DNA of 64,000 nt from the NCBI RefSeq assembly GCF_041248615.1, contig NZ_CP158426.1; one strand, written 5' to 3'. Made by a program: the position numbers and the translations under genes. A model generated the notes under the pieces. The model was not told the origin of the DNA. It was given only the letters and a program-made list of their open reading frames with translations, and made no database searches. Source of the DNA: Escherichia coli (GTDB taxonomy: Bacteria > Pseudomonadota > Gammaproteobacteria > Enterobacterales > Enterobacteriaceae). How positions within the stretch are numbered: position 1 is the stretch's first letter; each line of letters begins with the position of its first letter. Positions 1 to 64,000 of this stretch are shown one piece after another.

Positions 1-1117
1 TCGCCGCGAAACACTGGTAATCGGGCAGTATGGGCGTGACGGTATCAGCCTGGCAGAAGCGCGAGAAGAACTGATTGCTGCAAAGAAGCTGCTTAAAGCA
101 GGCCAGTCGCCGGCCGCGGCTAAACGTGACGGTATCAAAAAGATTCGTGGTGCCGAGACGTTTGCGGTACATACCGACAGTTATATGAAACACGTCATCC
201 TGGCTGAAAGTACCCGCGCAATGAAGCAGGCAGTGATCGACCGTGACATACTTCCGGTTCTTGGCAACAAAATGATGGCTGAAATTACCACATCGATGGT
301 TCGTGATTTGTGTGACCGGATTGTCGAACGCGGTGGTCGGGCAACAGCAGTACAGGCCAGGGAGATCATCAGCAGCGTATACCGTCACGCCAATGACCGT
401 GGTCATGGTTTGTTTAATCCTGCGGCTGACATTAAACCTTCGTCTATCGCCATATTTAAACCACGAGAGCGAACACTGACACCAGAAGAAATTGGTCTGT
501 TCTTCCGCACGCTGGATGCCATTGGTGCTATGGGCACTATGAAAATGGCTTTAAAGCTGGTGCTTATCACTATGGTCCGTAAAGGCGAATTCACCAATGC
601 AACGTGGGATGAAATAGATTTTAAAAAATGGACATGGACAATTCCTTCAGACCGCATGAAGGGAAGTCGGGCGCACGTTATTTACCTGCCTAAACAGGCA
701 CAGGATATATTAGTCGGGTTGCAGATGTGCGCTGGTGGAAGTGAATATCTGGTTCCTGGTCGTTACAATTTCCGGAAGCCATTATCTAATGCCGCGCTGA
801 ACTCTCTGATCGACAGAACGGTGAAAATAATAAATGAAGATGGTGAGCATATTCAGGACTTCACCGTACACGATATGCGCCGTACAGCCAGTACGTTGTT
901 GCATGAGGCTGGTTATCCTTCAGACTGGATTGAAAAGGCTCTGGCACATGAGCAGAAAGGTGTGCGCGCCGTATATAACAAAGCGGAATACGCCAGACAG
1001 CGCGCCTACATGTTGCAGCAGTGGGCCGATATGATTGATTCCTGGATTAACGGGGAGCATACGGATCTGATTCCGTTCTCCCCGTCGAAGTTTGAGAGGT
1101 GGATGGCGGGGGAATAA
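1..1117 (+). CDS. int: Tyrosine integrase (P4-like), 5'-partial
   Basis: Reading frame is open from window position 2 and continuous with ORF 185..1117; C-terminal catalytic region HDMRRT...VRAVYNKAEY...WAD typical of tyrosine recombinases. Confidence 0.88.
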   Translation, partial: RRETLVIGQYGRDGISLAEAREELIAAKKLLKAGQSPAAAKRDGIKKIRGAETFAVHTDSYMKHVILAESTRAMKQAVIDRDILPVLGNKMMAEITTSMVRDLCDRIVERGGRATAVQAREIISSVYRHANDRGHGLFNPAADIKPSSIAIFKPRERTLTPEEIGLFFRTLDAIGAMGTMKMALKLVLITMVRKGEFTNATWDEIDFKKWTWTIPSDRMKGSRAHVIYLPKQAQDILVGLQMCAGGSEYLVPGRYNFRKPLSNAALNSLIDRTVKIINEDGEHIQDFTVHDMRRTASTLLHEAGYPSDWIEKALAHEQKGVRAVYNKAEYARQRAYMLQQWADMIDSWINGEHTDLIPFSPSKFERWMAGE

Positions 1118-1120
1118 CGT

Positions 1121-1315
1121 TTAATTATTCTGCTGATTTTCTTCCATCTCGGCTTCTGCTGCCAGTGATTCAATTTTATCTGCGAATATTGCTGACAGTG
1201 TTGCAAATTCAGCATCAGTGACAGCGGGAATTGGAACAAACCTGATCCCGCTGTGTGCAAGCATGTTTGCAGTTTCAAGGCATTTCCTTAAATCTGCTGG
1301 TGATGCCCTGTTCAT
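1121..1315 (-). CDS. Hypothetical small protein (64 aa), start overlaps stop of methyltransferase gene (ATGA)
   Basis: In-frame ATG at 1315 overlapping MTase stop; the longer 104-aa ORF in the track is likely an overcall. Confidence 0.35.
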   Translation of the reverse strand: MNRASPADLRKCLETANMLAHSGIRFVPIPAVTDAEFATLSAIFADKIESLAAEAEMEENQQNN

Positions 1316-1962
1316 GCTGCACGCTCCCGCCCCTGGTTGTCTGTTGGTGACAGCGGAGCATTGCTGAATGCATTTGTTAATCTGGCAATATCCAACGCGT
1401 ATCCAGGGTGTAGTTGCACTGCCGGGTCTTCGCACTGATTACCCCAAACATCGAAACCATGAGACGACTGGCGGGCGAACAGTTCAATGCGAGAAACATC
1501 GCCTAACAATTGCACAAGTTTTTCACGAACGATATCTGGTTTTCTTGAATGCTCAAGCCGCGGTGCGGTAAATGACTGAACGATCCCTGCATTAATGCGC
1601 GTAGGTAGTTTTCCCTTTACCGCAAACAGGCAATCTTCACTATTGGCGCGAGTCATGTGCCCCATACCCATAACCAGTTTATCTGGTTGTCGACTACCAC
1701 ATTTTATCCACGTGAAGCCCTTCATCGTCATCAGACGAAATCCCCAGGCTTCAACAACTTTTAGTGCTTCGAGTGGTTGTGTTGGCACCCACCACATGGC
1801 CAACAGACAGTTTTCATCGGCCAAATCCCACACAGGAAGGCGGCAGATATCCATCACACTCATAACCGGATATTTAAAACCGGCACCGCGATTACCATCT
1901 GCGGCTTTGTCCCGGTATACCCAGGGTGGATCTGCATAGATTAGTGTGTATTTCTTAGTCAT
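1312..1962 (-). CDS. MT-A70 family DNA N6-adenine methyltransferase (orphan)
   Basis: Motif YADPPW near N-terminus (DPPW catalytic motif); no adjacent restriction endonuclease. Confidence 0.7.
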   Translation of the reverse strand: MTKKYTLIYADPPWVYRDKAADGNRGAGFKYPVMSVMDICRLPVWDLADENCLLAMWWVPTQPLEALKVVEAWGFRLMTMKGFTWIKCGSRQPDKLVMGMGHMTRANSEDCLFAVKGKLPTRINAGIVQSFTAPRLEHSRKPDIVREKLVQLLGDVSRIELFARQSSHGFDVWGNQCEDPAVQLHPGYALDIARLTNAFSNAPLSPTDNQGRERAA

Positions 1963-2254
1963 AAACCACCCCGCAACATCCTATACCGCTATAGTCGCCA
2001 CGGCGAAGGCCGTTACCTTTTGTGATACATTGGTCCCTGCGAACCGCGATCCTTGCACGCTCAACATCACCAGAAGCAACATCCATACACTGAAGCCAAA
2101 GGTGAGCGGCAATGCGGAACTGTCCTTTTTTCTCTCTTTCAATTGCGCGTTTTTCGATCTCTATCGCCGCAGGAGTAACGGCGACAATCTTTGACGGACT
2201 GCGCATTGAAACCTTGTTCATGTGATATTTTTCAAGTCGGCTTAACTTTCTCAC
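1955..2254 (-). CDS. Hypothetical early protein
   Basis: ORF in early leftward operon, 8-nt overlap with downstream MTase start; no recognised motif. Confidence 0.4.
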   Translation of the reverse strand: MRKLSRLEKYHMNKVSMRSPSKIVAVTPAAIEIEKRAIEREKKGQFRIAAHLWLQCMDVASGDVERARIAVRRDQCITKGNGLRRGDYSGIGCCGVVYD

Positions 2255-2363
2255 TTAATCCAACCCTCTCTGAAAATTAATGCCAGCAGATAAAGCCATG
2301 CTGAAACAGAGGCCAGGAATAAGTACCATCCTGACCATTTGCTCCAGTGCCTTAGCAGCACAC

Positions 2364-2612
2364 TCATGCAGCGTTGCTCACAGGACGATATACACGTTGC
2401 TGAACAGGAGGCTTTTTACCCTGGAACTCTGCCGGGCTTGCTGCCTGACGTTCATCAAGCCAACGCTCAACTTCGTCACGGTTCCATGCGCAGCGTTTGT
2501 CAGTGATATACCAGCGTTTAGGAAATTCACCTGCGCGCTCCATACGGTCGATAGTGCTCCATGACAGTGGCACCACCGCCAGGAGTTCCTTCTTACCTAA
2601 TGCACCTTTCAT
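2364..2612 (-). CDS. AlpA-family DNA-binding protein / putative excisionase
   Basis: 82 aa; LSWSTIDRMERAGEFPKRWYI...WNRDEVERWLDER matches AlpA/Xis-type winged HTH; located near int. Confidence 0.65.
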   Translation of the reverse strand: MKGALGKKELLAVVPLSWSTIDRMERAGEFPKRWYITDKRCAWNRDEVERWLDERQAASPAEFQGKKPPVQQRVYRPVSNAA

Positions 2613-2661
2613 AAATACCTCTCTTGGTTGCAGTGCGGCGCGCGTGGCGCCGCGGTGGTGG

Positions 2662-3543
2662 TTACATAGATGTTTCGTTTAATTCTTCCCGACGAACGCT
2701 GTAAACGTCGGTGGCTTTTGCCAGCAGTTCGTCATCATCTGAAAGTTTTTGTGCAATGTATTTGTAAGCCTTATCCAGTTCGGAGACAGTGCTGTAATTC
2801 ATCGCTGCGCTGGTAAAGGCCATCAGCATTTCTTCTGGATCACGGCTATCCGCTTTACGCGTTTGCTCATCATGCTTTTTCACTGGTTTAGCGTTGATCA
2901 GACTGTTCATTCCCGCAGCAGTAGTCGTTTGCGGAGTAATGTCTCGCTCAACGCGCGGTGCCGTTTCCTGTAATTCGTCAGGGGTGTAAACACCGAGAAG
3001 CACATCAGGAGCGTGCAGGCGAGCCCATCGTTTCGTGCAAAGATAGGCAAGCTGCTGGCGCGGATCCTGTTCCCACAATGGAGAGTTACGCACTCCGGCT
3101 TGCGCCATACTGATGGTAAGCTCACGGGGTTCTGCTTCTCCTTTAAGAACTGCTGACACAGTTACCGTCAGATTCGGTGATTTATCTGTTTTGCCGTTAA
3201 CATTCGACCAGTCACCGCTCCAGCGATAATTCAGGCGTGTCGCTAGCAGGCTGGAAGAGGATACGACCGCGTTTACCAACTGTGCTTCGTAGCCTAACGT
3301 TCCGTTTACCACATGCGTTTTCTGCGCCACGGCGAAAGGGTTCATTCCCCACTGTGCCGCCTGCATGGTCACCGCCAGACAATCGGCAGGTTTGCCTTCA
3401 AGATGTTTCGGTACAGTCGCTTTGCTTTGTGACATCAACTCCGCGAAACGCACCAGTTGATTCATGCCCTCGGGGCTGAAGATTGCCGCAGCAGTGCCTA
3501 CAGTTGCGCCTGGTTGTGATGTGATTGCGATATCATTGCTCAT
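2662..3543 (-). CDS. Single-strand annealing protein, Bet/RecT family
   Basis: 293 aa; GMNPF region and ERDITP motif shared with lambda Bet; immediately downstream of exonuclease gene with 4-nt overlap. Confidence 0.6.
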   Translation of the reverse strand: MSNDIAITSQPGATVGTAAAIFSPEGMNQLVRFAELMSQSKATVPKHLEGKPADCLAVTMQAAQWGMNPFAVAQKTHVVNGTLGYEAQLVNAVVSSSSLLATRLNYRWSGDWSNVNGKTDKSPNLTVTVSAVLKGEAEPRELTISMAQAGVRNSPLWEQDPRQQLAYLCTKRWARLHAPDVLLGVYTPDELQETAPRVERDITPQTTTAAGMNSLINAKPVKKHDEQTRKADSRDPEEMLMAFTSAAMNYSTVSELDKAYKYIAQKLSDDDELLAKATDVYSVRREELNETSM

Positions 3544-4361
3544 ACGTACATATCCTGTTTACGTGCCCAGTCAGGGCGTTTAATAATTTCCACGCCGCCC
3601 CATTCATCATTTATGCGGCATTCGTGATAGGTATTCAGATCCCGGCGGAACAGAGCGTGCCCGGCATCGACATCCGGCGCATCCAGCTCGAACACGCGTA
3701 CCGGATACCGACCACAATCAATGCTTTCGCTCACGGCAAGAAAGAAAAAACCATGCGGTTGACCAGTAACCCTCATTGCGCCTTCGCGGTACATTGCGTC
3801 CTGCACGTGGTAGCGGAATTCCTCGATGTGGCGTGCAAAACGGTCCATATCTGCAACCTTTTTCACGTCGACGATCACGTTGTGCTCGTTCAGCCATTTG
3901 TCTGGACGAATGCGGCACAACTCACCCGTCTCTTCATCGTTCCAGTACATTGATGCTTCGCAGTAACCAGGTGCTTCCAGCATCCAGCGTGCCGCCGGAT
4001 GAGCCATTGCGCTATCACGCATGAGCTCAAGTTTTCGCCACTGCTCGACATCAAGTACCGTAATACCCATATCCGCCACATCACGAAGAAATGCTTCTTC
4101 GTCAGCTTTACCTTGTTTTGTCCGACGATCGAATTTCGGTGAAACGATGAAGCGTTTGTCAAACTCTCCAGGTTCCAGAAGCAGACAGTGCAGAGCAGTA
4201 CCCATGTCCAGTGCAGACTTCTTCTCTTCGTCTTCCGGAGCAGCCTTCACCCATTTCAGAAGGGCAGGGTTCTTAGCCACCATATCTAGCTGCGACTTAC
4301 TCACGCCGTCACCGGCGTGGTAGTCCTCGTTGCTGATATCGAAATAAATTCCCGGATTCAT
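3540..4361 (-). CDS. PD-(D/E)XK exonuclease (RecE/YqaJ-like) partner of the annealase
   Basis: 273 aa; N-terminal ISNEDYHAG..SKSQL and RPDKW...VDVKK nuclease motif. Confidence 0.6.
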   Translation of the reverse strand: MNPGIYFDISNEDYHAGDGVSKSQLDMVAKNPALLKWVKAAPEDEEKKSALDMGTALHCLLLEPGEFDKRFIVSPKFDRRTKQGKADEEAFLRDVADMGITVLDVEQWRKLELMRDSAMAHPAARWMLEAPGYCEASMYWNDEETGELCRIRPDKWLNEHNVIVDVKKVADMDRFARHIEEFRYHVQDAMYREGAMRVTGQPHGFFFLAVSESIDCGRYPVRVFELDAPDVDAGHALFRRDLNTYHECRINDEWGGVEIIKRPDWARKQDMYV

Positions 4362-4672
4362 GCCGCGTCCCTCTGCCCATCAATCTGATCAGCCAGATCC
4401 CAGCGGGCGATAATTGCCATTGCCTCGCGCCGGTAGGCATCCATCAGTTCTTCGAACTCAGGGCTGTCTTTAGCAGCCTCCAGCACTTCCTGACGAACGC
4501 CTTTGCCTGTTACAACGTCGAAAGTTGAGGACAGTTGATGAAGTCGGATGCTCTCAATCAGTTCAACTTGTCGGTCATATAGCTGTTCTGACAGGCGGTA
4601 GTCCTTGTCGAATGCCAGCATGATTTTTTGAAGATTTTTCTGCTGATTAACGTTCATTATCAGCCCTCCCAT
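4358..4672 (-). CDS. Hypothetical early protein (104 aa)
   Basis: ORF in leftward early operon overlapping exonuclease start; no motif recognised. Confidence 0.45.
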   Translation of the reverse strand: MGGLIMNVNQQKNLQKIMLAFDKDYRLSEQLYDRQVELIESIRLHQLSSTFDVVTGKGVRQEVLEAAKDSPEFEELMDAYRREAMAIIARWDLADQIDGQRDAA

Positions 4673-4812
4673 ATCTCGTTATCGTTGGCTACATCGCGAG
4701 CTTCTTTGCTGACGAAAGCCCACTTAATGCCTTCCTGTAAGGTGCGGAACTTCCAGCTCATGAATCCGCATGCAGTAACGCAGTACCAACCGTTGATGAT
4801 TTTCCACTGCAT
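4660..4812 (-). CDS. Possible small protein (50 aa), first gene of leftward operon
   Basis: ATG at 4812 preceded by GAGG; below ORF-track threshold; speculative. Confidence 0.25.
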   Translation of the reverse strand: MQWKIINGWYCVTACGFMSWKFRTLQEGIKWAFVSKEARDVANDNEIWEG

Positions 4813-4818
4813 AACTTG

Positions 4819-4908
4819 TTACCTCGGTCTGTTACTGTTGAGGTAATGATTATGCGTATCTGGTTTGATGTCAATAGATATGAGTTAAAAAAATTACCCA
4901 TAAGGTAA
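4819..4908. promoter_or_regulatory. OL-like operator cluster: TTACC half-site at 4819, TTACTGTTGAGGTAA (4832-4846), TTACCCATAAGGTAA (4894-4908)
   Basis: TTACC-N5-GGTAA palindromes located between repressor gene 3' terminator and first leftward early gene. Confidence 0.55.
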
Positions 4909-4920
4909 TCTTGTTGGCAA

Positions 4921-4944
4921 TAAAAAAGCCGCCATAAGGCGGCT
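4921..4944 (-). terminator. Rho-independent terminator downstream of repressor gene
   Basis: Stem AGCCGCC/GGCGGCT, loop ATAA, A-run on plus strand = T-run on minus. Confidence 0.6.
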
Positions 4945-4965
4945 TACTTACTGAAAAATATGATT

Positions 4966-5550
4966 TTATTGTTTGTTTTTTTCGTTCTGGTTGATGACAA
5001 ATTCAATGTAACTTTCGATCTTTGCCTTCTCTGTTTCAGGTAACAATGCGTAGCGCGAGCGGTCATAGTTGATAGTTGCAGGGTCATGCGGATGAATCAG
5101 TAGTTCATATCCGTGACGCCCGAATGCAGATGCAACATTCTCCAGGGTGGAAATGGAAACGCTGACTTCATTGTTTAACAGGCGGCTTATTGTCACCTGG
5201 GCGACGCCGGATGCGCGGTGAAGTTTTCCCTGAGTTGAAAGGTCGCGGCTTTCACTCATCCAGCGTTCCAGGTTGTGAGCTGCCAGCTGACCAATGTCGC
5301 TTGGGCCGACAGGCTGAAAACCTTCCTGAGAAAGCGAGCGATCGATATCAAGCCAGTTACGGGGTTTATTGGCGGCAGCTTCAATTTTTCGCGCAACCTG
5401 GTCGCCGATAACCTTCTTGCCAAGAGCCCAGCGGTTTACCAGATTTGCCTGAGTTCCAAGTTTTTCTGCCATCCGCGTCTGAACACCATTGAATTCACGG
5501 TCGATCAAGTCGTTGAGATTTTGCCTGCGGACGTCCTGGATACTTTTCAT
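4966..5550 (-). CDS. CI-like prophage repressor with two HTH (XRE-type) domains, no S24 peptidase domain
   Basis: 194 aa; two HTH-like segments (res ~10-65 and ~100-150); divergent from Cro-like gene; operator clusters on both sides. Confidence 0.6.
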   Translation of the reverse strand: MKSIQDVRRQNLNDLIDREFNGVQTRMAEKLGTQANLVNRWALGKKVIGDQVARKIEAAANKPRNWLDIDRSLSQEGFQPVGPSDIGQLAAHNLERWMSESRDLSTQGKLHRASGVAQVTISRLLNNEVSVSISTLENVASAFGRHGYELLIHPHDPATINYDRSRYALLPETEKAKIESYIEFVINQNEKNKQ

Positions 5551-5605
5551 TTTCTGGAAAATCGCCTCATATATGAATCAGTAGATGATTCAATTTAAAG
5601 CAATA

Positions 5606-5668
5606 TTACCCAACAGGTAAATGCACCTCATAGGTAACTATCCTTGATTTTTGTTACCTTATGGGTGA
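5606..5668. promoter_or_regulatory. OR-like tripartite operator: TTACCCAACAGGTAA (5606-5620), GCACCTCATAGGTAA (5623-5637), TTACCTTATGGGTGA (5654-5668)
   Basis: Three 15-bp palindromic sites in the 154-bp gap between divergent repressor and Cro-like genes. Confidence 0.65.
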
Positions 5669-5679
5669 ATATTTATTAT
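5651..5679 (+). promoter_or_regulatory. Candidate pR: -35 TTGTTA (5651-5656), 17-bp spacer, -10 TATTAT (5674-5679)
   Basis: Sigma70-like hexamers with 17-bp spacing; third operator overlaps the spacer. Confidence 0.45.
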
Positions 5680-5704
5680 CTGAAATAAATATCAGGCAAT
5701 AGCT

Positions 5705-5935
5705 ATGAGCGATAACGGACATTTCGATTTCAAAAAGCACTGGCTTGCACTTACTCCGGATGAGCGTGAAGCCTTCGCACAGGAAGCCGGAACGACGAGT
5801 CACTATATCCAGACTCACTTAACAGGTAAGCGCAAAATGCCAGGTAAAGTATTGATGAATGGGCTTTTTAAAGCCTGTAAAACAAGACAATGGCTGCGCT
5901 CAAAAGCAGAACTGGCATACTTCTTCTACTCATGA
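5705..5935 (+). CDS. Cro-like small DNA-binding protein
   Basis: 76 aa, divergent from repressor, followed by terminator; HTH-like segment AFAQEAGTTSHYIQTHLTGKR. Confidence 0.5.
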   Translation: MSDNGHFDFKKHWLALTPDEREAFAQEAGTTSHYIQTHLTGKRKMPGKVLMNGLFKACKTRQWLRSKAELAYFFYS

Positions 5936-5956
5936 TATCCAGCCACAACCCTCTGT

Positions 5957-5980
5957 AGACCGCCACCCGGCGGTCTTTTC
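5957..5980 (+). terminator. Rho-independent terminator after cro-like gene
   Basis: Perfect 8-bp stem AGACCGCC/GGCGGTCT, loop ACCC, followed by TTTTC. Confidence 0.7.
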
Positions 5981-5990
5981 ATATCTATTC

Positions 5991-6005
5991 GTACCTCAAA
6001 GGTAA
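5991..6005. promoter_or_regulatory. Operator-like site GTACCTCAAAGGTAA downstream of cro terminator
   Basis: Imperfect TTACC-N5-GGTAA palindrome preceded by ATATCTATTCGTA, a 13-mer that recurs at 34241. Confidence 0.45.
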
Positions 6006-6085
6006 TAAAAAACCAAATCTGGTTGATCTTTTTTTTGTGTCAGCACAAAATGACCGTAATCCCAATACTAATAACAGGGCTTACC

Positions 6086-6286
6086 ATGGAAATCATTACA
6101 CGTATTGATGCCGCAAAGCGCGGACTTAAACGCTACTACACCGGAAAAACATGTAAGCACGGACATGACAGTGAACGCTGGGTTTACAACGGACACTGTG
6201 TTGAGTGCACCATGGAATCAAACCGTCGCATCAGGGCAGAGATTAAGCAGATCATGATTAATTCCTCCCCACAACATTCAAGCTGA
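6086..6286 (+). CDS. Small Cys/His-rich (zinc-ribbon-like) protein, possible regulator
   Basis: 66 aa from ATG 6086; CKHGH...CVEC motif; the longer track ORF from 6023 lacks an RBS. Confidence 0.4.
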   Translation: MEIITRIDAAKRGLKRYYTGKTCKHGHDSERWVYNGHCVECTMESNRRIRAEIKQIMINSSPQHSS

Positions 6287-6301
6287 TAGCGGAGATTAAT
6301 C

Positions 6302-7117
6302 ATGAGCAGACATGCAACAGATTGGGCCTGGGAGACAGATCCAGGTAGCTCGTCATTAAAGCTCATACTGCTCTCGATGGCTGACAGAGCCGATGAATAT
6401 AACCTCTGCTACCCCAGCATAGAACGCCTCGTTAAAGACACTTGCCTGAATAAAAAAACCGTGCAGGCCGGGCTTATATCGCTCATGAAAATGGGGCTTA
6501 TTTCAGATACCGGAGAGAGAAAGGGGGCGACGAAAAGAGTACGGGTTTTCTCTCTTAATATAACCAAAAACGGGAACATTAAAGGCAACCGGGAGGGGGG
6601 TAATGAACCCGAAAACGGTAATGTTACCGAAAACGGGAATATACCCAAAAACGGGATGTTGAATGATCCCAAAAACGGGATGTTGAATGATCCCAAAAAC
6701 GGGATCCAGAACCAGTCATATAACCAGTCATTTAACCAAGAGAGGGAGAGCAGGACAAAAAGCGGGGATTCTGTGCCTCATGACCCCGGCGCAAACAACG
6801 CCGTGATGAATAACTTTGTTCCTCCTGGTGGGCCAGGGCAATTAGGCAAATTTGTCATGCATGAACAATGGCAGCCATCAGATGACTTTCTTCGGAAAAG
6901 CTCATTGCAGGGGATCTACCTGGACAGTCTGCCAACGGCACAGGAACTTGCAGAGTTCAGAATTTACTGGATGGCTGAGGGTAAGGCATACCATCAGGCA
7001 CAGTGGGAGCAGAAGCTGGCAAGGCGGCTGCAGATTAGCAGACAGAAGCAATCAACATTACCTGATAACAACGTTCCGCACTGGAACAGCCCTGAAGCAT
7101 GGGAGGATTTCTTGTGA
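6302..7117 (+). CDS. Replication initiator (O-like) with N-terminal HTH and DnaT-like C-terminal domain; contains origin iterons
   Basis: C-terminus GKFVMHEQWQPSDDFL...EFRIYWMAEGKAYHQAQWEQKLARRLQI resembles E. coli DnaT C-terminus; iteron array inside gene. Confidence 0.7.
   Translation: MSRHATDWAWETDPGSSSLKLILLSMADRADEYNLCYPSIERLVKDTCLNKKTVQAGLISLMKMGLISDTGERKGATKRVRVFSLNITKNGNIKGNREGGNEPENGNVTENGNIPKNGMLNDPKNGMLNDPKNGIQNQSYNQSFNQERESRTKSGDSVPHDPGANNAVMNNFVPPGGPGQLGKFVMHEQWQPSDDFLRKSSLQGIYLDSLPTAQELAEFRIYWMAEGKAYHQAQWEQKLARRLQISRQKQSTLPDNNVPHWNSPEAWEDFL
6564..6707. repeat. Iteron array (6 direct repeats CC(A/G)AAAACGG(G/T)A..., including a perfect 24-bp tandem duplicate 6644-6667 / 6668-6691); probable phage origin of replication
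   Basis: Direct repeats read in sequence inside the O-like gene, analogous to lambda ori within O. Confidence 0.6.
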
Positions 7118-7899
7118 ACAACGTTTTTACCGCGATACAAAACCGTGACGGAGAAGCCCTTTCTCGCATGTCAGGTTATGAGCATCAGTACGTCAACAAT
7201 GACAATGTGGTGAACATGTCAGCAGAGAGGCTTGTTGATGCCCTTTTTAAACAGCTGAAACAACTGTTTCCGGCGGCAGTGGTAACCAACCTGAAGACGC
7301 CAGAGCAGGAAGTTGCTGCAAAACAGCAGTGGATTGCTGCGTTTGCCGAAGGGGGGATCCGAACCCGTGAACAGGTTTCTGCTGGTATGCGCCACGCCCG
7401 CGCCAGTGAATCTCCGTTCTGGCCGTCTCCAGGGCAATTTATCAAGTGGTGCAAAGACAGCAAGATGGTTCTTGGCGTCACCATTGACGATGTGATGGCG
7501 GAGTTTCACCGGTACAGCAAGGAAAAAAGTTTATATCCTGGTGGTCCCGAAAGATTCCCGTGGCGACATCCGGTTATGTACTGGGTCGTATGTGATACCC
7601 GCCGTGCAATGTATCAGCGCCAGCTTAGCGAGATTGAGGTTGAGAAACACGCGCGCAGGCTGCTCGATGATTGGGCGAAAAAGGTGGCTTCCGGACAGCA
7701 GATACCCGATCCGGTGATCAGCATACAGGCAAAGCCAGAACCCATGAGTACACCTCCGGACACAGGGAGAGACGTTTACCATCCACCAGGGCGAAGTTTC
7801 GGGTGCATGCCTAACGCCGCCACCCTTGGGGGAATAACACCGGCGCAGTGGCTGATGGAGGAATACAGGCGGGGAAAGGCGGCAGGATTTATCAAGTAA
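7099..7899 (+). CDS. Replication protein P-like helicase loader
   Basis: Segment QQWIAAFAEGGIRTREQVSAGMRHARASESPFWPSPGQFIKWC aligns with lambda P (RRQWVLAFRENGITTMEQVNAGMRVARRQNRPFLPSPGQFVAWC); true start may be slightly downstream of 7099. Confidence 0.75.
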   Translation: MGGFLVNNVFTAIQNRDGEALSRMSGYEHQYVNNDNVVNMSAERLVDALFKQLKQLFPAAVVTNLKTPEQEVAAKQQWIAAFAEGGIRTREQVSAGMRHARASESPFWPSPGQFIKWCKDSKMVLGVTIDDVMAEFHRYSKEKSLYPGGPERFPWRHPVMYWVVCDTRRAMYQRQLSEIEVEKHARRLLDDWAKKVASGQQIPDPVISIQAKPEPMSTPPDTGRDVYHPPGRSFGCMPNAATLGGITPAQWLMEEYRRGKAAGFIK

Positions 7900-7936
7900 T
7901 ACCAGCGCGATAGCGCATTTTTTTACGCCTCGACAA

Positions 7937-8013
7937 TTACCTGTTAGGTAATAAAATATTCTAAAATCTATTGATTTCGTGTCTTATGTGGTTTTTAATT
8001 ACCTCAGAGGTAA
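7937..8013. promoter_or_regulatory. Two operator-like palindromes TTACCTGTTAGGTAA (7937-7951) and TTACCTCAGAGGTAA (7999-8013) flanking TTATGTGGTT motif
   Basis: Perfect TTACC-N5-GGTAA sites in gap between P-like gene and next gene; second site ends 3 bp before ATG 8017. Confidence 0.5.
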
Positions 8014-8016
8014 ATC

Positions 8017-8370
8017 ATGAGAAAACAGATACAGGCTCTTGGTCGACTCAAAACAGGTCAGATGAACAAAACAGAATCTGCGTATTGCCAGCACCTTGAG
8101 CTGCGTAAACGTGCAGGAGAAATCGTCTGGTATCGATTTGAGGGTATCAAGCTGCGGTTAGCTGACAACTGCTTCCTGACTGTAGATTTTGCCGTGATGT
8201 TGGCTGACGGGCAGTTGGTGATGGTGGACGTTAAGGGAAGTAAGTCAGTCTTTACTGACGATGCGAGAGTCAAGATGAAGGTTGCGGCAGACAGCTATCC
8301 GTTTGTCTTTCAGGTTGCTTATCCAAAACCTAAAAAGCTCGGTGGTGGATGGGAGGTTGAGGAACTATGA
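8017..8370 (+). CDS. Hypothetical protein, DUF1064-like, possible PD-(D/E)XK nuclease fold
   Basis: 117 aa; D...VDVKG motif; family assignment from memory only. Confidence 0.45.
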   Translation: MRKQIQALGRLKTGQMNKTESAYCQHLELRKRAGEIVWYRFEGIKLRLADNCFLTVDFAVMLADGQLVMVDVKGSKSVFTDDARVKMKVAADSYPFVFQVAYPKPKKLGGGWEVEEL

Positions 8371-8975
8371 GCGAGAAGCCCAATGCTGCGGGATTGATTG
8401 TATCCGGTGATAAAAACCCGAATTGGAAGGGTGGGAAAATCGAAAAGGTTTGTTCCGTATGTGGCAGGCAATATCAGGTTAAGCGAGCCAACTCATCTTC
8501 AAGGTTCTGCTCACTTCAGTGTGTAGGAATTTCACAGCGAGGCAAGACGGTAAATCGGGAACTAAAGCGAGTATTAAAAATATGCTGCGTATGCGGATCT
8601 TCGTTCTCCGTTTTCTTGAGTCATGAGAAGCGTCATAAATGCTGCTCGAAACAGTGTTCCAACATAATGCGTTCTTCTCTGATGAAGGGGGAAGGAAATC
8701 CAAACTGGTCTGGTGGATTATCGAGATTGCCGTATCCGTGGGATTTCCGAGAAACGAGCAAGAGGGTTATTGAGCGAGATGGTTTTACTTGTCAGAACCC
8801 AGGTTGTGATGGAACAGACAAAAGGCTAACAACTCATCACATCAATTACGACAAGCAAGACTGTCGTCAGGAGAACCTTATTTGCCTTTGTTCGAGCTGT
8901 AACTCGAAGGCTAATTTCGGTCGGCATAAGTGGCAAAAGTTTTATGAATCACTGATGAAAAATAGATCGGCATGA
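8367..8975 (+). CDS. HNH endonuclease with two N-terminal zinc-ribbon-like modules
   Basis: 202 aa; C-terminal HHINYDKQDCRQENLICLCSSCNSKAN (HNH motif); two CxxC...C..C clusters. Confidence 0.7.
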   Translation: MSEKPNAAGLIVSGDKNPNWKGGKIEKVCSVCGRQYQVKRANSSSRFCSLQCVGISQRGKTVNRELKRVLKICCVCGSSFSVFLSHEKRHKCCSKQCSNIMRSSLMKGEGNPNWSGGLSRLPYPWDFRETSKRVIERDGFTCQNPGCDGTDKRLTTHHINYDKQDCRQENLICLCSSCNSKANFGRHKWQKFYESLMKNRSA

Positions 8976-9036
8976 ATCGACGATCTTTTTAGTTATCAAT
9001 GTAATCAATAAGTTATGCGGATAAGCGAGGGTAAAG

Positions 9037-9618
9037 ATGGAAAGTAATATCAAAGGGTTAGTTGCCGCCGGGCATGAGATGGCTTCGGAACTGAAAGCAG
9101 AATGTGGTGCCGTTGATATGCGTAGTGTGGCAAAGCTGATCAGCGATTTGGCAACGCAACTGGAAGTGCAACTGGTGCGTGCTAATGCGCTGGCCGAAGA
9201 CCAACAGAAAGCGATTGAGTCAATTAAGCAGGCTGATTCGGCTGTTAAGTTGGCACACGAGAAGTTTTCGGCGCTGGCAGCGGAGAATGCAAAGCTGAAG
9301 AAGTTCTGCAAAGACGCTGCATTCGATGCCGATTACGAAGCAGAGCTAGGTATGGAGAGAGGTGGATTCAGTGATGCGCTTAACGAAATCAAAACCCCAG
9401 CCACCGATGCTTTCCTGGCTGAAGTGCGGGCGCAGGGCGTGGATGCTGCTATAGAAGCTGCAAAAAATCTGGTGGCCCAAGAATATGAGTATAAGGATTT
9501 CAAAGCGGCGCAGAGTGATTGCTGTATGCACCCTGGTTCAGACCTGGTAGGGAAGGTTGAAATAACTGAGTGGTTAGTTGACTTTGCTGCCCAGCTTCGC
9601 AAAGGAGGCAACCAGTGA
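9037..9618 (+). CDS. Hypothetical coiled-coil protein
   Basis: 193 aa, alanine/glutamate-rich heptad-like stretch; no motif recognised. Confidence 0.45.
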   Translation: MESNIKGLVAAGHEMASELKAECGAVDMRSVAKLISDLATQLEVQLVRANALAEDQQKAIESIKQADSAVKLAHEKFSALAAENAKLKKFCKDAAFDADYEAELGMERGGFSDALNEIKTPATDAFLAEVRAQGVDAAIEAAKNLVAQEYEYKDFKAAQSDCCMHPGSDLVGKVEITEWLVDFAAQLRKGGNQ

Positions 9619-10100
9619 CTGGACATGCAGCAATCCTCGACATGTGCTGTGGCAGTCGCATGTTCTGGTTCGATAAGAATGACGACCGGGCGATATTTAG
9701 CGATATCAGAAAGGAAGAGCACACATTGTGTGATGGACGACGGCTGATAATTAGCCCTGACCTGATAGCAGATTTTCGTGCATTACCATTTGCAGACGCA
9801 TCGTTTCCGGTTGTTGTATTCGACCCTCCGCATCTTGAGCGTGTTGGTGATAACGCTTGGATGGGAAAGAAATATGGACGGCTGAATAAAGATACCTGGC
9901 GTGATGATTTGCAGCAGGGATTTAAAGAAGCCTTTCGTGTGTTGTGGCCATACGGCGTTCTGATTTTTAAATGGAATGAAACGCAAATACCTGTTCGCCA
10001 AATATTGGCACTGACCGACAGAAAGCCTGTTATCGGTCAACGAACAGGAAAGGGTGACAAGACCCACTGGATTATTTTTATGAAGGAGGGCAACCAGTGA
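9615..10100 (+). CDS. Small SAM-dependent DNA methyltransferase (DPPH motif; N6-A or N4-C)
   Basis: 161 aa; motif I-like ILDMCCGSRMF and motif IV VVVFDPPH; GTG start overlapping upstream stop. Confidence 0.55.
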   Translation: MTGHAAILDMCCGSRMFWFDKNDDRAIFSDIRKEEHTLCDGRRLIISPDLIADFRALPFADASFPVVVFDPPHLERVGDNAWMGKKYGRLNKDTWRDDLQQGFKEAFRVLWPYGVLIFKWNETQIPVRQILALTDRKPVIGQRTGKGDKTHWIIFMKEGNQ

Positions 10101-10864
10101 GCAAAATTGACTATCAGGCACTGCGTGAAAAGGCAGAGAAAGCAACGTGTGGTGTGTGGTCGCTCGAATATGGAGAGAGCCGATTTGATTGTGATGATGC
10201 GCTAATTCATCGTGACGTTGTTGGATATCTTCCCATTTGCAGAATTGAAGGAGCGCATCCTGAAAGCGGTTTCGATGAAGATTTCCAGATGGAACAGCAG
10301 GCCAATGCTGAATTTATTGCTGCCTTTAATCCAAAGGTTGCTTTGGCACTACTGGATGAACGGAAAAAAAACCAGCAATACATCAAATCCCGCGACCAGG
10401 AGAACGAGGATATTGCGCTAACGGTAGGGAAGCTGCGCGTTGAGCTGGAAGCAGCAAAAAAGCGCATAGCAGAACTGGAGAAAAGCGAAGAGCAACTCAT
10501 CAACGAGCGTGACCATGCTGAGTCTGCTTTAGCTGATATGTACTTTGCAGCAACCGGGGATAGGCCTGAGTGGAGTAACTGGTTCGGCTTTTCAGATGCC
10601 GTCGATGCCGTAGTTGACAGAATTGCTGATTTAGAAGCTAAACAATGCATTGAAGAGATGAGTAAACAAAGTTGCGAAGCTCGGGAGCGTGATTTGTTTG
10701 AATCATGGGTAATGCATTCAATTTGTATTTCCAAATCGACGCTTGAAGGATTGCGCACCGAAACTGGATACCGTAACGCGACCTTATCAGGAACAGACTT
10801 CAACCGCATGTGGGAACAATGGAAATCTATCCGCGCCGCTGGCATTCGCATCAAAGGAGAGTGA
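10097..10864 (+). CDS. Ead/Ea22-like early protein
   Basis: 255 aa; N-terminus MSKIDYQALREKAEKATCGVW resembles Ea22-like prophage proteins (memory-based); central coiled coil. Confidence 0.5.
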   Translation: MSKIDYQALREKAEKATCGVWSLEYGESRFDCDDALIHRDVVGYLPICRIEGAHPESGFDEDFQMEQQANAEFIAAFNPKVALALLDERKKNQQYIKSRDQENEDIALTVGKLRVELEAAKKRIAELEKSEEQLINERDHAESALADMYFAATGDRPEWSNWFGFSDAVDAVVDRIADLEAKQCIEEMSKQSCEARERDLFESWVMHSICISKSTLEGLRTETGYRNATLSGTDFNRMWEQWKSIRAAGIRIKGE

Positions 10865-10865
10865 T

Positions 10866-11414
10866 ATGACCACTATAACCGATAAGAAACAGTATCCCAG
10901 CGAGCAATATCTTAATGAGCTGATCACCAACATAGAGTTTGCTGCAAGGGCACCAGTTGAAGTCGTGAGAGCGATGGCAGCAGAGCTACAGAAGCGGCGC
11001 GAAGCTGATAGTGCAGAACCTGCAAGTAATCATGAAGAGTTGCCGCTTGATTATCTCCAAGGTCAAAAAGATGGTCTTGAATGGGCTGCGCAGCTTGCAG
11101 AAGCAAATCACCCACAAACTGGCGACTGGCTTTACGATGACCCGCTGGAGCTGGCTAAAGCTATCAGAAAAGGTCCTGACATGCCCGAATTCGATGGACC
11201 AACTCCGGTAACTCCGGATGGTTGGATAAGCTGTAGTGAGCGAATGCCCGCTCAAGATGATTGGATTTTAATTTATTCAAAGCACGGCGAGTATATGGCA
11301 GGACAGGTACAAGGGGAATACGTGGAGTTGAGCGACGGCACTTTATCGTGGTTAGGGAACGCCTTGTACTGGATGCCTCTACCGGAACCGCCGCAGGAGG
11401 TTAACCGTGGCTAA
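10866..11414 (+). CDS. DUF551-like protein
   Basis: C-terminal WISCSERMP...ALYWMPLPEPP resembles DUF551 signature; ATG 10866 immediately after upstream stop (track ORF start 10743 rejected). Confidence 0.5.
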   Translation: MTTITDKKQYPSEQYLNELITNIEFAARAPVEVVRAMAAELQKRREADSAEPASNHEELPLDYLQGQKDGLEWAAQLAEANHPQTGDWLYDDPLELAKAIRKGPDMPEFDGPTPVTPDGWISCSERMPAQDDWILIYSKHGEYMAGQVQGEYVELSDGTLSWLGNALYWMPLPEPPQEVNRG

Positions 11415-11688
11415 CCTGCAACTAGCCGTTAAAGGTGAATACTTCGATGCCATCATTCGCGGAGAGAAAACGGAAGAGTATCGCCTGTGTAATGACTACT
11501 GGAATAAGCGAATTATGTTCAGGGATTATGACCGACTGATTATCACAAAGGGATATCCGAAGCGCGACGACTCCAGTCGTAGAATTGACGTCCCGTATGA
11601 CGGATATGAAATCAAGACAATCACACATCCCCACTTCGGCGATAAACCGGTAAAGGTATACGCGATAAAGGTAAATATTGATGGCTAA
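11407..11688 (+). CDS. ASCH-domain-like protein
   Basis: 93 aa; GEKTEEYR resembles ASCH GxKTxExR motif. Confidence 0.45.
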   Translation: MANLQLAVKGEYFDAIIRGEKTEEYRLCNDYWNKRIMFRDYDRLIITKGYPKRDDSSRRIDVPYDGYEIKTITHPHFGDKPVKVYAIKVNIDG

Positions 11689-12019
11689 ATCAGCAGCAGA
11701 GCGCAAAGCCGCTCAGAGAGCCAGACAAGCTGCATCTGGTGTGCGTAAGCTGGAGATTGTGCTTGATGCTCAGGAAATTGAAATGCTGGAGCGTAACTGC
11801 GCCGCCCGGCGCCCTGGTCGAGATCCCTATGAAATGGCCGAGTACATCGCGCTGCTGATCCGCCAGGATGATGCCCGGGTGCGCGGGCGTATAAAATCGA
11901 TCAGCAGAAAACGTTGCGGTAAGTGCGGCGAGAGAGTTCCAGTTAATTCATGCCCGTGCAATGGTGACTCGCAATGCTGGGTGACTAAAGGCTGGCATGA
12001 AACGAAATTAATAGTGTGA
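11678..12019 (+). CDS. Hypothetical protein with C-terminal Cys cluster (CGKCG...CPCNGDSQC); candidate regulator
   Basis: 113 aa; stop codon TGA lies inside palindrome GTGACATGTCAC; last gene before packaging module. Confidence 0.45.
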   Translation: MMAKSAAERKAAQRARQAASGVRKLEIVLDAQEIEMLERNCAARRPGRDPYEMAEYIALLIRQDDARVRGRIKSISRKRCGKCGERVPVNSCPCNGDSQCWVTKGWHETKLIV

Positions 12020-12027
12020 CATGTCAC
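12016..12027. repeat. 12-bp perfect palindrome GTGACATGTCAC (copy 1 of 3)
   Basis: Exact palindrome read in sequence; overlaps stop of upstream gene; terminator 41 bp downstream. Confidence 0.9.
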
Positions 12028-12068
12028 GAGTAGATTATGCATGATGAATTTGATGTGTTTTGAATACT

Positions 12069-12094
12069 GCCGCCAACTATGGCGGCTTTATTTT
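12069..12094 (+). terminator. Rho-independent terminator between early/middle genes and packaging module
   Basis: Stem GCCGCCA/TGGCGGC, loop ACTA, followed by TTTATTTT. Confidence 0.7.
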
Positions 12095-12105
12095 GCATGG
12101 TACTA

Positions 12106-12120
12106 TTACCACAACGGTAA
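12106..12120. promoter_or_regulatory. Operator-like palindrome TTACCACAACGGTAA upstream of terS (weaker second site 12124-12138)
   Basis: Perfect half-sites, 18 bp upstream of terS ATG. Confidence 0.5.
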
Positions 12121-12137
12121 CTATTACCACGGTGGTT

Positions 12138-12734
12138 ATGATGCCTGCTGAACCTAAAACCTATAAACGCAAATCAACGCAATTTAAGCCACTAACAGCA
12201 ATGCAGGAGGCTTATTGCCAGTCATACATCAAAACGCCTGAAAACCAGACTCAGGCAGCGATTAACGCAGGATTCTCCCCAAATACAGCGGCAGTTAAAG
12301 CCAGTGTCATGATGCGCGATGAACGCATTCAAAAACGGATTGCCGAGTTGATGGAGGAGCGCAACAAACGAATGCGCGTCAGTGCTGATTACGTTCTCAT
12401 GCGCCTGGTGGAGATCGACCAGATGGACGTGATCGATATCCTCAACGACGATGGGAGCCTTAAACCAATCCGTGAGTGGCCGAAAATCTGGCGCACTACG
12501 CTTAGTGGCTTTGATCTGTCATCGACCATCATGAACATGAACGAGGATTCGATAGAGACAATCCTCAAAAAAATTAAATGGCCTGACAAGGTGAAGAACC
12601 TCGAACTGATTGGTAAGCACGTCGACGTCAACGCATTCAAAGAACGCCTGGATGTTAATGTGAATGTGACAATTGCTGATCGCATAGCGGCAGCCAGGAA
12701 GAGACTGAAAGAACGTCAGGATGGCAATCAGTGA
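12138..12734 (+). CDS. Terminase small subunit
   Basis: LTAMQEAYCQSY...QTQAAINAGFSPNTAAVKAS...RIQKRIAEL resembles small-terminase family signature; track start 12060 lies inside terminator hairpin and is rejected. Confidence 0.75.
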   Translation: MMPAEPKTYKRKSTQFKPLTAMQEAYCQSYIKTPENQTQAAINAGFSPNTAAVKASVMMRDERIQKRIAELMEERNKRMRVSADYVLMRLVEIDQMDVIDILNDDGSLKPIREWPKIWRTTLSGFDLSSTIMNMNEDSIETILKKIKWPDKVKNLELIGKHVDVNAFKERLDVNVNVTIADRIAAARKRLKERQDGNQ

Positions 12735-14206
12735 CAGATACAGCGTTATCTCCTGAAGAGCAGTTAATCGAGGATATTGCAGGGTTCACTCACGATCCGC
12801 TTGGCTATGCCCTCTATGCGTTCCCGTGGGGGGAAGAGGGTACTGAACTGGCACATGCCACCGGTCCACGTCAGTGGCAGGCCGATGCGTTCCGAGAGAT
12901 ACGTGATCACCTGCAGAATCCAGAGACGCGATATCAGCCGCTTATGCTGGCACGTGCTTCTGGTCACGGTATTGGTAAATCCGCATTCATCTCAATGCTG
13001 ATCAACTGGGGCATGTCCACTTGCGAGGATTGTAAGGTCGTGGTGACCGCCAACACCGACAACCAGCTACGAACGAAGACCTGGCCGGAAATTATCAAGT
13101 GGTCGAACCTTGCTATCACGAAAGACTGGTTTACCTGTACCGCTACCGCGATGTACAGCAATGACCCTGGGCACGACAAGCGGTGGCGAGCTGACGCAAT
13201 CCCCTGGTCTGAGCACAACACTGAGGCATTCGCCGGACTACACAACGAGCGCAAACGCATCATCGTGGTATTCGACGAAGCATCCAACATTGCCGATCTG
13301 GTGTGGGAGGTAGCAGAGGGTGCGCTGACGGACGAAGACACTGAGATTATCTGGGTGGCATTCGGAAACCCTACACGTAACACCGGGCGTTTCCGCGAAT
13401 GTTTCCGCAAATATAAACACCGCTGGAAAACTGCGCAGATTGACAGCCGGACGGTGGAAGGCACTAACAAACAGCAGTTGCAGAAATGGGTTGATGACTA
13501 CGGGGAAGACAGCGACTTCGTTAAAATCCGTGTGCGCGGCATATTCCCGGATGCATCTGAATTGCAGTTTATCCCTACCGGCCTTACTGACGAGGCAATG
13601 AAACGGGTGGTAACCGCTGCGCAGGTTGCACATGCTCCGGTGATAATCGGCGTTGACCCGGCATACTCCGGCGTTGATGACGCTGTGATATACCTGCGGC
13701 AGGGGCTGCACAGTAAGGTGCTATGGACTGGTAACAAGACCACCGACGATCTGATTATGGCGAAGCGTATCGCTGACTTTGAAGACCAGTACCAGGCTGA
13801 CGCAGTGTTCATCGACTTCGGTTACGGAACTGGTCTGAAGTCAATCGGTGATGGCTGGGGACGTACATGGCAACTTGTTCCGTTCAGCGGTGCGTCCACT
13901 GACCCGCAGATGCTTAACAAGCGTGGGGAGATGTTCAACTCATGCAAGACATGGCTGAGGCTGGGCGGCATGCTGGATGACCAGGAAACAGCAGACGACC
14001 TGTCGGCGGCAGAGTACAAAGTTCGAGTGGACGGTAAAATCGTTATCGAACCGAAGGAAGATATCAAGGAGCGGCTTGGGCGTTCTCCTGGTAAAGGCGA
14101 TGCGCTACTGCTGACGTTTGCGTTCCCTGTGTCGAAGCGTCTGCGAATTCCCGGGCAGCAGAACCAGCAAGGCAAGGCCATCACAGATTACGATCCATAT
14201 GCTTAA
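12731..14206 (+). CDS. Terminase large subunit
   Basis: 491 aa; Walker A-like ARASGHGIGKS; ATPase and nuclease-type layout; overlaps terS stop. Confidence 0.85.
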   Translation: MTDTALSPEEQLIEDIAGFTHDPLGYALYAFPWGEEGTELAHATGPRQWQADAFREIRDHLQNPETRYQPLMLARASGHGIGKSAFISMLINWGMSTCEDCKVVVTANTDNQLRTKTWPEIIKWSNLAITKDWFTCTATAMYSNDPGHDKRWRADAIPWSEHNTEAFAGLHNERKRIIVVFDEASNIADLVWEVAEGALTDEDTEIIWVAFGNPTRNTGRFRECFRKYKHRWKTAQIDSRTVEGTNKQQLQKWVDDYGEDSDFVKIRVRGIFPDASELQFIPTGLTDEAMKRVVTAAQVAHAPVIIGVDPAYSGVDDAVIYLRQGLHSKVLWTGNKTTDDLIMAKRIADFEDQYQADAVFIDFGYGTGLKSIGDGWGRTWQLVPFSGASTDPQMLNKRGEMFNSCKTWLRLGGMLDDQETADDLSAAEYKVRVDGKIVIEPKEDIKERLGRSPGKGDALLLTFAFPVSKRLRIPGQQNQQGKAITDYDPYA

Positions 14207-14280
14207 TCCGCTGGTGGGGATAATACTGCTGATATCCTCTGGTGAGGATAAAACAAAGCCAGCTCATCGGCTGGCTGTTT

Positions 14281-14292
14281 GTGACATGTCAC
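14281..14292. repeat. 12-bp palindrome GTGACATGTCAC (copy 2 of 3)
   Basis: Exact; 4 bp past stop of minus-strand gene 14297..14653 and directly followed (minus orientation) by hairpin AGCCAGC/GCTGGCT plus T-run. Confidence 0.9.
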
Positions 14293-14296
14293 GGTG

Positions 14297-14653
14297 TTAT
14301 TGCTCGCTTAACTTCTGCTTCAGCAAGTAACCTTCGAGCATCCAGATTTTGTTTACAGCATTCTGCCGGGCAATCTTCCGACCAATTTCTGCATCAAAAT
14401 TTTCCGGACTTGCACAGGCACTCTCTCCGGTGACGGTGAAGCCATTCTTCAGTACCAATACGCAGAAAGTCAGGAGGTCTGTAGATTTATGCGCTGTCCA
14501 TGAATCGCCAACACCCATATTGGCAGCACGAATGCCGTCATAAGCAGTAAAGAAATGCTCTTCAAGAATGATGCTTTCGATATATTGAGGCGTAACGCGC
14601 GGTGCCGTTTTGCCTTTCTCAACGATTTCTTTTTCGATTTGCTGGTCGTTCAT
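14297..14653 (-). CDS. Hypothetical moron protein, antisense to virion genes
   Basis: 118 aa ORF with SD AAGGTGAG upstream of ATG; lies between terL and portal on opposite strand with own terminator; family unknown. Confidence 0.5.
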   Translation of the reverse strand: MNDQQIEKEIVEKGKTAPRVTPQYIESIILEEHFFTAYDGIRAANMGVGDSWTAHKSTDLLTFCVLVLKNGFTVTGESACASPENFDAEIGRKIARQNAVNKIWMLEGYLLKQKLSEQ

Positions 14654-14766
14654 AATCTCACCTTAAAAAAATGCCCGGCGAACCTGGCGAACTGGAAGCA
14701 ATGAGTTATGCCTTCCGTGGCTGTACGGGTTTACAGCATGAAGTCATCGCAATGGCGTCCTGCTGT

Positions 14767-14809
14767 AAAAAAGGGCGGTGATAGTCCTTCAAGGGAAACT
14801 ATCACCGCC
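14767..14809 (-). terminator. Rho-independent terminator downstream of tRNA-Arg
   Basis: 12-bp perfect stem GGCGGTGATAGT/ACTATCACCGCC with A-run on plus strand (T-run on minus). Confidence 0.7.
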
Positions 14810-14852
14810 AAGCCCCTGGAACTTCTGGCATCACGGTCCTTAGGCGTGATTC

Positions 14853-14929
14853 TGGCGTGGCATGCAGGATTCGAACCTGCGACCAACCGCTTAGAAGGCG
14901 GTTGCTCTGTCCGACTGAGCTAATGCCAC
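14853..14929 (-). tRNA. tRNA-Arg (anticodon UCU), phage-encoded
   Basis: 77 nt; reverse complement GTGGCATTAGCTCAGTCGGACAGAGCAACCGCCTTCTAAGCGGTTGGTCGCAGGTTCGAATCCTGCATGCCACGCCA; 7-bp acceptor stem, T-loop GGTTCGAATCC, anticodon loop CTTCTAA, encoded CCA; close to E. coli argU in layout. Confidence 0.85.
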
Positions 14930-15251
14930 AACGCTGAGAGCACTTAGCCTGTTAAGGCGCCACACTTTGTCGCGGCTCCATAAATGCTCTCATCGTTGTA
15001 CCCTCGTCTCTTCCGAGGCGTCACACCGAATCGCCGGGATGGTGAATCCCCGTGCGCGGAATAAAACCGCTCGACTTGCACATTCCGGCTACCTGGTTCG
15101 TTTGCCCGAGCAAGGGAGGGTGCCCCTTAAACGTATCCAGACCGCTATCGGCGCATGTGCCATACACCGTACTGCTCAAAATAAAATCTCACTCCACCTG
15201 TTCAATTTAACGACAGGCCAGTCAGGTTAGTAACCGGAATGAACTCTTTGG

Positions 15252-15266
15252 TTACCTGAAAGGTAA
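15252..15266. promoter_or_regulatory. Operator-like palindrome TTACCTGAAAGGTAA upstream of head gene cluster, followed by ATATGTGGTT-N5-GGTAAT (15309-15329)
   Basis: Perfect TTACC-N5-GGTAA; downstream motif shared with tailspike upstream region. Confidence 0.5.
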
Positions 15267-15356
15267 TAATTTGTGCGTTAAATGTCAACTGTCTACGATA
15301 AATAAATCATATGTGGTTAAATTGGTAATAATTTAATTGCGTACGGAGTCATTGAT

Positions 15357-15563
15357 ATGTGCATGGGTAGCTCACCATCAGTGCCTGCAACACCAGAAGT
15401 TCAGGCAGCACCACAGGAGCAGGATGCCGCCGTTGTTGATGCCCGCGACGAAGAAACTCGTCGCCGTCGCGCTGCTGCTGGTCGTAGTTCTACGCTGCTT
15501 ACCGGTTCTCAGGGCGACACATCAACCGCTAATACCAGCGGTAAAACGCTGCTTGGTCAGTAA
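15357..15563 (+). CDS. Small Ala/Arg-rich head-module protein
   Basis: 68 aa; shares translation initiation context CGGAGTCATTGA(T/A)ATG with portal gene. Confidence 0.4.
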   Translation: MCMGSSPSVPATPEVQAAPQEQDAAVVDARDEETRRRRAAAGRSSTLLTGSQGDTSTANTSGKTLLGQ

Positions 15564-15577
15564 CCGGAGTCATTGAA

Positions 15578-17257
15578 ATGGCGGAAACAACTAAAGAGCG
15601 ATTGAACAAACAGTTCGCACAACTTGAAAGCGAGCGTCAGTCGTTCGAGCCGCACTGGCGCGAGTTGAGTGATTACATCAACCCACGTGGTTCCCGCTTT
15701 CTGACTTCTGAGGTCAACCGTAACGATCGACGCAATACACGCATTATTGATTCGACCGGGACTATGGCGGCGCGCACTCTCGCCAGCGGCATGATGTCAG
15801 GCATCACAAGCCCCGCGCGTCCGTGGTTTCGCCTGGCTACGCCAGATCCTGAAATGATGGATTATGGCCCTGTTAAGTTGTGGCTTGAGGCAGTTCAGAA
15901 CCGCATGAACGATATGTTCAATAAGTCGAATCTCTACCAGTCTCTTCCGCAGTTATACGGAAGCCTCGGCACATACAGCACTGGTGCAATGGCAGTGCTG
16001 GAGGATGACGAGGACATCATTCGCACAATGCCATTCCCGATAGGCAGTTACTACCTGGCTAACTCACCTCGTGGCAGTGTTGACACCTGTTTTCGCAAGT
16101 TCTCTATGACTGTTCGTCAGCTTGTTCAGGAGTTCGGGCTAAATAACGTCAGCGAATCCGTAAAAAGCATGTGGGAAAGCGGCACCTACGAGAAGTGGAT
16201 CGAAGTGATGCATTCGGTTTACCCGAACATTGACCGCGATACATCGAAGCTGGATAGCAAGAACAAGCCATTCAAATCGGTTTATTACGAGGTTGGTGGA
16301 GATAACGACAAGTTGTTGCGTGAGTCCGGATTCGATGAGTTTCCAATTATGGCTCCGCGCTGGGAAGTTAACGGCGAAGATGTTTATGGATCATCATGCC
16401 CGGGTATGCTGGCGCTTGGACCTGTTAAGGCATTGCAGCTTCTCCAGAAGCGCAAGTCGCAGTTGATTGATAAAGCCACCAATCCGCCGATGGTTGCTCC
16501 GACTTCCCTCAAGAATCAGCGCGCCTCCCTTCTTCCTGGCGACATCACGTATATCGATCAGATTACTGGTCAGGATGGCTTCAGGCCTGCTTATCTGGTT
16601 AACCCCAGTACAGCAGATTTGGTGGCAGACATTCAGGACACTCGTCAAATCATTAACAGCGCCTACTTTGTCGATCTGTTCATGATGTTGCAGAACATCA
16701 ATACCCGCTCGATGCCTGTTGAAGCGGTGATCGAAATGAAAGAAGAAAAACTTCTGATGTTGGGGCCGGTTCTGGAGCGTCTGAACGACGAATGTCTTAA
16801 TCCTCTCATTGACCGCGCTTTCTCGATGATGGTGCGCAAAAACATGCTGCCGCCACCGCCTGACGCGATGGAAGGCATGCCCCTGAAGGTCGAATACATT
16901 TCCGTCATGGCTCAGGCGCAGAAGTCTATCGGCCTGTCCAGTCTGGCGTCCACGGTTAACTTCATTGGTCAACTTGCGCAAGCGAAACCAGAAGCTCTCG
17001 ACAAACTCAACGTTGATCAGGCGATCGATGCATTCGCTGATATGTCCGGAGTGTCTCCAACCGTCATTGTTCCGCAGGAACAGGTTGAGCAGGCTCGCCA
17101 GCAACGGGCACAGCAACAACAGCAGCAACAAATGATGGCGATGGGGATGGCGGCGGCACAGGGGGCCAAGACGCTAAGCGAAGCTAAAACTTCGGATCCG
17201 AGTGTGTTGTCAGCTATGGCGAATGCAGTTAGTGGTCAGGGTGGGCAATCACAATGA
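15578..17257 (+). CDS. Portal (head-to-tail connector) protein, podovirus type
   Basis: 559 aa, position after terL, C-terminal Q-rich tail; resembles T7 gp8-type connector by recollection. Confidence 0.75.
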   Translation: MAETTKERLNKQFAQLESERQSFEPHWRELSDYINPRGSRFLTSEVNRNDRRNTRIIDSTGTMAARTLASGMMSGITSPARPWFRLATPDPEMMDYGPVKLWLEAVQNRMNDMFNKSNLYQSLPQLYGSLGTYSTGAMAVLEDDEDIIRTMPFPIGSYYLANSPRGSVDTCFRKFSMTVRQLVQEFGLNNVSESVKSMWESGTYEKWIEVMHSVYPNIDRDTSKLDSKNKPFKSVYYEVGGDNDKLLRESGFDEFPIMAPRWEVNGEDVYGSSCPGMLALGPVKALQLLQKRKSQLIDKATNPPMVAPTSLKNQRASLLPGDITYIDQITGQDGFRPAYLVNPSTADLVADIQDTRQIINSAYFVDLFMMLQNINTRSMPVEAVIEMKEEKLLMLGPVLERLNDECLNPLIDRAFSMMVRKNMLPPPPDAMEGMPLKVEYISVMAQAQKSIGLSSLASTVNFIGQLAQAKPEALDKLNVDQAIDAFADMSGVSPTVIVPQEQVEQARQQRAQQQQQQQMMAMGMAAAQGAKTLSEAKTSDPSVLSAMANAVSGQGGQSQ

Positions 17258-17550
17258 CAGATTACGAAGACGATCAACTGAAAGAAGAAAACGCCCGTAA
17301 GCAACGTGACATGGCGCAGCGTGAAATTGATGACATTCGCTTTGTCATGAGCAGTGAACAGGGGCGTCGCGTTGTCTGGTCGGTGCTGGAGAAAGGCCGT
17401 GTGTTTTCCGCTATCTCACCGATGGACGCTATGGCAATGGCATTTAATGAGGGGCAACGCAATCTGGCGCTGGAACTGTTTCAGCGCGTTATGGCGCATT
17501 GCCCTGAACAGTATTTGAAGATGGCCAAAGAGGCCAGTGAACAGGAGTGA
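17254..17550 (+). CDS. Hypothetical head-module protein
   Basis: 98 aa, overlaps portal stop. Confidence 0.45.
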   Translation: MTDYEDDQLKEENARKQRDMAQREIDDIRFVMSSEQGRRVVWSVLEKGRVFSAISPMDAMAMAFNEGQRNLALELFQRVMAHCPEQYLKMAKEASEQE

Positions 17551-18248
17551 TCATGAATTTATTTGAGCGTTTGCTGTATCGCCGTCTTTGCAATGAGCAA
17601 CCAGTCGATGGTGGAGCAGCTCCGGCTGCGTCAGAACCGTCAGCGCCTGCAGGTGATAACCATGCTCCAGTTGGTGATCCATCACAACCGGAAGGTGATA
17701 AGTCACAACCTGTTGCTGATGGCGATAAACCTGCTGATGACAAAAATCCTGAAAACGATAAGCAGGATGAAAAAAAGGACGGCGATAAACCAGAGGGTGC
17801 GCCTGAGAAGTACGAGTTTCAGGCTGCCGAAGGCGTAGAGCTGGATACAGAAGCGTTGAAGGAATTCGAGCCGGTGGCGCGAGAACTAAACCTGACCAAC
17901 GAGCAAGCGCAAAAGCTGGTTGATGCTTATCCGAAGATTCTGGCAGGTGTTCAGCAGCGCCAGGTAGAAGCCTGGCAGAAAACAACCGAGCAGTGGGCTG
18001 CGGATGTAAAAGCTGACAAAGAAATCGGTGGCGACAAGTTGATTTCTAACCTTAGCGCCGCACAGCGTGCGCTTGACCAGTTCGGGACACCTGAACTCAA
18101 AGAATATCTGAACACCACCGGGCTGGGTAATCACCCTGATCTGGTCAAAACGTTCGTGAAAATCGGAAAGGCGATGTCTGAAGATGGCATGGTCACCGGT
18201 GGTAATGAAGGCCAGCGTAGTGCGGCCGAAGTGCTCTATGGCAAATAA
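17547..18248 (+). CDS. Scaffolding protein (putative)
   Basis: 233 aa, acidic low-complexity N-terminus, helical C-terminus, located between portal and capsid genes. Confidence 0.55.
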   Translation: MIMNLFERLLYRRLCNEQPVDGGAAPAASEPSAPAGDNHAPVGDPSQPEGDKSQPVADGDKPADDKNPENDKQDEKKDGDKPEGAPEKYEFQAAEGVELDTEALKEFEPVARELNLTNEQAQKLVDAYPKILAGVQQRQVEAWQKTTEQWAADVKADKEIGGDKLISNLSAAQRALDQFGTPELKEYLNTTGLGNHPDLVKTFVKIGKAMSEDGMVTGGNEGQRSAAEVLYGK

Positions 18249-18256
18249 GAGAGGAA

Positions 18257-19249
18257 ATGACAATGGCTGTTAAAGGCTTAACTGCGCTAACGCTGGCTGA
18301 CTGGGGTAAGCGCGTCGATCCAAACGGGAAAGTCGATAAGATTATCGAGCTTCTCGGTCAAACTAACCCGATCCTTCAGGATATGCCTTTTGTCGAAGGG
18401 AACCTTCCTACCGGACACCGAACCACCATTCGTTCTGGTTTACCTTCAGCTACCTGGCGTTTGCTGAACTATGGCGTACAGCCAAGCAAATCAACCACAG
18501 TGCAGGTAACCGATTCCGTTGGCATGCTGGAAACCTATGCGGAAGTCGATAAGTCACTGGCTGATCTGAACGGCAATACCGCCGAATTCCGCCTGTCTGA
18601 AGACCGCGCATTTATTGAAGCGATGAATCAGCAGATGGCGCAGACGCTGTTTTATGGTGATTCCAGCGTTAACCCTCAGCAGTTTATGGGACTGTCCTCC
18701 CGCTATTCCAGCCTGTCTGCGGGTAATGCTCAGAATATCATTGATGCTGGTGGCACGGGTACAGATAACACCTCAATCTGGTTAGTGGTGTGGGGCGAAA
18801 ACACCGTGCATGGCATCTTCCCGAAAGGGCAGAAGGCTGGCATCCAGATGGAAGATAAAGGCCAGGTGACACTGGAAGATGCTAATGGCGGCAAGTACGA
18901 AGGCTATCGCACCCATTACAAATGGGATAACGGACTTGCTCTGCGTGACTGGCGTTATGTTGTTCGCATTGCAAACATCGATGTCAGCAATCTTTCAGAA
19001 CCATCCTCTGCCGCAAATATTGCGAAGTTGATGGTTAAAGCACTACATCGCATTCCAAACCGTGGCATGGGCCGCCCGGTGTTCTACATGAACCGCACTG
19101 TAGGCCAGGCTCTTGATCTGCAGTCTCTGGAGAAAACATCTCTGGCTATCAGCGTAAAAGAGACAGAAGGCGAGTGGTGGACTTCATTCCGTGGTGTACC
19201 AATCCGTGAAACTGATGCGCTTCTGGAAACAGAAGCCCGCGTGGTGTAA
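18257..19249 (+). CDS. Major capsid protein
   Basis: 330 aa; position after scaffold; followed by hairpin GTGGGTC/GACCCAC (19266-19285). Confidence 0.7.
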   Translation: MTMAVKGLTALTLADWGKRVDPNGKVDKIIELLGQTNPILQDMPFVEGNLPTGHRTTIRSGLPSATWRLLNYGVQPSKSTTVQVTDSVGMLETYAEVDKSLADLNGNTAEFRLSEDRAFIEAMNQQMAQTLFYGDSSVNPQQFMGLSSRYSSLSAGNAQNIIDAGGTGTDNTSIWLVVWGENTVHGIFPKGQKAGIQMEDKGQVTLEDANGGKYEGYRTHYKWDNGLALRDWRYVVRIANIDVSNLSEPSSAANIAKLMVKALHRIPNRGMGRPVFYMNRTVGQALDLQSLEKTSLAISVKETEGEWWTSFRGVPIRETDALLETEARVV

Positions 19250-19300
19250 CGCCTGTTATTAACCTGTGGGTCGTAACAGACCCACTAATGGAGAAAGAAG

Positions 19301-19738
19301 ATGATCACCGACAAACTGTTGATGTTCTCCGAAGCTCAGGCGGTTACGAATACCGCGGCTTCTACTGACGTAATCGATCTCGGTCCAATTGACGGAAAAC
19401 GTCGTGATATCGGCGTGGGTTACCCGCTTGAGTTTTGGGTGCTGGTTAACGCAGCCGCCGCAGCAAGCGGTGATGCAACTGTAAACATCCAGTTGCAGAC
19501 GAGTGAGAATAACACCTCATGGACCACTATTTATGATAGTGGCGCACTGGTAAAGACCGCCCTGACAGCAGGTAAACGAGTTGTTTCTGCAAAGGTGCCT
19601 GCCGGTGTTCAGCGATATCTGCGTGTTAACTACTCCGTCGCAACTGGCCCACTAACGGCCGGCAAATTCACTGCGGGTATCAGTCTGGATGCTGATGCCA
19701 ATACGCCGTACCCGATCCGCTCAAAAGTAACTGGTTAA
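19301..19738 (+). CDS. Putative capsid decoration / minor structural protein
   Basis: 145 aa, directly after major capsid gene. Confidence 0.4.
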   Translation: MITDKLLMFSEAQAVTNTAASTDVIDLGPIDGKRRDIGVGYPLEFWVLVNAAAAASGDATVNIQLQTSENNTSWTTIYDSGALVKTALTAGKRVVSAKVPAGVQRYLRVNYSVATGPLTAGKFTAGISLDADANTPYPIRSKVTG

Positions 19739-19739
19739 G

Positions 19740-20084
19740 GTGATATCGATGTCAGGTGAGAAACCAAGATACCGCGTTCTGCGCCTCTCTCATATCCATA
19801 ACACACTGTGGCCGGAGGGGGCAGAAATCGAATACGAAGGTGAGCCTGGTAGCGCACTGGAACCTGTTAACGATGCAGCCAGACAGGCAAAAGCAAAAGT
19901 TGCAGGAAAGGTGTCTATGGCAGCAACCAGCATCAAAATCATCAACGATGTGTCAGATGATGGTGAACTGGATAAGCTCCGTGAAGAGTACGAATTGCTC
20001 TTTAACGAGAAGCCACACCATAACGCCAAAGCAGAAACGCTCCGCGAGAAGATCGCAGATAAGCGTAAAGAACTGGGCGTGTAA
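19740..20084 (+). CDS. Hypothetical structural-module protein
   Basis: 114 aa ORF followed by terminator. Confidence 0.4.
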   Translation: MISMSGEKPRYRVLRLSHIHNTLWPEGAEIEYEGEPGSALEPVNDAARQAKAKVAGKVSMAATSIKIINDVSDDGELDKLREEYELLFNEKPHHNAKAETLREKIADKRKELGV

Positions 20085-20100
20085 GCCTCGCGAATCAGAC

Positions 20101-20122
20101 AAGGGGCTTCGGCCCCTTTATT
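20101..20122 (+). terminator. Rho-independent terminator inside structural module
   Basis: Stem AAGGGGC/GCCCCTT, loop TTCG, followed by TTTATT. Confidence 0.65.
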
Positions 20123-20134
20123 GCAGGAGTGTAT

Positions 20135-20458
20135 ATGGAACTCGTAAACCTCAAAACCGGCACTGACAGCTACCAGGATGAGAGCGGAGAAACCAGAACT
20201 CGCGATGAATACCCGTGGGGGCTGTGCATCACGCTGAATAACGACACATTGAATAAGCTGAAGGCGCAACCTAAGGGCGTCGGAACAGAAGTGATGATAA
20301 CTGCAAAGGCTGTTATTCGAGGCCTGTCTGCCAGAGAAACTGACGATGGTGTTAATCGCAGCGCCGATCTGCAGATCACTGATATGGCGATCGCTACTGT
20401 TTCCGGGGATGTAGAAAAATCAGCGGCTGAAACTCTGTACGGCAATGGGGGTGAGTAA
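20135..20458 (+). CDS. Hypothetical structural-module protein
   Basis: ATG 20135 with SD AGGAG 5 nt upstream (track start 20129 is GTG). Confidence 0.4.
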   Translation: MELVNLKTGTDSYQDESGETRTRDEYPWGLCITLNNDTLNKLKAQPKGVGTEVMITAKAVIRGLSARETDDGVNRSADLQITDMAIATVSGDVEKSAAETLYGNGGE

Positions 20459-21063
20459 TGGCCTCTGTAGTAGAGATCTGCAATCGTGCGCTGTCCAATA
20501 TTGGCAATAGCCGTAGCATTAACAGCCTGACGGAAGCCAGCAAGGAAGCGGGGGAATGTTCGCTGCACTTTGAGGCCTGCCGTGATGCTGTGCTTTCTGA
20601 TTTTGACTGGAACTTTGCTACCAAACGCGTGGCGCTTGCAGATACGAACAATCCGCCGCCAGACTGGGAATACGCATACCAGTACCCGTCCGATTGTCTG
20701 CGCATTACTGAAATTATGCTTCCTGGTGTACGCAATCCAACAGCAGCAATGCGCGTTCAGTACGAAGTTGGTGCAGACACCAACGGAACAGGAAAGTTGA
20801 TCTACACAGACCAGCCGCAGGCATGGCTCAAGTATGTATCTCGCGTTTCAGATGTGAACATGTTTGATGCCATTTTTATGGAGGCGTTGGCCTGGCGTCT
20901 TGCGGCAGCTATTAACATGGCGCTGACTGGGAATGCAGACCTCGGTACGTTTGCCCTCAATATGTACAATCGCGTGATTCTTAGTGCTGGCTCGCATAGC
21001 CAGAATGAATCACAGGAACCACAGCCACCGGTTGATGAGTTTACCATTGCGAGGTTGTCCTGA
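20458..21063 (+). CDS. Putative tail tubular protein A / adaptor
   Basis: 201 aa, position equivalent to T7 gp11 ahead of large tubular protein; weak sequence resemblance only. Confidence 0.4.
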   Translation: MASVVEICNRALSNIGNSRSINSLTEASKEAGECSLHFEACRDAVLSDFDWNFATKRVALADTNNPPPDWEYAYQYPSDCLRITEIMLPGVRNPTAAMRVQYEVGADTNGTGKLIYTDQPQAWLKYVSRVSDVNMFDAIFMEALAWRLAAAINMALTGNADLGTFALNMYNRVILSAGSHSQNESQEPQPPVDEFTIARLS

Positions 21064-23534
21064 TGGCTATCAGTTGGATCCAGCCCAGCTTTGCCGGTGG
21101 TGAGATTGGACCGTCTTTGTACGGTCGTATCGACATGGCGAAGTACCAGGTGGCATTGCGCAAGTGCGATAACTTTATCGTGCGGCAGTATGGCGGCGTT
21201 GAGAATCGACCTGGTACGCGTTTTGTCGGTGCCGCCAAATACCCAAATCGGAAATGCCGCCTGATCCCGTTCCAGTTCTCGACGGTTCAGACCTATGCTC
21301 TGGAGTTCGGACACCAGTACATGCGCGTTATCAAAGATGGTGCGTTGGTGCTGAACAGCAGCAATGTTATTTATGAAATTGCCACGCCATATACTGAAGC
21401 CGATCTGTTCCGAATTAAATTCACGCAAAGCGCCGACGTGCTTACGCTGGTTCACCCGGCATACCCGCCGAAAGAGTTGCGCCGATATGCTCATGACAAC
21501 TGGCAACTGGTTGATGTGGTAACGAAGAACGGGCCATTTGAAGATATCAATATTGACGAGTCAGTGACGGTTTATGCCAGCGCCAGCACCGGGACAATTA
21601 CGTTAACGGCAAGCGCCTCTATTTTTGGCGCGGAGCAGGTAGGCAAATTGTTCTATCTGGAACAGCCTGCAGTGGATTCAGTGCCGGTATGGGAAACCAG
21701 TAAGAGTACGTCGATTGGCGATATTCGCCGTGCAGACAGTAACTACTATCGCGCCGTTACAGCAGGCAAAACAGGTACTTTGCGCCCTTCGCATACAGAA
21801 GGCACATCATGGGATGGCTGGGGCGGATCCGGTGATGATGATACTGGCATTGAGTGGGAGTATCTGCACAGTGGTTTTGGCATTGCCCGTATAACTGCTG
21901 TAAATGGCACTACTGCAACTGCTGAGGTGATTTCCTATATCCCTTCGCAGGTCGTTGGCGAGGATAATGCCAGCTATAAATGGGCTAAATATGCCTGGAA
22001 CAGTGTTAACGGTTATCCTGGCACGGTTGTTTATTATCAACAACGTCTTTACTTCGCCGCATCGACAGCGTTCCCTCAGACTATCTGGGCCAGCCGTACT
22101 GGGGATTATAAGGATTTTGGCAAAAGCAATCCTACGCAGGATGACGACAGAATTATCTACACCTATGCCGGGCGTCAGGTTAATGAGATCCGCCACCTGA
22201 TTGATGTCGGTTCGCTGGTGGCACTGACTTCCGGAGGTGAGTACGTCATCACCGGCGACCAGAACAAAGTGTTAACCCCATCATCATTTGCATTCAGCTC
22301 TCAGGGATCAAATGGCTCAAGCAACGTCCCACCAATTGCCGTGGCGAATATTGCTCTGTTCGTCCAGGAGAAAGGCAGTGTTGTCCGTGATCTAGCCTAC
22401 TCATTCGATGTTGACGGCTATCAGGGGAACGACCTGACCATCCTTGCCAATCATCTTTTTCAGAAGCACAGCATTGTTGACTGGTGCTTCTCTATTGTCC
22501 CTTACTCCAGCGCCTTCTGCATTCGTGATGACGGTAAATTACTGGTGATGACCTATTTGCGTGATCAGCAGGTTTTTGCATGGGCACCACAATCCAGTAC
22601 CGGAAAATATGAAAGTACATGCAGTATCAGCGAAGGCAATGAAGATGCGGTGTATTTCGTCGTTAACCGAACCGTTAACGGGCAAAGAGTGAGATACATC
22701 GAGCGACTGTCCAGCCGTTTATTTACCAGCGATGAAGATGCTTTCTTTGTTGATTCTGGCCTTAGCTATGATGGAAGAAATACGTCTGACAGAACGATGA
22801 TCATCACTGGTGGTTCTGGCGAATGGGATTACCGCGCGGAATATACAATCAGTGTTTCTGGTGGTGCGTACTTCACCAGTAGTGATGTTGGTGCGCAACT
22901 ACAGTTCCCTTATACCGGAGCTGGTCCTGATACTGGCTATGAAGTGTCAAAAGAATTACGTTGCGACATTATTTCTGTAACCAGCAATACCGCAGTAGTG
23001 GTTCGTGCTAACAGGAACGTCCCGCCATCCCTCAGGAATGTGGCCACCACGAACTGGCAGATGGCGCGCCGGACATTTGGCGGCTTGTCTCATCTTGAAG
23101 GCCAGACCGTAAACATCCTCTCTGATGCGAACGTGGAACCACAAAAAGTGGTTTCCGGAGGTGCCGTCACGCTGGAATCACCGGGGGCTGTTGTGCACAT
23201 CGGCCTGCCAATAACTGCTGAATTCGAAACACTGGATATCAACATTAACGGACAGGAAACGCTGCTGGACAAAAAACAGGTGATCCCGTCCGTTACTCTG
23301 GTTGTGAATGCCAGTCGCGGCATCTGGGCGACTACGCCCGGCGGTAAATGGTACGAATATCCACAGCGTGAATTCGAGTTCTACGATGATCCTGTTGATG
23401 ATGCTACCGGAAAAGTAGAAGTGAAACTGGACAGTAACTGGGGCAAAAACGGGCGTGTAAAAATCCGTCAGCTTGACCCGTTGCCGCTGTCTGTTCTTGC
23501 CGTTATTCCTCGCCTTACTGTTGGGGGATTCTGA
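21063..23534 (+). CDS. Putative tail tubular protein B (nozzle)
   Basis: 823 aa, N-terminus ...SFAGGEIGPS... and gene order resemble T7 gp12-type proteins. Confidence 0.5.
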   Translation: MAISWIQPSFAGGEIGPSLYGRIDMAKYQVALRKCDNFIVRQYGGVENRPGTRFVGAAKYPNRKCRLIPFQFSTVQTYALEFGHQYMRVIKDGALVLNSSNVIYEIATPYTEADLFRIKFTQSADVLTLVHPAYPPKELRRYAHDNWQLVDVVTKNGPFEDINIDESVTVYASASTGTITLTASASIFGAEQVGKLFYLEQPAVDSVPVWETSKSTSIGDIRRADSNYYRAVTAGKTGTLRPSHTEGTSWDGWGGSGDDDTGIEWEYLHSGFGIARITAVNGTTATAEVISYIPSQVVGEDNASYKWAKYAWNSVNGYPGTVVYYQQRLYFAASTAFPQTIWASRTGDYKDFGKSNPTQDDDRIIYTYAGRQVNEIRHLIDVGSLVALTSGGEYVITGDQNKVLTPSSFAFSSQGSNGSSNVPPIAVANIALFVQEKGSVVRDLAYSFDVDGYQGNDLTILANHLFQKHSIVDWCFSIVPYSSAFCIRDDGKLLVMTYLRDQQVFAWAPQSSTGKYESTCSISEGNEDAVYFVVNRTVNGQRVRYIERLSSRLFTSDEDAFFVDSGLSYDGRNTSDRTMIITGGSGEWDYRAEYTISVSGGAYFTSSDVGAQLQFPYTGAGPDTGYEVSKELRCDIISVTSNTAVVVRANRNVPPSLRNVATTNWQMARRTFGGLSHLEGQTVNILSDANVEPQKVVSGGAVTLESPGAVVHIGLPITAEFETLDININGQETLLDKKQVIPSVTLVVNASRGIWATTPGGKWYEYPQREFEFYDDPVDDATGKVEVKLDSNWGKNGRVKIRQLDPLPLSVLAVIPRLTVGGF

Positions 23535-23998
23535 TGATCGATGTTCAAATTATTCCCGCTACCGAAGAGCATCTTCAGATGATTTTGCCGGATGTTCGTC
23601 AGGCTGATATTGACGAACTGTATGCGGTATCGCTGATGACTACCGAAGATGCGCTGCGCGTTGGTCTTCGCACTGCGACTATGGCCTGGTCAGGGTTCGC
23701 GAACGGAGAACTGGTAACCATGTTTGGTGTATCTCCGGCGTCAATGATCGGTGGCAATGGTACGCCCTGGCTGGTAGGAACCAGCCGTATTGAAAAATAT
23801 CAGAAGACATTTCTGCGCCACTGCCGCCCTGTATTGCAGCAGATGCTGGCAGTTTATCCGCGCCTGGAAAACTACGTCGACGAGCGAAACCATGTTGCCA
23901 AAGCATGGCTGCACTGGCTTGGATTCAGGCTTGAAGAAGCCGCGCCTTATGGTGCTCTTGGTCTTAATTTCCACAGATTTCACATGGAGAGAAAATAA
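23534..23998 (+). CDS. Hypothetical virion protein
   Basis: 154 aa, overlapping start/stop with neighbours. Confidence 0.4.
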   Translation: MIDVQIIPATEEHLQMILPDVRQADIDELYAVSLMTTEDALRVGLRTATMAWSGFANGELVTMFGVSPASMIGGNGTPWLVGTSRIEKYQKTFLRHCRPVLQQMLAVYPRLENYVDERNHVAKAWLHWLGFRLEEAAPYGALGLNFHRFHMERK

Positions 23999-24543
23999 TG
24001 TGCGATCCGGTTATTGCTGGTGGCGCAATGCTCGCCATGAGTGGCATTCAGGCATACACCCAGTACCAACAGGGAAAGTATGCCTCGAAGGTTGCAGAAG
24101 CGAACGCAGATATAGCCACAGCTCAGGCAAATGATGCAATAAACAGAGGTAACGCTGAAGCTGAGCAACGGCGCAGAGAGACCCGGCAGCGGCTTGGTAC
24201 TCAAGCGGCGACAATGGGGGCGACCGGCGCCGATTTATCTACCGGTAACGCGCTGGATATATTTGGCGACACTGCCCAGTTTGGCGCTCTTGATTCGCTG
24301 ACGACGGTGAATAACGCGCAACGCGAGGCTTACGGTTATCAGGTTCAGGCTGCCAACTATAAAGCAGAAGCCAGTTCAGCCCGTAAACAGGGGAATGTGG
24401 GAGCAGCAACAACATTGCTCACTGCGCCTCTGAAGGCATACGGTGCGTACCAGATGTTTGGTGGGACGTGGAGTCCGTTTACTCAAAGCACTCCTGCGCC
24501 AATCGGGGCAGCAGCAGGAACCAGATTACCCGGAGGATTATAA
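23998..24543 (+). CDS. Putative internal virion protein (small, Ala/Gln-rich)
   Basis: 181 aa, N-terminal hydrophobic segment; position like T7 gp14. Confidence 0.45.
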   Translation: MCDPVIAGGAMLAMSGIQAYTQYQQGKYASKVAEANADIATAQANDAINRGNAEAEQRRRETRQRLGTQAATMGATGADLSTGNALDIFGDTAQFGALDSLTTVNNAQREAYGYQVQAANYKAEASSARKQGNVGAATTLLTAPLKAYGAYQMFGGTWSPFTQSTPAPIGAAAGTRLPGGL

Positions 24544-27056
24544 TGCCAGTCGTACCAACAGTATCCGGACGTCAGGTTGAGAGCCGTGGAGTTCAGTCAG
24601 CAGGCTTGCAGACGTTTTCTCAGCCAGGTATTGGTGATGCTTTTGTTCGGGCAGGGGCAGAGGCTATTGATGTTTTTGGTCAGGCAAAACAGCGTGCCAA
24701 TATCGCTCTGGCTCAGGAGGCATCTCTTAACCTCAGTCAGATAAGCAGCGATCTGCTGAATAACCCTGAAACAGGTTTGCTTAACCTGAAAGGGAAAAAT
24801 GCTATTGGAAAAGGTCAGGAGTATACGCAGCAGTTTGATGCTCGGGCCGAACAACTGGCTATGTCGCTGCCGGATGAACAGGCTCGTAATGCTTTCATGC
24901 AGCAGGCGCAGCAGCAGCGCATTCAGTTCACTACGCAGGCAGGGCGGCACGAGATAGGGCAAATAAATGCCTACGAAGAAGGCCAGTTTCAGGCTACGCT
25001 GCTGAACAATGGTAAAAATGCCGCAGCATTGTATGGCGACAACGCCGCATACGTATTGGCTAATAAGCAAACTTTCCAGCAAATTGAGGATTACGGCATT
25101 GCACATGGCTGGAGTGACGAGCAAATCCAGGCCAAGAAAATCGAGTTTAAAGAGAAGGTTGCTGATGCCGCATTGTCCCAGTGGTCGGCAAACAATGCGA
25201 CCGCATTCATCCAAAGTAATGGCGAGTTAAGTGATACTGCTGCTGGAGCTCGCCGTGCTGTAGCAGATAGTGACTCTTCCGAGCGTGCCCGTGGCATACG
25301 CAACAATAACCCAGGAAATCTCGAATACAGCAAAACTAATCCGTGGGTAGGCCAGACCGGTGATGATGGTCGATTTGCTAAATTCGAAACACCTGAACAC
25401 GGGATTCGTGCATTAGGGCGGAACCTGATGTCGTATCAGAGGCAGGGTATTGATACCGTCAGCGAGATAATTAATCGCTGGGCACCGCCTACTGATAAAA
25501 ATGACACTATGTCGTATATCAAAGCAGTGTGCGAACAACTTGGCGTTTCTGCTGATGAGCCTCTCGATGCATCTAATCCTGATACCCTGAAGGCGCTTTG
25601 TGCAGCCATTATCCATCATGAGAACGGTAGCCAGCCATACAGTGATCAGCAGTTAACTGCTGGTGTCAGTGCAGCACTTGGTTTATCAACAATTCCAACC
25701 AACACCAAACGCTATACCGGTAATGCAGCATTCGATGCGGCATCTCCTGAGGCGCAGGCAAGTTTTATGCGACAGGCGGATCAACTGCGTCGGCAGCAGC
25801 AGGCTGAATATAAAACGATGATTGACAGCCAGGTTCGCGATGCGACAGCTGCGTATATGCGTGGCGTTGAATTTCCTAACCCACCTGGTGAGGCTGATTT
25901 TATTGCAGCTTATGGAGTAAGAGAAGGAAACCTGCGATATACCGAGTTCAGAAATACGCAAATCGCCGGACAGTATATAGGCTCTTTCCGCAACATGCCG
26001 ACAAGCAGCATTACAGCATATGTTGAGCAATTACGCCCGGATACTGGTGAGACAGGGGAGGGTTATGCGGCACGAGCCGCTCTTTATGACAACGTTGTGT
26101 CGGCTGCAAGTCAGGTGATAAAGCAGCGACAGGCTGATCCTGTACAGTTCTCTCTTGCCGCCGGACAGGCAAAGCCTATCGACATGAGCAATAAGGATAA
26201 CTTTGGACAGAGCGTTGCCTTGCGTGCTGCTCAGGTCAGTGACCTTGCTAAGTCATATGGCACTCCACTGACGTTCTTTTCCAAAGACGAGGCCAATCAG
26301 ATCGGTGTTTTCTTTCGTGATGCGCCCGTTTCCCAACAGGCAGCATATCTCGATACCATCAGGCAGAGCACTGGTGGTGGGCAGGTGTATATGTCAGCAC
26401 TACAGCAGATCAGTGCCAACGCTCCATCTGCTGCCGTTGCCGGGATACTGATGGATAAGCCAGGTGGTATTTTGGCAGAAAAAAACTGGTTTAATCCGGA
26501 TGTTTCCGTGTCTCCTGAAACCGCTGCGCAGACAATTCTTGCTGGCGCGGCGGCTCGTAAAGGTACTGATGATGCGAAAGGTATTCCGATGCCTAAAGAT
26601 GCTGATCTTCGCCTTGAGTTTTCTGACATGGTGAAGGATGCATTTGCTGGTGACGCTCAGGGGGCATCAATGGCATACGAGATCGCAAAGGATTATTACG
26701 CTGGTGTGATGGCGAAAAAAGGCGTGGTATCAGGCGAAATTGACAATGATGTCTGGAAACAGGCTGTTAACGTAGCTACAGGTGGCGTGCATGACTATAA
26801 CGGAATGGGGAATGTCCTTTTGCCGTGGGGAATGTCTGCAGAGCAATTCGATAAGCAGGTTAATCAGGTTTGGAATGAACAAGTTGTCGGCTCCGGGATA
26901 AAAACACCGCCTGGTCAGTATGGTTTGCAAAGTTACGGCGATAGTCAGTATCTGGTGAAACTTGGTACTGGTTATCTGCTGAAAGATGATGGTTCTCCCG
27001 TTGTTCTTAATCTGACACAGAAGCGTCAGAGATTCTCCGGAGATATTCCGCAATGA
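24543..27056 (+). CDS. Large internal virion / ejection protein, possible cell-wall hydrolase region
   Basis: ATG 24543 overlaps upstream stop (track start 24468 rejected); conserved GIRNNNPGNLEY segment. Confidence 0.5.
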   Translation: MPVVPTVSGRQVESRGVQSAGLQTFSQPGIGDAFVRAGAEAIDVFGQAKQRANIALAQEASLNLSQISSDLLNNPETGLLNLKGKNAIGKGQEYTQQFDARAEQLAMSLPDEQARNAFMQQAQQQRIQFTTQAGRHEIGQINAYEEGQFQATLLNNGKNAAALYGDNAAYVLANKQTFQQIEDYGIAHGWSDEQIQAKKIEFKEKVADAALSQWSANNATAFIQSNGELSDTAAGARRAVADSDSSERARGIRNNNPGNLEYSKTNPWVGQTGDDGRFAKFETPEHGIRALGRNLMSYQRQGIDTVSEIINRWAPPTDKNDTMSYIKAVCEQLGVSADEPLDASNPDTLKALCAAIIHHENGSQPYSDQQLTAGVSAALGLSTIPTNTKRYTGNAAFDAASPEAQASFMRQADQLRRQQQAEYKTMIDSQVRDATAAYMRGVEFPNPPGEADFIAAYGVREGNLRYTEFRNTQIAGQYIGSFRNMPTSSITAYVEQLRPDTGETGEGYAARAALYDNVVSAASQVIKQRQADPVQFSLAAGQAKPIDMSNKDNFGQSVALRAAQVSDLAKSYGTPLTFFSKDEANQIGVFFRDAPVSQQAAYLDTIRQSTGGGQVYMSALQQISANAPSAAVAGILMDKPGGILAEKNWFNPDVSVSPETAAQTILAGAAARKGTDDAKGIPMPKDADLRLEFSDMVKDAFAGDAQGASMAYEIAKDYYAGVMAKKGVVSGEIDNDVWKQAVNVATGGVHDYNGMGNVLLPWGMSAEQFDKQVNQVWNEQVVGSGIKTPPGQYGLQSYGDSQYLVKLGTGYLLKDDGSPVVLNLTQKRQRFSGDIPQ

Positions 27057-28855
27057 GTTACTTTGGCCTTAATCCAGTAAACCAGAATCAGCAGCTTGAC
27101 GAAGCAGCATCAAATCCAGCTGGCTTTAACAGCGATGTTGGTTTTTTCGACAATGCTGTAGGAGCGGCATTGTCTGGTTTGTACTCCGGGCTGGTGGCAA
27201 AGCCAGATCAGTTGCTATGGGCAGGGATGGATAAAATCGTATCCCCGATTGCTCAGTTTGTTAACGAAAACACCTCGCTCAATGACACTTCAGTTTCATA
27301 CATTGCTGAGCAGAGAAAACTAGCAGAGCAGCAGGTTAAGCGGCTGACGCCTGATGCCGCGACAACCGGAACCGCCGGGCAGGTTCTTTATGGGTTGTTC
27401 GATATGGGCGGGCAGGCTGTTGTCGGTACAACGCTCGGTGGTCCTGTCGGAGGTGCAGCGGCGGTAACTTCGCTACAGGGTTTTTCTGAGTTTGAACGGC
27501 TGACAGCACAGGGTGTTGATTTCAGGACGGCGAAGGAAGCGGGATTAGTGCAGGGCATTACTGCTGGTGCCGGAACACTGATCCCTATGAGCCTCGGGTT
27601 ACGTGCTGGTGGTGCGCTGGCGGAAGGTGTGGCGGCTCAGCTTGCGCGGACGGGTGAAAGTTCAGTGCGACGCGCCGCAGCAACAGCAGTACGTGCAACG
27701 CCAGATATTGCCTATGCCGCAGGTACAAATATTGCGTTCGGTATGGCACAGCGTGGGCTTACTGCAAAAACGCTTCGTGATGGTGGCTATAGCGAAATGG
27801 CTAACCAGTATGATGTGTTGGATCGACAGGCAATTGCTATTGATGCTGTTCTTGGGGTGGCGTTTGGTGGTGTCGGCAGATTTATTAACTCTCGCGGCGA
27901 GTCTACAAGCGCACCAAATTTTTCACCAGTTGATATTGATGCTGCACTGGCGGCGAATGCCGCTCATCATGCTGAAATTGATATTGCTCCCGGCGTTCCG
28001 ATCAACGTGCTTTCGCGTAATTCGCACATTCAGGCTCTGCGAAAAGCCATGTCTGATGTTAGCCAGGGGAGACCTGTAGACGTTGCCAGCATTGTTGAGT
28101 CTGCATCTTTCAGTGAAATTCCTGGGCCCAAGAGTCTGCTGTCTCAGGCAGTTAATGAGGCTCTGTCATCTGTAGATGATGGAGTAACGGCGCGCGCTAT
28201 AGAAAATCGGTTGCTTGAAGAACAGGCCGCGCAGCTTTTGTCGCGTGGCGATAGACAGGTTTACCAGTCTGAAATCGCTAATAGCCAACGAATTATTGAA
28301 AATCTCACTGAACAGCGCGCACAAATTCTTGCAGAAGAGCCAACCGGGAGCGGTAAGGCTTTATCTCGTGCTCGATCAGATAAACAGGCCAGACTTCGCG
28401 ATATTGATCAACGAATCCGGCAGGCACAAGAACGCCTGGAATTTTCCCGTAACGCGTTGGCACCGCACGAGCCTGGCGGTCAGTTTTTTGAAGCTCGAGC
28501 AGAACTGGCACGACGACAGCAGGCAGAAAGTGAACTTAATGCTCAGGCTGTTTCATTCTATAAAACAGCAGAGGTCAGGACGCCAGACGAAGTAGCTCCT
28601 TTTGAGCCCGGTAAGATATTGCAACAGACAGAACAAAAAATGATGGCAGATCCGGCAGGAGATATTGATCTGCGTATAGCTGAAGACTCGCTGCTTGAAT
28701 CTCCGGACATGATAATCACCGTGCTGGATGATGATGGTAATCCACAATCGCGCAGTGCGCGTGAAGTACTGGATGAAGCGAACAGGGAAAGTGAGCAGGC
28801 AATACAGGATTCCAGCCTGTTTGATGTCGCTGTGGCGTGTTTCTTGAGAGGTTAA
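27053..28855 (+). CDS. Internal virion / ejection protein
   Basis: 600 aa, Ala/Gly-rich, overlapping upstream stop. Confidence 0.5.
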   Translation: MSYFGLNPVNQNQQLDEAASNPAGFNSDVGFFDNAVGAALSGLYSGLVAKPDQLLWAGMDKIVSPIAQFVNENTSLNDTSVSYIAEQRKLAEQQVKRLTPDAATTGTAGQVLYGLFDMGGQAVVGTTLGGPVGGAAAVTSLQGFSEFERLTAQGVDFRTAKEAGLVQGITAGAGTLIPMSLGLRAGGALAEGVAAQLARTGESSVRRAAATAVRATPDIAYAAGTNIAFGMAQRGLTAKTLRDGGYSEMANQYDVLDRQAIAIDAVLGVAFGGVGRFINSRGESTSAPNFSPVDIDAALAANAAHHAEIDIAPGVPINVLSRNSHIQALRKAMSDVSQGRPVDVASIVESASFSEIPGPKSLLSQAVNEALSSVDDGVTARAIENRLLEEQAAQLLSRGDRQVYQSEIANSQRIIENLTEQRAQILAEEPTGSGKALSRARSDKQARLRDIDQRIRQAQERLEFSRNALAPHEPGGQFFEARAELARRQQAESELNAQAVSFYKTAEVRTPDEVAPFEPGKILQQTEQKMMADPAGDIDLRIAEDSLLESPDMIITVLDDDGNPQSRSAREVLDEANRESEQAIQDSSLFDVAVACFLRG

Positions 28856-28860
28856 ATTAA

Positions 28861-31335
28861 ATGAGACAGGAATGTATACAAGCGGTCCAGCAGGCGGCGC
28901 AGCGCACGTTAACGGCGCGAGAAATACAGAACATTGAAGACCGCATTTATCGAAATATGCGCTCCATTGCTCGTGATGACCCGATGTCGTGGAGACAACT
29001 TTCCGAATCAGAGCGGCTATATCGTGCAGCACAATTGGCATCTGAGGAATTACAGCGAGAAGCGGCATTAAAGAAACGTCGTGTGGCCCTCACTATAGCC
29101 GCACGTCAGAGATTGGATAAATTTATCAATAGCTATCAAGGGGCTGATGGGAAACTTGGCGCTCTTAACCGTACTATTGCTTTTAATGCAGACGGTAAAT
29201 CGAATTTCCTCTCTGTTGAGTCCAGAACAAAAGCCACTCGTGATTATGCATTGAGTCAATTGCAGGAGGCATTCGAAGCAGTTGATCCTCGCTTTTTTGG
29301 TCTGTTTGAAGATGAAGCGGGCGTACGTGACCTGGTATATGAAATGCGAGGGCAAAATACTGGCAATTCTAAAGCAAGAAAAGGTGCTAAGGCGTGGAGA
29401 GAAGTGACAGATCTACTGCGCCGCCGGTTTAATGATGCTGGTGGGGACATTGGCTATCTCGAAAACTGGGGGATCCCTCAGCATCATTCTATGGAAAAGG
29501 TTGGGGCGGTATCAAAGGATAAGTGGGTTAGCGATGTTATAGGTAAGCTGGATCGCAAATATTATATCCGAGCCGATGGACAACTGATGAACGATGCCGA
29601 GTTGTCTGCATTTCTTGGAGAGGCTTATAACACGATCGCTACTGGTGGGCTGAATAAGCTTACTGATACCGGAATGCGAATTTCCGGCGCACGTGCTAAC
29701 CGTGGTAATGCATCACGACAGATACATTTCAAAGATGCAGATTCCTATCTGCAATATCAGCAACTTTATGGCGATCGCTCTCTATGGGAAATCATGGTCG
29801 GTCACCTGGAAGGTATCAGTAAAGATATTGCACTGGTGGAAACATATGGCCCAAACCCCGATCATGTTTTCCGCTCTCTTCTTGATCAGGTGAAGGCAGA
29901 AACGGCAACAGCTAACCCGAGTAAAACCGGTAAAGTCGAGCGGCTGGCGAACAACACAGAGAATCTGTACAACTTTATTTCCGGAAAGACACAGCCTGTA
30001 GCGAATCCGCACATCGCGCGATGGTCTGACAATATCCGCAACTGGCTGGTTGCCAGCAGACTCGGATCTGCGTTGCTATCATCGTTCTCTGATCTTGGAA
30101 CCATGTATCTGTCTGCGAAGGTGACCAACCTTCCAATGAACCAGTTATTCCGCAACCAGCTTGAAGCTATGGACCCAACGAACCGTACAGAACTTGCGCG
30201 GGCGCGCCGCGCTGGTCTGGCGATGGAATCTCTACTTGGCAGCGTTAACCGCTGGGCGATGGATAATATGGGGCCGTCAGTGTCTCGTTGGGCGGCAACG
30301 GCGGTAATGCGTGCCAGTGGGCTTACAGCATGGTCAGATGCGCACAAGCGCGCCTATGGCGTAACCATGATGGGAAGCCTGGGAGAAGTAGTGTCACGGA
30401 CACCAGACCTTCGTAGCCTCGATGATTCTGATTTTCGTATCCTGAAAAGCAAAGGGATTACTGACACAGACTGGAGCGTATGGAAGCTGGCGCAACAGGA
30501 GGACTGGGGGAACGGTAATAATACGATGCTGACACCGGAAAGCATTATGCGTATCCCTGATTCAGCAGTTAAACATCTTGGTGAGCCTGAGCGCGTGAAA
30601 TTTGAGGCAATGCGTAAATTGCTAGGTGCCGTAACTGAAGAAGTTGATATGGCTGTTATTACACCGGGAGCTCGTGAGCAACTGATAACCGGTTCTGGTA
30701 TTCAGCGTGGAACATGGAAAGGTGAATTAACGAGAAGTGTTTTCCTGTTTAAATCTTTCCCTATCTCGGTTGTTATGCGTCACTGGTCACGCGCTATGGG
30801 TATGCCGTCTGCTGGTGGGCGTGCGGCATATATTGCGACGTTTATTGCCAGTACGACCATTCTTGGCGCTTTGTCGCAGCAACTTAACGACCTTGCGTCT
30901 GGTCGTAATCCTCGAGAGATGACAGGAGAAGATGCCGCAAAATTCTGGCTTGGTGCTCTACTGAAAGGTGGTGGTCTTGGCCTTTACGGTGACTTTTTAT
31001 TGTCAGATCACACCAGGTACGGAAGCGGCGCGCTGGCGTCGATGCTTGGCCCGGTAGCTGGTCTGGTTGATGACGTGGTGAAGATTGCTCAGGGCATACC
31101 GTTAAATGCTGTGGAAGGGAAGAGTGAGCAGACTGGTGGTGATCTGGTGAAGCTGGGGAAAGGTTTGATGCCTGGTGCGAATCTCTGGTATTTGAAGGCG
31201 GCTCTCGATCACATGATCTTTAACCAGATGCAGGAGTATTTTTCACCAGGCTATTTGCGTAAAATGGAGCAACGTTCGAAGAAAGAGTTTAACCAGACAT
31301 ACTGGTGGCGACCTCAGGATGTCACTCCGCAATAA
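28861..31335 (+). CDS. Large internal virion / ejection protein
   Basis: 824 aa, third of three consecutive large genes before tailspike. Confidence 0.5.
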   Translation: MRQECIQAVQQAAQRTLTAREIQNIEDRIYRNMRSIARDDPMSWRQLSESERLYRAAQLASEELQREAALKKRRVALTIAARQRLDKFINSYQGADGKLGALNRTIAFNADGKSNFLSVESRTKATRDYALSQLQEAFEAVDPRFFGLFEDEAGVRDLVYEMRGQNTGNSKARKGAKAWREVTDLLRRRFNDAGGDIGYLENWGIPQHHSMEKVGAVSKDKWVSDVIGKLDRKYYIRADGQLMNDAELSAFLGEAYNTIATGGLNKLTDTGMRISGARANRGNASRQIHFKDADSYLQYQQLYGDRSLWEIMVGHLEGISKDIALVETYGPNPDHVFRSLLDQVKAETATANPSKTGKVERLANNTENLYNFISGKTQPVANPHIARWSDNIRNWLVASRLGSALLSSFSDLGTMYLSAKVTNLPMNQLFRNQLEAMDPTNRTELARARRAGLAMESLLGSVNRWAMDNMGPSVSRWAATAVMRASGLTAWSDAHKRAYGVTMMGSLGEVVSRTPDLRSLDDSDFRILKSKGITDTDWSVWKLAQQEDWGNGNNTMLTPESIMRIPDSAVKHLGEPERVKFEAMRKLLGAVTEEVDMAVITPGAREQLITGSGIQRGTWKGELTRSVFLFKSFPISVVMRHWSRAMGMPSAGGRAAYIATFIASTTILGALSQQLNDLASGRNPREMTGEDAAKFWLGALLKGGGLGLYGDFLLSDHTRYGSGALASMLGPVAGLVDDVVKIAQGIPLNAVEGKSEQTGGDLVKLGKGLMPGANLWYLKAALDHMIFNQMQEYFSPGYLRKMEQRSKKEFNQTYWWRPQDVTPQ

Positions 31336-31344
31336 GGAAGTGTT

Positions 31345-31518
31345 GTGTTTTTAATTATTTTGAGTGTAATAATTTCTGGTGGATTGTTATTTATTGACCA
31401 CTACAAATATTTTCTTAACCCTCAGACTCAAGCTATTTGCTGGTTCATCTTTGTTGTGCAGGGAGTAGTTCTTGTTGCAAGCCTTATTGAGGGGAGGCCT
31501 CTTATTTTTACTGGGTAA
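31345..31518 (+). CDS. Possible small hydrophobic protein (57 aa)
   Basis: GTG 31345 with SD AAGGA 5 nt upstream; hydrophobic translation; below track threshold. Confidence 0.3.
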   Translation: MFLIILSVIISGGLLFIDHYKYFLNPQTQAICWFIFVVQGVVLVASLIEGRPLIFTG

Positions 31519-31530
31519 ATAGGTGACTAC

Positions 31531-31827
31531 ATGCAAGCTATAGGATTCATTGTTTATATCGTCGTTGGTCTTTTTCAGTTGGCAGCAATTATGGCTGGGC
31601 TTGAATCATGGTGGGGATTGCACTGGATAATTGCAGCCCCCATCGCTTTCATCGTGAGCTATATTCCATTTGTTGGAGCGATTGTTGGTATGGTTGGCGC
31701 TGTGGATGTATGGCGGTGGGAGTGGTGGCAGGCTGGCCTTCTATTCTTTGGTGGGATAATCTTTGCTATTGTCTGCGGTGGAATGTCATCATTTTTCGAA
31801 TGGCTATCATTCAGAAAAGAGACGTGA
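31531..31827 (+). CDS. Small integral membrane protein (3 predicted TM helices)
   Basis: 98 aa, highly hydrophobic; stop TGA lies inside GTGACATGTCAC. Confidence 0.5.
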   Translation: MQAIGFIVYIVVGLFQLAAIMAGLESWWGLHWIIAAPIAFIVSYIPFVGAIVGMVGAVDVWRWEWWQAGLLFFGGIIFAIVCGGMSSFFEWLSFRKET

Positions 31828-31835
31828 CATGTCAC
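31824..31835. repeat. 12-bp palindrome GTGACATGTCAC (copy 3 of 3)
   Basis: Exact; overlaps stop codon of membrane protein gene; terminator hairpin starts at next base. Confidence 0.9.
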
Positions 31836-31860
31836 AGGCCGCTTTCGCGGCCTTGTTTTT
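31836..31860 (+). terminator. Rho-independent terminator
   Basis: Stem AGGCCGC/GCGGCCT, loop TTTC, followed by TGTTTTT. Confidence 0.7.
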
Positions 31861-32020
31861 AACGAATGCCACCGCCGCCCGGGCGGGAATCCGCAGAACG
31901 CCCACCGCAGCGGGAGCCGTCAGCGGCAGTATCGCTGTCGTGCTGACAACGGCCGGCAAAGGCCTGAGTTGAAGCTACCAGAGACAACAAAACGAACAGT
32001 GCAGCAAATGCTTTTTTCAT
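31859..32020 (-). CDS. Possible small secreted protein (signal peptide), start at internal Met
   Basis: MKKAFAALFVLLSLVASTQAFA signal-like N-terminus; weak RBS. Confidence 0.3.
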   Translation of the reverse strand: MKKAFAALFVLLSLVASTQAFAGRCQHDSDTAADGSRCGGRSADSRPGGGGIR

Positions 32021-32094
32021 TGTGAAAAATTTCCATCTATAAGCCACCTCAATGTGGCGTCAATGAGTGTAGCACTGACTTTTGTTTCGTCCAC

Positions 32095-32117
32095 AAAAAA
32101 GCCCGCAGCGCGGGCTT
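32095..32117 (-). terminator. Rho-independent terminator of AT-rich moron gene
   Basis: Stem GCCCGC/GCGGGC with A6 on plus strand; overlaps stop codon. Confidence 0.65.
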
Positions 32118-32655
32118 ACCAAAACTTGTACCACGGGGATTTATCCTTCAATGGACAATCCTTCCATCGTGTGGCCAACCATTCATATTCTTTAAAATAT
32201 GTGTTTATGTTTTCTTTTTCTCTAATGGCTTGTATAAGAGGTAGCGCAATCTGATAGTTATTTACAACGGAGCTGTAAAATACTTCCTTAATCATGGTCT
32301 CATCATAAGTTTTCCGCTTCACGCTCACAGCCATGCGTTCGTAGAAACCTAGACAGTAAATTATTTCTCTCTTCTCTGTCTTTTCTTCATCCGTAAGATC
32401 AGCCTGCCCATTGCTTGGATACATATAAGAGCGGAATGATTTGTTCGATTCGTGAATGCGGCGCATAGTAGATAGGCCTTTCTTATAATCTACATCAAAC
32501 CTGCTTTCACCAAGGAATACTGAAGTGTGTACTTTTCTCGCTGTATTTACATTATAAATAATAGTAGCGATAGCTATGAACAAGCCAAGCGAAACCGCGA
32601 CTGCACTTACGATTTGAGCCACAGCCATGGCAAATTGCATTTCTTCACTTAACAC
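32116..32655 (-). CDS. AT-rich moron: membrane-anchored protein (N-terminal TM helix plus ~140-aa cytoplasmic domain); candidate superinfection-exclusion / abortive-infection factor
   Basis: 179 aa; GC visibly lower than flanking phage DNA; own GTG start with GGAGA SD, own terminator; lies in a position analogous to P22 sieA (between ejection genes and ant). Confidence 0.55.
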   Translation of the reverse strand: MLSEEMQFAMAVAQIVSAVAVSLGLFIAIATIIYNVNTARKVHTSVFLGESRFDVDYKKGLSTMRRIHESNKSFRSYMYPSNGQADLTDEEKTEKREIIYCLGFYERMAVSVKRKTYDETMIKEVFYSSVVNNYQIALPLIQAIREKENINTYFKEYEWLATRWKDCPLKDKSPWYKFW

Positions 32656-32784
32656 AAACTGTCTCCAGACATGAAAACGGGGCCTAATGGCCCCGTCATT
32701 AAACTATCCGAATGTTAAACGCCTTCGTACTCGTCAAATTTTCTCATGTGGGCTCCTCCTGTATCGGTGCCTAATCGCTATGGA

Positions 32785-32799
32785 TCACCCGTGAGGTAA
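32785..32799. promoter_or_regulatory. Operator-like palindrome TCACCCGTGAGGTAA
   Basis: TTACC-N5-GGTAA variant in gap between moron and ant genes. Confidence 0.4.
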
Positions 32800-32865
32800 T
32801 AGTAAGCTATTCACCTGCAATCTGTACAGAATTATTTAAAGGCACATCCCTGTGCCGCCGCCCCG

Positions 32866-33576
32866 TCAGAAGAACCCTGCCTTGTCGTTGATGTATTCCG
32901 CGTGAGTCTGGATATCACGCAGGCATTTGCTCACACCGACGATGTAGCAAAACATGGTGGTCAGCTCCGCCGCCGCGCCCGATACGTCGTGCCCGTCGTC
33001 CTGTAACTGGTTCAGCAGATTCATCAGCAGTGAGTTCTCCGTCAGGCCGAGAACACCAGACGGAGAATGAATCAGACTGCGGTAGCCGGGCTTCAGTGGG
33101 GCGCTGTAGGTTTTGTTCTCTATCTTCATTGCCTGCATCACTGCTGATGCTGTGGCGTTGGCTACCTGGTCGGCAACCATCTTTATGCGTTCTTCCTGCG
33201 GGAGCGAGTTTTTAATGTAACTTCCGGTGCGGCGGATCTGAGGAAGAACCTCACCTGTAACCCATTTACGAAAGCGGTAGGGGATAGTGCCTGGTGTCAC
33301 CGCATCGCGGCAGCGGAGGATCAGTGTGTAGAGGCCTGACTCGGAGATGATGTTGATCTCTTTTACTCGGCTGTCAAAAATCGCACGATGTTCATGCCCT
33401 ATGTTGAACATAGACCTTTCATCATCATCCAGTTTTTCAAGTGATTGGGTGACGTTTTGGATACGCAGCGCACTACAAACGTCTTGGGCTACAAACCATG
33501 GTTGGCCATCGATAATGATGGAACGGATAGGGTTAACAGATTCAAATTTGAAGATGGCAGTTTGAGCATTAGCCAT
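32866..33576 (-). CDS. Antirepressor (Bro-N domain plus C-terminal Ant-type domain)
   Basis: N-terminus FKFESVNPIRSIIIDGQPWFVAQDVCSAL...ISESGLYTLILR...VLPQIRRTGSY is a Bro-N signature; ATG 33576 has GGAG SD (track GTG start 33591 rejected). Confidence 0.7.
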   Translation of the reverse strand: MANAQTAIFKFESVNPIRSIIIDGQPWFVAQDVCSALRIQNVTQSLEKLDDDERSMFNIGHEHRAIFDSRVKEINIISESGLYTLILRCRDAVTPGTIPYRFRKWVTGEVLPQIRRTGSYIKNSLPQEERIKMVADQVANATASAVMQAMKIENKTYSAPLKPGYRSLIHSPSGVLGLTENSLLMNLLNQLQDDGHDVSGAAAELTTMFCYIVGVSKCLRDIQTHAEYINDKAGFF

Positions 33577-33594
33577 GGTGGTTATCTCCACTTA

Positions 33595-33608
33595 GTGATT
33601 TTAATCAC
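33595..33608. promoter_or_regulatory. Near-perfect 14-bp palindrome GTGATTTTAATCAC overlapping ant ribosome-binding region
   Basis: Read in sequence; 6/7 half-site symmetry; directly upstream of ant SD. Confidence 0.4.
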
Positions 33609-33731
33609 CACCGCAACGCCAATTACTGGTGGTGAACTGGACAAGGTTGGCGTACCGGCCTAAGTGGTACCGGCGTCCTTTCGGACCCCTGCCCAGCCCA
33701 CCATAATTCGGATATAGCTGTGCTTAACGCA

Positions 33732-33755
33732 TAAAAAAACCACGTCTGGCGTGGT
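33732..33755 (-). terminator. Rho-independent terminator downstream of small antirepressor-domain gene
   Basis: Stem ACCACG/CGTGGT with A7 run on plus strand. Confidence 0.6.
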
Positions 33756-33845
33756 ATGCGCCACTTAGTAACTCGGGACGCCAATCCCGGCACTGGATTT
33801 TGCCAGTGCCAGATTACTATGGCACAAGAGGAGTGCGATGTAAAT

Positions 33846-33860
33846 TTACCGCAAAGGTAA
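33846..33860. promoter_or_regulatory. Operator-like palindrome TTACCGCAAAGGTAA
   Basis: Perfect half-sites, 32 bp beyond the 3' end of gene 33892..34149. Confidence 0.45.
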
Positions 33861-33891
33861 ATATAAGCACTCCAGTTGGTAATTGCAAACC

Positions 33892-34149
33892 TTATCTGGT
33901 TTGTTTTCGTAATTGTTCGGCACAATAGTCGAGATGTGTTTGCAGATCCCGCATAGACATCTGTGAGCTGGTGACGTAGTTAATCAGTGCAGTCAGTTCG
34001 GCAAGTGGGCCATCGACATTAAATCCATCCTTATCGAGATCCCGGAGTAATTTCATCAAGTGCGATCCCTCCACCAGTGACCTGACGCCTCCCGGCGTGT
34101 GAATCCTTTCGGTAAATCCGTCTTCCAGTGGATAGTGATACTGCTGCAT
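33892..34149 (-). CDS. Small stand-alone antirepressor-domain protein (85 aa), LexA-box controlled
   Basis: ATG 34149 with SD GGAGAAG; sequence aligns with C-terminal ~65 aa of the Bro-N antirepressor (IH-P-GV...LM-LL..L..DG..V.G..AELT...YV...RD-QTH..Y); LexA box 22 bp upstream. Confidence 0.5.
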   Translation of the reverse strand: MQQYHYPLEDGFTERIHTPGGVRSLVEGSHLMKLLRDLDKDGFNVDGPLAELTALINYVTSSQMSMRDLQTHLDYCAEQLRKQTR

Positions 34150-34168
34150 CTTATCTTCTCCATGCAAT

Positions 34169-34188
34169 AACTGTATATTTATACAGTA
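34169..34188. promoter_or_regulatory. LexA (SOS) box AACTGTATATTTATACAGTA
   Basis: CTGT-N8-ACAG with AT-rich spacer, near consensus TACTGTATATATATACAGTA; immediately upstream of small antirepressor gene. Confidence 0.7.
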
Positions 34189-34225
34189 GCAAATAATTTG
34201 TTTGCTATCCAGCACGTTTTGCAAA

Positions 34226-34240
34226 TCACCTGAAAGGTAA
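34226..34240. promoter_or_regulatory. Operator-like palindrome TCACCTGAAAGGTAA in divergent region upstream of tailspike; followed by ATATGTGGTT-N5-GGTAAT (34271-34291)
   Basis: TTACC-N5-GGTAA variant; shares ATATCTATTCGTA 13-mer with site at 5981. Confidence 0.45.
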
Positions 34241-34344
34241 TATCTATTCGTATTTACAGTCTTTCTATCCATATGTGGTTTTTCAGGTAATAGAATAACC
34301 AGATATGCGGCGCAACGGGTGCTGCGACTATCTGGAGATTTAAC

Positions 34345-36927
34345 ATGACGGTCTCAACCGAAGTTGACCACAACGAATACACCGGTAACGGAGTTACGAC
34401 ATCGTTTCCGTATACTTTCCGCATTTTCAAAAAATCCGACCTGGTTGTTCAGGTGTCTGACCTGAACGGGAACGTAACAGAATTGGTTCTGGATACCGGT
34501 TATACAGTAACTGGAGCTGGCACTTATAGTGGCGGTTCTGTGGTTCTTCCGTCTCCGCTTGCTACTGGATGGAGAATTACGATAGATCGTGTGCTTGATG
34601 TAGTACAGGAGACAGATCTTCGCAATCAGGGAAAGTTTTTTCCCGAAGTGCATGAAGATGCCTTTGACTACCTGACGATGCTGATCCAGCAATGTTTTGG
34701 GTGGTTCAGACGTGCATTGATGAAACCATCTTTGCTTGCAAAATATTACGATGCAAAGCAAAACAGAATTTCTAACCTTGCAGATCCATCACTTGAGCAG
34801 GACGCTGTAAATAATCGCTCAATGCGTAATTATGTCGATGCTGCAATCGCCGGAGTTGTTGGTGGTTTTGGTTGGTTTATTCAGTATGGTTCTGGGGCAG
34901 TATACAGAACGTTCCAGGATAAGATGCGTGACGTTTATAATGTTAAAGATTATGGGGCGAAAGGTGACAATATTAACGATGATACGCTAGCATTTATTGC
35001 AGCAGCAAATGCTCTCGGAGAGGGCGGAAAGTTATATATTCCAACAGGAACATACAATTTAACTGGTCCAGTTAATATACCACCAGTGAATATGTGCGGC
35101 GATGGGCAGGGTGAAACAGTTATTGTGTTTGACAATACCACATCACCAAAAGACGGCTTTGTTTTCGCTGCGCCAACTAAATATGATATTGAATTTGGTT
35201 TAAGTCACCTTACAGTTAAAAGAAAAGGCGGGAATGGAGCTAATGCTATATATACCCCAAGAGGTGTCGGGCTTAACCATCTAAGACCAAAACCAACATT
35301 TAGATTTTTATCTTTCTGTTCTGAAACTGCAAATATTGATTCTGATGAATTCGCTCAGAAATACGGCTGGGAATGGTCTTTTAACTGTGGTGATAGTTGG
35401 CAGTTCACAATCGAACGCATTGATGCTGTTGGATGTTATCAGATAGCCAAAAGTTATAATGAACAGTTCCTTGATGGATTCATTCGCACCGCTCCAGAAG
35501 AGGGGATTTTATCAATGCGTGTGAGTGATATCACAACGCATAATGTTGCAAATTTTTTTGAAATTAAGCAGAAGACATATTTTACATTGCTTAATATTGA
35601 TGCCGCCAAGGCATTACGAGGCATTTACGACGCTGATGATCGTATATTTGAAACGAATCGTTATGCTTATGGTGAATGTATATGCACAAATGTTGGTATT
35701 AATGCCCAACTTGAACCAGTACGGCTGGATAACAGATTCCTGCTCATCATGAATGGTATGTTTATTCACCGCGCAGCAAAAGGTTACGATCATGGTCTGG
35801 AATGGGTTGGTCTTAAGCTTAGTCGTGCTCGCGTGTGTTCATTCCAGGGAATTGAGATCGGCACTGCCAGAGGGTATTCAGGGACTAAGAAAGGGATTGT
35901 TCTTGACGCCGGTGATGCAAATAACTTTACCAATGTAACTTTTGGTTTGCTTGATGTGTGCGCACAGATTGGCGATTCCAATTCACAGTATGGTGCCAAC
36001 TTTGCAACATGCTTTAATAATGTGAGCATTAATGCTGACACCGTATTGTTATTCGATTTGCAGCTATGCAGAAATTTCCATTGTGATGGATACGGAGCAT
36101 CTTCTGCCTACACTCTTCAGCAATTCCATAGGAACAGTGATGACACAAGCAATACTTATACATTTAGTAATGTAGGTAAACACAATCTCTACACTGACAA
36201 CTCGCTGTACCTACATAATTCTGCTTCGCTGGAGAACGGGAAGAATATACGTATTGATACACGAAACGGATTATCTGTTAGCACTCAAGCAGATACTGGT
36301 TCCGCAGGAAATAACTTCCTTATAATTCGTAGGACTGGTGTTGATATAGACAGTTTTGAGTTAAGGACTCGCAGTACAGCAGGTGCATATACATATATTA
36401 ATACACCTGAAACTCATTTTTCTGGCCTTATAAAACCAACTGTTGATAATGTTAACTCAAACGGAACATCAGCATTTCGATGGTCACAGGTATACGCTGG
36501 TACTGGCAGTATCAACACGTCGAATGAAGAGCTGAAATTGCGTATTGAGGCTGACGAGAAAACAACAGAATCAGAGCGTCTTGCTGCGCTTGAAATAAAG
36601 GAAAATATCTGGAGGTTTAAATTTAAAGATGCAGTAAAGATCAAGAGTGATGGCGCTCGGATTCATTTCGGTGTTGGTGCACAAACTGTAGGTAATATTC
36701 TCAGAAAATACGGTCTTGACCCTAATAACTATGCGTTCTGGTGTTATGATGAATGGGATGATATTTATGCTCCAGAAGTATTGATTAGGAGTGTTAAAAA
36801 CAATGAAACAGGAGAGTGGTACGACGAGGAATATTACACAGGAAGGCAGATTATTATTAAACCTGCTGGCTATCAGTATGGTATCAGATACGAGGAACTT
36901 CTGATGTTTATTCTTATGTTTATTTAA
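34345..36927 (+). CDS. Tailspike / tail fibre protein with conserved N-terminal attachment domain and AT-rich exchangeable distal part
   Basis: 860 aa; N-terminal ~190 aa at phage-typical GC, remainder AT-rich; Gly/Asn-rich beta-helix-like repeats; C-terminal segment possibly a chaperone-like domain. Confidence 0.7.
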   Translation: MTVSTEVDHNEYTGNGVTTSFPYTFRIFKKSDLVVQVSDLNGNVTELVLDTGYTVTGAGTYSGGSVVLPSPLATGWRITIDRVLDVVQETDLRNQGKFFPEVHEDAFDYLTMLIQQCFGWFRRALMKPSLLAKYYDAKQNRISNLADPSLEQDAVNNRSMRNYVDAAIAGVVGGFGWFIQYGSGAVYRTFQDKMRDVYNVKDYGAKGDNINDDTLAFIAAANALGEGGKLYIPTGTYNLTGPVNIPPVNMCGDGQGETVIVFDNTTSPKDGFVFAAPTKYDIEFGLSHLTVKRKGGNGANAIYTPRGVGLNHLRPKPTFRFLSFCSETANIDSDEFAQKYGWEWSFNCGDSWQFTIERIDAVGCYQIAKSYNEQFLDGFIRTAPEEGILSMRVSDITTHNVANFFEIKQKTYFTLLNIDAAKALRGIYDADDRIFETNRYAYGECICTNVGINAQLEPVRLDNRFLLIMNGMFIHRAAKGYDHGLEWVGLKLSRARVCSFQGIEIGTARGYSGTKKGIVLDAGDANNFTNVTFGLLDVCAQIGDSNSQYGANFATCFNNVSINADTVLLFDLQLCRNFHCDGYGASSAYTLQQFHRNSDDTSNTYTFSNVGKHNLYTDNSLYLHNSASLENGKNIRIDTRNGLSVSTQADTGSAGNNFLIIRRTGVDIDSFELRTRSTAGAYTYINTPETHFSGLIKPTVDNVNSNGTSAFRWSQVYAGTGSINTSNEELKLRIEADEKTTESERLAALEIKENIWRFKFKDAVKIKSDGARIHFGVGAQTVGNILRKYGLDPNNYAFWCYDEWDDIYAPEVLIRSVKNNETGEWYDEEYYTGRQIIIKPAGYQYGIRYEELLMFILMFI

Positions 36928-37343
36928 AATATAGCGCAGGGATGCGCTATTCAACTATTTTATAAAATTAATAACTATTCATGCGATATAATGTGGCCTC
37001 TTTTATCTTTGCAGAATTAAAAACTATAGAAAATATTTTGTATTATTATAAATGCTTCTGGATCATATTAATCAGTTTGCCATCTATTAGAACTTTGATT
37101 ATTGATGCATCAATTATTTAACATAGTGGTTGTGCGCAACTCCACTAACGATTGAATATAGATTGTTATTTTTGTTTACACTGTCACACAAGAACATCCT
37201 TACCTGTCAATCAACATTATTATTTTTTGATTCCATGATGTTGATTTGTGATGTAAAAAAATACATATTAAACCATATATGGATTGTAATTCGTGGTTAC
37301 AATTCTTGTTGTTTTTTTATGGTGAGATAAAAAAGGTGTTTTA

Positions 37344-37745
37344 ATGTCATTTCAATTAACAGGAGAGTCAATAAATCAATGGCTTAGCCTTGGTTCTCTA
37401 GCAGCGGTGATAGCAGGAGTGCCTCCAGAAGTAGCTCTTGGGTCTTTGTCAGGAGCGGTAATTTTTGTTACCTCTGCTGTAGAGTATCCTGTTCGTCGTC
37501 GTGTACTCTTGTCGATACTCAGCTTTCTTTGTGGTCTTCTCTTTTACAAACCAACTGCATCAATTCTTATAGGCATAGCCAGTCTAATTCCTACCATTAC
37601 TCAGGACTCTTTCGAGAAAGGGATTGTTTTCTCTGCTGGCGCATTTGTGTCAGCAATAGTCGCAGTGCGAATTGGCATCTGGCTCTATCACCATTCCGAT
37701 AATCCACGCGAGTTAATTCCTGGGAGAAAAGACGATGGTAACTAA
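37344..37745 (+). CDS. Putative holin (multi-TM membrane protein)
   Basis: 133 aa, several hydrophobic helices, first gene of lysis cassette. Confidence 0.5.
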   Translation: MSFQLTGESINQWLSLGSLAAVIAGVPPEVALGSLSGAVIFVTSAVEYPVRRRVLLSILSFLCGLLFYKPTASILIGIASLIPTITQDSFEKGIVFSAGAFVSAIVAVRIGIWLYHHSDNPRELIPGRKDDGN

Positions 37746-38043
37746 TGAGCTTGTTTTGCTTATCACCAATGCAGTTATTTGTACTGGCATAGCAATTCGC
37801 GTTGTCACATTCCGGCGTAACGGCTCTCAACACCGAAGGTTGGGAGGCTGGCTTGCTTATTTCCTGATTGTTGCTGCAGCTAGTATTCCTGTTCGTGTCG
37901 TCTATGCAATCTGGTTACGTACGCCAATGGCTGTGGATTTATCTGAGGTCATTATCAACGCTGTCATGCTTGCAGCGGTTATTAAAACGCGCGGTAACGT
38001 CGTGCAGATTTTTAAAATAACGAGGTCTAAACATGGAGATTAA
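37735..38043 (+). CDS. Putative second holin / antiholin
   Basis: 102 aa, three hydrophobic segments, charged C-terminus. Confidence 0.45.
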
Positions 38044-38662
38044 ACAATTCCAGCGAGCTGCTGGTATTAGCGAGGCGCTGGCCGCACGCTGGTTCTCGCA
38101 TATAACTTCTGCGATGAAAGAGTTTGGTATCAGCAAAACCGAAGATCAGGCAATGTTTATTGCTCAGGTCGGGCATGAGTCTGGTGGTTTCACCAGGTTG
38201 CAGGAGAATTTCAACTACAGTGTCAGCGGTCTAGCTAACTTCGTTCGGGCTGGGCGTCTCACTCAGGGGCAGGCTAATGCACTTGGTCGCCGTGCTGGTG
38301 AACCACCATTGCCACTTGAGCGCCAGCGCGCGATCGCAAATCTGGTATACAGCAAACGCATGGGTAACAATGCTCCCGGCGATGGCTGGAATTACCGTGG
38401 GCGCGGGCTTATCCAGATTACCGGTTTGAATAACTATCGTGACTGCGGAAACGGCCTAAAAGTGGACCTGCTGGAGAATCCTGAGCTGTTGACGCAGGGC
38501 GAATACGCGGCTCGTAGCGCGGCGTGGTTCTTCTCCAGCAAAGGCTGCATGAAGTATACCGGCGATATTGCACGTGTAACTTTGATTATCAATGGTGGCA
38601 GGAACGGCATCGACGACCGGAGAGCGCGGTACATCACTGCCAGTAAGGTGCTGGCGGTATGA
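38033..38662 (+). CDS. Endolysin, glycoside hydrolase family 19-like
   Basis: 209 aa; motifs GHESGGF and [15 protein letters not shown]. Confidence 0.75.
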
Positions 38663-39141
38663 TCTGGGCATTCGTAAAAGCATACTGGAAACAGTTGCTT
38701 ATCGTGGCGGTGCTTGCTGTTCTGGTCATATCAGGAGTTGTTGCCTGGAATGTACACGGTAGCCGTCAGTACGACGCCGGGTATGCACAGGCGAAGGAAG
38801 ACCGCAAAGCTGAAGATGAGAGAGTTCGTCAGCACTACGAACAGGAGAAAGCGACCAATGAACGTGAAGCTCAGCAGAGGATCGACCAGGCGCGCAATGA
38901 TGCTCTTGATGCTGCCGCTCGCGCTGGCCGGTTGCAGCAACAACTCTTTGCCATCCGTGAGCAGCTCAGGCAGTATAACGCCATTGTCGGCGCTGGGACA
39001 TCAGCCGCAGACACCGGAGTTTTGCTTGCCGACGTGCTCAGCAAATCTCTCGAGAGAAACAGACAACTGGCAGAGTATGCTGACCGGGCAGCCGAAGCCG
39101 GAAGAGTCTGCGAAAAACAGTACGACACTCTGACCAGATAG
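38659..39141 (+). CDS. Rz-like i-spanin
   Basis: 160 aa, N-terminal TM helix then coiled-coil; contains embedded +1-frame lipoprotein gene. Confidence 0.65.
38858..39133 (+). CDS. Rz1-like o-spanin lipoprotein embedded in Rz
   Basis: Alternate frame inside Rz; ATG 38858 with AGGAG upstream; signal peptide with lipobox LALAGC. Confidence 0.5.
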   Translation: MNVKLSRGSTRRAMMLLMLPLALAGCSNNSLPSVSSSGSITPLSALGHQPQTPEFCLPTCSANLSRETDNWQSMLTGQPKPEESAKNSTTL

Positions 39142-39292
39142 CATGGCATTTTTCATGGTACTGATTTCCGGTGACGGTATATAAAACGGTACTAGAAAAA
39201 TGAAGTTTTGGAAAAATGTTATCACTCAATTTGTTATGATTGTCGTAAATAATTGAGTGGGAATGATTTTGATCCCTGCACTATGAATGAAC

Positions 39293-39322
39293 AAAACCCT
39301 CTGTTACTACAGAGGGTTTTTT
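39293..39322. terminator. Bidirectional intrinsic terminator between prophage end and yfgI
   Basis: Stem AACCCTCTG/CAGAGGGTT, A-run before and T-run after. Confidence 0.65.
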
Positions 39323-39360
39323 ATCTTCAAGAATTATAGGCTTGAAGTTACTTACATCGA

Positions 39361-39900
39361 TTAATTAAACCAGCTGTCCGATTTGTTCTCTTCTGCTTTG
39401 CCCACGCTTTTCATCATATCTCGACCGCCCTCAGTCATATTCCTGTTTGCGTCAGCTTCAGATTGCACCACATCGGTTTGCGCAGCTTTGTGCTTCAGTT
39501 CCTGATCGATAAATTCGTTTTCTCGCTTAACGCGGGCTTCTTCTTTCGCCAGCGCCAGTTTTTGTTTCTGAATCTCTAAACTGCGCAGCTCATCTTCATA
39601 ACTTTGATCGCGTTTTTTGTCCGCAGTGGCTTCGGCGTCCAGTTTATCCTGACGAGCTTTCTTATTCGCCGCTGCCGTTGCCGCTCTTTTATTAGCCGCG
39701 GCCTGGGCGTTTGCGCGACGTTGCTTCTCTTGCTGGATTTCCCTGTTGCGCTCCGCGACCCATTCGTCATGCTGCCTTTGCTCTTCATTTTTACCTTGCT
39801 GTTCCGCTTCTGCGACAGCAGAGAGTTGATCCTGCAATGATGAGGCGATAGCCGGATAGCTTAAGGAGGCTAAGATGGCGCAAAGAAAAACTTTCTTCAT
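39361..39900 (-). CDS. yfgI: YfgI (nalidixic acid resistance-associated periplasmic protein)
   Basis: 179 aa, signal peptide, charged coiled region; matches recollection of E. coli YfgI and local synteny. Confidence 0.85.
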   Translation of the reverse strand: MKKVFLCAILASLSYPAIASSLQDQLSAVAEAEQQGKNEEQRQHDEWVAERNREIQQEKQRRANAQAAANKRAATAAANKKARQDKLDAEATADKKRDQSYEDELRSLEIQKQKLALAKEEARVKRENEFIDQELKHKAAQTDVVQSEADANRNMTEGGRDMMKSVGKAEENKSDSWFN

Positions 39901-39915
39901 GACTCCTCCTGATTA

Positions 39916-40434
39916 TTAGCTCTTTTCAGGACATTTGGTATTTGGCTGAATACGCGTTTCGTTATACGTCGTGGTAATAACAACGGCTAAACCTGTCGTA
40001 AACTGGCACTCTTTACCCACCTGGGTGGAGGTATACACTTTGGTGCCTTCCTTATACGTTAGAGAAACACCTTCCACTAAGGTTTTATCATTCACCATAG
40101 AACCCGCTGCCGCGCCAACAGCTCCGCCGCCAACTGCACCTGCCGTCGTTCCGGAATTGCTGCCAGACCCCACGTTGTGGCCGATTACACCGCCAGCGAC
40201 TGCACCAATAAGCGCGCCGAAGGCTTGTGCGTTTCGTTTATTTTGGGAGTTGTCTACGGCAACTTTTGCGGGAAGAATGGAAATAATATTAACGGTTTTA
40301 GTTTCTTGTTTGGTATTCAGTTGATCGGTTTGATAAACATCGGCGGCATGATCATCAGCATTTGACTGGCATCCTGCCAGAGTGAATGACGCCAACATTG
40401 CCACAGGCAGAAGACATTTTTTAAATTTCATCAC
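39916..40434 (-). CDS. yfgH: YfgH outer-membrane lipoprotein (glycine-zipper)
   Basis: 172 aa, lipobox LAGC, Gly-rich zipper segment. Confidence 0.85.
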   Translation of the reverse strand: MMKFKKCLLPVAMLASFTLAGCQSNADDHAADVYQTDQLNTKQETKTVNIISILPAKVAVDNSQNKRNAQAFGALIGAVAGGVIGHNVGSGSNSGTTAGAVGGGAVGAAAGSMVNDKTLVEGVSLTYKEGTKVYTSTQVGKECQFTTGLAVVITTTYNETRIQPNTKCPEKS

Positions 40435-40744
40435 TATTCCTTGTTATACACATTACGAAAAATAAGACATTTAAGATCATCAAAAGAGGAAAGTAAATGT
40501 ATTGCGTATAAAGGAATAGATTAAATTTATTAAAATTCATGTGGAAAATAATTTATAAAAATACATCATTAAAACATATGTATTAATTTTATATTTATTT
40601 CGCAGCCAAACAGGATAAACATCAGTCAGGACAAAGACGTAAAATTTAAGATGAAAGAATATCTGCCGCTTTGATAATCCCAAAGAGCAAAAGCATCCGA
40701 CAGCGAGGTGCCGTTATGTTCTGTGAAAGTGGAGAAGGTAACCG

Positions 40745-40936
40745 CTAACGTTGTACCGGTGATTCGACGGAGAGTGTGGATTGCTGAGCTTCTTTTTTGC
40801 TCTGATGGTGCTGCCATGCACCGACGGACGAGTAGATAAAACGGCCAAAGAAGAAGATAAAGCTGATGAGCAGTACGATACGGGTCATGCGACTGTTAAA
40901 TCGGTGTCGTTTTCGCATACTGGTTGCCTGACTCAC
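40745..40936 (-). CDS. yfgG: YfgG small membrane protein
   Basis: 63 aa, single TM, conserved position. Confidence 0.7.
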   Translation of the reverse strand: MSQATSMRKRHRFNSRMTRIVLLISFIFFFGRFIYSSVGAWQHHQSKKEAQQSTLSVESPVQR

Positions 40937-41287
40937 AAAAGGTTCCTTGAAGTATGTCCCACGCTGTGGACGGTACTTACATTAAGGCACAACAGGACAA
41001 AATGGTCAATTCTTCGTTATGTAAAAAAGCGTCAGTGGATACATATTTTAATGTTATGGAAGTTAATTTAATTATTTACAATGATGATGTAATAATGATG
41101 AATTAACATGATAAACGTAATAATTCATTAATCAGGGTTATTTTGTTTGATATATATCAATTGGAACTTTCATATGACACTTAGAATCAATGCTCTCTAT
41201 AGTGATGAATAATCATCATTCGAAGTCAGGTGGGATGCCTGTCTGAATACACCTCCTTCAGGATGTGGGGGATTCTGCTGAGCATCT

Positions 41288-43531
41288 ATGAAACTGAATG
41301 CAACTTATATAAAAATACGTGATAAATGGTGGGGGCTTCCGCTGTTCCTGCCTTCTTTAATCTTGCCCATTTTCGCCCACATTAATACTTTCGCGCATAT
41401 TTCTTCCGGTGAGGTTTTTCTCTTTTATCTGCCTCTGGCTCTGATGATCAGCATGATGATGTTTTTCAGCTGGGCGGCATTGCCAGGGATCGCCTTAGGG
41501 ATTTTTGTCCGCAAATATGCAGAGCTGGGTTTTTACGAAACGCTCTCATTAACGGCTAATTTTATTATCATTATCATTCTCTGTTGGGGCGGTTACAGGG
41601 TCTTTACTCCCCGGCGTAACAACGTTTCACATGGTGATACCCGTTTAATTTCCCAGCGTATATTCTGGCAGATTGTGTTTCCTGCAACGCTGTTTCTGAT
41701 ACTTTTCCAGTTTGCTGCGTTTGTAGGATTACTGGCGAGCAGAGAAAATCTGGTCGGCGTCATGCCTTTTAACCTCGGGACCTTAATCAATTATCAGGCC
41801 TTACTGGTGGGCAATCTGATTGGTGTCCCGCTGTGCTACTTCATCATTCGTGCAGTGCGAAATCCGTTTTATTTACGTAGTTATTATTCGCAATTAAAAC
41901 AGCAGGTTGATGTAAAAGTCACCAAAAAAGAGTTCGCACTCTGGCTACTGGCATTAGGTGCTTTACTGCTGCTGTTATGCATGCCGTTAAATGAAAAAAG
42001 CACAATTTTTAGCACCAACTATACCTTGTCATTATTGCTGCCCCTGATGATGTGGGGAGCGATGCGCTATGGTTATAAGCTAATTTCGCTGCTCTGGGCG
42101 GTCGTGTTGATGATCAGCATCCACAGCTATCAAAATTACATTCCCATTTATCCTGGCTATACCACGCAGCTGACCATAACCTCCTCCAGTTATCTGGTAT
42201 TCTCTTTTATTGTCAATTATATGGCTGTACTGGCAACCCGTCAGAGAGCGGTAGCCAGACGCATTCAGCGGCTTGCGTATGTGGACCCGGTGGTTCATCT
42301 GCCAAATGTTCGCGCCCTGAATCGCGCGTTGCGTGATGCCCCCTGGTCTGCGCTTTGTTATTTACGCATCCCCGGCATGGAAATGCTGGTTAAGAACTAT
42401 GGCATCATGCTACGGATTCAATACAAGCAAAAACTTTCTCACTGGCTGTCACCATTGCTGGAACCGGGTGAAGATGTTTATCAGCTATCGGGTAACGATC
42501 TCGCGCTGCGACTGAATACAGAATCGCACCAGGAGCGCATTACCGCACTGGATAGCCATCTCAAGCAATTTCGTTTCTTTTGGGATGGAATGCCGATGCA
42601 ACCGCAGATTGGCGTCAGTTACTGCTATGTGCGCTCGCCAGTGAATCATATCTACTTACTGCTGGGAGAGCTAAATACGGTCGCCGAACTTTCCATCGTG
42701 ACCAACGCCCCAGAAAATATGCAGCGTCGCGGGGCAATGTATTTGCAACGCGAATTGAAAGATAAAGTCGCGATGATGAATCGACTACAGCAGGCGCTGG
42801 AACACAACCATTTTTTCCTGATGGCCCAGCCGATTACCGGTATGCGTGGCGATGTCTACCATGAAATTCTTCTGCGCATGAAAGGTGAGAATGATGAACT
42901 GATCAGCCCCGACAGCTTCTTGCCGGTCGCGCACGAATTTGGTTTATCGTCGAGTATCGACATGTGGGTCATTGAGCATGCGCTGCAATTTATGGCTGAA
43001 AACAGAGCGAAGATGCCCGCTCACCGTTTTGCCATTAATCTGTCGCCAACCTCGGTATGTCAGGCTCGTTTTCCCGTTGAAGTCAGTCAGCTGCTGGCTA
43101 AATATCAAATTGAAGCGTGGCAACTTATTTTTGAAGTCACCGAAAGTAATGCTCTGACAAATGTTAAGCAGGCGCAAATCACCTTGCAGCATCTTCAGGA
43201 ATTAGGCTGCCAGATTGCGATTGATGATTTCGGCACCGGCTACGCCAGCTATGCGCGGCTTAAAAATGTGAATGCCGATCTGCTTAAAATTGACGGCAGT
43301 TTTATCCGCAATATTGTGTCAAATAGTCTGGATTATCAGATAGTGGCGTCGATTTGCCACCTGGCGCGAATGAAGAAAATGCGGGTAGTGGCAGAGTACG
43401 TTGAAAACGAAGAGATCCGCGAGGCGGTGCTCTCTTTGGGGATCGATTATATGCAGGGTTATCTTATTGGTAAGCCGCAACCGTTAATTGATACGCTGAA
43501 TGAAATCGAACCCATTCGCGAAAGTGCCTGA
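41288..43531 (+). CDS. pdeF: c-di-GMP phosphodiesterase PdeF (MASE1-GGDEF-EAL)
   Basis: 747 aa, N-terminal multi-TM sensor domain, C-terminal EAL domain; synteny with ppx/ppk. Confidence 0.9.
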   Translation: MKLNATYIKIRDKWWGLPLFLPSLILPIFAHINTFAHISSGEVFLFYLPLALMISMMMFFSWAALPGIALGIFVRKYAELGFYETLSLTANFIIIIILCWGGYRVFTPRRNNVSHGDTRLISQRIFWQIVFPATLFLILFQFAAFVGLLASRENLVGVMPFNLGTLINYQALLVGNLIGVPLCYFIIRAVRNPFYLRSYYSQLKQQVDVKVTKKEFALWLLALGALLLLLCMPLNEKSTIFSTNYTLSLLLPLMMWGAMRYGYKLISLLWAVVLMISIHSYQNYIPIYPGYTTQLTITSSSYLVFSFIVNYMAVLATRQRAVARRIQRLAYVDPVVHLPNVRALNRALRDAPWSALCYLRIPGMEMLVKNYGIMLRIQYKQKLSHWLSPLLEPGEDVYQLSGNDLALRLNTESHQERITALDSHLKQFRFFWDGMPMQPQIGVSYCYVRSPVNHIYLLLGELNTVAELSIVTNAPENMQRRGAMYLQRELKDKVAMMNRLQQALEHNHFFLMAQPITGMRGDVYHEILLRMKGENDELISPDSFLPVAHEFGLSSSIDMWVIEHALQFMAENRAKMPAHRFAINLSPTSVCQARFPVEVSQLLAKYQIEAWQLIFEVTESNALTNVKQAQITLQHLQELGCQIAIDDFGTGYASYARLKNVNADLLKIDGSFIRNIVSNSLDYQIVASICHLARMKKMRVVAEYVENEEIREAVLSLGIDYMQGYLIGKPQPLIDTLNEIEPIRESA

Positions 43532-43535
43532 ATAA

Positions 43536-43564
43536 TGCGGGCCGACATTTCTTGTCGGCCCGCA
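43536..43564. terminator. Bidirectional terminator between pdeF and ppx
   Basis: Stem TGCGGGCCGACA/TGTCGGCCCGCA. Confidence 0.7.
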
Positions 43565-43569
43565 AAGCA

Positions 43570-47182
<3,613 letters not shown>

Positions 47183-47311
47183 TACCACTTTTACTCCGTT
47201 TTATTCACGGGACACTGCCTGGATATTATGGCGAGCAATATTGGCAGATGTCCAACTATGCCAGAAAAGGGGGAAAAAAACTGCTGGAGCTTGCGATTTA
47301 CAGGTGAATTG

Positions 47312-47340
47312 AAAAACGCCAGCGGCAGAGCTGGCGCTTT
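47312..47340 (-). terminator. Terminator of purMN operon
   Basis: Stem CGCCAGC/GCTGGCG followed by T-run on minus strand. Confidence 0.65.
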
Positions 47341-47353
47341 AACTACGGGGGCA

Positions 47354-47991
47354 TTACTCGTCGGCAGCGTAGCCCTGCGGCGGCAGACGTTGACCATCCA
47401 GCCACGCGGCGTTTTCGTGCATTTTCAGACGACCATCGGCAAACCAGCTAATCACCAGTGGATAAATAGCGTGTTCCTGGGTTTGCACGCGGGCGGTGAT
47501 GTCATCCTCCGTATCACCAGCAAATACCGGGACTTTCGCCTGTAAAATAACCGGGCCACCGTCCAGTTCATCGGTGACGAAATGCACCGATGTACCGTGC
47601 TCTTCATCGCCATTTTCCAGCGCCTGACGATGGGTGTGTAATCCGGGATATTTCGGCAGCAGAGAAGGGTGAATGTTCAGCAAACGCCCGGCATAGTGGG
47701 AGACAAACGCCGGGCTGAGAATGCGCATAAAACCAGCCAGCACGACCACATCGGGTGCGTACATGTCGATTTCATGAATCAACTCCCGGTCATAGGCTTC
47801 ACGACTGTCAAACGCGCTGGCGATGAGCGTATGCGTTGCAATACCCGCCTGGCGGGCGCGTTCAAGGCCGAACGCGTCGGCCTTATTGCTGAAAACTGCC
47901 CGTACGGTGCCTTTAATTTTATTGGTTTTGCAGGCGTCAATAATTGCCTGCAAATTACTTCCGTTGCCGGAAATAAGCACCACAATATTCA

Positions 47992-47992
<1 letters not shown>
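47354..47992 (-). CDS. purN: Phosphoribosylglycinamide formyltransferase
   Basis: 212 aa, matches PurN. Confidence 0.95.
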
Positions 47993-49047
<1,055 letters not shown>

Positions 49048-49092
49048 TTACTTGCGGTAGAAAAATAAAATTCGGCGCAATTCTAACAGGGA

Positions 49093-49108
49093 AAGCAAAC
49101 GTTTGCGA
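49093..49108. promoter_or_regulatory. PurR operator (pur box) upstream of purMN
   Basis: AAGCAAACGTTTGCGA matches pur box consensus ACGCAAACGTTTGCGT. Confidence 0.8.
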
Positions 49109-49353
49109 GACTGCTTTACACAACCTTTTTGCACGTCTTTTCCCCAGGCGCGCGGCAAAACAATACTTGTACCAGGGCAAAGGATCGTTTTCGGATGGAA
49201 TAATCTTCTTCCATAACCATTTGAATACAAAATAACTTTATCTCAAACCGTTATCATTTTGACTAAAGTCAACGAAAATAATATTGCCGGCTTGAAGAAA
49301 GGAGGTATAATCCGTCGATTTTTTTTGTGGCTGCCCCTCAAAGGAGAAAGAGT

Positions 49354-49980
49354 ATGAAGATCGTGGAAGTCAAACACCCACTCGTCAAACACAAGCTGGG
49401 ACTGATGCGTGAGCAAGATATCAGCACCAAGCGCTTTCGCGAACTCGCTTCCGAAGTGGGTAGCCTGCTGACTTACGAAGCGACCGCCGACCTCGAAACG
49501 GAAAAAGTAACTATCGAAGGCTGGAACGGCCCGGTAGAAATCGACCAGATCAAAGGTAAGAAAATTACCGTTGTGCCAATTCTGCGTGCGGGTCTTGGGA
49601 TGATGGACGGTGTGCTGGAAAACGTTCCGAGCGCGCGCATCAGCGTTGTCGGTATGTACCGTAATGAAGAAACGCTGGAGCCGGTACCGTACTTCCAGAA
49701 ACTGGTTTCTAACATCGATGAGCGTATGGCGCTGATCGTTGACCCAATGCTGGCAACCGGTGGTTCCGTTATCGCGACCATCGACCTGCTGAAAAAAGCG
49801 GGCTGCAGCAGCATCAAAGTTCTGGTGCTGGTCGCTGCGCCAGAAGGTATCGCAGCGCTGGAAAAAGCGCACCCGGACGTCGAACTGTATACTGCATCGA
49901 TTGACCAGGGACTGAACGAGCACGGATACATTATTCCGGGCCTCGGCGATGCCGGTGACAAAATCTTTGGTACGAAATAA
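49354..49980 (+). CDS. upp: Uracil phosphoribosyltransferase
   Basis: 208 aa from ATG 49354 with AAGGAG SD. Confidence 0.95.
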
Positions 49981-49996
49981 AGAATAAAAATAATTA

Positions 49997-50025
49997 AAGC
50001 CGACTTTAAGAGTCGGCTTTTTTTT
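49997..50025 (+). terminator. Rho-independent terminator after upp
   Basis: Stem AAGCCGACT/AGTCGGCTT, loop TTAAG, T8 run. Confidence 0.8.
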
Positions 50026-50065
50026 GAGTAAAGCGCCTATAACACATAATACAGAGGATAATACT

Positions 50066-51355
50066 ATGACGCGCCGTGCTATCGGGGTGAGTGAAAGACC
50101 GCCACTTTTACAGACAATCCCGCTTAGTTTGCAACATTTGTTCGCCATGTTTGGTGCAACCGTCCTGGTGCCCGTCTTATTTCATATTAACCCGGCGACT
50201 GTACTGTTATTTAACGGTATAGGAACACTGCTGTATCTCTTCATCTGTAAAGGGAAAATTCCGGCTTATCTTGGTTCCAGCTTTGCCTTTATTTCACCGG
50301 TATTGTTACTGTTGCCGTTGGGGTATGAAGTCGCGCTGGGCGGCTTTATTATGTGCGGCGTGCTGTTCTGCCTGGTTTCTTTTATCGTGAAGAAAGCGGG
50401 GACCGGCTGGCTGGACGTGCTGTTTCCACCTGCGGCAATGGGCGCAATCGTTGCCGTCATCGGTCTGGAGCTGGCGGGCGTAGCTGCCGGTATGGCAGGT
50501 TTACTCCCGGCTGAAGGGCAAACTCCAGACTCCAAAACCATCATCATCTCCATTACCACGCTGGCGGTTACGGTTTTAGGTTCCGTGCTGTTTCGTGGTT
50601 TCCTGGCAATTATCCCGATTTTAATTGGCGTGCTGGTGGGCTACGCGCTCTCTTTCGCAATGGGAATTGTCGATACCACGCCGATTATTAATGCTCACTG
50701 GTTTGCGCTGCCAACTCTCTATACGCCGCGCTTCGAGTGGTTTGCCATTCTGACTATTCTGCCAGCGGCGTTAGTGGTTATTGCCGAACACGTAGGGCAC
50801 CTGGTGGTAACGGCTAATATCGTCAAAAAAGATCTGCTGCGCGATCCAGGTCTGCACCGTTCGATGTTTGCTAACGGCTTGTCGACCGTGATCTCCGGCT
50901 TCTTTGGCTCCACGCCAAATACCACCTACGGGGAAAACATTGGCGTGATGGCGATCACCCGTGTTTACAGTACCTGGGTTATCGGCGGGGCAGCGATTTT
51001 CGCTATCCTGCTTTCCTGCGTCGGTAAACTGGCTGCTGCTATCCAGATGATCCCATTGCCGGTGATGGGCGGCGTTTCGCTGCTGCTTTATGGTGTCATC
51101 GGTGCTTCCGGTATTCGTGTTTTGATCGAATCGAAAGTGGATTACAACAAAGCACAGAACCTGATCCTGACTTCCGTGATTTTGATCATCGGTGTCAGTG
51201 GCGCGAAGGTAAACATCGGCGCGGCGGAGCTGAAAGGTATGGCGCTGGCGACCATCGTCGGTATCGGCTTAAGTTTGATCTTCAAACTGATTAGTGTGCT
51301 GCGCCCTGAAGAAGTGGTGCTGGACGCAGAAGACGCGGATATAACAGACAAATAA
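50066..51355 (+). CDS. uraA: Uracil:proton symporter
   Basis: 429 aa from ATG 50066; NCS2-family transporter. Confidence 0.95.
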
Positions 51356-51449
51356 TGTACCGACCGGGCAGTGTTGCTGCCCGGTTCAAACATCATGGGA
51401 TTCTGTGGTAAACTTCTCGCGATTTTGTGAAATCCTGGTTGAGGTATCT

Positions 51450-52151
51450 CTGAACACACCGGCACAGCTCTCTTTGCCACTTTATCTTCCTGACGACGAA
51501 ACCTTTGCAAGTTTCTGGCCGGGGGATAACTCCTCTTTACTGGCCGCGCTGCAAAACGTGCTGCGTCAGGAACATAGCGGTTACATCTATCTCTGGGCAC
51601 GCGAAGGCGCGGGGCGCAGCCATCTGCTGCACGCGGCTTGCGCGGAATTGTCGCAGCGTGGCGATGCGGTGGGCTATGTCCCGCTGGATAAACGCACCTG
51701 GTTTGTTCCGGAAGTGCTCGACGGTATGGAGCATTTGTCGCTGGTCTGTATCGACAACATTGAGTGTATTGCAGGCGATGAGTTGTGGGAGATGGCGATT
51801 TTCGATCTCTACAATCGAATTCTGGAATCGGGCAAAACACGGTTGTTAATCACCGGCGATCGTCCACCGCGGCAGTTGAATCTGGGATTACCGGATCTCG
51901 CGTCGCGTCTCGACTGGGGGCAGATCTACAAATTGCAGCCACTTTCTGATGAAGATAAGTTGCAGGCGCTACAGTTACGCGCGCGTTTGCGTGGTTTTGA
52001 ACTGCCGGAAGATGTGGGGCGTTTCTTGTTGAAGCGGCTCGACAGAGAGATGCGCACGTTATTTATGACGTTGGATCAGTTGGATCGTGCGTCGATTACC
52101 GCGCAACGTAAGCTGACCATTCCGTTTGTGAAAGAAATTCTGAAACTGTAG
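51450..52151 (+). CDS. hda: DnaA regulatory inactivator Hda
   Basis: AAA+ DnaA-like; start taken at CTG 51450 by analogy with K-12 annotation (uncertain), stop 52151. Confidence 0.85.
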
Positions 52152-52165
52152 ACAAGACGTTTATT

Positions 52166-52228
52166 GTCGGATGCGCACCCATAGTATTCGTCGGCCGGAT
52201 AAGACGCGGCAAGCGTCGCATCCGGCAA
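52166..52228. repeat. REP (repetitive extragenic palindromic) element(s)
   Basis: CGGCCGGATAAGACGCGGCAAGCGTCGCATCCGGCA, typical REP consensus. Confidence 0.75.
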
Positions 52229-52256
52229 TGTGCTTCAACTAGCGATGGAGCACTTC

Positions 52257-52616
52257 TTAACCCACGATTTCCAGCACCTGCTCCGGTGGACGACCAATTC
52301 GCGCTTTGCCATTCGCGACCACAATCGGGCGCTCCATTAGCTTCGGATTATCCACCATTGCCTGAATCAGCGCCTCTTCGCTAAGCGAACTGTCAGCCAG
52401 GTTCAGTTCTTTATAAAGATCCTCTTTCTGGCGCATCAATTCACGAGCGCTATTCATCCCCAGCATTTTCAGCAAATCACGCAGCGTTGCCGCATCGGCG
52501 GGTGTCTCAAGGTAGAGCACCACTTCTGGCTCCACGCCGTTTTCTTTCAGCAGGTTTAGCGTTTCCCGGCTCTTTGAACAGCGTGGGTTATGGTAGATTT
52601 TTACCTGTTTGGTCAT
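52257..52616 (-). CDS. yfgD: ArsC-family reductase YfgD
   Basis: 119 aa, N-terminal CxxS/C motif region (NPRCSKS). Confidence 0.85.
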   Translation of the reverse strand: MTKQVKIYHNPRCSKSRETLNLLKENGVEPEVVLYLETPADAATLRDLLKMLGMNSARELMRQKEDLYKELNLADSSLSEEALIQAMVDNPKLMERPIVVANGKARIGRPPEQVLEIVG

Positions 52617-52636
52617 TGTTCTTCCTTTAATGCGAA

Positions 52637-54100
52637 TTACATCTTGGTATAAGGCTTAAAGCGTTCCTGCAGCTGGCGCAACTGGTCGATGCGCGCATCG
52701 TAACGCGCTTGTTGCAGGCTGCCTAATTTCACCTGAGAACTGGCGCTACTCAACAAGGAAATGGCCTGATCGAGTCGCCCGGCGAGCGCATAACCTTCTG
52801 CTCGCGCAGCCAGTTCCTGATCGCGGTTATTTAGCGCGGCTTCCGCCTGTGCCAGTAAATCCCAGCCGTTGCTGTCATCTTTATTGTTAAAAGTGTAGCG
52901 ATTCAGAATATTGGCCGCTTCTTGTGGTTGACCGCCTTGCAGATAAGCGTTCGCCAGGTTGAGCTGCAACACTGGATTGGTGCGCAAATCGCGGGCATTT
53001 TTCAGGCGATTGATAGCGTCATTGGCTTTGTTTTGCCCAAGATCGATATCGGTAGCCAGATCGAGATACCATGCGTTGCCAGGTTCTGCCGCCAGTAACG
53101 GTTGCAGCGTTTTACGCGCTTCGTCGTATTTATTGGCTTCCATCGCCTGTAAAGCACGACCATATTGCGCCGCTCGTTGCTGACGAACGTTTCCTTTCGC
53201 CCATTCATCCAGCAAATCACTGGTGAGCTGGTTACGTCCGGAATTATACATCCCCAGTGTGCGCGCTTTCGCCAGATAGAAATCTTCCGACGACTGCACC
53301 ACCATCGGACGCATCTGATTAGCACGGTTGCGGGCATCTGCCAGACGACTTTCCGGCAACGGGTGAGTCAATAAAATTTCCGGCGGACGCGAGGAGTAAC
53401 GCGCCTGATCGAGCAATTTTTCGAGGAAGGTCGGCATCGCCTGCGGATCGAATCCCGAGCGTTGCAGCACCTGAATACCAATGCGGTCCGCTTCCTGTTC
53501 ATTTTGCTGGGTGAAACTGATCATCCCCTGGCGCGTTCCCGCCAGTGTACCGGTCAGCGCAGCCATCCCCGCCTGCGGACTGGCCATCGCCAGTAAAATA
53601 GAACCTAATGCGCCGACCCAGGTCAGCGGCGCGCTGCGCTGCTGATCTTCCATCGCTCGCGCCAGGTGACGTTGGGTGACGTGGGAGATTTCGTGCGCCA
53701 TAACTGAAGCCAGTTGACTTTCGTTATCGGAATAACGGAACAGGGCAGAGTGCAGCACCACGTTGCCGCCAAAGAAAGCAAAGGCGTTAATTTCGTCGTT
53801 GTTGATCAGAAAGAAATGAAACGGTGTCTTAACCGAATTGGCATGCGAAACCAGACGCATACCCAGCGAATTAATATATTGCGTTAACAGCGGGTCATTA
53901 ATTAACGGCGCGCTGCCGCGTAGCTGGCGGACATAATAGTCGCCCATCTGCATTTCCTGGCCAATGGAAAGCGTGCTTCCTGCGGAGGTTCCCATATCCG
54001 GCAAGGTGTCTGCGCTGTCGGCAAACGCCGGGGCTACCTGACCAATGGTCATAGCAGCAATGAGGGTTGCAACCAGGTTTTTTTTCAACTGCCTGAACAT
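52637..54100 (-). CDS. bepA: Beta-barrel assembly-enhancing protease BepA (M48 peptidase with TPR)
   Basis: 487 aa, signal peptide, HEISH zinc motif, C-terminal TPR repeats. Confidence 0.9.
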
Positions 54101-54312
54101 AACCTCTATCCTGTATTTCTGAAGATAGTCATTTGACCGATACTGTGAAATATCGTTCCCACCGCGCCGCCTTTGAGTGTAACGGCGAAGATTAGCCCAC
54201 TCAAATGACTTTTCAGTTTCCTGAATCCGTCATAAAAAGCGAAGTCTTTTTTGTGACATTTCGATACAATTGCGGATCGCAATCCCGCTCTTGAGGTTCA
54301 GGGAAGGTCTTT

Positions 54313-55374
54313 ATGCTCGAAATGTTGATGCAATGGTATCGCCGCCGTTTTAGCGACCCGGAAGCGATTGCCTTGCTGGTTATTTTAGTTGCCGGATTTG
54401 GCATTATCTTTTTCTTTAGTGGCCTGCTTGCTCCGTTGCTGGTGGCTATTGTGCTGGCCTATTTGCTGGAATGGCCAACCGTGCGCCTGCAATCTATTGG
54501 CTGCTCCCGCCGCTGGGCGACGTCGATTGTATTGGTGGTTTTCGTCGGTATATTGCTACTGATGGCGTTCGTGGTACTGCCTATCGCCTGGCAACAGGGC
54601 ATCTACTTAATCCGCGATATGCCGGGGATGCTCAATAAGCTTTCTGACTTTGCCGCCACGTTGCCGCGCCGCTATCCGGCGTTGATGGATGCGGGCATTA
54701 TTGATGCAATGGCCGAAAATATGCGCAGTCGGATGCTTACCATGGGCGATTCGGTGGTGAAAATTTCCCTCGCCTCGCTGGTCGGTTTGCTCACCATAGC
54801 TGTCTATCTGGTGCTGGTGCCATTGATGGTCTTCTTCCTGTTGAAAGACAAAGAGCAGATGCTGAACGCCGTTCGTCGGGTGCTACCGCGTAACCGCGGA
54901 CTGGCAGGACAGGTGTGGAAGGAGATGAATCAACAAATCACCAACTATATCCGCGGCAAAGTGCTGGAGATGATCGTGGTGGGGATTGCCACCTGGCTGG
55001 GATTCTTACTCTTCGGGCTGAACTATTCGCTGCTGCTGGCGGTGCTGGTCGGCTTCTCGGTACTTATTCCGTACATTGGTGCATTTGTGGTGACCATTCC
55101 GGTGGTTGGCGTGGCGCTATTCCAGTTTGGTGCTGGCACGGAATTCTGGAGCTGCTTCGCGGTGTATCTGATTATTCAGGCGCTGGACGGTAACCTGTTA
55201 GTACCTGTGTTGTTCTCCGAAGCGGTTAACCTGCATCCGCTGGTCATTATTTTATCAGTAGTGATCTTCGGTGGTTTGTGGGGATTCTGGGGCGTATTCT
55301 TCGCCATTCCATTGGCGACGCTGATCAAAGCCGTGATTCACGCCTGGCCCGATGGGCAAATCGCGCAAGAATAA
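54313..55374 (+). CDS. perM: AI-2E family permease PerM
   Basis: 353 aa polytopic membrane protein. Confidence 0.85.
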   Translation: MLEMLMQWYRRRFSDPEAIALLVILVAGFGIIFFFSGLLAPLLVAIVLAYLLEWPTVRLQSIGCSRRWATSIVLVVFVGILLLMAFVVLPIAWQQGIYLIRDMPGMLNKLSDFAATLPRRYPALMDAGIIDAMAENMRSRMLTMGDSVVKISLASLVGLLTIAVYLVLVPLMVFFLLKDKEQMLNAVRRVLPRNRGLAGQVWKEMNQQITNYIRGKVLEMIVVGIATWLGFLLFGLNYSLLLAVLVGFSVLIPYIGAFVVTIPVVGVALFQFGAGTEFWSCFAVYLIIQALDGNLLVPVLFSEAVNLHPLVIILSVVIFGGLWGFWGVFFAIPLATLIKAVIHAWPDGQIAQE

Positions 55375-55410
55375 TCTTCAGCCCGACGAACTGTTTCGCC
55401 GGGCTGATTT

Positions 55411-56259
55411 TTAGGGTTCCTGACGTAAATAAATAGCCCGATAACAAATACTCACCAGCACTGCACCGCCGATAATATTACCCAGCATCACCGGGAGCAG
55501 ATTGGCGGTAATAAAATGGCTGACCGTCAGTGCCGGAAAATTGTCTGCGCTACTGTGCGCCAGTTGCCAGAAGGGGGGAGGGGCGAAATGGCGAATGGCA
55601 ATGGCGAACGGAATCACAAACAAATTGGCGATACAGTGCTCAAAGCCACTGGCGACAAACAGGGTGATGGGCAAAATCATGGCGACGATTTTGTCGCATA
55701 ATGAACGCCCGCAATAACTCATCCACAGCGCCAGGCAAACCATCAGATTGCACATAATGCCGAGGCTGACAGATTCAGTAAATGTATGATGCATTTTGCC
55801 CTCGGCGCATTGTAAAACCGCGACTCCCCACATCGCGTTTTCACTCATCACCAGCCCGGAAAACCAGATTAACAAACTGAAACAGGCAATACCTGCCAGA
55901 TTACCGCAGGCCACCAGAAGTGCATTAATCAGCCATGTTCGCCAGCTAATAACGCCCCGACTTTTTGCCATCACCGTCATTACCGACGAGGTGAACAGGC
56001 TGGTGCCGCAAACCGCCAGCAAAATAAAGCCGAGTGTAAAGCAAAGGCCACCCACCAGATGGGTTAATGCCTGTGAAGACGGGGCATCGGCGATAACGGA
56101 AAGGTAAAAAGTAAATCCGATCGCCATAAACACGCCAGCGGACATCGCCATTAAAAAGACCGACACTTTGCTGCGGGCAATTTTATGGGCGGCAATCCGT
56201 TCAGCGATTGCCGCTTTTCTGGCGCTCAACTGCAAGTCGAAAGAGAGTTTGTTTCTCAT
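55411..56259 (-). CDS. focB: Formate channel FocB
   Basis: 282 aa FNT-family channel, adjacent to hyf operon. Confidence 0.85.
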   Translation of the reverse strand: MRNKLSFDLQLSARKAAIAERIAAHKIARSKVSVFLMAMSAGVFMAIGFTFYLSVIADAPSSQALTHLVGGLCFTLGFILLAVCGTSLFTSSVMTVMAKSRGVISWRTWLINALLVACGNLAGIACFSLLIWFSGLVMSENAMWGVAVLQCAEGKMHHTFTESVSLGIMCNLMVCLALWMSYCGRSLCDKIVAMILPITLFVASGFEHCIANLFVIPFAIAIRHFAPPPFWQLAHSSADNFPALTVSHFITANLLPVMLGNIIGGAVLVSICYRAIYLRQEP

Positions 56260-56280
56260 GAATACTCCTGCAAAAGCAGA

Positions 56281-58296
56281 TTACAACACCTCGCGAACCG
56301 AGATCCCCAGACGCTGCATTCGTGACAGCAGCGTGGTGCGCTTCATCCCTAATCGTGTCGCCGCGCCACGGGGCCCGGCAACAATGCCATTGGTTTCTCG
56401 CAATACCTGAACAATGCGCTGACGTTCTTCTTCGTCATTCTCTGGCGTCGTCGGGTGCAGCAACTGTGCCATTGAACTGCGAAGCGCTGAATCTTCATTT
56501 AGCGTCGGCAGTAAACGGCTTTGTCGGACATTAAGATGTAAATTCAGACTGTTACCGCGAGTCAGTAGTACCGCCCGCTCAATCACGTTTTCCAGCTCGC
56601 GCACGTTGCCCGGCCAGTCCCACGACATCAACTGGCGTAGCGCCTCGGTCGGGATGGCGTCAATTGCGCGATTCATATGGCGCGCCATTTTTTGCGTGAA
56701 ATGTTTTGCTAAAAGAGGGATATCTTCCGGACGGTCGCGTAGCGGGGGCAATTCCAGTGGGAAGACATTCAGGCGATAAAAGAGATCGCTGCGAAACTGG
56801 CGATCTTCAACCATTTGCCACAAATCACGGTTGGTGGCGGCAATGACTCTGACATTTACCGGGATCGTTCTACTCCCGCCGAGACGCTCAATCTCCCGTT
56901 CCTGCAATACGCGCAGCAGTTTAGGCTGAAGTTCTAACGGCAGATCGCCAATTTCATCGAGAAACAACGTGCCGCCATCGGCAATTTCAAAACGACCACG
57001 ATGGGTATTAATCGCACCAGTAAATGCCCCTTTGTCATGACCGAATAACTCACTTTCCAGAAGACTGGCGGGGATGGCAGCGCAGTTGATTTTGACCAGT
57101 GGCTTGTCGCGTCGTGGGCTAAGTTGATGGATCGCTCTGGCGATCACCTCTTTGCCGGTTCCGGTTTCACCACAAATCAACACCGTACTGTCGCTCTTCG
57201 CCACAATATCTACCTGCTGGAGCAAATCTTCCATTGCCTGGCTTTGATAGATAATGTCACCGACGCCCAGATTCGAAAGGAGCTGCTCGCTAAGCTGGTG
57301 GTTTTCTTGCTGCAAGCTTTCCTGCAAATCGGTCATGCTGCGCCAGGCATCGGCATTGCCAACGGCAATAGCGATGCGATCGGCAATATGTTGTAGTAGC
57401 TGGCAGTTTTCCTCACTAAAGAGAGTGGAAGAGGTATGCGCCAGCAACAATGCGCCCGGTGTATGGTTGCCAAAGGTGAGCGGTATAAGGAGCGCAGATT
57501 CGCAGCCGTTAGATGCAAGTAAGTGTAATAACGGGTCGCGTTGCCAGAGAAACAGATCGTCTGCACGGTGCGTCAAGGTCGGTTGTCGGGTTTGTAGCGT
57601 TTGTGTCAGCAATACACTTTCGCCAGGCATACAGCGTGGCAGACACGCACAATGTGAGGCAGAAAGATCGCTGCACCACAGGCTGAACTTCTCGTTCTTT
57701 CGATGATCGCCCAGTACCATACTGACTGAAGCCAGACCGAAAAAATGATGGATCTCACGAGCGACGTCAGCGATCAGATCGTCGAGATCAAGATGTGACA
57801 ACACTGCATTAGTGATATCCACCAGTACCCGATGATGATCGCGATCTTTCTCCAGCAAACGCAGCGCCACCTGCTGTTCTTCATCATTGAGCCATGATTG
57901 CAGAACCGGAGTGATTATGTGTGCCAGCCAGTTAAACAGTGTGCAATCCTGGGGAGTAAAACGACTGCCGTGGGTGCGAATAAAGCGTAGCTCCGCCATT
58001 CCACTACTGCCGAGAAGGACGGCGTGGCGCGAATAATCGACCATCTCACCCTGATACTCTGTTGTTGCCGTCACATCGCTGCCATCATCATGGTAGCGGT
58101 AATAGAAGTTGCTTTTGAGAACATGCAGTTCAATAAGTTGTACCGGGCTGAACGGCGGCGGCAGCGGGATGAAGGCGCGTAATAAAGACGCCTTGCCGTG
58201 TTTCTGCGCTAACCGCTCCGCGAGCATTCCGTTTACCGCTTCAATTGTTATTCCTTGCGGCGGGGCAAACATCGCCTCGTCTGACATAGCCATCAA
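56281..58296 (-). CDS. hyfR: Sigma54-dependent transcriptional activator HyfR
   Basis: GAF plus AAA+ sigma54 activator domain ([14 protein letters not shown]) and C-terminal HTH. Confidence 0.9.
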
Positions 58297-58322
58297 CAGT
58301 CCTTATTAATGAGAAATCCTTC

Positions 58323-58736
58323 TCACGCAATTTTTCTGGCCATCAGATAGATGGCCGGTTCCTGCACAATTTCATCCAACAGATGAATGAATTGAATGCT
58401 ACGCGCCTGCCACACAGACGTCGCGTCATCCGCCAGTGGCGCGAATGCCCGGGTCAACAGGGCGGTGTGGCTGGTGTCAATAACAATCTCACCAAAAGTC
58501 ATCACCCCCAGCATCTTACGTCGGGCTTGCTCCTCTTCGACCAGTGCAAGCCAATCTTCGTATTCCGTCAGTGGGCAGCGGAAGGCGACATTCAGACAAT
58601 CAATCACGCCAACGTGATGGCCGATAGCCAACGAGTAATACATTACCTGGGAGCTGTGTTCCGGCATCTCGTCGCTACTGGCGATAAATTTTTTTCGCAG
58701 CGTCCAGAAAACAATTTCCCTGCACTCCTCAGCCAT
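58323..58736 (-). CDS. hyfJ: Hydrogenase-4 component J
   Basis: 137 aa, operon position. Confidence 0.85.
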
Positions 58737-59487
58737 GTAACCCCCGGAGAACGCGAAAGAGTTGCTGAACGATACTATTGAGACGCGGATCGTCGGCTTC
58801 GCGCAACCAGGTGTTAACCCGATTTCCTGTGGGATCGTCGCTTAAATGGCGCAGGAGTCGATCGCAAATTTCTCGCCCTTGACGATAGCCCGCCAGCCGC
58901 CTCGCTTCTCGCTCAATGGCGATACGCTGTGATGGCGGGATCTGCGGCCACAGCGGTTGCATGGTCACCCCGGTGGGATCGCGATAATCCACCGCGTGAA
59001 TCTTCTGTTGCAGCAAACCGAGCGCCACGGCGAAACCGTGAATGGTGGCGGCCGGTGTTGGCGGGCAGCCGGGGATCCAAACATCAATGGGGACAATGGT
59101 GTCGCTGCCGCCCCAGACGCTGTAGAGATCGTGGAAAATACCGCCGCCGACACCGCACGCGCCGTAGGAAACACAGATTTTATGATCGGGGGCAGACTCA
59201 TACGCCCGAAGTGCAGGCATACGCATCGCCCGGGTGACTGCGCCAGTAAATAACAAAATATCGGCGTGACGCGGTGATGAAACAACCTTAATGCCAAAAC
59301 GTTCTGCGTCGAATACTGGTGTGATGGCGGCAAAAATTTCGATTTCACAGGCGTTGCAGCCGCCGCAATCGACGCGATAAACGTAGGCTGAGCGACGGAT
59401 ATCCTGTAGCAAATGCCGCTTCATCTTTTGCGTTTGCTCGTCCAGCGTGATGGGCTGGCTGACATGTTGTGTAAGCACTGGACTCAT
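58729..59487 (-). CDS. hyfI: Hydrogenase-4 small subunit (NuoB-like)
   Basis: 252 aa, Cys motifs of NuoB-type Fe-S subunit. Confidence 0.9.
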
Positions 59488-60029
59488 AGCTGCTCCTTAG
59501 CCACCAGCGGTACATCTGTGTTGTCGTTAATCAGCGTCGCGTGTTGTTTGCATTCCGGGCAGACGCTCGCTTGCGCCCGCAACATTTCGCGGTTTTGTGG
59601 CGCATTTTGTTGCTGTGCCAACAGTTCTGCAGCCAGTGCGACGGTTTTTTGCGGGGCAAACGGGCGTTCGCAACGGCTGCAGCGTTGTAGATGGAACGTC
59701 GCGCGGGTATAGAGATCGGCTTTATTGGTGACGGTCAGTTCAAAGTTATTGGTAAGCTGGATGGCTCTGGTCGGGCACACTTCTTCACAACGTCCGCAGT
59801 AAATACAACGCCCCAGATAGAGCTGCCAGGTGCGCGAATTTTGCTGGTCGTTGGTCTGGATAGTCAGCGCATTTGCCGGACAAGCACAGGCGCAGGCACC
59901 GCAGGCAATACATTGGCTGGGCATCAGGTCCGGTTTCCCGCGAAAGCCTGGGCTGACCTCCAGTGGCGCGAAGGGATATTTCACCGTCGCGGTTCCGGCG
60001 CGCATAATAGTTTTAAGTAACTTCAGCAT
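59484..60029 (-). CDS. hyfH: Hydrogenase-4 ferredoxin-type subunit (2x 4Fe-4S)
   Basis: Two CxxCxxCxxxCP motifs. Confidence 0.9.
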
Positions 60030-60038
60030 TTTCTGTCC

Positions 60039-61754
60039 TTACTTCAGCGGCGAACGGTTACGATCAATGCCGTAGCGTTCGATCTCTTTATACGGCACGG
60101 TTTTTGACTGGCGCTTGCGCACATCAACCAGCGTCACACGGTCGGTACAGGAGTAGCAGGGATCAAGGCTACCGATAATTAGCGGTGCGTCAGAAACGGT
60201 ATTGCCGCGCAGCATGTAACGCAGCACTGGCCAGTTGGCGTAGGTGGCGGCACGACAGCGCCAGCGGAACAATTTTTGGTTATCACCGAGCATGCTCCAG
60301 TGCACGTCTTCACCACGTGGCGCTTCAACAAAGCCCAGCGCGAATGCGTGAGGTTTATAGCTAAAGCCTTCGGTCAGCAGTGGGGTATCTGGCATGTTGT
60401 CGAGGGCAAATTCCAGCATTGCCAGCGAATCAAACGTCTCTTTGACACGGACCATCACGCGGGAGAAGACATCGCCGCCGGTAAAGGTAAACAGCGTTTT
60501 GGGAATATTGCCGTAGTCGGCGTAGGGGTGATCAAAGCGCAAATCACGGGCAAAACCACTGCCGCGGATCAGCGGCCCGACAGGGCTATAATCACGGGCG
60601 ATTTGTCGGTCGAGAATGCCAATGCCCTGAGTGCGTTGTTCCATATTCGGCGTGGCAAGTAGCATCTCTACCAGCTCCGACACGTCGGCGCGCATCTCGC
60701 GCACCAGTTTCAGCGTTTGCAGACGTTGCTCTTTGAGAATATCGCGGCGCACACCACCAATCAGATTCAGACCGTAGGTTTTACGCGACCCGGTCAGCAA
60801 TTCCGCCATCGTCATCGACTTTTCCCGCACGCGGAAAAATTGCATAAAGCCGGTATCAAAACCAACAAAATGGCAGGAGAGGCCAAGGTTGAGCAAATGA
60901 CTATGCAGCCGTTCGACTTCCAGCAGAATCGAGCGAATAGTATGCGCTCGTTGCGGCACCTCAATCCCCAGTGCATTTTCAACCGAGTTGGTATAGGCCA
61001 CACTGTGGGCAAAACCGCAAATCCCACACACGCGGTCGGATAAGAAGGTCACTTCGTTGTAGCCCATCCGCGTTTCTGCCAGTTTCTCCATGCCGCGATG
61101 GACATAAAACAGGCGGTAATCAGCATCGACAATTTGCTCGCCATCCACAAACAAGCGGAAGTGACCTGGTTCATCGGAGGTGATATGCAGCGGGCCGACA
61201 GGGATCACCCGCGCATCGCTGTTGCCCTCGTTGATAAACGGATACGTTTCGGTATCAGTCGTCGGTTCTGGGCGCAGTCGATAATCCATCGCGTCTTTGC
61301 GCAGCGGATGCATATCTTCCGGCCAGTCATCGGGCAACACCAGCCGACGCTGATCCGGCAGGCCAACCGGAATCAGCCCGTACATATCGCGAATTTCTCG
61401 CTCGCCCCAGACCGCGGCAGGGACGCGCGGTGTGACTGACGGAAACTCCCGACTGTCGGCATCGACCAGTGCCTTCACCACGATCCAGCATTTTTCGGCC
61501 CCTTCCATAGAAAGGGCATAATAAACCGCGTAATGACCGTTAAGTGTCCGCTCGTCGTTGCCAAACAGGACTGGAAGCCAGCCATCATGTTGATAATAAA
61601 GATAATGCACAACGTCAGGCAGCAGATTGATTTTCACCGTAATGGTGACCTGTTCAGGCGTTTGTCGCTCTTCATCCAGCACCGCGCCGGGGAACTGCAT
61701 TTTCAGGGCGGCGAGAATCGCTTCGCCACGATTTGACGATGAATTAACGTTCAC
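60039..61754 (-). CDS. hyfG: Hydrogenase-4 large (NiFe) subunit
   Basis: NuoCD-like; start placed at GTG 61754 with GGAG SD (track start 61799 likely too long). Confidence 0.9.
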
Positions 61755-63324
61755 TGTGTTTCTCCGAAACAGATGCGGTGCCTGAAGGCAAAAAATCATG
61801 CCAGGTGCTACGTTGTGCAGGCAGGTCGTGCGTCCCTGAGAGGACTATAGTGGAAGCGCCCGCCAGGATCCTGATGACAGGTTGTGGAATATGCGTTCCC
61901 ATCGCCAGCATCATGACCAGCAGAATCACCATTGGCGAGGTGGTCAACCAGCCAAGTTCACCCCGGTTAACGGCCTGCGGCGGTTTCGCCATTAACACCC
62001 GCGCAGCCATCCGTACCAGGCCCGCCAGCACCAGCGTTAACAGCAATAACAGCAGGACGATAAGCAGCAGATGATTACGCGCCAGTCCGGCGGTAACGGT
62101 CATAAATTCGCTAAGAAAAATGTTGAAGGGCGGCATCCCTGCCAACGCCAGCGCACCGCCGCCAAACAGCACGGCGGTAAATGGCATGATTTTAAGCATT
62201 CCGCAGACGACGTTGAGATCGCGCGTGCCGTACTTGAGCAGTACATTGCCGGAACCGCAGAACAGCAGCGTTTTTGCCAGACTGTGGTTTAAGGTGTGCA
62301 GCAGCGCAGCAAAAATTCCCAGCGGCCCGCCAATGCCTAGCGCCACCGCGACCAGTCCCATGTTCTCCACGCTGGAGTACGCCAGCAGACGCTTAATGTC
62401 CCGCTGTACCAGAATGAAAAATGCCGCCACGGCAACCGACAACATGCCGAAGATGAGCAACAACCGGTTGGGGAAATCGCTGCCGATGGCCTGGCAGATA
62501 ATGATGTAATAGCGAATCAGCACCAACAGCGCGCAGTTCAGCAATACGGCGGAGAGCAGGGCGCTGACCGGACTCGGCGCTTCACTGTGAGCATCTGGCA
62601 GCCAGGCGTGCATGGGGAATAGCCCGGTTTTGGTGCCAAAGCCAATTAGCACAAACACAAAGGCCAACAGCATTAATGTTGGGTCAAGCAAGGACGATTG
62701 CTTAAGAACCTCGCTCCAGAATATCGCCATTTCTGCCTGCGGCATAACGCTGGCGGCGTTGGCGTATACCAGCACGGTACCGAACAGACCAAAAGCGACA
62801 CCAACAGTACAAATAATGATGTACTTCCATGCAGCTTCCAGCGATGAACGCTGACCGTAAATGCCTACCAGAAACGCCGAGCTTAAGGTGGTGGCTTCGA
62901 TTGCCGCCCACATCACAATCAGGTTATTGCTGGTAACAACCAGCAGCATGGTGAACAAAAACAGATGGAAGAAACCGTAGTAATCGCACAGCGTAACGGG
63001 TGAAAGCTCGCCGTGTGCCACTTCATGACGCATGTAGCCAATCGAGTAAACACCGGTGAGAAAGCCAATCACACCAAGAATGGCGAGGAACAAACCGCCC
63101 AGACCATCAATGTGAAGCCACAGTCCCGCAGCGAATATTTCTCCCGCATCAGCGGCAGTTTGGACCACCCACAGTGCCAGAATCAGCAGCAGTGTGATCC
63201 CTAAGCCATGTAGTACTGTCACCGTGCGAGTCGCAGAGTGCCCCCGTTTCCGGCAGGCAAAACAGAGCAGCGAAAAAAGCAGCGGCGTGAGCAGGAGTAA
63301 AGCGAACATCACAGAATAACTCAT
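61744..63324 (-). CDS. hyfF: Hydrogenase-4 membrane subunit F (NuoN/L-like antiporter subunit)
   Basis: 526 aa polytopic. Confidence 0.9.
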
Positions 63325-63328
63325 CTCA

Positions 63329-63979
63329 TTATCCCTTCAGCGCGGTCAAGTTATTCACGTCCAGCGTGCCGTGGGTACGCCATATTTTTCTTGCCAGTAA
63401 CACCATCACAATGACGGCGAAGATGGCGTCGGTAGCGATACCAATTTCCACCAGTTCCGGTGCACGCCAGGCAAGAAGCGCCAGTACCAGATGGGAGCCG
63501 TTTTCCATCAGGCAGTAACCAAAAATTTGCCGCAGGATATTGCGCTGGCTGACAATGCACAGCAGGCCAAGCAGAAAATGACCTAACGCCACCGCCAGCG
63601 CTGGTTTCAGCCCGGTAGCCATCGGTAGCTTCACGGGCTGAACGACAAATGCGCAAAGCAGGACAATTAACGCCGCGAGCAGTGTCATCATTGCCGGACC
63701 GAGTAACGCTTTTTCCGGGATGTTCTGGGGAATATTTCGTGCAGCGTAAGTCATGACTAACGGTACCAGCAGCACTTTGGTGATAAAGGCGCTGGCGGAC
63801 CAGATCAGCAGTTGCTCTGCGACGAACAGGCACGAGAGGGTGGCGAAAATAGACACCAGCACCAGCGACTGGCAGGCGTAAAATCCGCATGACAGGCGAT
63901 AGCTTTTGACGCTAATCACAAACAGCGATGTCAGCATCATCAGTCCCGCCAGATTATTTACGATCATAGAACCGGTCAT
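63329..63979 (-). CDS. hyfE: Hydrogenase-4 membrane subunit E
   Basis: 216 aa polytopic; next upstream gene (hyfD) stop lies at window end. Confidence 0.9.
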
Positions 63980-64000
63980 TCATCATCTCCTTACTGCAAC

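Follow-up and report, generated by a model that had tools for sequence, protein, structure and literature searches.

An array of six direct repeats inside the initiator gene of an Escherichia coli prophage is probably the initiator-binding (iteron) part of a lambda-type origin of replication. By sequence and gene order, the prophage replication module is that of the phiV10-type temperate phages (genus Uetakevirus). It was 97.6–99.4% identical over 1598 bp to phiV10, PAS61, phiv142-3 and EC.W1-9, and the gene order was as in phiV10 (RecT/exonuclease, repressor, cro-like gene, small ORF, initiator, P, DUF1064). Among 5426 complete E. coli genomes, 542 contained the module.

The array is an ordinary example of the known lambda-type design and was previously unannotated. 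No origin is annotated in the replication region of phiV10-type records, and no described origin of phiV10- or epsilon15-type phages and no description of the iteron motif were found in the literature. The coordinates are given in Table 1. The window refers to the whole 64-kb stretch of DNA that was analysed.

Table 1. Features of the replication module and its surroundings (positions within the window)
Feature	Positions	Strand	Basis or content
Divergent repressor gene, immunity region	4966–5550	−	two HTH motifs; Pfam HTH_3; phiV10 p40 'putative repressor'
Early-right transcription unit	5651–5976	+	promoter-like site 5651–5679, cro-like gene 5705–5935, terminator-like hairpin 5957–5976
Replication initiator gene (271 aa), O-like by position and architecture	6302–7117	+	ORF; Pfam; PHROG
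N-terminal winged helix-turn-helix coding region (aa 1–87)	6302–6562	+	HTH_36
Iteron array	6564–6707	+	six CCRAAAACGG cores
Possible decayed seventh iteron, CCGGGAGGGG	6590–6599	+	6/10 core matches
Post-iteron element, C-CAGAACC-AGTCAT / ATAACC-AGTCAT / TTAACC-AAGAGA	6706–6743	+	A-rich strand
DnaT C-terminal-domain-like coding region (aa 180–265)	6839–7096	+	phmmer vs PDB
Initiator C-terminal tail, ...LPDNNVPHWNSPEAWEDFL	7067–7114	+	candidate docking motif for the P-type loader
Lambda-P-type helicase loader gene	7114–7899	+	PF06992; phrog_109; PGAP start 7114

Repeats and domains of the initiator gene

Exact matches to CCRAAAACGG started at 6564, 6609, 6627, 6645, 6669 and 6693, all on the plus strand, and none was found in the window outside 6564–6702. 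The expected number was 0.33, and none of 100 dinucleotide-preserving shuffles of the window reached six. With one mismatch allowed, only five scattered singletons were added (11 in total, 8.55 expected), which is the chance level, and there was no second cluster of the motif in the window. The repeat search gave a family of six copies with start-to-start spacings of 45, 18, 18, 24 and 24 bp. Tandem Repeats Finder reported a perfect 24-bp unit (2.6 copies, 100% identity) at 6644–6705 and an 18-bp unit (3.1 copies) at 6599–6654. The repeat searches thus agree with the original prediction, which had noted six direct repeats in this gene, including a perfect 24-bp duplication. We took a 95-aa minus-strand ORF at 6409–6696 to result from the repeats and disregarded it.

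A partial palindrome, GATCCC-AAAAAC-GGGAT(C), is seen in the best copies; the dyad-symmetric iteron of this phage is GATCCCAAAAACGGGATC. Dyad pairing was found at 5–6 of nine positions in copies 5–6, at 3–5 in copies 1–4 and at 7–8 in relatives. Three GATC sites fall within 42 bp in copies 5–6, a density reached at only three places in the window. The sequence CCGGGAGGGG is possibly a decayed iteron, which would divide the 45-bp gap into 26 and 19 bp; the most polymorphic stretch of the array (6591–6601) overlaps it.

All six cores lie within the initiator ORF, and each starts at codon position 2. They span codons 88–134, between the end of the N-domain (~aa 87) and the beginning of the C-domain (~aa 180), and encode (T/P)(K/E)NG inside ...ITKNGNIKGNREGGNEPENGNVTENGNIPKNGMLNDPKNGMLNDPKNGIQ..., in keeping with the predicted NG-repeat linker. 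The copy number was 4–9 (mode: 6) in 80 relatives from IMG/VR. This first locus scan comprised near-identical E. coli prophages only and informs about copy-number variation, not about diversity. The array of BP9 is shorter by one 24-bp unit. Among 45 distinct near-identical genes, 4 of 60 positions were variable in the iteron cores and 13 of 84 in the rest of the array, a difference that points the way expected of purifying selection on the cores but is not significant (Fisher p = 0.12).

The initiator consists of a winged-helix N-domain, the repeat-encoded linker, a C-domain similar to the C-terminal domain (CTD) of DnaT and a short acidic/aromatic tail. It matched phrog_1032 ('replication initiation protein', E = 1e-108), and its PGAP name is 'DnaT-like ssDNA-binding domain-containing protein'. 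In the N-domain, HTH_36 was found at aa 18–67 (Pfam, E = 1.8e-10), and the AlphaFold2 model (pLDDT 89.8) had the topology H-H-H-H-beta-beta. Foldseek matches to this fold were generic winged-helix proteins only (MarR, ArsR, TFE, plasmid Rep; E ~0.003–0.04), with no informative initiator match. The motifs (N/D)(K/R)KT and DTGE(R/K)(K/R)G are kept across lineages. The N-domain is presumed to be the iteron-binding module.

For the C-domain, Pfam reported the DnaT domain PF17948 at aa 184–252 (E = 1.2e-15), and phmmer matched the PDB DnaT chains 9zbt_D, 6aep, 4ou6 and 2ru8 (E = 7e-21 to 3e-19). The region aa 180–265 is ~50% identical to residues 85–170 of E. coli DnaT. No similarity to the lambda O C-domain was detectable (hhalign probability 0.3%, shallow alignments), and the C-terminus does resemble DnaT rather than lambda O, as had been proposed. 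In DnaT, mutation of K133, K143, R146, Y127, W128 or F135 impairs ssDNA binding (PMC4132743). These residues align with K228, K238, R241, Y222, W223 and Y230 of the initiator; five are identical, and F135 is replaced by Y. A homologue search with the C-domain alone gave eight candidates and was uninformative on the spread of the architecture.

Conservation of the motif next to the N-domain

In 15 of 17 examined lineages sharing the N-domain, the same partly palindromic motif was found directly after it. The lineages were from Escherichia, Edwardsiella, Vibrio, Acinetobacter, Burkholderia and metagenomes, with N-domain identities below 80% and gene GC contents of 36%–61%. In the 15 lineages, CC[AG]A[AT][AT]N[CT][GC]G recurred within 260 bp after the N-domain, and the first copy was always at codon 88–109. 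The motif was used in all three reading frames and encoded different peptides, such as GPKSE, SQNRN, SENGT, SQKPP and VPNLG in Bcep176 and STKNG, QSQKR, VPKTE, SPENG and VPKSG in an EBPR phage. In a second locus set, found with a four-sequence N-domain alignment, the frame counts were 11, 6 and 4, and motif density exceeded that of the flanks ~100-fold (21 in 1560 bp vs 6 in 45,562 strand-bp). Three frames, different peptides and this enrichment together indicate that the motif is conserved as DNA and not as peptide.

Dyad-symmetric copies were GATCCCAAAATTGGGAT in GF-2, GTCCCAAATTTGGGAC in Bcep176 and GTACCGAAATTGGTAC in Ab105, where the sequence occurs four times and encodes TEIG. The dyad symmetry of the iterons in relatives appears to go beyond any coding requirement. 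Proline within the motif was always encoded by CCC or CCG, and the core was kept in Acinetobacter phages of 36–37% GC as well as in a Burkholderia phage of 61% GC.

These data bear on whether the repeats are a slippage-prone, low-complexity Asn/Gly-rich coding linker that has no function as DNA, with the origin elsewhere. Such a linker would fit the six copies in one frame with all spacings multiples of three, the three perfectly duplicated 3' copies and the variable copy number among close relatives. The peptide PKNG also recurs in closer relatives, in which (P/T)(K/E)NG is fairly conserved, so that some constraint at the protein level is possible. The explanation is contradicted by the frame test, as other lineages use the motif in three frames to encode unrelated peptides. 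With the retained dyad symmetry, the constant CCC/CCG codons and core across phages of 36–61% GC and the ~100-fold enrichment also against it, we regard it as highly improbable.

The motif follows the N-domain and not the rest of the protein, with C-domains and partner genes exchanged around it. GF-2 has the same N-domain and iterons, but its C-domain is 62% identical to that of lambda O. In AP22, AB1, Ab105 and L165, the gene next to this N-domain and its iterons encodes a DnaB-type helicase, and PPompW and the IMG/VR loci L113, L133 and L156 share both as well. In Min27 (N-domain identity of 28.7%, tblastn), different palindromic repeats were present (GGGGCAGGAGCTGCCC, three copies). No iteron array was seen in BS46 (N-domain identity of 36%) or in ZX5 (same genus, different N-domain).

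The repeats could also be recognised by a different protein, be it a protein of the host, SeqA acting at the three GATC sites, or a further DNA-binding protein of the phage. The close spacing of the GATC sites in copies 5–6 and the presence of two prophage methyltransferases would agree with this. GATC is not conserved in the family, though: the copies of Her, Bcep176 and EBPR use AGTCCC...GGGACT or GGCCC...GGTAC. As the N-domain is moreover the only partner that stays with the motif from lineage to lineage, we give this explanation almost no weight.

Helicase loader, post-iteron element and proposed initiation

The gene following the initiator encodes a P-type protein. It matched PF06992 over positions 2–162 of 162 (Pfam, E = 1.5e-56) as well as phrog_109, and an alignment of 201 aa with lambda P showed 31% identity (E = 2e-35). 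Its GTG start overlaps the initiator stop by 4 nt (GTGA), which couples the two genes in translation, and the overlap is identical in phiV10; an alternative in-frame ATG is located at 7099. A helicase-loader role is predicted, with DnaB as partner. A lambda-P-like loader had been expected at this place, and the Pfam match bears this out. The accompanying claim that a DnaT-like domain next to P is an unusual pairing was not supported. The module is present in 542 of 5426 genomes, and a DnaT-domain initiator followed by a P-type gene recurs in the independent cases PPompW, ZX5 and Rac (YdaU/YdaV), in Tyrion and Klebsiella phages (as annotated) and in L113, L133 and L156.

In 10 of the 80 near-identical relatives, the initiator tail was replaced by ...SLDWHNTDWIDEVWDEINSRTS, which resembles the end of lambda O (LDLTNTDWIYGVDL). 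In the same ten, the N-terminal ~95 aa of P were replaced together with the tail, and we infer that both exchanges form one contiguous mosaic block.

Upstream, the cro-like gene matched phrog_35, and the phiV10 record has an annotated terminator where the terminator-like hairpin lies here. Transcripts from the early-right unit would have to cross the iteron array. The consensus scan for promoters and terminators is weak and of use as context only, because the counts did not exceed those in shuffles. Two methyltransferases are encoded in the prophage.

Downstream of the array, Tandem Repeats Finder identified a separate 12-bp unit, AACCAGTCATAT (2.4 copies, 6710–6738), which was absent from the original prediction; phiV10 has a third 12-mer in this element. 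Of 13 lineages, 11 had an RGAAYM box exactly 6 nt past the last iteron core. Behind it came one to three more, 9–13 nt apart and in varying frames, and the boxes were 16 times denser than elsewhere. As these 11 lineages have the CAGAAC-box element directly on the 3' side of the array, it is taken as the functional neighbour of the array, and the two as one composite element. It is a candidate for the site of first opening or of single-strand binding.

The 60 bp 3' of the array contain 25 A and 7 T (30 and 11 in the lambda counterpart). An AT-rich tract of the lambda type was weak or absent 3' of the array, where the best 40-mer had 60% AT vs 80% in lambda. In duplex stability, 40-mers of the array and of its 3' flank ranked only among the least stable 12–18% of the window. 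Within the gene, stability was lowest on the 5' side of the array, in the 40-mer at 6540–6580 (66% AT, top 5% of the window). No DnaA box (TTWTNCACA) was found within 20 kb of the array. The element of CAGAAC box and 12-mers seems to stand in the place of the 80%-AT tract of lambda.

The repeats might also be genuine initiator sites that serve mainly for control, i.e. autoregulation of the O-P operon, copy-number limitation by titration or handcuffing, or incompatibility. Opening and helicase loading would then take place elsewhere, e.g. at 6533–6580 or outside the gene. This would accord with the lack of a strong AT-rich tract 3' of the array, with the least stable 40-mer on the 5' side and with the iterons of plasmid replicons, which have dual roles in initiation and control. 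Also in its favour, O binds only four of the six iterons well in Stx phages (PMC7466680). We nevertheless consider a mainly regulatory role unlikely: 11 of 13 lineages have the CAGAAC-box element directly behind the array, repeats laid out in this way are the origin in lambda (PMC7466680), and the 64-kb window contains no second motif cluster.

For the array as part of an origin, the following course of events is proposed. Probably as dimers, initiator molecules would bind the six partly palindromic repeats via their winged-helix N-domain. They would thereby assemble into a multi-protein complex on DNA with an A5 tract in every repeat. The duplex would first open at the adjoining CAGAACC/12-mer element, which is A-rich on the top strand, and the many tethered DnaT-CTD-like domains would bind the exposed single strand. 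The C-terminal region, probably the tail, would recruit P carrying host DnaB, and the helicase would be loaded. Binding of the repeats by the N-domain, adjacent opening, ssDNA binding by this C-domain, docking of P to the tail and the start of replication at this site are all steps that we infer.

The CTD of DnaT forms filaments on ssDNA (PMC13377028). Tentatively, and with more doubt than confidence, these initiators could be seen as compact origin proteins with two functions, in analogy to DnaA: the winged helix would tether them at the iterons, the DnaT-CTD-like domains would polymerise on the A-rich CAGAAC-box strand and hold the origin open, and the tail would select the route of helicase delivery. 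Matching P variants accompany the W-rich tail HWNSPEAWEDFL or a lambda-like NTDWI tail; SPN1S has a DnaT-like tail and no P gene at all. If this two-function reading is true, the phage proteins would offer a simple, sequence-targeted model for the handover from a DnaT filament to the helicase-loader complex.

The analysis places a probable origin for a very common E. coli prophage type, which about a tenth of the complete genomes carry and which includes the O157 typing phage phiV10. This can be used for building mini-replicons, for reading coverage profiles after induction and for prophage annotation. One module of N-domain and iterons is common to phages of at least five genera, recombined with DnaT-like, lambda-O-like and other C-domains; its partner is either a P-type loader or a DnaB-type helicase. 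A DnaT-like domain beside a P-type loader is thus less odd than it had seemed. Testable ideas on how an origin might open without an AT-rich tract follow from the box element conserved behind the repeats and from the retained ssDNA-binding residues.

Comparison with known systems

The origin of lambda is experimentally defined, with its iterons inside the O gene (PMC7466680). Lambda has four iterons and Stx phages have six (PMC7466680), so that the copy number differs between relatives, as it does here. The array mirrors this layout, as the original prediction had stated. In lambda, the iterons (ATCCCTCAAAACGAGGGA) directly follow the O N-domain, starting from codon 117 past Phage_rep_O (aa 22–115); here, they start at codon 88 past the winged-helix domain. 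In both cases, P overlaps the initiator gene by 4 nt. The lambda repeat ATCCCTC-AAAAC-GAGGGA and the repeat GATCCC-AAAAAC-GGGATC of this phage are both partly palindromic around an A-tract. The spacing of ~18–24 bp and the A-rich top strand 3' of the array are also shared with lambda and the Stx phages 933W and P27. The differences are that the 80%-AT tract is lacking here, that all copies lie in one reading frame and that the N-domain is HTH_36 and not Phage_rep_O (PF04492). The N-domain had no significant similarity to lambda O (BLASTP E = 0.073; hhalign probability 8.5%, shallow alignments). The initiator is O-like in architecture and not a member of the lambda O family.

Only residues 85–170 of DnaT align with the initiator, whose N-terminal half is HTH_36 and repeats. 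The N-terminal oligomerisation domain and the PriB-binding linker of DnaT are replaced by the winged-helix domain and the iteron-encoded linker, and its C-terminal residues RDVNTVSEPD... by the W-rich acidic tail. Hence, the initiator carries a DnaT domain but is not a DnaT orthologue. DnaT is targeted by PriA/PriB at a stalled fork (PMC13377028). As the corresponding parts are replaced, targeting of the initiator would be by DNA sequence and not by PriA/PriB.

Rac, for which an active origin, oriJ, has been reported (PMC3945230), resembles this phage, as do PPompW-type prophages, in that an initiator with a DnaT-like domain (YdaU in Rac) is followed by a P-family gene (YdaV in Rac). YdaU differs by its DUF1376 N-domain and has no such iteron array. 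The P proteins of the Rac/PPompW type are shorter (140–156 aa) and match only the C-part of the P profile, and their initiators have an extra C-terminal extension of ~80 aa.

The N-domain had weak fold matches to the plasmid Rep N-domains 4pql and 5kbj (E ~0.01–0.03). Rep_3 and AAA+ DnaA have no sequence relationship to the initiator, and the putative origin here lies inside the initiator coding sequence. Purely as a working analogy, the initiator may be compared with plasmid Rep/RepA/TrfA and with DnaA: a sequence-specific winged helix would sit at the repeats, and a further activity would keep hold of one strand of the neighbouring unwinding element. A parallel between DnaT and DnaA has been drawn before (PMC13377028).

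Repeat array and adjoining genes

Six exact matches to CCRAAAACGG were found in the 64-kb window, all on the plus strand. The chance expectation was 0.33 matches, and none of 100 dinucleotide-preserving shuffles reached six. Allowing one mismatch added only five scattered singletons. Because this total is within chance, the window holds no second cluster of the core motif. The six copies form one repeat family (spacing 45, 18, 18, 24 and 24 bp) and share a single reading frame of the initiator gene, encoding the peptide (T/P)(K/E)NG. The motif scan and Tandem Repeats Finder thus confirmed six direct repeats, including a perfect 24-bp tandem, inside this gene, as the original prediction had it. 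The best copies, GATCCC-AAAAAC-GGGAT(C), are partly palindromic. CCGGGAGGGG at 6590 is possibly a decayed iteron copy that splits the 45-bp gap. GATC (Dam) sites occur at 6665, 6689 and 6703, three within 42 bp inside iterons 5–6; three per 45 bp is a density reached at only three places in the window. Other family members do not conserve the three sites, which may have a role in methylation or SeqA control.

Features of the replication region and of the surrounding prophage (window coordinates unless stated)
Feature	Position	Strand	Detail
Initiator gene	6302-7117	+	271 aa
HTH_36 domain of initiator	aa 18-67		
DnaT DNA-binding domain (PF17948) of initiator	aa 184-252		
Iteron cores	6564, 6609, 6627, 6645, 6669, 6693	+	Exact CCRAAAACGG match
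18-bp unit, ×3.1	6599-6654		Tandem Repeats Finder
24-bp unit, ×2.6	6644-6705		Tandem Repeats Finder; 100% identity
Separate 12-bp unit AACCAGTCATAT, ×2.4	6710-6738		Tandem Repeats Finder
Mosaic block	7067-7400; L015 3248-3600 and nine similar IMG/VR loci		Initiator's last ~25 aa and P's first ~95 aa replaced
RecT-family ORF	2662-3543	-	
PD-(D/E)XK nuclease ORF	3540-4361	-	
HNH endonuclease-family ORF	8367-8975	+	202 aa; phrog_1271, E = 4e-23
tRNA-Arg (anticodon TCT)	14853-14929	-	Inside prophage, between terminase and portal genes
C4 antisense RNA	33625-33708	-	Rfam, above gathering score
isrK Hfq-binding RNA	33733-33809	-	Rfam, above gathering score

The top PHROG match of the initiator was phrog_1032 ('replication initiation protein', E = 1e-108). 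AlphaFold2 gave a confident winged helix for aa 1–95 (pLDDT 89.8), and a Foldseek search with this model returned generic winged-helix proteins only. Residues 180–265 matched the E. coli and Klebsiella structures of the DnaT C-terminal domain (E = 7e-21, about half of the residues identical). No significant similarity to lambda O was found in either half of the protein; lambda O itself has Phage_rep_O without a DnaT match. The C-terminus resembles DnaT and not detectably lambda O, as had been proposed, and the expected lambda-P-like helicase loader (P) was found in the next gene, which matches Phage_lambda_P over the full length (E = 1.5e-56) and has 31% identity to lambda P. The loader's start codon, GTG at 7114, overlaps the initiator TGA, as in phiV10; lambda has an ATGA overlap at the corresponding O/P junction. 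A single PHROG family, phrog_15931, matched both proteins, which hints at fusions of the two.

Prophage source and close relatives

The window corresponds to positions 1,440,001–1,504,000 of the E. coli NRZ14408 chromosome and starts within a prophage integrase gene. Over the 1598 bp spanning both genes, identity to the Escherichia phages EC.W1-9, phiv142-3, PAS61 and phiV10 was 97.6–99.4%; all of these but EC.W1-9 are recorded under the genus Uetakevirus. Of 5426 complete E. coli genomes, 542 carry the initiator–P module, whose products PGAP names 'DnaT-like ssDNA-binding domain-containing protein' and 'replication protein P'. In the phiV10 record, the replication region has annotated terminators and no origin or repeat feature, and a literature search found no origin described for the phiV10-type phage group.

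Eighty IMG/VR contigs with an N-domain (the initiator's winged-helix part, aa 1–87) 99–100% identical to the window's served as close relatives. Their exact core count ranged from 4 to 9, most commonly 6, with expansion and contraction of the 18-bp and 24-bp units. Escherichia phage BP9 has one 24-bp unit fewer, and phiV10 has a third 12-mer. In 45 distinct genes of the same length, variable positions were 4/60 in iteron cores vs 13/84 elsewhere in the array, a difference in the expected direction that was not significant (p = 0.12). Most of the variable positions lay between copies 1 and 2.

The BP9 record (PP488543.1, 138 kb) is classified as Vequintavirus. Its right end (133,437–138,010) carries phiV10-type repressor, initiator and P genes with 97.9% identity to the window; phiV10-type genes in a Vequintavirus-classified record suggest an assembly chimera or contamination. 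Elsewhere in the prophage, the RecT-family and nuclease genes are separate, overlapping ORFs, whereas the phiV10 record has a single annotated RecE-RecT fusion at this place (2662–4361). PGAP leaves the HNH ORF unannotated in the corresponding chromosome record. In phiV10 and comparison locus L015 the ORF is missing here, the DUF1064 gene being directly followed by an eae-like gene, and it is apparently a free-standing homing-endonuclease insertion. The C4 and isrK matches lie far from the replication region.

The motif and its partner genes across lineages

We compared initiator genes sharing the N-domain at 27–57% identity. They came from the annotated phages PPompW, Edwardsiella GF-2, Vibrio Her, Acinetobacter AP22, AB1 and Ab105-2phi, Burkholderia Bcep176 and an EBPR metagenome podovirus, and from six IMG/VR clusters with <80% N-domain identity, of which L098 is Bcep176 itself. 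CC[AG]A[AT][AT]N[CT][GC]G was found directly 3' of the N-domain in all of these genes, with the first copy at codon 88–109. All three frames were used across lineages: the motif peptides are GPKSE, SQNRN, SENGT, SQKPP and VPNLG in Bcep176 and STKNG, QSQKR, VPKTE, SPENG and VPKSG in the EBPR phage, and Ab105-2phi has four copies of GTACCGAAATTGGTAC coding for TEIG. In a second IMG/VR locus set, the frames were split 11, 6, 4, and the 260 bp after the N-domain had a ~100-fold higher motif density than the flanks (21/1560 bp vs 6/45,562 strand-bp). Many copies are good palindromes (e.g. GTCCCAAATTTGGGAC, GATCCCAAAATTGGGAT), and the core was retained in genes with a GC content from 36% to 61%. A purely coding repeat does not explain these observations, and this reading is close to excluded.

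Judged by sequence comparison, the motif tracks the N-domain and not the remainder of the protein. It occurs with a P gene and a C-domain 62% identical to that of lambda O in GF-2, with a DnaB-type helicase gene in AP22, AB1, Ab105 and locus L165, and with other neighbour genes in Her and Bcep176. The O gene of Min27 (L093, ~2290–2360), whose N-domain is HTH_36 (28.7% identity to the window's in tblastn), carries three different palindromic repeats GGGGCAGGAGCTGCCC at the same place, which encode GGAGAA. The architecture is the same, and the iteron specificity is apparently another one. No array was seen in BS46. In ZX5 (L095, 1476–2306), which has another N-domain, neither an array nor direct repeats were found in the initiator gene. 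ZX5 belongs to the same genus; the C-half of its P is nearly identical, and the N-terminal part of its initiator is unrelated.

The combination of DnaT-like domain and P-type gene, originally called unusual, is not unusual: it is also found with other N-domains in ZX5 and Rac (where YdaU carries a DUF1376 N-domain and the P-family protein YdaV is short), in PPompW, L113, L133 and L156 and, as annotated, in Tyrion and one Klebsiella phage. The extreme C-terminal tail of the initiator varies with the partner. In 10 of the 80 close relatives it contains LDWHNTDWIDEVWDEI, which resembles lambda O's LDLTNTDWIYGVDL, and the N-terminal ~95 aa of P are lambda-like too; ZX5 has a tail of the same type. 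As tail and P N-terminus are adjacent, they were treated as one mosaic replacement block, whose tail resembles that of lambda O (NTDWI) and whose N-terminal half of P resembles lambda P. This suggests that the two may contact each other. SPN1S (L094, Salmonella phage, 1548–4258), an epsilon15-type relative of the same genus, has an initiator in which both a domain and the C-terminal tail resemble DnaT. None of the four genes downstream of this initiator was identified as P-family, and no comparable iteron array was seen.

Flank of the array and comparison with lambda

In 11 of 13 lineages, the last core is followed at a distance of exactly 6 nt by a box RGAAYM (AGAACC in the window). Between one and three more boxes come after it at 9–13 nt, 16 times denser than elsewhere and in varying frames; the window copies are AGAACCAGTCAT, ATAACCAGTCAT and TTAACCAAGAGA. 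No DnaA boxes were found near the array. We infer that the box element is part of the same composite element as the array and the best candidate opening site. The region next to the array is only moderately unstable. The main rival reading, that the array sites bind the initiator for control and opening takes place elsewhere, is unlikely. The array is probably where the initiator binds within a lambda-type origin of a phiV10-type prophage. The original interpretation of a probable origin holds, apart from the claim of an unusual pairing.

Within the preprimosome, the C-terminal domain of DnaT assembles into a filament on single-stranded DNA (PMC13377028). Mutagenesis identified the DnaT residues K133, K143, R146, Y127, W128 and F135 as needed for ssDNA binding (PMC4132743), and all six are retained in the initiator, with F replaced by Y. 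Tethered DnaT-like domains might keep the origin open.

The array is probably an unannotated example of a well-known origin design, and its interest lies in the breadth of the shared N-domain/iteron module, in the conserved box element and in the possible role of the DnaT-like domains at the open origin. Lambda and the window share a strong A-over-T excess on the top strand. Where the box element stands, 3' of the last iteron, lambda has an 80%-AT tract, whereas the best 40-mer of the window has 60% AT.

Follow-up and report, generated by a model that had tools for sequence, protein, structure and literature searches.

Introduction

Many repressor sites spread across a prophage are known from the stoperators of mycobacteriophage L5, while the operators of the 434 type, 14 bp long with 4-bp arms and a 6-bp centre, are bound by XRE/HTH_3 dimers. 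Closer to the locus considered here is the Rep-Ant-LexA switch of the Uetakevirus phages SPC32H and epsilon15. The Rep protein of SPC32H is described as a tetramer with a tetramerisation domain of the DNA-looping type and with paired domains ~100 Å apart (PMC9986798; PMC9638917).

The window, i.e. the whole stretch of 64,000 nucleotides of Escherichia coli DNA that was analyzed (contig NZ_CP158426.1), is occupied from position 1 to ~39300 by a prophage of the phiV10/epsilon15 type (Uetakevirus). Its repressor gene rep (4966..5550, minus strand) encodes a homologue of SPC32H Rep (PDB 5D50_A, E = 1.9e-41) with Pfam HTH_3 and YdaS-like HTH domains. The recognition helix NLVNRW was invariant in six genomes, although Rep as a whole is just 42–45% identical between lineages; the recognition helix of the middle HTH_3 domain varies between lineages. 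The antirepressor Ant (33892..34149, minus strand) matched PDB 5D50_E (E = 2.4e-46), and a LexA-box match was found directly upstream of ant (34169-34188). The sequence TTACC-N5-GGTAA, with at most one mismatch, occurred 16 times versus 1.1 expected, with 13 of the 16 matches within the prophage. These sites are the Rep operators, annotated already in epsilon15, the record of which places repressor binding sites at syntenic locations, among them the ones that precede the head and tailspike genes.

Composition of the motif at the head and tailspike promoters

A preliminary description had proposed a late-promoter-like motif, ATATGTGGTT-N5-GGTAAT, shared by the head and tailspike operons. The repetition was borne out, with exactly two matches (15309-15329 and 34271-34291, both on the plus strand); its common form ATATGTGGTTNNNNNGGTAAT had only these two exact matches, versus 0.01 expected from 100 shuffles, and allowing up to two mismatches gave no further site in the window. 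The variant TTATGTGGTT reported near gene 8017 was also present (7984-7993). The 8-mer ATGTGGTT had three matches in the 64 kb (7986, 15311 and 34273), all on the plus strand and all at the places claimed. Their number was not significant (3 versus 2.5 expected); their placement was, as they precede the starts of genes 8017, 15357 and 34345 by 24–64 nt. A TTACC-N5-GGTAA operator had been said to lie 40–50 bp upstream of each motif: the operator was there in the three cases (7937, 15252 and 34226, the last one reading TCACC), with start-to-start distances of 47, 57 and 45 bp, so the stated range is true for two of the three.

The motif is kept, in identical or near-identical form, at its head and tailspike positions in phiV10, epsilon15, Tyrion, SPC32H, Klebsiella phage BUCT711 and Enterobacter phage BUCT554, the genomes compared being those of phages of four host genera (E. 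coli, Salmonella, Enterobacter and Klebsiella). The pattern TAT-NN-GGTT-N5-GGTAAT had exactly two matches per genome in 7/7 genomes. The motif is a composite of the right arm of a 14-bp dyad, from here on called M, five variable bases and half a Rep operator, GGTAAT. The consensus of M is approximately AWCCATATRTGGTT, with 4-bp arms AACC/GGTT around a 6-bp AT-rich centre. GGTAAT, half a Rep operator, has the same sequence as the right half of TTACC-N5-GGTAA(T).

At the head promoter, M (AATCATATGTGGTT; 15305..15318, plus strand; PWM score 21.1) contains ATATGTGGTT (15309-15318) and is near-invariant in seven genomes and in 49 E. coli prophage variants. The GGTAAT half-site (15324..15329, plus strand), invariant in the seven genomes, is separated from M by 5 nt and lies at the 3′ end of the spacer of a predicted weak sigma70 promoter, P_head (ATCATA-17-TAATTT; 15306..15334, plus strand), obtained from a PWM scan over seven aligned genomes; an alternative −10 would be TAAATT (15318-15323). 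The full Rep operator upstream (15252..15266), the epsilon15 homologue of which (2931-2947) is an annotated repressor binding site, also provides the −10 of a conserved leftward promoter, TTGACA(15288-15283)-17-TACCTT(15265-15260). The centres of this operator and of M are 52.5 bp apart in 7/7 genomes.

At the tailspike promoter, M (ATCCATATGTGGTT; 34267..34280, plus strand; PWM score 22.4) contains ATATGTGGTT at 34271-34280 and is kept in seven genomes, with variation in the two bases that precede GG. The half-site GGTAAT (34286..34291, plus strand) abuts the −10 of the predicted sigma70 promoter P_tsp (TCCATA-17-TAGAAT; 34268..34296, plus strand), the −10 of which had a mean score of 7.1 bits over seven genomes. 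The sequence GGTAATAGAAT is kept in 6/7 genomes, the remaining one having GGTAATAAACT, and TTCATA-17-TAGAAT is the sole promoter-like match in the ant-tailspike intergenic region of epsilon15. The Rep operator (TCACCTGAAAGGTAA; 34226..34240) lies between the divergent ant and tailspike promoters, and its epsilon15 homologue (19895-19911) is an annotated repressor site. The gap between this operator and M is 26 nt in all seven genomes, with sequence identity down to 31%.

In both cases, the composite fills the −35 hexamer and the entire spacer of a weak sigma70-type promoter. The claim that its spacing does not fit sigma70 was wrong: the motif is not itself a −35/−10 pair, but it sits inside one, as seen with T(T/C)CATA-17-TAGAAT (tailspike), ATCATA-17-TAATTT (head) and TTAACC-17-TATAAT (phiV10 lysis). 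The motif lies at the places where rightward (late) transcription must restart, following inserts that are transcribed leftward (p03/tRNA-Arg before the head genes, ant/bro before the tailspike gene). The upstream operators at both places also serve the divergent leftward promoters.

Dyad M at other promoters

Dyad M was found in the window at seven promoters: PL, after-cro, gene 8017, head, bro, tailspike and lysis. A PWM scan at ≥11 bits gave eight loci in the window versus 1.8 strand-hits in shuffles, a comparison made with a PWM trained on those same sites, so the independent evidence for M is its conservation across genomes: 7/7 for after-cro, head, tailspike and gene 8017, 6/6 for lysis and 5/7 for PL. 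The arms are invariant, while centre and flanks vary among prophage variants and IMG/VR contigs.

The gene-8017 copy, with the right arm only (TGTCTTATGTGGTT; 7980..7993, plus strand), contains TTATGTGGTT and is near-invariant in 46 prophage variants. It occupies the spacer of a sigma70 promoter (TTGATT-17-TTTAAT; 7971..7999, plus strand) with −35 and −10 kept in seven genomes, flanked by Rep operators at 7937-7951 and 7999-8013 (42.5 bp from M to the upstream one, 19.5 bp to the downstream one). After the cro-like gene, M (AACCAAATCTGGTT; 6011..6024, plus strand) starts 5 nt downstream of the operator at 5991-6005 and overlaps the −35 of TTGATC(6023-6028)-17-CAAAAT(6046-6051), with its centre at about −40.5; it was present in all seven genomes and in dozens of IMG/VR contigs. 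In the leftward early promoter PL, TTGACA(4874-4869)-17-AATCAT(4851-4846) on the minus strand, with operators at 4832-4846 and 4894-4908, M is in the spacer (4852..4865, minus strand; the plus strand reads ATGCGTATCTGGTT), and the Tyrion copy is a perfect palindrome.

The bro copy (AACCAGATAAGGTT on the minus strand; 33888..33901), found also in phiV10 and Tyrion, abuts the −35 of TTGCAA-17-TATATT (33888-33860), a leftward promoter whose start is covered by the operator at 33846-33860. The copy of M that precedes the lysis cassette (AACCATATATGGAT, with CCATATATGG as its palindromic core; 37271..37284, plus strand) is followed directly by TGTAAT. Its homologue AACCATATATGGTT precedes the lysis genes of five other genomes, 29 nt after a Rep operator; in the window, M is kept with no full operator within 150 bp. 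The lysis promoter of phiV10, TTAACC-17-TATAAT, agrees with the consensus at 10/12 positions, and its only full operator is ~70 bp upstream.

At six of the seven M promoters the distance between M and a full Rep operator is fixed, at 19.5 bp or about 4–5 helical turns, the exception being the lysis copy of the window. The centre-to-centre distances are 19.5 bp (after-cro, PL and gene 8017), 40.5 bp (tailspike), 41.5 bp (bro), 42.5 bp (PL and gene 8017), 43.5 bp (lysis) and 52.5 bp (head), none of them more than 1.5 bp off whole helical turns. The gap lengths are invariant in all the genomes examined, even with gap identities as low as 31%, unlike the neighbouring leaders, which carry indels. 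With respect to the promoters, M overlaps or abuts core elements in variable places, with centres at about −41, −29.5, −26.5 or −19.5, and −19.5, as counted from predicted −10 elements.

With M in the spacers of the early PL promoter and of the gene-8017 promoter, and just upstream of the −35 of after-cro and bro, the element is not a late class. What stands of the special class suggested in the preliminary description is the restart position, the strong constraint and the coupling to operators; the misfit to sigma70 and the late specificity do not. Since it is found at early and late genes, the motif seems a repressor-linked control element more than a special late-promoter signal.

Interpretation of dyad M

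We give a probability of about 40% to the reading that M is a promoter-proximal operator element by which Rep, as a loop-forming tetramer, keeps these promoters silent in the lysogen. A bipartite operator would have M as its low-affinity, promoter-proximal part, joined by the half-site where there is one. The Rep tetramer, which has four DNA-binding domains and a looping domain of the p53 kind, would bind the strong TTACC-N5-GGTAA and would also occupy M, either by adjacency (19.5 bp) or through a short loop (40–53 bp), occluding RNA polymerase at promoters too far from the distal operator (centred at −60 to −82) to be silenced by it alone. After SOS cleavage of LexA, Ant would be released, Rep dismantled and all M promoters fired, with those of head and tailspike restarting rightward transcription after the leftward-transcribed inserts. 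The sequences with their conservation and spacing, the fit to sigma70 and the homology of Rep and Ant are observed; we infer that M is bound by Rep and by no other protein, that no activator is needed for the promoters to be active and that the DNA is looped.

Besides the conservation of M at these promoters and its spacing to full operators, several observations point to Rep. The arms of M have the same ACC/GGT core as the Rep half-site, and where some lineages have promoters without M, Rep sites occupy the same position: a third operator in the PL regions of epsilon15 and SPC32H, GGTAAT repeats in the PL spacer of a Pectobacterium prophage and two full operators at its gene-8017 homologue. 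In addition, GGTTA and GGTAA interchange between genomes in the second terS operator. The rep-cro region, which already has three full Rep operators, is without M, and this also counts for Rep, as do the invariance of its recognition helix and the looping-type tetramer described for SPC32H Rep. The phiV10 lysis promoter must be silent in the lysogen, and M is the sole conserved element on its core promoter. On the other hand, M has a centre of 6 bp versus 5 bp in every recognised operator, and outer arms AACC versus TACC, and may be a poor fit for two HTH domains adapted to N5. The middle HTH_3 domain, of 434-like architecture, would suit a 14-bp dyad, but its recognition helix is variable. 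Moreover, the lysis copy of the window, away from any full operator, suggests that M may bind its protein by itself.

Also against Rep, the head and tailspike promoters and most of the lysis ones have poor −35 hexamers, as expected for activator-dependent promoters, and because of these some weight is left to a phage-encoded activator that would compensate for weak hexamers (ATCATA, TCCATA and the non-conserved ones of lysis) by binding M, a possibility that we consider unlikely. At the head and tailspike promoters, the two 4-bp arms, 6 bp apart, are on either side of the −35, resembling the TTGC-N6-TTGC layout of lambda CII at PRE, while at after-cro and bro M is at about −41 (−40.5 and −41.5), as for a class II activator; the strong conservation of the dyad fits as well. 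However, in the spacers of PL and gene 8017, with near-consensus −35 hexamers, repression is the effect to be expected from a bound protein, and 10/12 is reached unaided by the lysis promoter of phiV10. The position of M relative to the −10 varies, as operators typically do and activator sites do not. Furthermore, no gene can be assigned to the activator. Of the two candidate regulators put forward earlier, p55 (11678-12019) always travels with its own, different palindrome GTGACATGTCAC, and phage ZF40 has a p55 homologue and this palindrome with no copy of the motif; p42 (6086-6286) carries a zinc-finger module of wide distribution, which unrelated lytic phages commonly have in their HNH and endonuclease VII proteins.

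It is quite improbable that M is the operator of the Cro-like protein (5705-5935), as a lytic-phase regulator using sites beside Rep operators. This protein has the HTH type of the Rep N-terminal domain (27% identity over 41 residues), and its HTH is invariant in six genomes, in keeping with an invariant target, so that each of the two invariant dyad families (operator and M) would neatly have one of the two invariant HTH proteins as its partner. However, the rep-cro control region, where a Cro must act, is precisely devoid of M. In Psychrobacter phage pOW20-A, where a homologous Cro has a recognition helix similar to this one, the operators are ATACC-N5-GGTAT and M is absent between genes, which indicates that a Cro of this type pairs with an N5 operator. 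It would also make little sense to repress head, tailspike and lysis promoters during lytic growth.

Little credence is given to the absence of a dedicated protein, in which case contacts with RNA polymerase or the shape of the DNA (a flexible CATATATG centre) would have preserved duplicated promoter cassettes. AT-rich spacers can affect promoter strength, and both ACCTGAAAGGTAATA and CATATGTGGTT are common to the head and tailspike regions, suggesting common descent. However, the arms are invariant and the centre and flanks variable, dyad symmetry and operator spacing are preserved across sequences otherwise near-random in identity, and the varying position relative to the −10 makes a single type of polymerase contact insufficient.

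Least probable, and very much so, is that a processive antiterminator like Q or AlpA is loaded at the motif, within the promoter spacer. GGTT-N5-GGTAA does fill the head and tailspike spacers up to −13, in a late region punctuated by terminators, and the Pseudomonas aeruginosa AlpA element, first described as GGGACG-N5-GGTA, and the lambda Q binding element occupy the same position between −35 and −10 (PMC7969949), but no conserved −10-like pause element follows the predicted starts, M is upstream of the −35 at after-cro and bro, p55, in the Q-like position, has its own palindrome, and the "AlpA family" protein of the prophage, of 82 residues and with a weak PF05930 match, has a name but no demonstrated homology in common with a P. 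aeruginosa AlpA whose contact residues are numbered up to 142 (PMC9371919).

Comparison with known systems

The window resembles the SPC32H/epsilon15 switch in having homologues of the two proteins of known structure (5D50 chains A and E), a LexA box before ant and operators syntenic with the annotated epsilon15 sites. It differs in M, with its 6-bp rather than 5-bp centre and its AACC/GGTT arms. No annotation of M or of the M-N5-GGTAAT composite was found in any of the records examined; M is an unannotated cis-element within an already known system.

As in the looping repressors (lambda CI, lac, gal and pLS20 Rco), there is a strong site and a second one in helical register, and the repressor forms tetramers through a domain dedicated to this (PMC9986798). 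The differences are that the prophage sites belong to two sequence classes and that the loops would be very short (40–53 bp), and we infer the occupation of M by Rep. The geometry of M is that of 434-type operators, and Rep does have an HTH_3 middle domain; this domain is described, however, as a dimerisation domain (PMC9986798), and its recognition helix varies between lineages. Like the promoters that depend on P1 Lpa, P2 Ogr, Mu C or lambda CII, those upstream of the late genes considered here have a weak or absent −35 with a conserved element replacing or straddling it, but M is also in early promoters with a good −35, its position relative to the −10 varies and the prophage is without an assignable cognate activator. 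With the L5 stoperators, finally, the prophage shares the use of one repressor on a dozen or more sites over early and late regions, with the difference that its sites are symmetric, are located at promoters and not inside transcription units, and come in two classes.

Prophage Type, Repressor-Antirepressor Switch and Repressor Operators

The window from 1 to ~39300 is occupied by a Uetakevirus prophage of the phiV10/epsilon15 type, with the gene order of phiV10 and, at 14000–17000, 95–99% identity with phiV10, ZX5, TL-2011b and related E. coli phages. This order is: rep (4966–5550, minus strand), a cro-like gene (5705–5935), replication genes, gene 8017, p55 (11678–12019), terS, terL, a leftward insert with p03 and tRNA-Arg, the head and tail genes (from 15357), a leftward insert with bro and ant, the tailspike gene (34345–36927) and the lysis genes (37344–39141). 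Rep is homologous to the solved SPC32H protein 5D50_A (E = 1.9e-41), and Ant (33892–34149) to the solved SPC32H antirepressor 5D50_E (E = 2.4e-46); the SPC32H record names the genes rep, ant and tsp. A near-perfect LexA box (34169–34188) lies directly upstream of ant. Since induction by a LexA-controlled antirepressor has been described for SPC32H (PMC9638917), the LexA box and the two homologies make it expected that this prophage would be induced in an SOS-dependent manner via the antirepressor, and not via repressor cleavage. The SPC32H Rep is a tetramer with a tetramerisation domain of the DNA-looping type (PMC9986798; PMC9638917), and its mode of repression has been described as poorly characterised so far (PMC9986798). 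The recognition helix of Rep is invariant, while whole-protein identity between lineages is only 42–45%.

The Rep operator TTACC-N5-GGTAA gave 16 matches versus 1.1 expected (~15-fold), 13 of them inside the prophage. Homologues of these palindromes are already annotated as repressor binding sites in the epsilon15 RefSeq record: before terS, upstream of the head genes (2931–2947) and of the tail fibre gene (19895–19911), three at the early promoter PL and one before the gene-8017 homologue. Operators occur at matching syntenic positions in all seven genomes compared. At four promoters, those of the head, tailspike and lysis genes and the one after cro, a full operator is centred 60–82 bp upstream of the predicted start, a distance too great for blocking polymerase alone. 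Upstream of the head and tailspike genes, the operator is also used by a divergent promoter running leftward; next to the tailspike gene, it directly adjoins the −35 of the ant promoter, which is under LexA control.

Three side observations concern these operators. A leftward promoter, TTGACA-17-TACCTT (15260–15288, minus strand), is directed at tRNA-Arg(UCU) (14853–14929, minus strand) and p03; its −10 TACCTT is taken from a half-site of the operator at 15252–15266, and its −35 and spacing are kept in 7/7 genomes. Among IMG/VR E. coli prophages with 99–100% identical TerL (loci L009–L088), compared at the homologues of window 7937–8013 and 15252–15266, the five central bases of the operator were hypervariable and the half-sites invariant, which is a population-level footprint of the Rep operator. 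Finally, the terS start annotated in phiV10 corresponds to a TTG codon at about window 12060, upstream of a strong terminator hairpin (12067–12095) and of two adjacent operators (12106 and 12124), the second with GGTTA instead of GGTAA as its right half; comparison with Tyrion and epsilon15 puts the real start at an ATG near 12141, directly 3′ of the second operator.

A Conserved Dyad at Seven Promoters

The 21-nt pattern reported in the preliminary description before the head and tailspike genes was recovered exactly at 15309–15329 and 34271–34291 (0.01 occurrences expected), with no third copy in the window at up to two mismatches. Likewise, ATGTGGTT occurred three times, always at the sites named there (gene 8017, head and tailspike). 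When the upstream regions of seven genomes were aligned (the window, phiV10, epsilon15, Tyrion, SPC32H, the Klebsiella phage BUCT711 and the Enterobacter phage BUCT554), ATATGTGGTT turned out to belong to a 14-bp dyad, here called M, of which it forms the right-hand side; the full form of M, the perfect palindrome AACCATATATGGTT, stands upstream of the lysis genes of phiV10 and Tyrion. Conservation covers both arms of M, AACC and, more strongly, GGTT; the 6-bp centre is AT-rich, and variation, between genera and also among 28–49 closely related E. coli prophage variants, affects the bases immediately internal to the right arm. Four copies had been missed because their central bases or strand differ. 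None of the annotated records examined marks M as a feature, and no description of it was found in accessible papers.

The promoters around M were predicted by scoring sigma70 hexamers at aligned offsets across the seven genomes, together with a consensus scanner. Transcription would start near 34303, 15341, 8006 and 6058 and, on the minus strand, at about 4839. At PL (TTGACA-17-AATCAT; M at 4852–4865) and gene 8017 (TTGATT-17-TTTAAT in all genomes; M at 7980–7993, right arm only), M lies in the 3′ part of the spacer with its centre at about −19.5. After cro (TTGATC-17-CAAAAT in all genomes), M (6011–6024) overlaps the −35 and is centred at about −40.5, and at bro (TTGCAA-17-TATATT) M (33888–33901, minus strand) abuts the −35, with its centre at about −41.5. 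At the tailspike gene (T(T/C)CATA-17-TAGAAT), M (34267–34280) covers the −35, formed by its left arm, and part of the spacer, with its centre at about −29.5, and the same geometry holds for M (15305–15318) at the weak head promoter (ATCATA-17-TAATTT). The lysis copy (37271–37284) is followed directly by TGTAAT; in phiV10, the lysis promoter is TTAACC-17-TATAAT, with M centred at about −26.5. The match to consensus is 10/12 for this phiV10 promoter, and 9/12 for the tailspike promoter in epsilon15 (TTCATA-17-TAGAAT; 8/12 in the window version).

Thus −35/−10-like hexamers 16–18 bp apart and conserved in relatives were found around the dyad, and the motif first described, which had been thought incompatible with sigma70 spacing, lies within predicted −35/−10 frames 17 bp apart, mostly as spacer and not itself as a −35/−10 pair. 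As M also marks the PL, after-cro, gene-8017 and bro promoters, it is not specific to late genes. What stands from the preliminary description is the location in promoter regions before late genes and the coupling to operators; a separate late class outside sigma70 does not. The literature that could be searched contained neither mapped transcription starts nor RNA-seq data on these phages. An alternative gene-8017 promoter, TCGACA-16-TAAAAT, spanning the upstream operator, was discarded, its −35 not being conserved among prophage variants.

The region between tailspike and lysis genes (36927–37344) is unlike that of phiV10 and epsilon15: an AT-rich stretch of ~400 bp, containing a bidirectional terminator (36931–36950), stands there, and the O-antigen-modifying gene and any Rep operator are missing. 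An inverted repeat, ATTGTAA-N7-TTACAAT, is found just 3′ of the lysis-promoter dyad.

Arrangement of the Dyad Relative to the Operators

At the head and tailspike promoters, a half operator GGTAAT, invariant in the seven genomes, follows 5 nt 3′ of M. At gene 8017 and PL a full operator takes its place, and after cro the order is the mirror image: operator, 5 nt, M. The motif of the preliminary description shares with the 15-bp operator only the right half GGTAA; its left half, TGGTT, is 1/5 identical to TTACC, and it does not form the inverted repeat of two 5-bp half-sites with a 5-bp gap.

The distance between the centres of M and a full operator is 19.5 bp after cro, at PL and at gene 8017; other distances are 40.5 (tailspike), 41.5 (bro), 42.5 (PL and gene 8017), 43.5 (lysis) and 52.5 bp (head). 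All of them deviate by at most 1.5 bp from whole helical turns. The gaps between M and operator (38, 26, 28 and 29 nt) had the same length in every genome examined, although at the tailspike and lysis sites their sequences had a mean identity of 50% (minimum 31%), and although the adjacent tailspike leader does carry indels. The constancy of length despite sequence divergence, next to a leader with indels, argues that operator and M are functionally coupled.

Possible Ligands and Functions of the Dyad

The best candidate to bind M is Rep itself, an interpretation to which we would give a probability of about 0.4. Rep is the known lysogenic regulator, with an invariant recognition helix and a looping-type tetramer; the arms of M contain the ACC/GGT core of the Rep half-site; and the near-consensus lysis promoter needs shutting off in the lysogen. 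Lineages without M at a given promoter have Rep half-sites or full operators at the same position. On the other hand, the centre of M is 6 bp versus 5 bp in the operator, and the M of the window lysis region has no operator nearby.

In a less probable, indeed unlikely, scenario, M would be bound by a dedicated phage factor other than Rep, the Cro-like protein or p55. Such a factor would occlude the early promoters PL and gene 8017, which have M in the spacer, and would turn on those of the head, tailspike and lysis genes from a position straddling the −35, with nearby Rep, bound in register, gating access to M. Activation from a position straddling the −35 is known from lambda CII. The promoters could also be activator-dependent, with M as the activator site, which fits the weak −35 hexamers and the location of M at about −41 in two promoters; among other conserved small genes, a PerC-like gene, an AlpA-family gene and p39 would be left as candidates for a cognate activator. 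Such a reading is difficult to square with the copies of M inside spacers of early promoters that are strong, and with its position relative to the best conserved predicted −10s, which is not fixed (centres at about −41, −29.5, −26.5 or −19.5, and −19.5).

The layout also suggests a loading site for a Q- or AlpA-like antiterminator. The AlpA element of P. aeruginosa was first described as GGGACG-N5-GGTA, between −35 and −10 (PMC7969949), and M lies between −35 and −10 at head, tailspike, PL and gene 8017, but elsewhere at after-cro and bro. Against such a site, no −10-like pause hexamer 3′ of the predicted starts was conserved in the seven-genome alignments, and a demonstrably homologous protein is lacking.

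Concerning the Cro-like protein, its helix-turn-helix (HTH) is invariant and of the same type as in the N-terminal domain of Rep. It is disfavoured as M binder by the lack of M in the rep-cro region and by the comparison with the Psychrobacter phage pOW20-A, an unrelated myovirus with a Cro homologous to that of window 5705–5935 and a CI with a Rep-like N-terminal HTH; the rest of this CI is a different, longer domain than that of Rep. In pOW20-A (8760–9760 of the locus compared), there are five operators of the ATACC-N5-GGTAT type and no intergenic M. The Rep-like HTH, the Cro homologue and the similar operators indicate that the HTH/operator module predates the Rep-Ant architecture and has a wider distribution. 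Heteroimmune relatives were sought to test whether M follows the operator; an IMG/VR TerL scan gave only 99–100% identical prophages, and in a scan with the composite after-cro pattern every genuine match had the same operator type. The Cobetia phage Carin1, lacking operator, M and GTGACATGTCAC, was too distant for comparison.

The products of p55 and p42 (6086–6286) had been proposed as regulators, and neither proposal held. Pectobacterium myovirus ZF40 has a p55 homologue and the palindrome GTGACATGTCAC, with neither M nor Rep operators; p55 thus goes together with GTGACATGTCAC but not with M, which it is unlikely to bind. Its AlphaFold2 model (pLDDT 53) was too poor for use. As to p42, a protein of 66 residues with a CxHGH...CxxC motif encoded by the first gene 3′ of the after-cro promoter, its N-terminal Cys/His zinc-finger module is widespread at the N-terminus of HNH, endonuclease VII and homing endonucleases of lytic Vibrio, Klebsiella, Xanthomonas and Pseudomonas phages, and it was rejected as M binder.

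The palindrome GTGACATGTCAC (12 bp, perfect) is found in the window three times (0.13 expected), each copy adjoining an intrinsic terminator: at 12016–12027, just 3′ of the p55 stop codon and ~40 nt before the hairpin preceding terS; at 14281–14292, just 3′ of the terL terminator; and at 31824–31835, immediately 5′ of the terminator ending the structural operon. The other Uetakevirus genomes compared have it at the same syntenic sites, most of them in three copies. Elsewhere, ZF40 has three copies and the lambdoid phage Chlobot has one; in each phage a copy stands directly 3′ of the p55 homologue. p55 belongs to phrog_536 and has a Cys-rich C-terminus. Together, p55 and GTGACATGTCAC look like a mobile module, which may have a role in late-operon termination or in read-through control.

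An RNA-level element was discarded, as folding was unremarkable in the head (z = −1.8) and gene-8017 (z = −1.1) regions and no structure was common to the sites. The only significant fold was a hairpin of the tailspike 5′ leader (34299–34340; z = −3.4; −25 kcal/mol for the region), 3′ of the motif; its 3′ arm extends into the Shine-Dalgarno GGAG, and its GC-rich core stem is present in 7/7 genomes with one compensatory change. By inspection, the GG-N10-GC spacing of sigma54 promoters was absent and CRP, IHF and PhoP half-sites gave no consistent match; a DnaA box (TGTGGTTAA, 8/9) was matched at the head site only and is broken elsewhere by G-to-A variants.

Meaning of the Dyad in Relation to Known Systems

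The Uetakeviruses epsilon15, phiV10, SPC32H and SPN1S are model phages for structure and biotechnology, serving, for example, as reporter phages to which E. coli O157 and Salmonella respond as hosts, and the atomic structure of their Rep-Ant switch is known. To this switch, M adds a second conserved class of dyad, on the core of seven promoters, and its helical register relative to the known operators is fixed. The layout offers a testable picture, in which one repressor would be able to silence every lytic transcription unit; alternatively, M would be a pointer to a missing regulator. For engineering purposes, it marks which bases near the promoters of the head, tailspike and lysis genes should be left undisturbed. 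M opens no new category of biology: it is a new cis-element inside a known repressor-operator system, from whose operators it differs by a centre of 6 bp instead of 5 bp.

Follow-up and report, generated by a model that had tools for sequence, protein, structure and literature searches.

A putative HNH homing endonuclease associated with the DUF1064 gene of an Escherichia coli prophage

Within the 64,000-nucleotide stretch of Escherichia coli DNA analysed here (contig NZ_CP158426.1 of assembly GCF_041248615.1; hereafter the window), which constitutes a phiV10/epsilon15-like prophage, a gene encoding a DUF1064 protein runs into the start of a gene encoding an HNH endonuclease. The question raised by this locus is whether these two predicted nucleases work together, or whether their adjacency has another origin. 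From the letters alone, the initial annotation considered recombination, homing and host DNA attack as possible roles of the pair, and doubted a function alongside the terminase.

The DUF1064 and HNH genes and their products

Both ORFs and their overlap were recovered exactly as initially annotated, i.e., a DUF1064 ORF of 117 codons (8017–8370, plus strand) and an HNH ORF encoding 202 amino acids (8367–8975, plus strand), which share the four nucleotides ATGA in such a way that the HNH start codon (ATG at 8367) lies over the DUF1064 stop codon. A Shine-Dalgarno-like sequence (GGAGG/GAGGAA, 8352–8364, plus strand), as read from the sequence, is situated in the last DUF1064 codons ahead of this start codon and suggests that translation of the HNH gene may be coupled to that of DUF1064. 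No intrinsic terminator was detected in a scan of positions 7800–9150. The DUF1064 gene directly follows the replication genes of the phiV10-like prophage, and the HNH gene is located in the early region, approximately seven genes upstream of terS; the start of the latter (12060) lies 3085 bp past the HNH stop codon, in agreement with the 3 kb estimated earlier.

The 117-amino-acid gene product, named DUF1064 in RefSeq, is judged by sequence comparison a small PD-(D/E)XK nuclease of the DUF1064 family, which upholds the initial assignment. It matched PHROG 190 with an E-value of 3.6e-37, and its alpha-beta-beta-beta-alpha-beta core carries the E...(P)D...(D/E)xK motif, with residues E20, D57 and D71-V-K73-G being invariant or conservatively replaced among homologues. 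Its score against the Pfam DUF1064 model (PF06356; 23.5 bits) fell just under the gathering cut-off of 24.7 bits because the 3′ half of the gene is an imported variant (see below), while homologues at 70–77% identity have a precomputed PF06356 match and the window protein is 74% identical to phiV10 gp45. A derivation of the PHROG 190 label “Holliday junction resolvase” from G44P of phage SPP1 was rejected, since G44P is RusA-like and not a DUF1064 protein (PMC3485210); the label is thus an annotation rather than a demonstrated function, and the interpretation relies on the fold instead. DUF1064 proteins (PF06356, the phiH ORF25 family) are predicted PD-(D/E)XK nucleases that are structurally closest to the archaeal Hjc Holliday junction resolvases, and no experimental characterisation of any family member was found in the literature. 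By analogy with lambda Rap or RusA, which it resembles in position, the DUF1064 enzyme probably cuts branched DNA or junctions.

The second gene product matched PHROG 1271 (“HNH endonuclease”; E = 3.7e-23), with sub-threshold Pfam scores for HNH (15.2 bits, cut-off 21.4) and HNH_3 (18.0 bits, cut-off 24.8). PF01844 was matched by 21 of 39 family members at E ≤ 0.01, and a profile of the family retrieved the HNH domain of IscB from the PDB (E = 2.3e-5). Single-sequence PDB searches with either protein of the locus returned chance-level matches only, and NCBIfam held no model for either of them, with only sub-threshold HNH-domain similarity to IscB and ZorE. Foldseek placed McrA, Cap5 HNH, Cas5-HNH and Gme HNH at the top ranks for the modelled HNH protein, albeit at weak E-values (≥ 0.1); for a multi-domain model with a pTM of 0.49, such whole-model output is informative only as a ranking of HNH proteins.

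The architecture first read from the sequence, i.e., an HNH endonuclease with two N-terminal Cys4 modules, was borne out among 39 homologues, in which all eight module cysteines are invariant. On the plus strand, the motif NPNWKGG (8415–8435) precedes the first module (residues 25–58, 8439–8540; C29, C32, C48 and C52), for which weak zf-HIT and FCS-like matches were obtained. The second module (residues 68–106, 8568–8684; C73, C76, C93 and C97) is a tandem duplicate of the first, with direct repeats (D2 and D8) lying 132–135 nt apart. A comparable motif, NPNWSGG (8697–8717), stands ahead of the C-terminal HNH (beta-beta-alpha-metal) domain (residues 127–201, 8745–8969), the core of which runs from C142 to N183 (8790–8915) and contains the invariant residues C142, C147, H158, N170, C175, C178, N179 and N183, together with a nearly invariant H157. 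In the AlphaFold model (pLDDT 88.8) each Cys4 module folds as a beta-hairpin followed by a helix, and strands 154–158 and 171–175 followed by helix 176–181 provide the catalytic His/Asn scaffold of a His-Me finger. The Cys4 modules probably read a DNA site, and the HNH domain would cut or nick the DNA.

At least 138 protein clusters belong to the family; among the 120 listed, nearly all lack a name or Pfam match. No close homologue was found by tblastn of 50,697 phage records, in which the best matches (ca. 30% identity, in haloviruses and in Brucella and Gordonia phages) occupy other contexts. A compositional anomaly was discarded as an explanation, the difference between the GC content of the HNH gene (44.5%) and that of the prophage (48.7%) being small.

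Insertion anatomy and distribution of the HNH gene

Alignment with phiV10 revealed three levels of identity, i.e., 93% up to position 8169, 54% over the 201 bp from 8170 to 8370, and 98% from 8976 onwards. Between the latter two lies a 605-bp insertion relative to phiV10 that corresponds to the HNH ORF (8367–8975, plus strand), marking it as an inserted and putatively mobile gene. The DUF1064 gene is thus chimeric (all coordinates on the plus strand). Its native 5′ half (codons 1–51, 8017–8169), including the codon for catalytic E20 (8074–8076), shares the 93% identity to phiV10 with the upstream region, whereas its imported 3′ half (codons 52–117, 8170–8370) contributes D57 (8185–8187), D71 (8227–8229), K73 (8233–8235) and the GGGWEVEEL tail. 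Synonymous differences (pS) mirror this division, amounting to 0.18 against phiV10 and 0.98 against an HNH-bearing relative (L003) in the 5′ half, and to 0.98 and 0.21, respectively, in the 3′ half. On the right-hand side, the insertion is followed by a 61-bp intergenic linker (8976–9036, plus strand) that is 98% identical to the sequence directly after DUF1064 in phiV10, and that is kept after the HNH gene in the relatives L003–L008, even where the downstream gene differs. Based on this conservation, the linker probably serves this phage group as its right-hand homology arm.

The insertion is polymorphic. When 5426 complete E. coli genomes were surveyed, 528 contained the flanks, and of these 21 (ca. 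4%) carried the HNH gene while about 507 did not. The divergent DUF1064 3′ half was present at 100% identity in exactly the same 21 genomes and in no others, so that the imported half and the HNH gene are completely linked. Among phiV10-like phages, the 18 matching records all lacked the insertion. Such sporadic presence at one site among near-identical genomes, together with a linked divergent flanking tract, is what characterises a homing gene. The RefSeq annotation places no feature over the HNH ORF in any of the 21 carriers, which makes a 600-bp coding gene appear as intergenic DNA.

This distribution also bears on the terminase, since the HNH protein could be an accessory endonuclease for cos/pac cleavage and packaging in the manner of HK97 gp74 and the zinc-ribbon HNH nickases. 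Its zinc-ribbon and HNH architecture does resemble that of the phage nickases described in PMC3592412, and relatives at ca. 30% identity adjoin terminase genes in Brucella phages, haloviruses, Gordonia phage Clown and cyanophage S-EIVl. Nevertheless, close homologues never adjoin the terminase but always DUF1064, and the 3085 bp and roughly seven genes that separate the window gene from terS leave it in the early region. Moreover, packaging proceeds without the HNH gene in phiV10 and in the phages of the 17 other related records, and about 507 of 528 related prophages lack it. Where an HK97 gp74-like gene adjoins terS, terL or portal and is conserved throughout its phage group, the HNH gene does neither, which makes a terminase-accessory function highly improbable and reinforces the earlier doubt about it.

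The 21 carriers include clonal isolate series and have one chimeric structure in common (99.1–100% identical), which may reflect one acquisition event and subsequent vertical transmission. The HNH gene could then be a passive passenger of ordinary phage mosaicism that entered DUF1064 once by illegitimate recombination and has since spread only through general homologous recombination and from parent to offspring, its nuclease no longer driving mobility or having been domesticated, e.g., to exclude related phages. The one structure, possibly a single event, and the low frequency of the gene fit such a history, and the conserved linker (8976–9036) and conserved upstream palindromes mark boundaries of the kind at which phage mosaics commonly recombine. 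However, the imported half and the HNH gene move as a unit (pS of 0.21–0.28, compared to 0.7–1.0 in the DUF1064 5′ half), and the nuclease is under strong purifying selection, with a dN/dS of 0.05–0.15. Together with the evidence from other phages given below, this renders passive mosaicism unlikely, if less so than the other alternatives.

Linkage to DUF1064 and the displaced gene end

In every context examined, full-length HNH homologues had a DUF1064 gene directly upstream, while the surrounding genes were unrelated between contexts. This arrangement recurred in approximately 14 distinct metagenome or genome places, and all 20 of the IMG/VR loci examined (42–100% identity) were located directly 3′ of DUF1064; at loci having only the HNH domain in common, an adjacent DUF1064 gene was found in none of 25. 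In Klebsiella, an intact HNH gene was present at each of the eight places listed (24 contigs read) that contain window-type DUF1064, against at least three flanking backgrounds. The full-length homologues examined thus occupy the same target gene in divergent genomes, as homing genes do, and this linkage is accounted for by an HNH gene that inserted into, and travels with, the 3′ end of DUF1064. Such target-gene fidelity in otherwise unrelated phages, down to 42% HNH identity, also argues against passive mosaicism.

The same linkage could be taken as the signature of a functional two-nuclease module, in which DUF1064 and HNH are inherited together as co-workers in recombination, in restarting replication or in breaking down host DNA. 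The ORFs are adjacent and overlapping or coupled in all contexts examined, both nucleases are encoded in the early replication/recombination region, and 41 of the 120 HNH proteins listed end in a DUF1064-like C-terminal strand. However, DUF1064 is far commoner without HNH (4723 protein clusters vs. 138), and the HNH gene is missing from ca. 96% of the E. coli prophages with this region and from all matching phage isolates. Three loci combine an intact HNH gene with a disrupted DUF1064 gene, i.e., L008, L033 (with a stop at catalytic E20) and L043. The common tail, furthermore, is explained by a duplication at the DNA level in which the native copy can be identified. A working pair, as initially suggested, is therefore improbable, and DUF1064 and HNH most likely represent host gene and parasite instead.

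The second DUF1064 tail (KKxGGGWxxEEF) with which those 41 homologues end is accompanied by partial remnants in others, and the longest remnant displaced onto an HNH C-terminus measures 36 codons. The longest fused remnants (P0032/L031, P0040, P0049 and P0060) start at the motif where DDARVK meets MKVAA, from which the oldest detectable insertion junction would correspond to codons 82–86 of the window gene (8260–8274, plus strand). A single pair of loci made it possible to tell the native from the foreign copy, since L019 (with HNH) and L077 (without HNH) have the same downstream gene. Identity between them is 85% in the DUF1064 5′ half, 63% in the DUF1064 3′ part upstream of HNH, 86% in the tail fused to HNH, and 98% in the downstream sequence, so that by these identities the HNH-fused tail of L019 is the displaced native DUF1064 3′ end. 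L078, considered as a second comparison for the downstream gene of L019, gave no information, as both DUF1064 and HNH are missing upstream of it.

The fused tail decays by degrees, from complete in L019, L021, L022 and L031, over EEF alone in L015 and an out-of-frame GAAGAGTTCTAA in L007, to its near-complete loss in the window. A search of the window itself recovered no remnant repeat of this tail, the duplication being visible in relatives only; judging from the decay series, the right junction at 8960–8975 (plus strand) is the vestige of the displaced native 3′ end. Since relatives retain a native C-terminus downstream of the endonuclease ORF and the window keeps this vestige, the latter represents a decayed state of the C-terminal replacement architecture. 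Mapped onto the HNH tree, the tail state has changed at least 23 times. This repeated turnover, as well as the native/foreign/native pattern in two independent lineages with left breakpoints in mid-DUF1064, is again at odds with passive mosaicism.

The second tail might serve as a portable right-hand homology arm rather than being mere debris, although this reading is less probable than its opposite. If true, homology within DUF1064 would suffice for homing between phages that are otherwise unrelated, and the arm would be renewed at every jump from the 3′ end of the recipient; in the phage group of the window, use of the conserved downstream linker as the arm would leave the tail free to decay. 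In a bolder version, the tail, being the last DUF1064 beta-strand, could dock the HNH protein onto the DUF1064 nuclease, so that a junction-cutting enzyme of the host gene helps to finish homing.

A homing model and its known counterparts

Given this evidence, the HNH protein is likely to be a free-standing homing endonuclease specialised on DUF1064 genes, with a C-terminal gene replacement of the type known from fungal mitochondria. Among the three options initially raised, homing is the one favoured by the insertion polymorphism, the linkage and the target fidelity, and nothing points to host DNA attack. From the same observations we infer cleavage by the HNH protein, its site, the immunity of the HNH-bearing allele and its current mobility. 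If an HNH-bearing phage meets an HNH-less relative in one cell, the enzyme would cut the HNH-less DUF1064 allele, with the cut predicted at roughly codons 52–85 of phiV10-type DUF1064, in the region of the (D/E)VKG...DDA(R/K)VK motifs. Repair of the break would use the HNH-bearing genome as a template and bring in the HNH gene along with a foreign, sequence-divergent and presumably cut-resistant DUF1064 3′ part, by virtue of which the host gene would stay intact. The recipient's native 3′ end would be displaced downstream and fused to the HNH C-terminus, where it would decay, as may have happened almost completely in the window. At the protein level, no consistent difference was found between HNH-bearing and HNH-less DUF1064 alleles, and a three-codon SKS insertion after VKG occurs in only some HNH-bearing lineages. 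As the HNH-bearing allele retains an uninterrupted DUF1064 gene, its predicted immunity must rest on nucleotide differences.

If correct, the locus offers a natural example of a selfish nuclease that invades a phage coding gene without destroying it, by bringing a replacement gene end, and insertion of the HNH gene would account for the local mosaic breakpoint seen within a phage gene that is conserved. It also draws attention to an unannotated HNH family, with a coding gene overlooked in 21 complete E. coli genomes, and cautions that DUF1064–HNH adjacency should not be taken as a functional module. With its zinc modules, HNH domain and predictable natural target, i.e., DUF1064 genes, this compact enzyme is moreover a candidate tool.

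Phage homing endonucleases that are free-standing, show co-conversion and cleave at distant sites have been reviewed (PMC2988022), and mobE provides a demonstrated case (PMC2790892). The T-even mobA–E genes (with mobE between nrdA and nrdB) and the “intronless homing” of the Seg enzymes likewise involve an endonuclease gene without intron or intein beside a conserved phage gene, sporadic presence among near-identical genomes, a divergent co-converted tract, and a cleavage site expected in the neighbouring gene (PMC2988022, PMC2790892). In contrast to the T4 Mob proteins, in which the HNH domain is N-terminal, the window protein has two N-terminal Cys4 modules and a C-terminal HNH domain, and beyond the HNH core no sequence relationship to the T-even Mob proteins is detectable. 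It further differs in that its host is a temperate podovirus-like prophage, its target is DUF1064, a replacement 3′ part of that target is carried along, and its activity is predicted.

In architecture, the window protein resembles the zinc-ribbon HNH nickases of phages and prophages (e.g., N.phiGamma and N.BthT13001I; Xu and Gupta 2013), those tested being site- and strand-specific (PMC3592412). These are likewise small proteins, whose N-terminus carries zinc-ribbon sites ([CxxC]/[CxxxC]) and whose C-terminal HNH domain contains a Cys4 zinc site of its own. The genes for these nickases adjoin cos and the terminase genes and show conservation within their phage groups, whereas the window gene is polymorphic and sits at the DUF1064 locus in the early region.

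For the replacement of the gene end, the counterparts are the endonuclease ORFs of Allomyces and Glomus mitochondria, which come with a foreign C-terminus that displaces the native one (PMC3630166). These mobile ORFs (mORFs; Allomyces macrogynus atp6; Glomus atp6, atp9, cox2 and nad3) share with our locus the host 5′ part, the foreign in-frame C-terminus upstream of the endonuclease ORF, found here in both the window (8170–8370) and L019, and the displaced native C-terminus. No phage example of such a C-terminal replacement was found in a non-exhaustive literature search. The mORF products are LAGLIDADG or GIY-YIG enzymes of organelle genomes, and the displaced native C-terminus is retained, whereas here an HNH enzyme is encoded in bacteriophages and the remnant in the window has almost completely decayed. 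In both systems, the native remnant surpasses the inserted copy in identity to an ORF-less relative, with 86% vs. 63% for L019/L077 and 91% vs. 64% for Glomus atp6 (PMC3630166).

The DUF1064 and HNH reading frames

The DUF1064 ORF (8017–8370, 117 aa) and the HNH ORF (8367–8975, 202 aa) lie on the same (+) strand, overlap at an ATGA, and directly follow DnaT-like and lambda-P-like replication genes, with about seven small early genes separating the pair from terS/terL. The DUF1064 protein matches PHROG 190 (E = 3.6e-37) and scores slightly below the Pfam DUF1064 cut-off (23.5 vs. 24.7 bits), while the 202-aa protein matches PHROG 1271 (“HNH endonuclease”, E = 3.7e-23) with Pfam HNH scores below threshold. 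In an alignment of 39 homologues of the latter, two Cys4 sets (i.e., C29, C32, C48, C52 and C73, C76, C93, C97) and the HNH core (i.e., C142, C147, H158, N170, C175, C178, N179, N183) were invariant. Because of these ORFs, family matches and invariant residues, the initial annotation was correct in describing a DUF1064-like gene followed by an HNH gene with two Cys4 modules.

In the AlphaFold model of the HNH protein (pLDDT 88.8), two zinc modules, each made of a hairpin and a helix, accompany a beta-beta-alpha domain. Its best structural neighbours are HNH enzymes such as McrA, Cap5, Cas5-HNH and Gme HNH (with weak E-values), and a family profile matched the IscB HNH domain with E = 2.3e-5. 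The DUF1064 model (pLDDT 88.8, pTM 0.79) has an alpha-beta-beta-beta-alpha-beta core, of which the GGGW..EEL tail forms the last strand. PHROG 18669 (“unknown function”, 54 positions) covers only the C-terminal half of DUF1064, matching residues 61–116 of the protein from the window, and may be a collection of orphaned or displaced DUF1064 3′ fragments, e.g., from HNH-type insertion.

The dN/dS of enterobacterial HNH copies (0.05–0.15) points to a maintained protein rather than a relic. Annotation systematically overlooks this conserved gene, on which purifying selection acts, and none of the 21 RefSeq E. coli carrier genomes has an annotated feature over the 202-aa ORF (window 8371–8975). An unannotated gap of 700–1300 bp, with the ORF intact, also lies at the HNH site in four of five NCBI assemblies shown for the Klebsiella group (L023, L025–L027).

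Upstream of DUF1064, two AATTACCTnnnAGGTAA palindromes are spaced 62 bp apart, the first (7935–7951) overlapping a sigma-70-like promoter match (7930–7957, 10/12) and the second (7997–8013), which is kept in the relatives L003–L008, abutting the DUF1064 ribosome-binding site. These palindromes look like operator sites for some regulator.

A chimeric DUF1064 gene and its occurrence

The region is 100% identical to E. coli chromosomal prophages (e.g., in strain TUM9803, where this identity is limited to the queried 1.2 kb and differences lie outside), and its flanks share 93–98% identity with those of Escherichia phage phiV10, an epsilon15-like member of the genus Uetakevirus. Identity to phiV10 is 93% up to 8169, comprising the upstream region and DUF1064 codons 1–51, and 54% in the DUF1064 3′ half (8170–8370). 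The following 605 bp of the HNH ORF (8371–8975) are absent from phiV10, and identity is 98% from 8976 onwards, in the intergenic linker and next gene. Synonymous differences make the chimeric nature of the DUF1064 gene explicit, since pS is 0.18 vs. phiV10 and 0.98 vs. the HNH-bearing L003 in the 5′ half, and 0.98 and 0.21, respectively, in the 3′ half.

The 61-bp linker (8976–9036, beginning ATCGACGATCTTTTTAGTTATCAATGTAATCAATAAG...), which comes directly after DUF1064 in phiV10, is kept behind the cassette (i.e., the HNH ORF with the divergent DUF1064 3′ half ahead of it) in all enterobacterial relatives, including those with a different downstream gene, and might mark a mosaic boundary or have a regulatory role. 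Further downstream, the DUF551 gene region (window 10743–11414; TUM9803 locus 11964–12593) differs by 78 bp in length, shifting the downstream coordinates, which is additional mosaicism within one prophage type.

The flanks are present in 528 of 5426 complete E. coli genomes, the HNH sequence in only 21 of these, and the divergent DUF1064 3′ half (at 100% identity) in exactly those 21 accessions; neither was found in any of the 18 matching phage records. Some of the 21 genomes are plainly clonal series and the chimeric structure is common to all, and they may descend from one acquisition. Among 24 contigs read from Klebsiella and relatives, the window-type DUF1064 protein is directly followed by an intact 222-aa HNH in all eight places listed, and these differ in their flanks, with at least three backgrounds represented.

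Association of the HNH with DUF1064 genes

HNH homologues form at least 138 protein clusters; among the 120 listed, almost every one lacks both a name and a Pfam match. About 14 distinct genomic places (56–88% identity) were inspected, including phages with wholly different neighbours (e.g., pRha/ANT, N6_N4 methylase, GcrA/Ros-MucR or NinB), and in all of them a PHROG 190/DUF1064 gene of 111–126 aa precedes the HNH, usually overlapping it. In an independent IMG/VR scan of 45 loci, DUF1064 was immediately upstream in 20/20 loci with a full-length HNH relative (42–100% identity), and in none of the 25 sharing only the HNH domain (at most 47% identity). In these contexts, the HNH is thus associated with the DUF1064 gene and not with the phage.

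A functional nuclease pair, as considered in the initial annotation, is contradicted by the rarity of the HNH in E. coli prophages (21 vs. 528 with the flanks) and its absence from the phage records, by the far greater abundance of DUF1064 (4723 clusters), and by pseudogenised DUF1064 copies beside intact HNH genes. Of the latter, L008 (3651–4004) and L033 (about 2151–2501) have nonsense mutations, at codon 35 and at the catalytic E20 codon, respectively, and L043 (about 2152–2501) has a frameshift near codon 103, although sequencing errors are possible. A terminase helper, a role already doubted, is contradicted by the position of the HNH, 3085 bp before terS (start at 12060), and by its absence from phiV10-like phages. 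In haloviruses and Brucella phages, remoter relatives (~30%) do adjoin terminase genes. In Halovirus HCTV-5 (L016, 2471–5044), the large terminase gene is bracketed by one HNH gene per side, one of which is ~31% identical to that of the window.

KKxGGGWxxEEF, the conserved C-terminal tail of DUF1064, is C-terminal in 41 of the 120 listed HNH homologues, with partial versions in others. In four HNH-bearing loci (L019, L021, L022 and L031), an entire DUF1064 gene, tail included, lies upstream, and the HNH ORF continues into a further copy of the tail. Among the homologues, the longest second copies span 36 codons, back to the conserved DDA(R/K)VK|xKVAA motif. This second tail forms a decay series, being full in the four loci and reduced to EEF in L015. 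L007 retains an out-of-frame GAAGAGTTCTAA, which matches GAAGAGTTCTGA at the end of the phiV10 gene, and almost nothing is left in the window. On the HNH protein tree, tail state changes at least 23 times.

In L077, an HNH-less relative of the L019 lineage, DUF1064 is directly followed by the same downstream gene as in L019. The two loci are 85% identical in the DUF1064 5′ half, 63% in the 3′ part upstream of the HNH, 86% in the tail fused to the HNH and 98% in the downstream sequence. Hence the copy ahead of the HNH is foreign, and the one behind it represents the original 3′ end of the recipient's gene, now displaced. The same pattern is seen in the window, though the phages are unrelated.

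A predicted homing endonuclease

Among the options of the initial annotation, homing fits best, and the most plausible reading of the HNH is a lineage of free-standing homing endonucleases, of predicted activity, that has specialised on DUF1064 genes. The HNH would travel with a divergent substitute for the DUF1064 3′ part, which keeps the host gene intact and presumably makes the carrier allele cut-resistant. The replaced stretches in the window and L019 events run from about codon 60 toward the DUF1064 3′ end, and the longest displaced native remnants start at about codon 82, which places the predicted cleavage site at about codons 52–85 of HNH-less alleles, encoding the (D/E)VKG and DDA(R/K)VK motifs. 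From such comparisons we infer cleavage, its position, its form (nick or double-strand break), immunity and present-day mobility.

Upon entry into a phage with unrelated downstream genes, the second tail copy would be the sole right-hand homology, and this could be why it has been renewed repeatedly. In the phage group of the window, the 61-bp linker could act as homology arm, so that the second tail could be free to decay. Passive mosaic spread of a once-inserted HNH gene is a possible but less likely alternative, which accounts less well for target fidelity across unrelated phages, for transfer of half-gene and HNH as a unit, and for purifying selection.

As for the homing endonuclease reading, free-standing phage endonucleases cut away from their own gene and drag flanking sequence along (PMC2988022, PMC2790892), and the mitochondria of Allomyces and Glomus have mobile endonuclease ORFs with the same C-terminal pattern (PMC3630166). 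Limited literature searches yielded no earlier account of this HNH family, of homing into DUF1064 genes, or of a C-terminal swap in phages. Phages are well known to carry free-standing HNH homing endonucleases, as are fungal mitochondria for the C-terminal-swap architecture.

Follow-up and report, generated by a model that had tools for sequence, protein, structure and literature searches.

Two origins have been debated for the mosaicism of phage genomes: exchange at short conserved boundaries, and illegitimate joints that form at random and are then filtered by selection. In E. coli NRZ14408, an epsilon15/phiV10-like prophage brings this question to a single locus, where almost the same short sequence occupies two consecutive gene boundaries. 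A first-pass annotation of this DNA had described the sequence as a duplicated junction of about 18 nt and had proposed that it serves as a conserved linker for cassette shuffling. Here we ask what the linker is and whether genes are exchanged at it, using the window (the whole stretch of 64,000 nt that was analysed), syntenic prophages, viral contigs and E. coli genomes. The features concerned are listed in Table 1.

Table 1. Coordinates of the linker copies, neighbouring genes and related features in the window
Feature	Position	Strand	Remarks
RecT-family annealing protein	2662-3543	-	Pfam RecT 8e-32
PDDEXK exonuclease	3540-4361	-	Pfam DUF3799 1e-21
eae-like gene	9037-9618	+	conserved 3' tail (...AAQLRKGGNQ, stop) terminates in linker
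5' linker copy, AAAGGAGGCAACCAGTGA	9601-9618	+	kept in 12/12 syntenic loci
SD AGGAGG of 5' copy	9603-9608		
Spacer of 5' copy			6 nt
GTG of 5' copy	9615-9617		methyltransferase start
TGA of 5' copy	9616-9618		eae-like stop
SAM-dependent (DNA) methyltransferase	9615-10100 (body 9619-10082)	+	161 aa; RefSeq annotation; phrog_954 DNA methyltransferase 9e-88
3' linker copy, AAGGAGGGCAACCAGTGA	10083-10100	+	one G more than 5' copy; Ea22-like GTG at 10097-10099
Ead/Ea22-like gene	10097-10864	+	Pfam Ead_Ea22 3.8e-31, from residue 2
terS/terL look-alike, CAGGATGGCAATCAGTGA	12717-12734	+	terS ends ...RQDGNQ, stop; terL GTG start
CGGAGTCATTGATATG	15344-15359	+	initiation region of 68-aa gp3-like gene (ATG 15357)
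CGGAGTCATTGAAATG	15565-15580	+	initiation region of portal gene (ATG 15578); repeats the gp3-like one

The duplicated junction was located at both boundaries. The 12-mer GGCAACCAGTGA is exact at 9607-9618 and at 10089-10100, and the extended copies are identical at 15 of 18 positions in frame or, alternatively, show 17 matches plus one inserted G. The linker TGA terminates the upstream gene in both copies, and the GTG that overlaps it initiates the following gene. The layouts, AGGAGG-CAACCA-GTGA in the 5' copy and AGGAGG-GCAACCA-GTGA in the 3' copy, place the SD 6-7 nt before the overlapping start, within the 5-9 nt looked for, and the extra G in the 3' copy makes the methyltransferase stop fall on the linker TGA. 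Gene models at both linkers are consistent with the ORF list and the RefSeq annotation. The upstream proteins had been noted to end in GGNQ or EGNQ, and this was confirmed for the eae-like protein (...LRKGGNQ) and the methyltransferase (...FMKEGNQ); the SD supplies the codons for the K-G-G and K-E-G at their C-termini.

The simplest reading is a chance repeat. Exact 12-nt repeats do arise at this scale, as illustrated by another repeat, AACGCATTCAAA, at 12322 and 12630 within the same 3.9 kb, and a bare 12-nt repeat is therefore not rare. The linker pair is significant because both copies stand in the same register at successive stop/start overlaps and because of the comparative data given below, in which phage and prophage sequences in their hundreds retain the element and which refute a chance origin. 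When one mismatch was allowed, the 12-mer had 3 matches against 0.24 expected, and 3 matches were reached in none of 100 shuffles. Chance is thus an exceedingly improbable explanation.

The methyltransferase between the two copies carries the motifs ILDMCCGS and FDPPH and was found at a coverage of at least 80% in 831 of 5426 complete E. coli genomes (about 15%). A search of NCBIfam gave a named family for neither the methyltransferase nor the eae-like protein. The Ea22-like gene has a conserved head (MSKIDYQALRE), and its start codon lies within the 3' linker.

The first-pass annotation had suggested aligning related prophages, and in such an alignment the gene content varies at the linker. 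Twelve syntenic prophages were selected on the similarity of their flanks and not on the linker itself. Their boundary holds either no cassette, the methyltransferase, a DUF7446 gene or another ORF, with a second linker copy at the 3' end of the inserted cassettes. One of them (L010) equals the window minus 9619-10100, with 148 of 150 nt identical on the left and 143 of 150 on the right; in three more (L003, L008 and L013) the methyltransferase is likewise cleanly absent, and one linker forms the junction in its place. In another (L012), the DUF7446 cassette is enclosed by two identical 16-mers.

The linker motif was also found on more than 120 viral contigs, and at least 141 instances were counted over viral contigs, syntenic loci and the window. 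The loci of the motif survey were mostly ascertained by the motif, whereas the syntenic, methyltransferase-anchored and genome-search sets are independent of it. Carriers of the junction include HK620, where it lies between hkaH and hkaG, HK629, mEp phages, Stx1 and Stx2 phages, P22-like Salmonella phages, epsilon15 and phiV10, and the region was matched in 1653 of 5426 E. coli genomes. The exact 16-mer stands between at least 31 combinations of upstream and downstream families, about 29 of them phage-type; chance 16/17-mers in unrelated contigs (L014, L017, L019, L035 and L045) were left out of this family count. The families joined include eae-like, methyltransferase, DUF7446, DUF1627-HTH, Lar, DUF4406, Ea22, DUF7739 and several without a Pfam match, and by Pfam they are unrelated. 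Up to four linkers per array occur among the instances listed.

The upstream gene of each instance was taken as the longest ORF ending nearby. This ORF ends on the linker TGA in 107 of the 141 instances listed, while in 26 of the 141 it runs through the linker in the +1 frame and terminates 10 nt further on, with the tail ...EATSEQD or ...EATSERN. Two upstream reading frames are used, so the linker is conserved as DNA and not as protein. Among the instances listed, the 17-nt form occurs only behind the methyltransferase; methyltransferase alleles that lack the extra G continue past it in the +1 frame and end in ...KEATSEQD. Linkers that are not used as a start any more are degenerate (AGGAAGCGACCAGTGGGTAA, AAATAGGCATCCAGTGAG).

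These data bear on the possibility of functional convergence, in which efficient coupled junctions simply need AGGAGG, a spacer of 5-8 nt and an overlapping NTGA, and their similarity would be uninformative about recombination. Ribosome binding alone does account for the AGGAGG part, and distant methyltransferase homologues (82-87% identical) lack the linker and have other tails encoded by an SD (KGGVA, KGGAK, KEAA or KD), with ATGA or GTGA overlaps. Likewise, the 3' ends of DUF551 and DUF4752 genes both have AGGAGG and GTGGCTAA with different spacers (TTAACC and AAGGTC). However, about 29 unrelated combinations, in two frames, share an identical spacer CAACCA and the same G after it, an identity that translation does not need; moreover, unused copies survive as decaying vestiges, and the presence and absence alleles differ by precisely one cassette plus one linker. 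We therefore regard convergence alone as improbable.

The terS/terL junction also speaks for convergence, since it is linker-like and yet constant. It is the third match of the 12-mer with at most one mismatch and was absent from the first-pass annotation. It was considered as a third linker and rejected: 129 of the 132 viral-contig instances of AGGATGGYAATCAGTGA join the same terS and terL, with no sign of shuffling. Its resemblance to the linker (15/17) may reflect convergence or old ancestry. A second look-alike had been put forward as a similar duplicated initiation context, CGGAGTCATTGA(T/A)ATG. The duplication itself is exact and lies 3-4 nt from the positions first given, but it does not mark a variable cassette, as the gp3-like gene is constant across epsilon15-like phages. 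The CGGAGTCATTGAWATG pair (15344 and 15565) was accordingly rejected as a cassette boundary: in E. coli prophages and in every epsilon15-like phage seen, the gp3-like gene accompanies the portal gene without exception. Phages of the phiV10 type have an identical pair; Enterobacter phage Tyrion has a T in place of the A 3 nt before the ATG in both copies, and in epsilon15 and a Klebsiella phage the two copies of the site are dissimilar.

Next to the linkers, homology between phages is lost abruptly. Methyltransferase bodies with 94-99% identity to that of the window are set between neighbours that are unrelated, and outside their linkers identity is 47-62% (in the 60 nt just beyond the 5' linker or at 61-120 nt beyond the 3' linker), where about 50% is expected for unrelated sequence. 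In the linker flanks generally, the fraction of the commonest base drops to 0.3-0.7 within a few bases. An unbiased search of 5426 E. coli genomes with a 601-nt query gave matches that end at query positions 59-62 and 542 and start at 524, which are the linker edges, and HSPs pile up in the same way (54 ends at 9610-9629 and 110 starts at 10080-10099). Judged from these positions, the crossovers would lie within the 16-17 nt of the linker. Numerous breakpoints are also intragenic (9390, 9440, 10140, 10340, 10450 and 11200-11240), and the linker is thus one exchange route among several.

RecA-dependent recombination is inefficient at 16 bp, so that events at the linker would be rare or would need replication slippage or annealing proteins of the phage. 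The RecT-family protein and the exonuclease encoded in the window form a candidate enzyme pair for such short-homology recombination. In addition, the eae tail and the Ea22 head are conserved for about 30-60 nt next to the linker, and this longer homology, rather than the linker core, may be used in many exchanges.

Such observations also fit a passive relic, in which the linker began as the initiation region of an ancestral gene of the Ea22 type; tandem duplication of this gene would have been followed by replacement of the gene bodies through illegitimate recombination. The linkers would then be old joints and not substrates, and present exchange would proceed through longer flanking homology or through illegitimate events filtered by selection. 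Both the duplication history and this view of present exchange are unlikely in our assessment, though they carry more weight than convergence. Tandem Ea22-like paralogues with a linker before each are common (L030, L098, L116 and L107), eae-like and Ea22-like proteins have the modules phrog_250 and phrog_368 in common, and the conservation past the linker and the frequent intragenic breakpoints point the same way. On the other side, in several contexts (among them loci L249, L250-252 and L260-262 and upstream families U4-U7 and U17) the homology edge falls within a few bases of the linker, and the far side is unrelated and offers no longer stretch of homology. The relic model overlaps the explanation that we prefer and does not exclude it.

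Signals other than those of translation were also searched for. No promoter-like site was found in 8900-12015; the single one in 8900-12800, at 12016, is away from the linkers. Neither linker has a terminator-like hairpin or dyad symmetry. A structured RNA or RNA family at the junctions was considered and dropped: an Rfam scan of 7000-17000 gave tRNA and nothing else, and the fold z-scores at the linkers (-1.1 and -0.7) are unremarkable within the local range of -1.1 to +1.2.

A further reading is a dedicated mobility system, with the linker as a recombinase site or target-site duplication and the cassettes integron-like, transposon-like or homing. A short site between promoter-less cassettes, in arrays of up to four, is superficially integron-like, and a free-standing HNH endonuclease ORF (8367-8975) lies 640 nt upstream. 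Nevertheless, the sole integrase in the window is the prophage tyrosine integrase (185-1117), the linker lacks dyad symmetry and its RNA folds are ordinary. The cassette consists of one methyltransferase ORF and has neither terminal inverted repeats nor a transposase, the two linker copies differ by a 1-nt indel, and the same linker is found in separate phage groups of differing genome background (HK620, Stx, P22-like and epsilon15-like). The HNH gene is also missing at many linker-cassette loci (L005, L007, L009 and L012). This makes dedicated mobility very unlikely.

Taken together, the linker is probably a shared translation-initiation and coupling junction that doubles as microhomology for the gain, loss and exchange of cassettes. 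The cassette shuffling originally proposed is supported by the variable gene content, the second 3' copies, the homology that ends at linkers and the roughly 29 family combinations. In the preferred explanation, a gene-junction module with the core AGGAGGCAACCAGTGA(G) would be common to the accessory 'ea-type' block of lambdoid, P22-like and epsilon15-like phages of E. coli, Shigella and Salmonella. Sequence and established knowledge suggest a strong SD, AGGAGG, followed after 6-7 nt by a GTG that shares bases with the stop of the preceding gene (GTGA), and each small ORF of this promoter-less and terminator-less co-directional block would be translated by coupling to the preceding ORF. Because the same 16-17 nt separates many unrelated ORFs, it would form a direct repeat within a genome and an identity patch between genomes. 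We infer that recombination at this patch, whether homologous, by single-strand annealing or by copy-choice, could delete, insert or exchange whole ORF cassettes and would leave the SD, start and stop of every gene intact. The cassette of the window would comprise the methyltransferase body and one linker copy (9619-10100), and the 1-nt G insertion would only pick the frame and hence the tail, KEGNQ instead of KEATSEQD.

A bolder version, that the 16-nt linker is a pan-enterobacterial 'plug-and-play' system of ORF cassettes in temperate phages, is in our view doubtful, about as improbable as convergence. Linker would be recombined with linker by phage annealing proteins, of which the RecT of this prophage is an example; single ORFs would leave as circles and re-enter at any linker of co-resident prophages, and the linker would provide the SD, the start codon and, in two possible frames, the C-terminal tail. 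If true, this would be a translational-signal analogue of an integron array without a dedicated integrase.

No new kind of system is revealed by this locus. As a case of the boundary-sequence route to mosaicism it is unusually clean, abundant and testable, with one defined 16-mer, alleles that cleanly have or lack the cassette, natural contexts in the hundreds and an orphan DNA methyltransferase cassette, and it could be a model substrate on which to measure short-homology recombination by phage RecT/Erf/Red-type proteins. It also carries a warning for annotation, namely that the terminal codons (the first and the last few) of such small genes belong to the junction and not to the gene family.

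Among known systems, overlapping stop and start codons (ATGA or GTGA) give translational coupling in phage and bacterial operons, and the spacer of ordinary coupled junctions varies in sequence between gene pairs. The linker resembles these junctions in its 4-nt GTGA overlap and its strong SD inside the last codons of the upstream gene, but differs in that unrelated gene pairs share the junction unchanged over its full length. It has in common with integron arrays a recurring short site between promoter-less ORF cassettes; unlike attC, however, it has no imperfect palindrome and no IntI, lies within genes and doubles as a ribosome-binding site. A transposon target-site duplication differs as well, since the linker copies differ by 1 nt and the cassette lacks terminal inverted repeats.

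The PeSL cassettes of T4-type phages are units of an early promoter and a stem-loop terminator (Arbiol et al. 2010, PMC2839356; PMC4122927). Recombination between PeSL copies explains insertion, deletion and replacement differences of close relatives (PMC2839356; PMC4122927), and PeSL mini-circles have been shown in these phages (PMC2839356). The present locus likewise has repeated short expression signals beside small non-essential or accessory ORFs in plastic regions, with indels between close relatives bounded by linker copies. Unlike PeSL, the linker is a translational signal of 16-17 nt (SD plus start/stop overlap) with no promoter or hairpin.

The closest precedent comes from lambdoid phages, in which, according to the accounts given in PMC2327257 and PMC3029335, short conserved boundary sequences have been proposed to target the homologous recombination that swaps modules (Clark et al. 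2001, for HK620; the modular theory of Susskind & Botstein). RecET is able to recombine homologies of 5-13 bp at low frequency (PMC2327257), and reviews state that boundary sequences are not findable at most junctions (PMC3029335). Like the lambdoid boundary linkers, the present one is a short sequence at gene boundaries of related temperate phages with non-homologous genes alongside; it is identical between non-homologous contexts, coincides with breakpoints and circulates in a phage pool common to the same hosts. As an instance of the known short-conserved-boundary model it is clear but ordinary. The new details are its breadth, with about 29 family combinations and epsilon15-like podovirus prophages included, the two reading frames in which it is used, and the 1-nt indel by which the tail of the methyltransferase is switched.

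The first ~39 kb of the window is prophage-like, and because phage phiV10 matches 15300-15760 at 99.6% identity, the element was assigned to the epsilon15/phiV10-like (Uetakevirus) prophages. In addition to the features listed in the table, it carries lambda-P-type replication genes, an epsilon15-type portal and a GP7 capsid protein. The site of interest falls within a block in which small accessory genes, all co-directional, extend from the replication genes to terS; no promoter-like site was found in 8900-12015 and no terminator-like hairpin at any junction of this block.

Coordinates and strands of the prophage features considered in this analysis
Feature	Position	Strand
Tyrosine integrase	185-1117	
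Second methyltransferase, MT-A70 family	1312-1962	-
RecT + PDDEXK exonuclease, recombination module	2662-4361	-
DUF1064	8017-8370	+
HNH ORF, no RefSeq annotation	8367-8975	+
eae-like	9037-9618	+
161-aa SAM-dependent methyltransferase	9615-10100	+
Ead/Ea22-like	10097-10864	+
DUF551	10866-11414	+
ASCH	11407-11688	+
112-aa regulator-like protein	11681-12019	+
terS	12060-12734	+
terL	12731-14206	+
Other recurring junction types	10840-10870, 11390-11415, 11670-11690	+

A 16-17-nt gene junction, hereafter the linker, occurs at two consecutive boundaries, as the first-pass annotation had correctly reported: GGCAACCAGTGA is present in exact copies at 9607-9618 and 10089-10100, and the extended copies, AAAGGAGGCAACCAGTGA and AAGGAGGGCAACCAGTGA, have the form AGGAGG + (G) + CAACCAGTGA. 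Each comprises an SD, a 6-7 nt spacer and a GTGA overlap, in which TGA is the stop of the upstream gene and the overlapping GTG is the start of the next. The GGNQ/EGNQ ends likewise noticed for both upstream proteins were found to be ...LRKGGNQ (eae-like) and ...FMKEGNQ (methyltransferase). Stop/start overlaps of this type lead to translational coupling. A third similar junction, between terS and terL (12717-12734; CAGGATGGCAATCAGTGA, protein end ...DGNQ, GTG start), shares 15/17 positions with the linker of the ea region; with it included, three matches were obtained versus 0.24 expected, and a chance repeat is a poorly supported explanation. The 12-nt repeat by itself is weak evidence, because a second, chance 12-nt repeat is present in the same 3.9 kb; the case for the linker rests on register and relatives, not on the bare repeat.

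Selection by flanks, not by the linker, gave twelve E. coli prophages that share the DUF1064...terS frame. In 12/12 the eae-like gene ends in ...CGCAAAGGAGGCA(A/G)CCAGTGA or a form differing from it by 1-3 mismatches, and the gene that follows varies: the Ea22 head (GTGAGCAAGATTGACTATCAGGC) comes directly in six (L003, L006, L008, L010, L011 and L013), the methyltransferase in four (L002, L005, L007 and L009), a DUF7446 gene in L012 and a 103-aa ORF in L004. L010 corresponds to the window minus 9619-10100, with left and right identities of 148/150 and 143/150 nt. In L012, the DUF7446 cassette has the identical linker 16-mer at both flanks, and its ORF reads the 3' linker in another frame, stopping 10 nt on, inside the Ea22 head (...KQEATSEQD). 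The first-pass annotation had proposed cassette shuffling by way of the repeated junction, against which a linker not conserved at variable-cassette boundaries in relatives would speak; since it is conserved where syntenic gene content varies, this objection falls away.

A second set of loci was fetched with the methyltransferase protein and is therefore independent of the linker. In these loci the methyltransferase body was 94-99% identical to that of the window, and identity was often just 47-62% in the 60 nt directly 5' of the 5' linker or 61-120 nt past the 3' linker, the level for unrelated sequence being roughly 50%; all four flank patterns (homology left only, right only, both and neither) were seen. 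The cassette, comprising the methyltransferase body and one linker copy, is present in 831 of 5426 complete E. coli genomes (601-nt search, at least 80% coverage), and in rows sampled evenly through the ranking of this search, matches ended at query 59-62 (5' linker end) and 542 (3' linker end) and started at query 524 (3' linker start). A cluster of 54 HSP ends lay at 9610-9629 and one of 110 HSP starts at 10080-10099. Cassette presence or absence is clean, with breakpoints at the linker edges. Strong intragenic HSP pile-ups were also found, at about 9390, 9440, 10140, 10340, 10450 and 11200-11240, and the eae-like and Ea22-like proteins, which contain the same PHROG families (phrog_368 and phrog_250) in different parts, are domain mosaics from a shared module pool. 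The main alternative, which is not exclusive of recombination at the linker, sees the linkers as relics left by duplication of Ea22-type initiation regions, with exchange today proceeding mostly via the eae tail and Ea22 head, whose conserved stretches are longer.

The extra G in the window is a 1-nt indel that shifts the methyltransferase stop onto the linker TGA; alleles without it (L257, L258, L263, L267 and L268) read through the linker to ...FMKEATSEQD or a ...EQN variant (164 aa). In L260-262, a non-Ea22 gene (MSNYLY...) follows the 3' linker. Copies of the linker that do not serve as a start are degenerate (AGGAAGCGACCAGTGGGTAA, AAATAGGCATCCAGTGAG), likewise in O157 and other cryptic prophages. 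Pseudogenes of this methyltransferase, with an internal stop or frameshift, were observed in O157:H7 EC4115 and other E. coli cryptic prophages (L329 1248-1692; L330 1222-1695); the linker brackets remain, intact or degenerate. Distant homologues (82-87% identity) are without the linker, have short, SD-encoding tails (KGGVA, KGGAK, KEAA and KD) with ATGA/GTGA overlaps, and also differ in their N-termini ahead of ILDMCCG. It follows that the conserved core of the methyltransferase spans ILDMCCG to HWIIF(V/M)K and that its terminal codons are part of the junction. The AGGAGG part of the linker is functional convergence; the identical spacer and register in the E. coli/Salmonella gene pool are not, and pure convergence is poorly supported.

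An IMG/VR scan with AGGAGGN{0,1}CAACCAGTGA returned at least 120 contigs, which together with the syntenic loci and the window gave 141 instances. In 107 of these the upstream ORF ends at the linker TGA (tails ...GGNQ), and in 26 it reads the linker in the +1 frame and stops 10 nt later (tails ...EATSEQD/EATSERN). The linker is conserved at the DNA level, in two frames. By clustering, the exact 16-mer joins 31 upstream/downstream family combinations among the matches listed, or about 29 once chance matches in unrelated contigs were dropped. Upstream families include eae-like with several tails, methyltransferase, DUF7446, DUF1627/HTH protein, Lar, DUF4406 and others; among those on the downstream side are Ea22-like, methyltransferase, DUF7446, DUF7739 and five without a Pfam match. 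Some arrays hold two to four linkers. With one representative per combination, column conservation fell to 0.3-0.7 within a few bases beyond the 16-mer. Named phages with the junction include HK620, HK629, mEp phages, Stx1/Stx2 phages, P22-like Salmonella phages, epsilon15 and phiV10.

Other junctions in the block also recur. Ea22 genes have the 3' end GGCATTCGCATCAAAGGAGAGTGA(t/g)ATG (GGCATTCGCATCAAAGGAGAGTGAtATG) ahead of different genes (10840-10870; L003-L012), DUF551 and an unrelated 70-aa gene have the 3' end CAGGAGGT(G/A)AAGTGATG in common, and across L003-L012 two genes are optional: a DUF4752 cassette between DUF551 and ASCH, and a 70-aa gene ahead of terS. The 3' ends of DUF4752 (AAGGAGGAAGGTCGTGGCTAA) and DUF551 (CAGGAGGTTAACCGTGGCTAA) have only SD and start in common, both joining ASCH by AGGAGG-N6-GTGGCTAA with different spacers, which shows a picture of pure functional similarity. 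This contrast strengthens the case that the identity of the eae/methyltransferase linker is shared DNA. The terS/terL look-alike was rejected as a shuffling site because the same two genes are joined in 129/132 instances; its resemblance to the linker may be convergence or ancient common origin.

The similar duplicated context that the first-pass annotation had placed at 15341 and 15561 is indeed an exact pair, CGGAGTCATTGA(T/A)ATG, at 15344 and 15565, but not a variable cassette boundary: the 68-aa gp3-like gene (phrog_831) that it brackets is constant and accompanies the portal gene in every epsilon15-like phage or prophage examined. The initiation regions of these two genes are alike in phiV10-like phages and Enterobacter phage Tyrion (with T, not A, 3 nt before ATG in both copies; CATTGTT/CATTGTC) and differ in epsilon15 and a Klebsiella relative (L326-L328 compared). 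This suggests lineage-specific homogenisation, gene conversion acting locally, or selection that keeps initiation strength matched, not cassette exchange. A Gp49-family gene and tRNA-Arg(TCT) on the opposite strand (14297-14929, -) separate terL from the gp3-like and portal genes, apparently as a moron-like insertion into the late region. At the Gp49 position, relatives have DUF2829 or no gene.

The HNH ORF (202 aa; phrog_1271, 3.7e-23; Pfam HNH_3 weak, below threshold) has an ATGA overlap with the DUF1064 stop and is polymorphic for presence among syntenic prophages. Loci without it have a different DUF1064 3' half, identity collapsing past about nt 150, and on the right the polymorphism is bounded exactly by the stop codon (TGA followed by ATCGACGATC), a pattern typical of a free-standing homing endonuclease with a co-converted flank.

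Short direct repeats promote deletion through annealing or slippage. The linker probably provides microhomology by which cassettes are lost, gained and exchanged, and the prophage's own RecT/exonuclease pair may drive this. Homologies that are short or diverged are substrates for phage Rad52-like/RecT-type proteins (PMC2327257, PMC3945230). By the membership tests applied, the linker is not a PeSL, an integron or a transposon, and a dedicated recombinase or transposition is poorly supported. In the way it works it resembles the PeSL cassettes of T4-type phages, in which, however, the repeated unit is a transcriptional signal and not, as here, a translational one (PMC2839356). The linker belongs to an already known kind of system, of which the instances analysed here give a well-documented case: it fits the 'short conserved boundary sequence' model of lambdoid mosaicism (Susskind and Botstein; Clark et al. 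2001, cited through PMC2327257 and PMC3029335), and HK620, the phage for which such boundary linkers were reportedly proposed, has the same linker junction (hkaH/hkaG) as the window.
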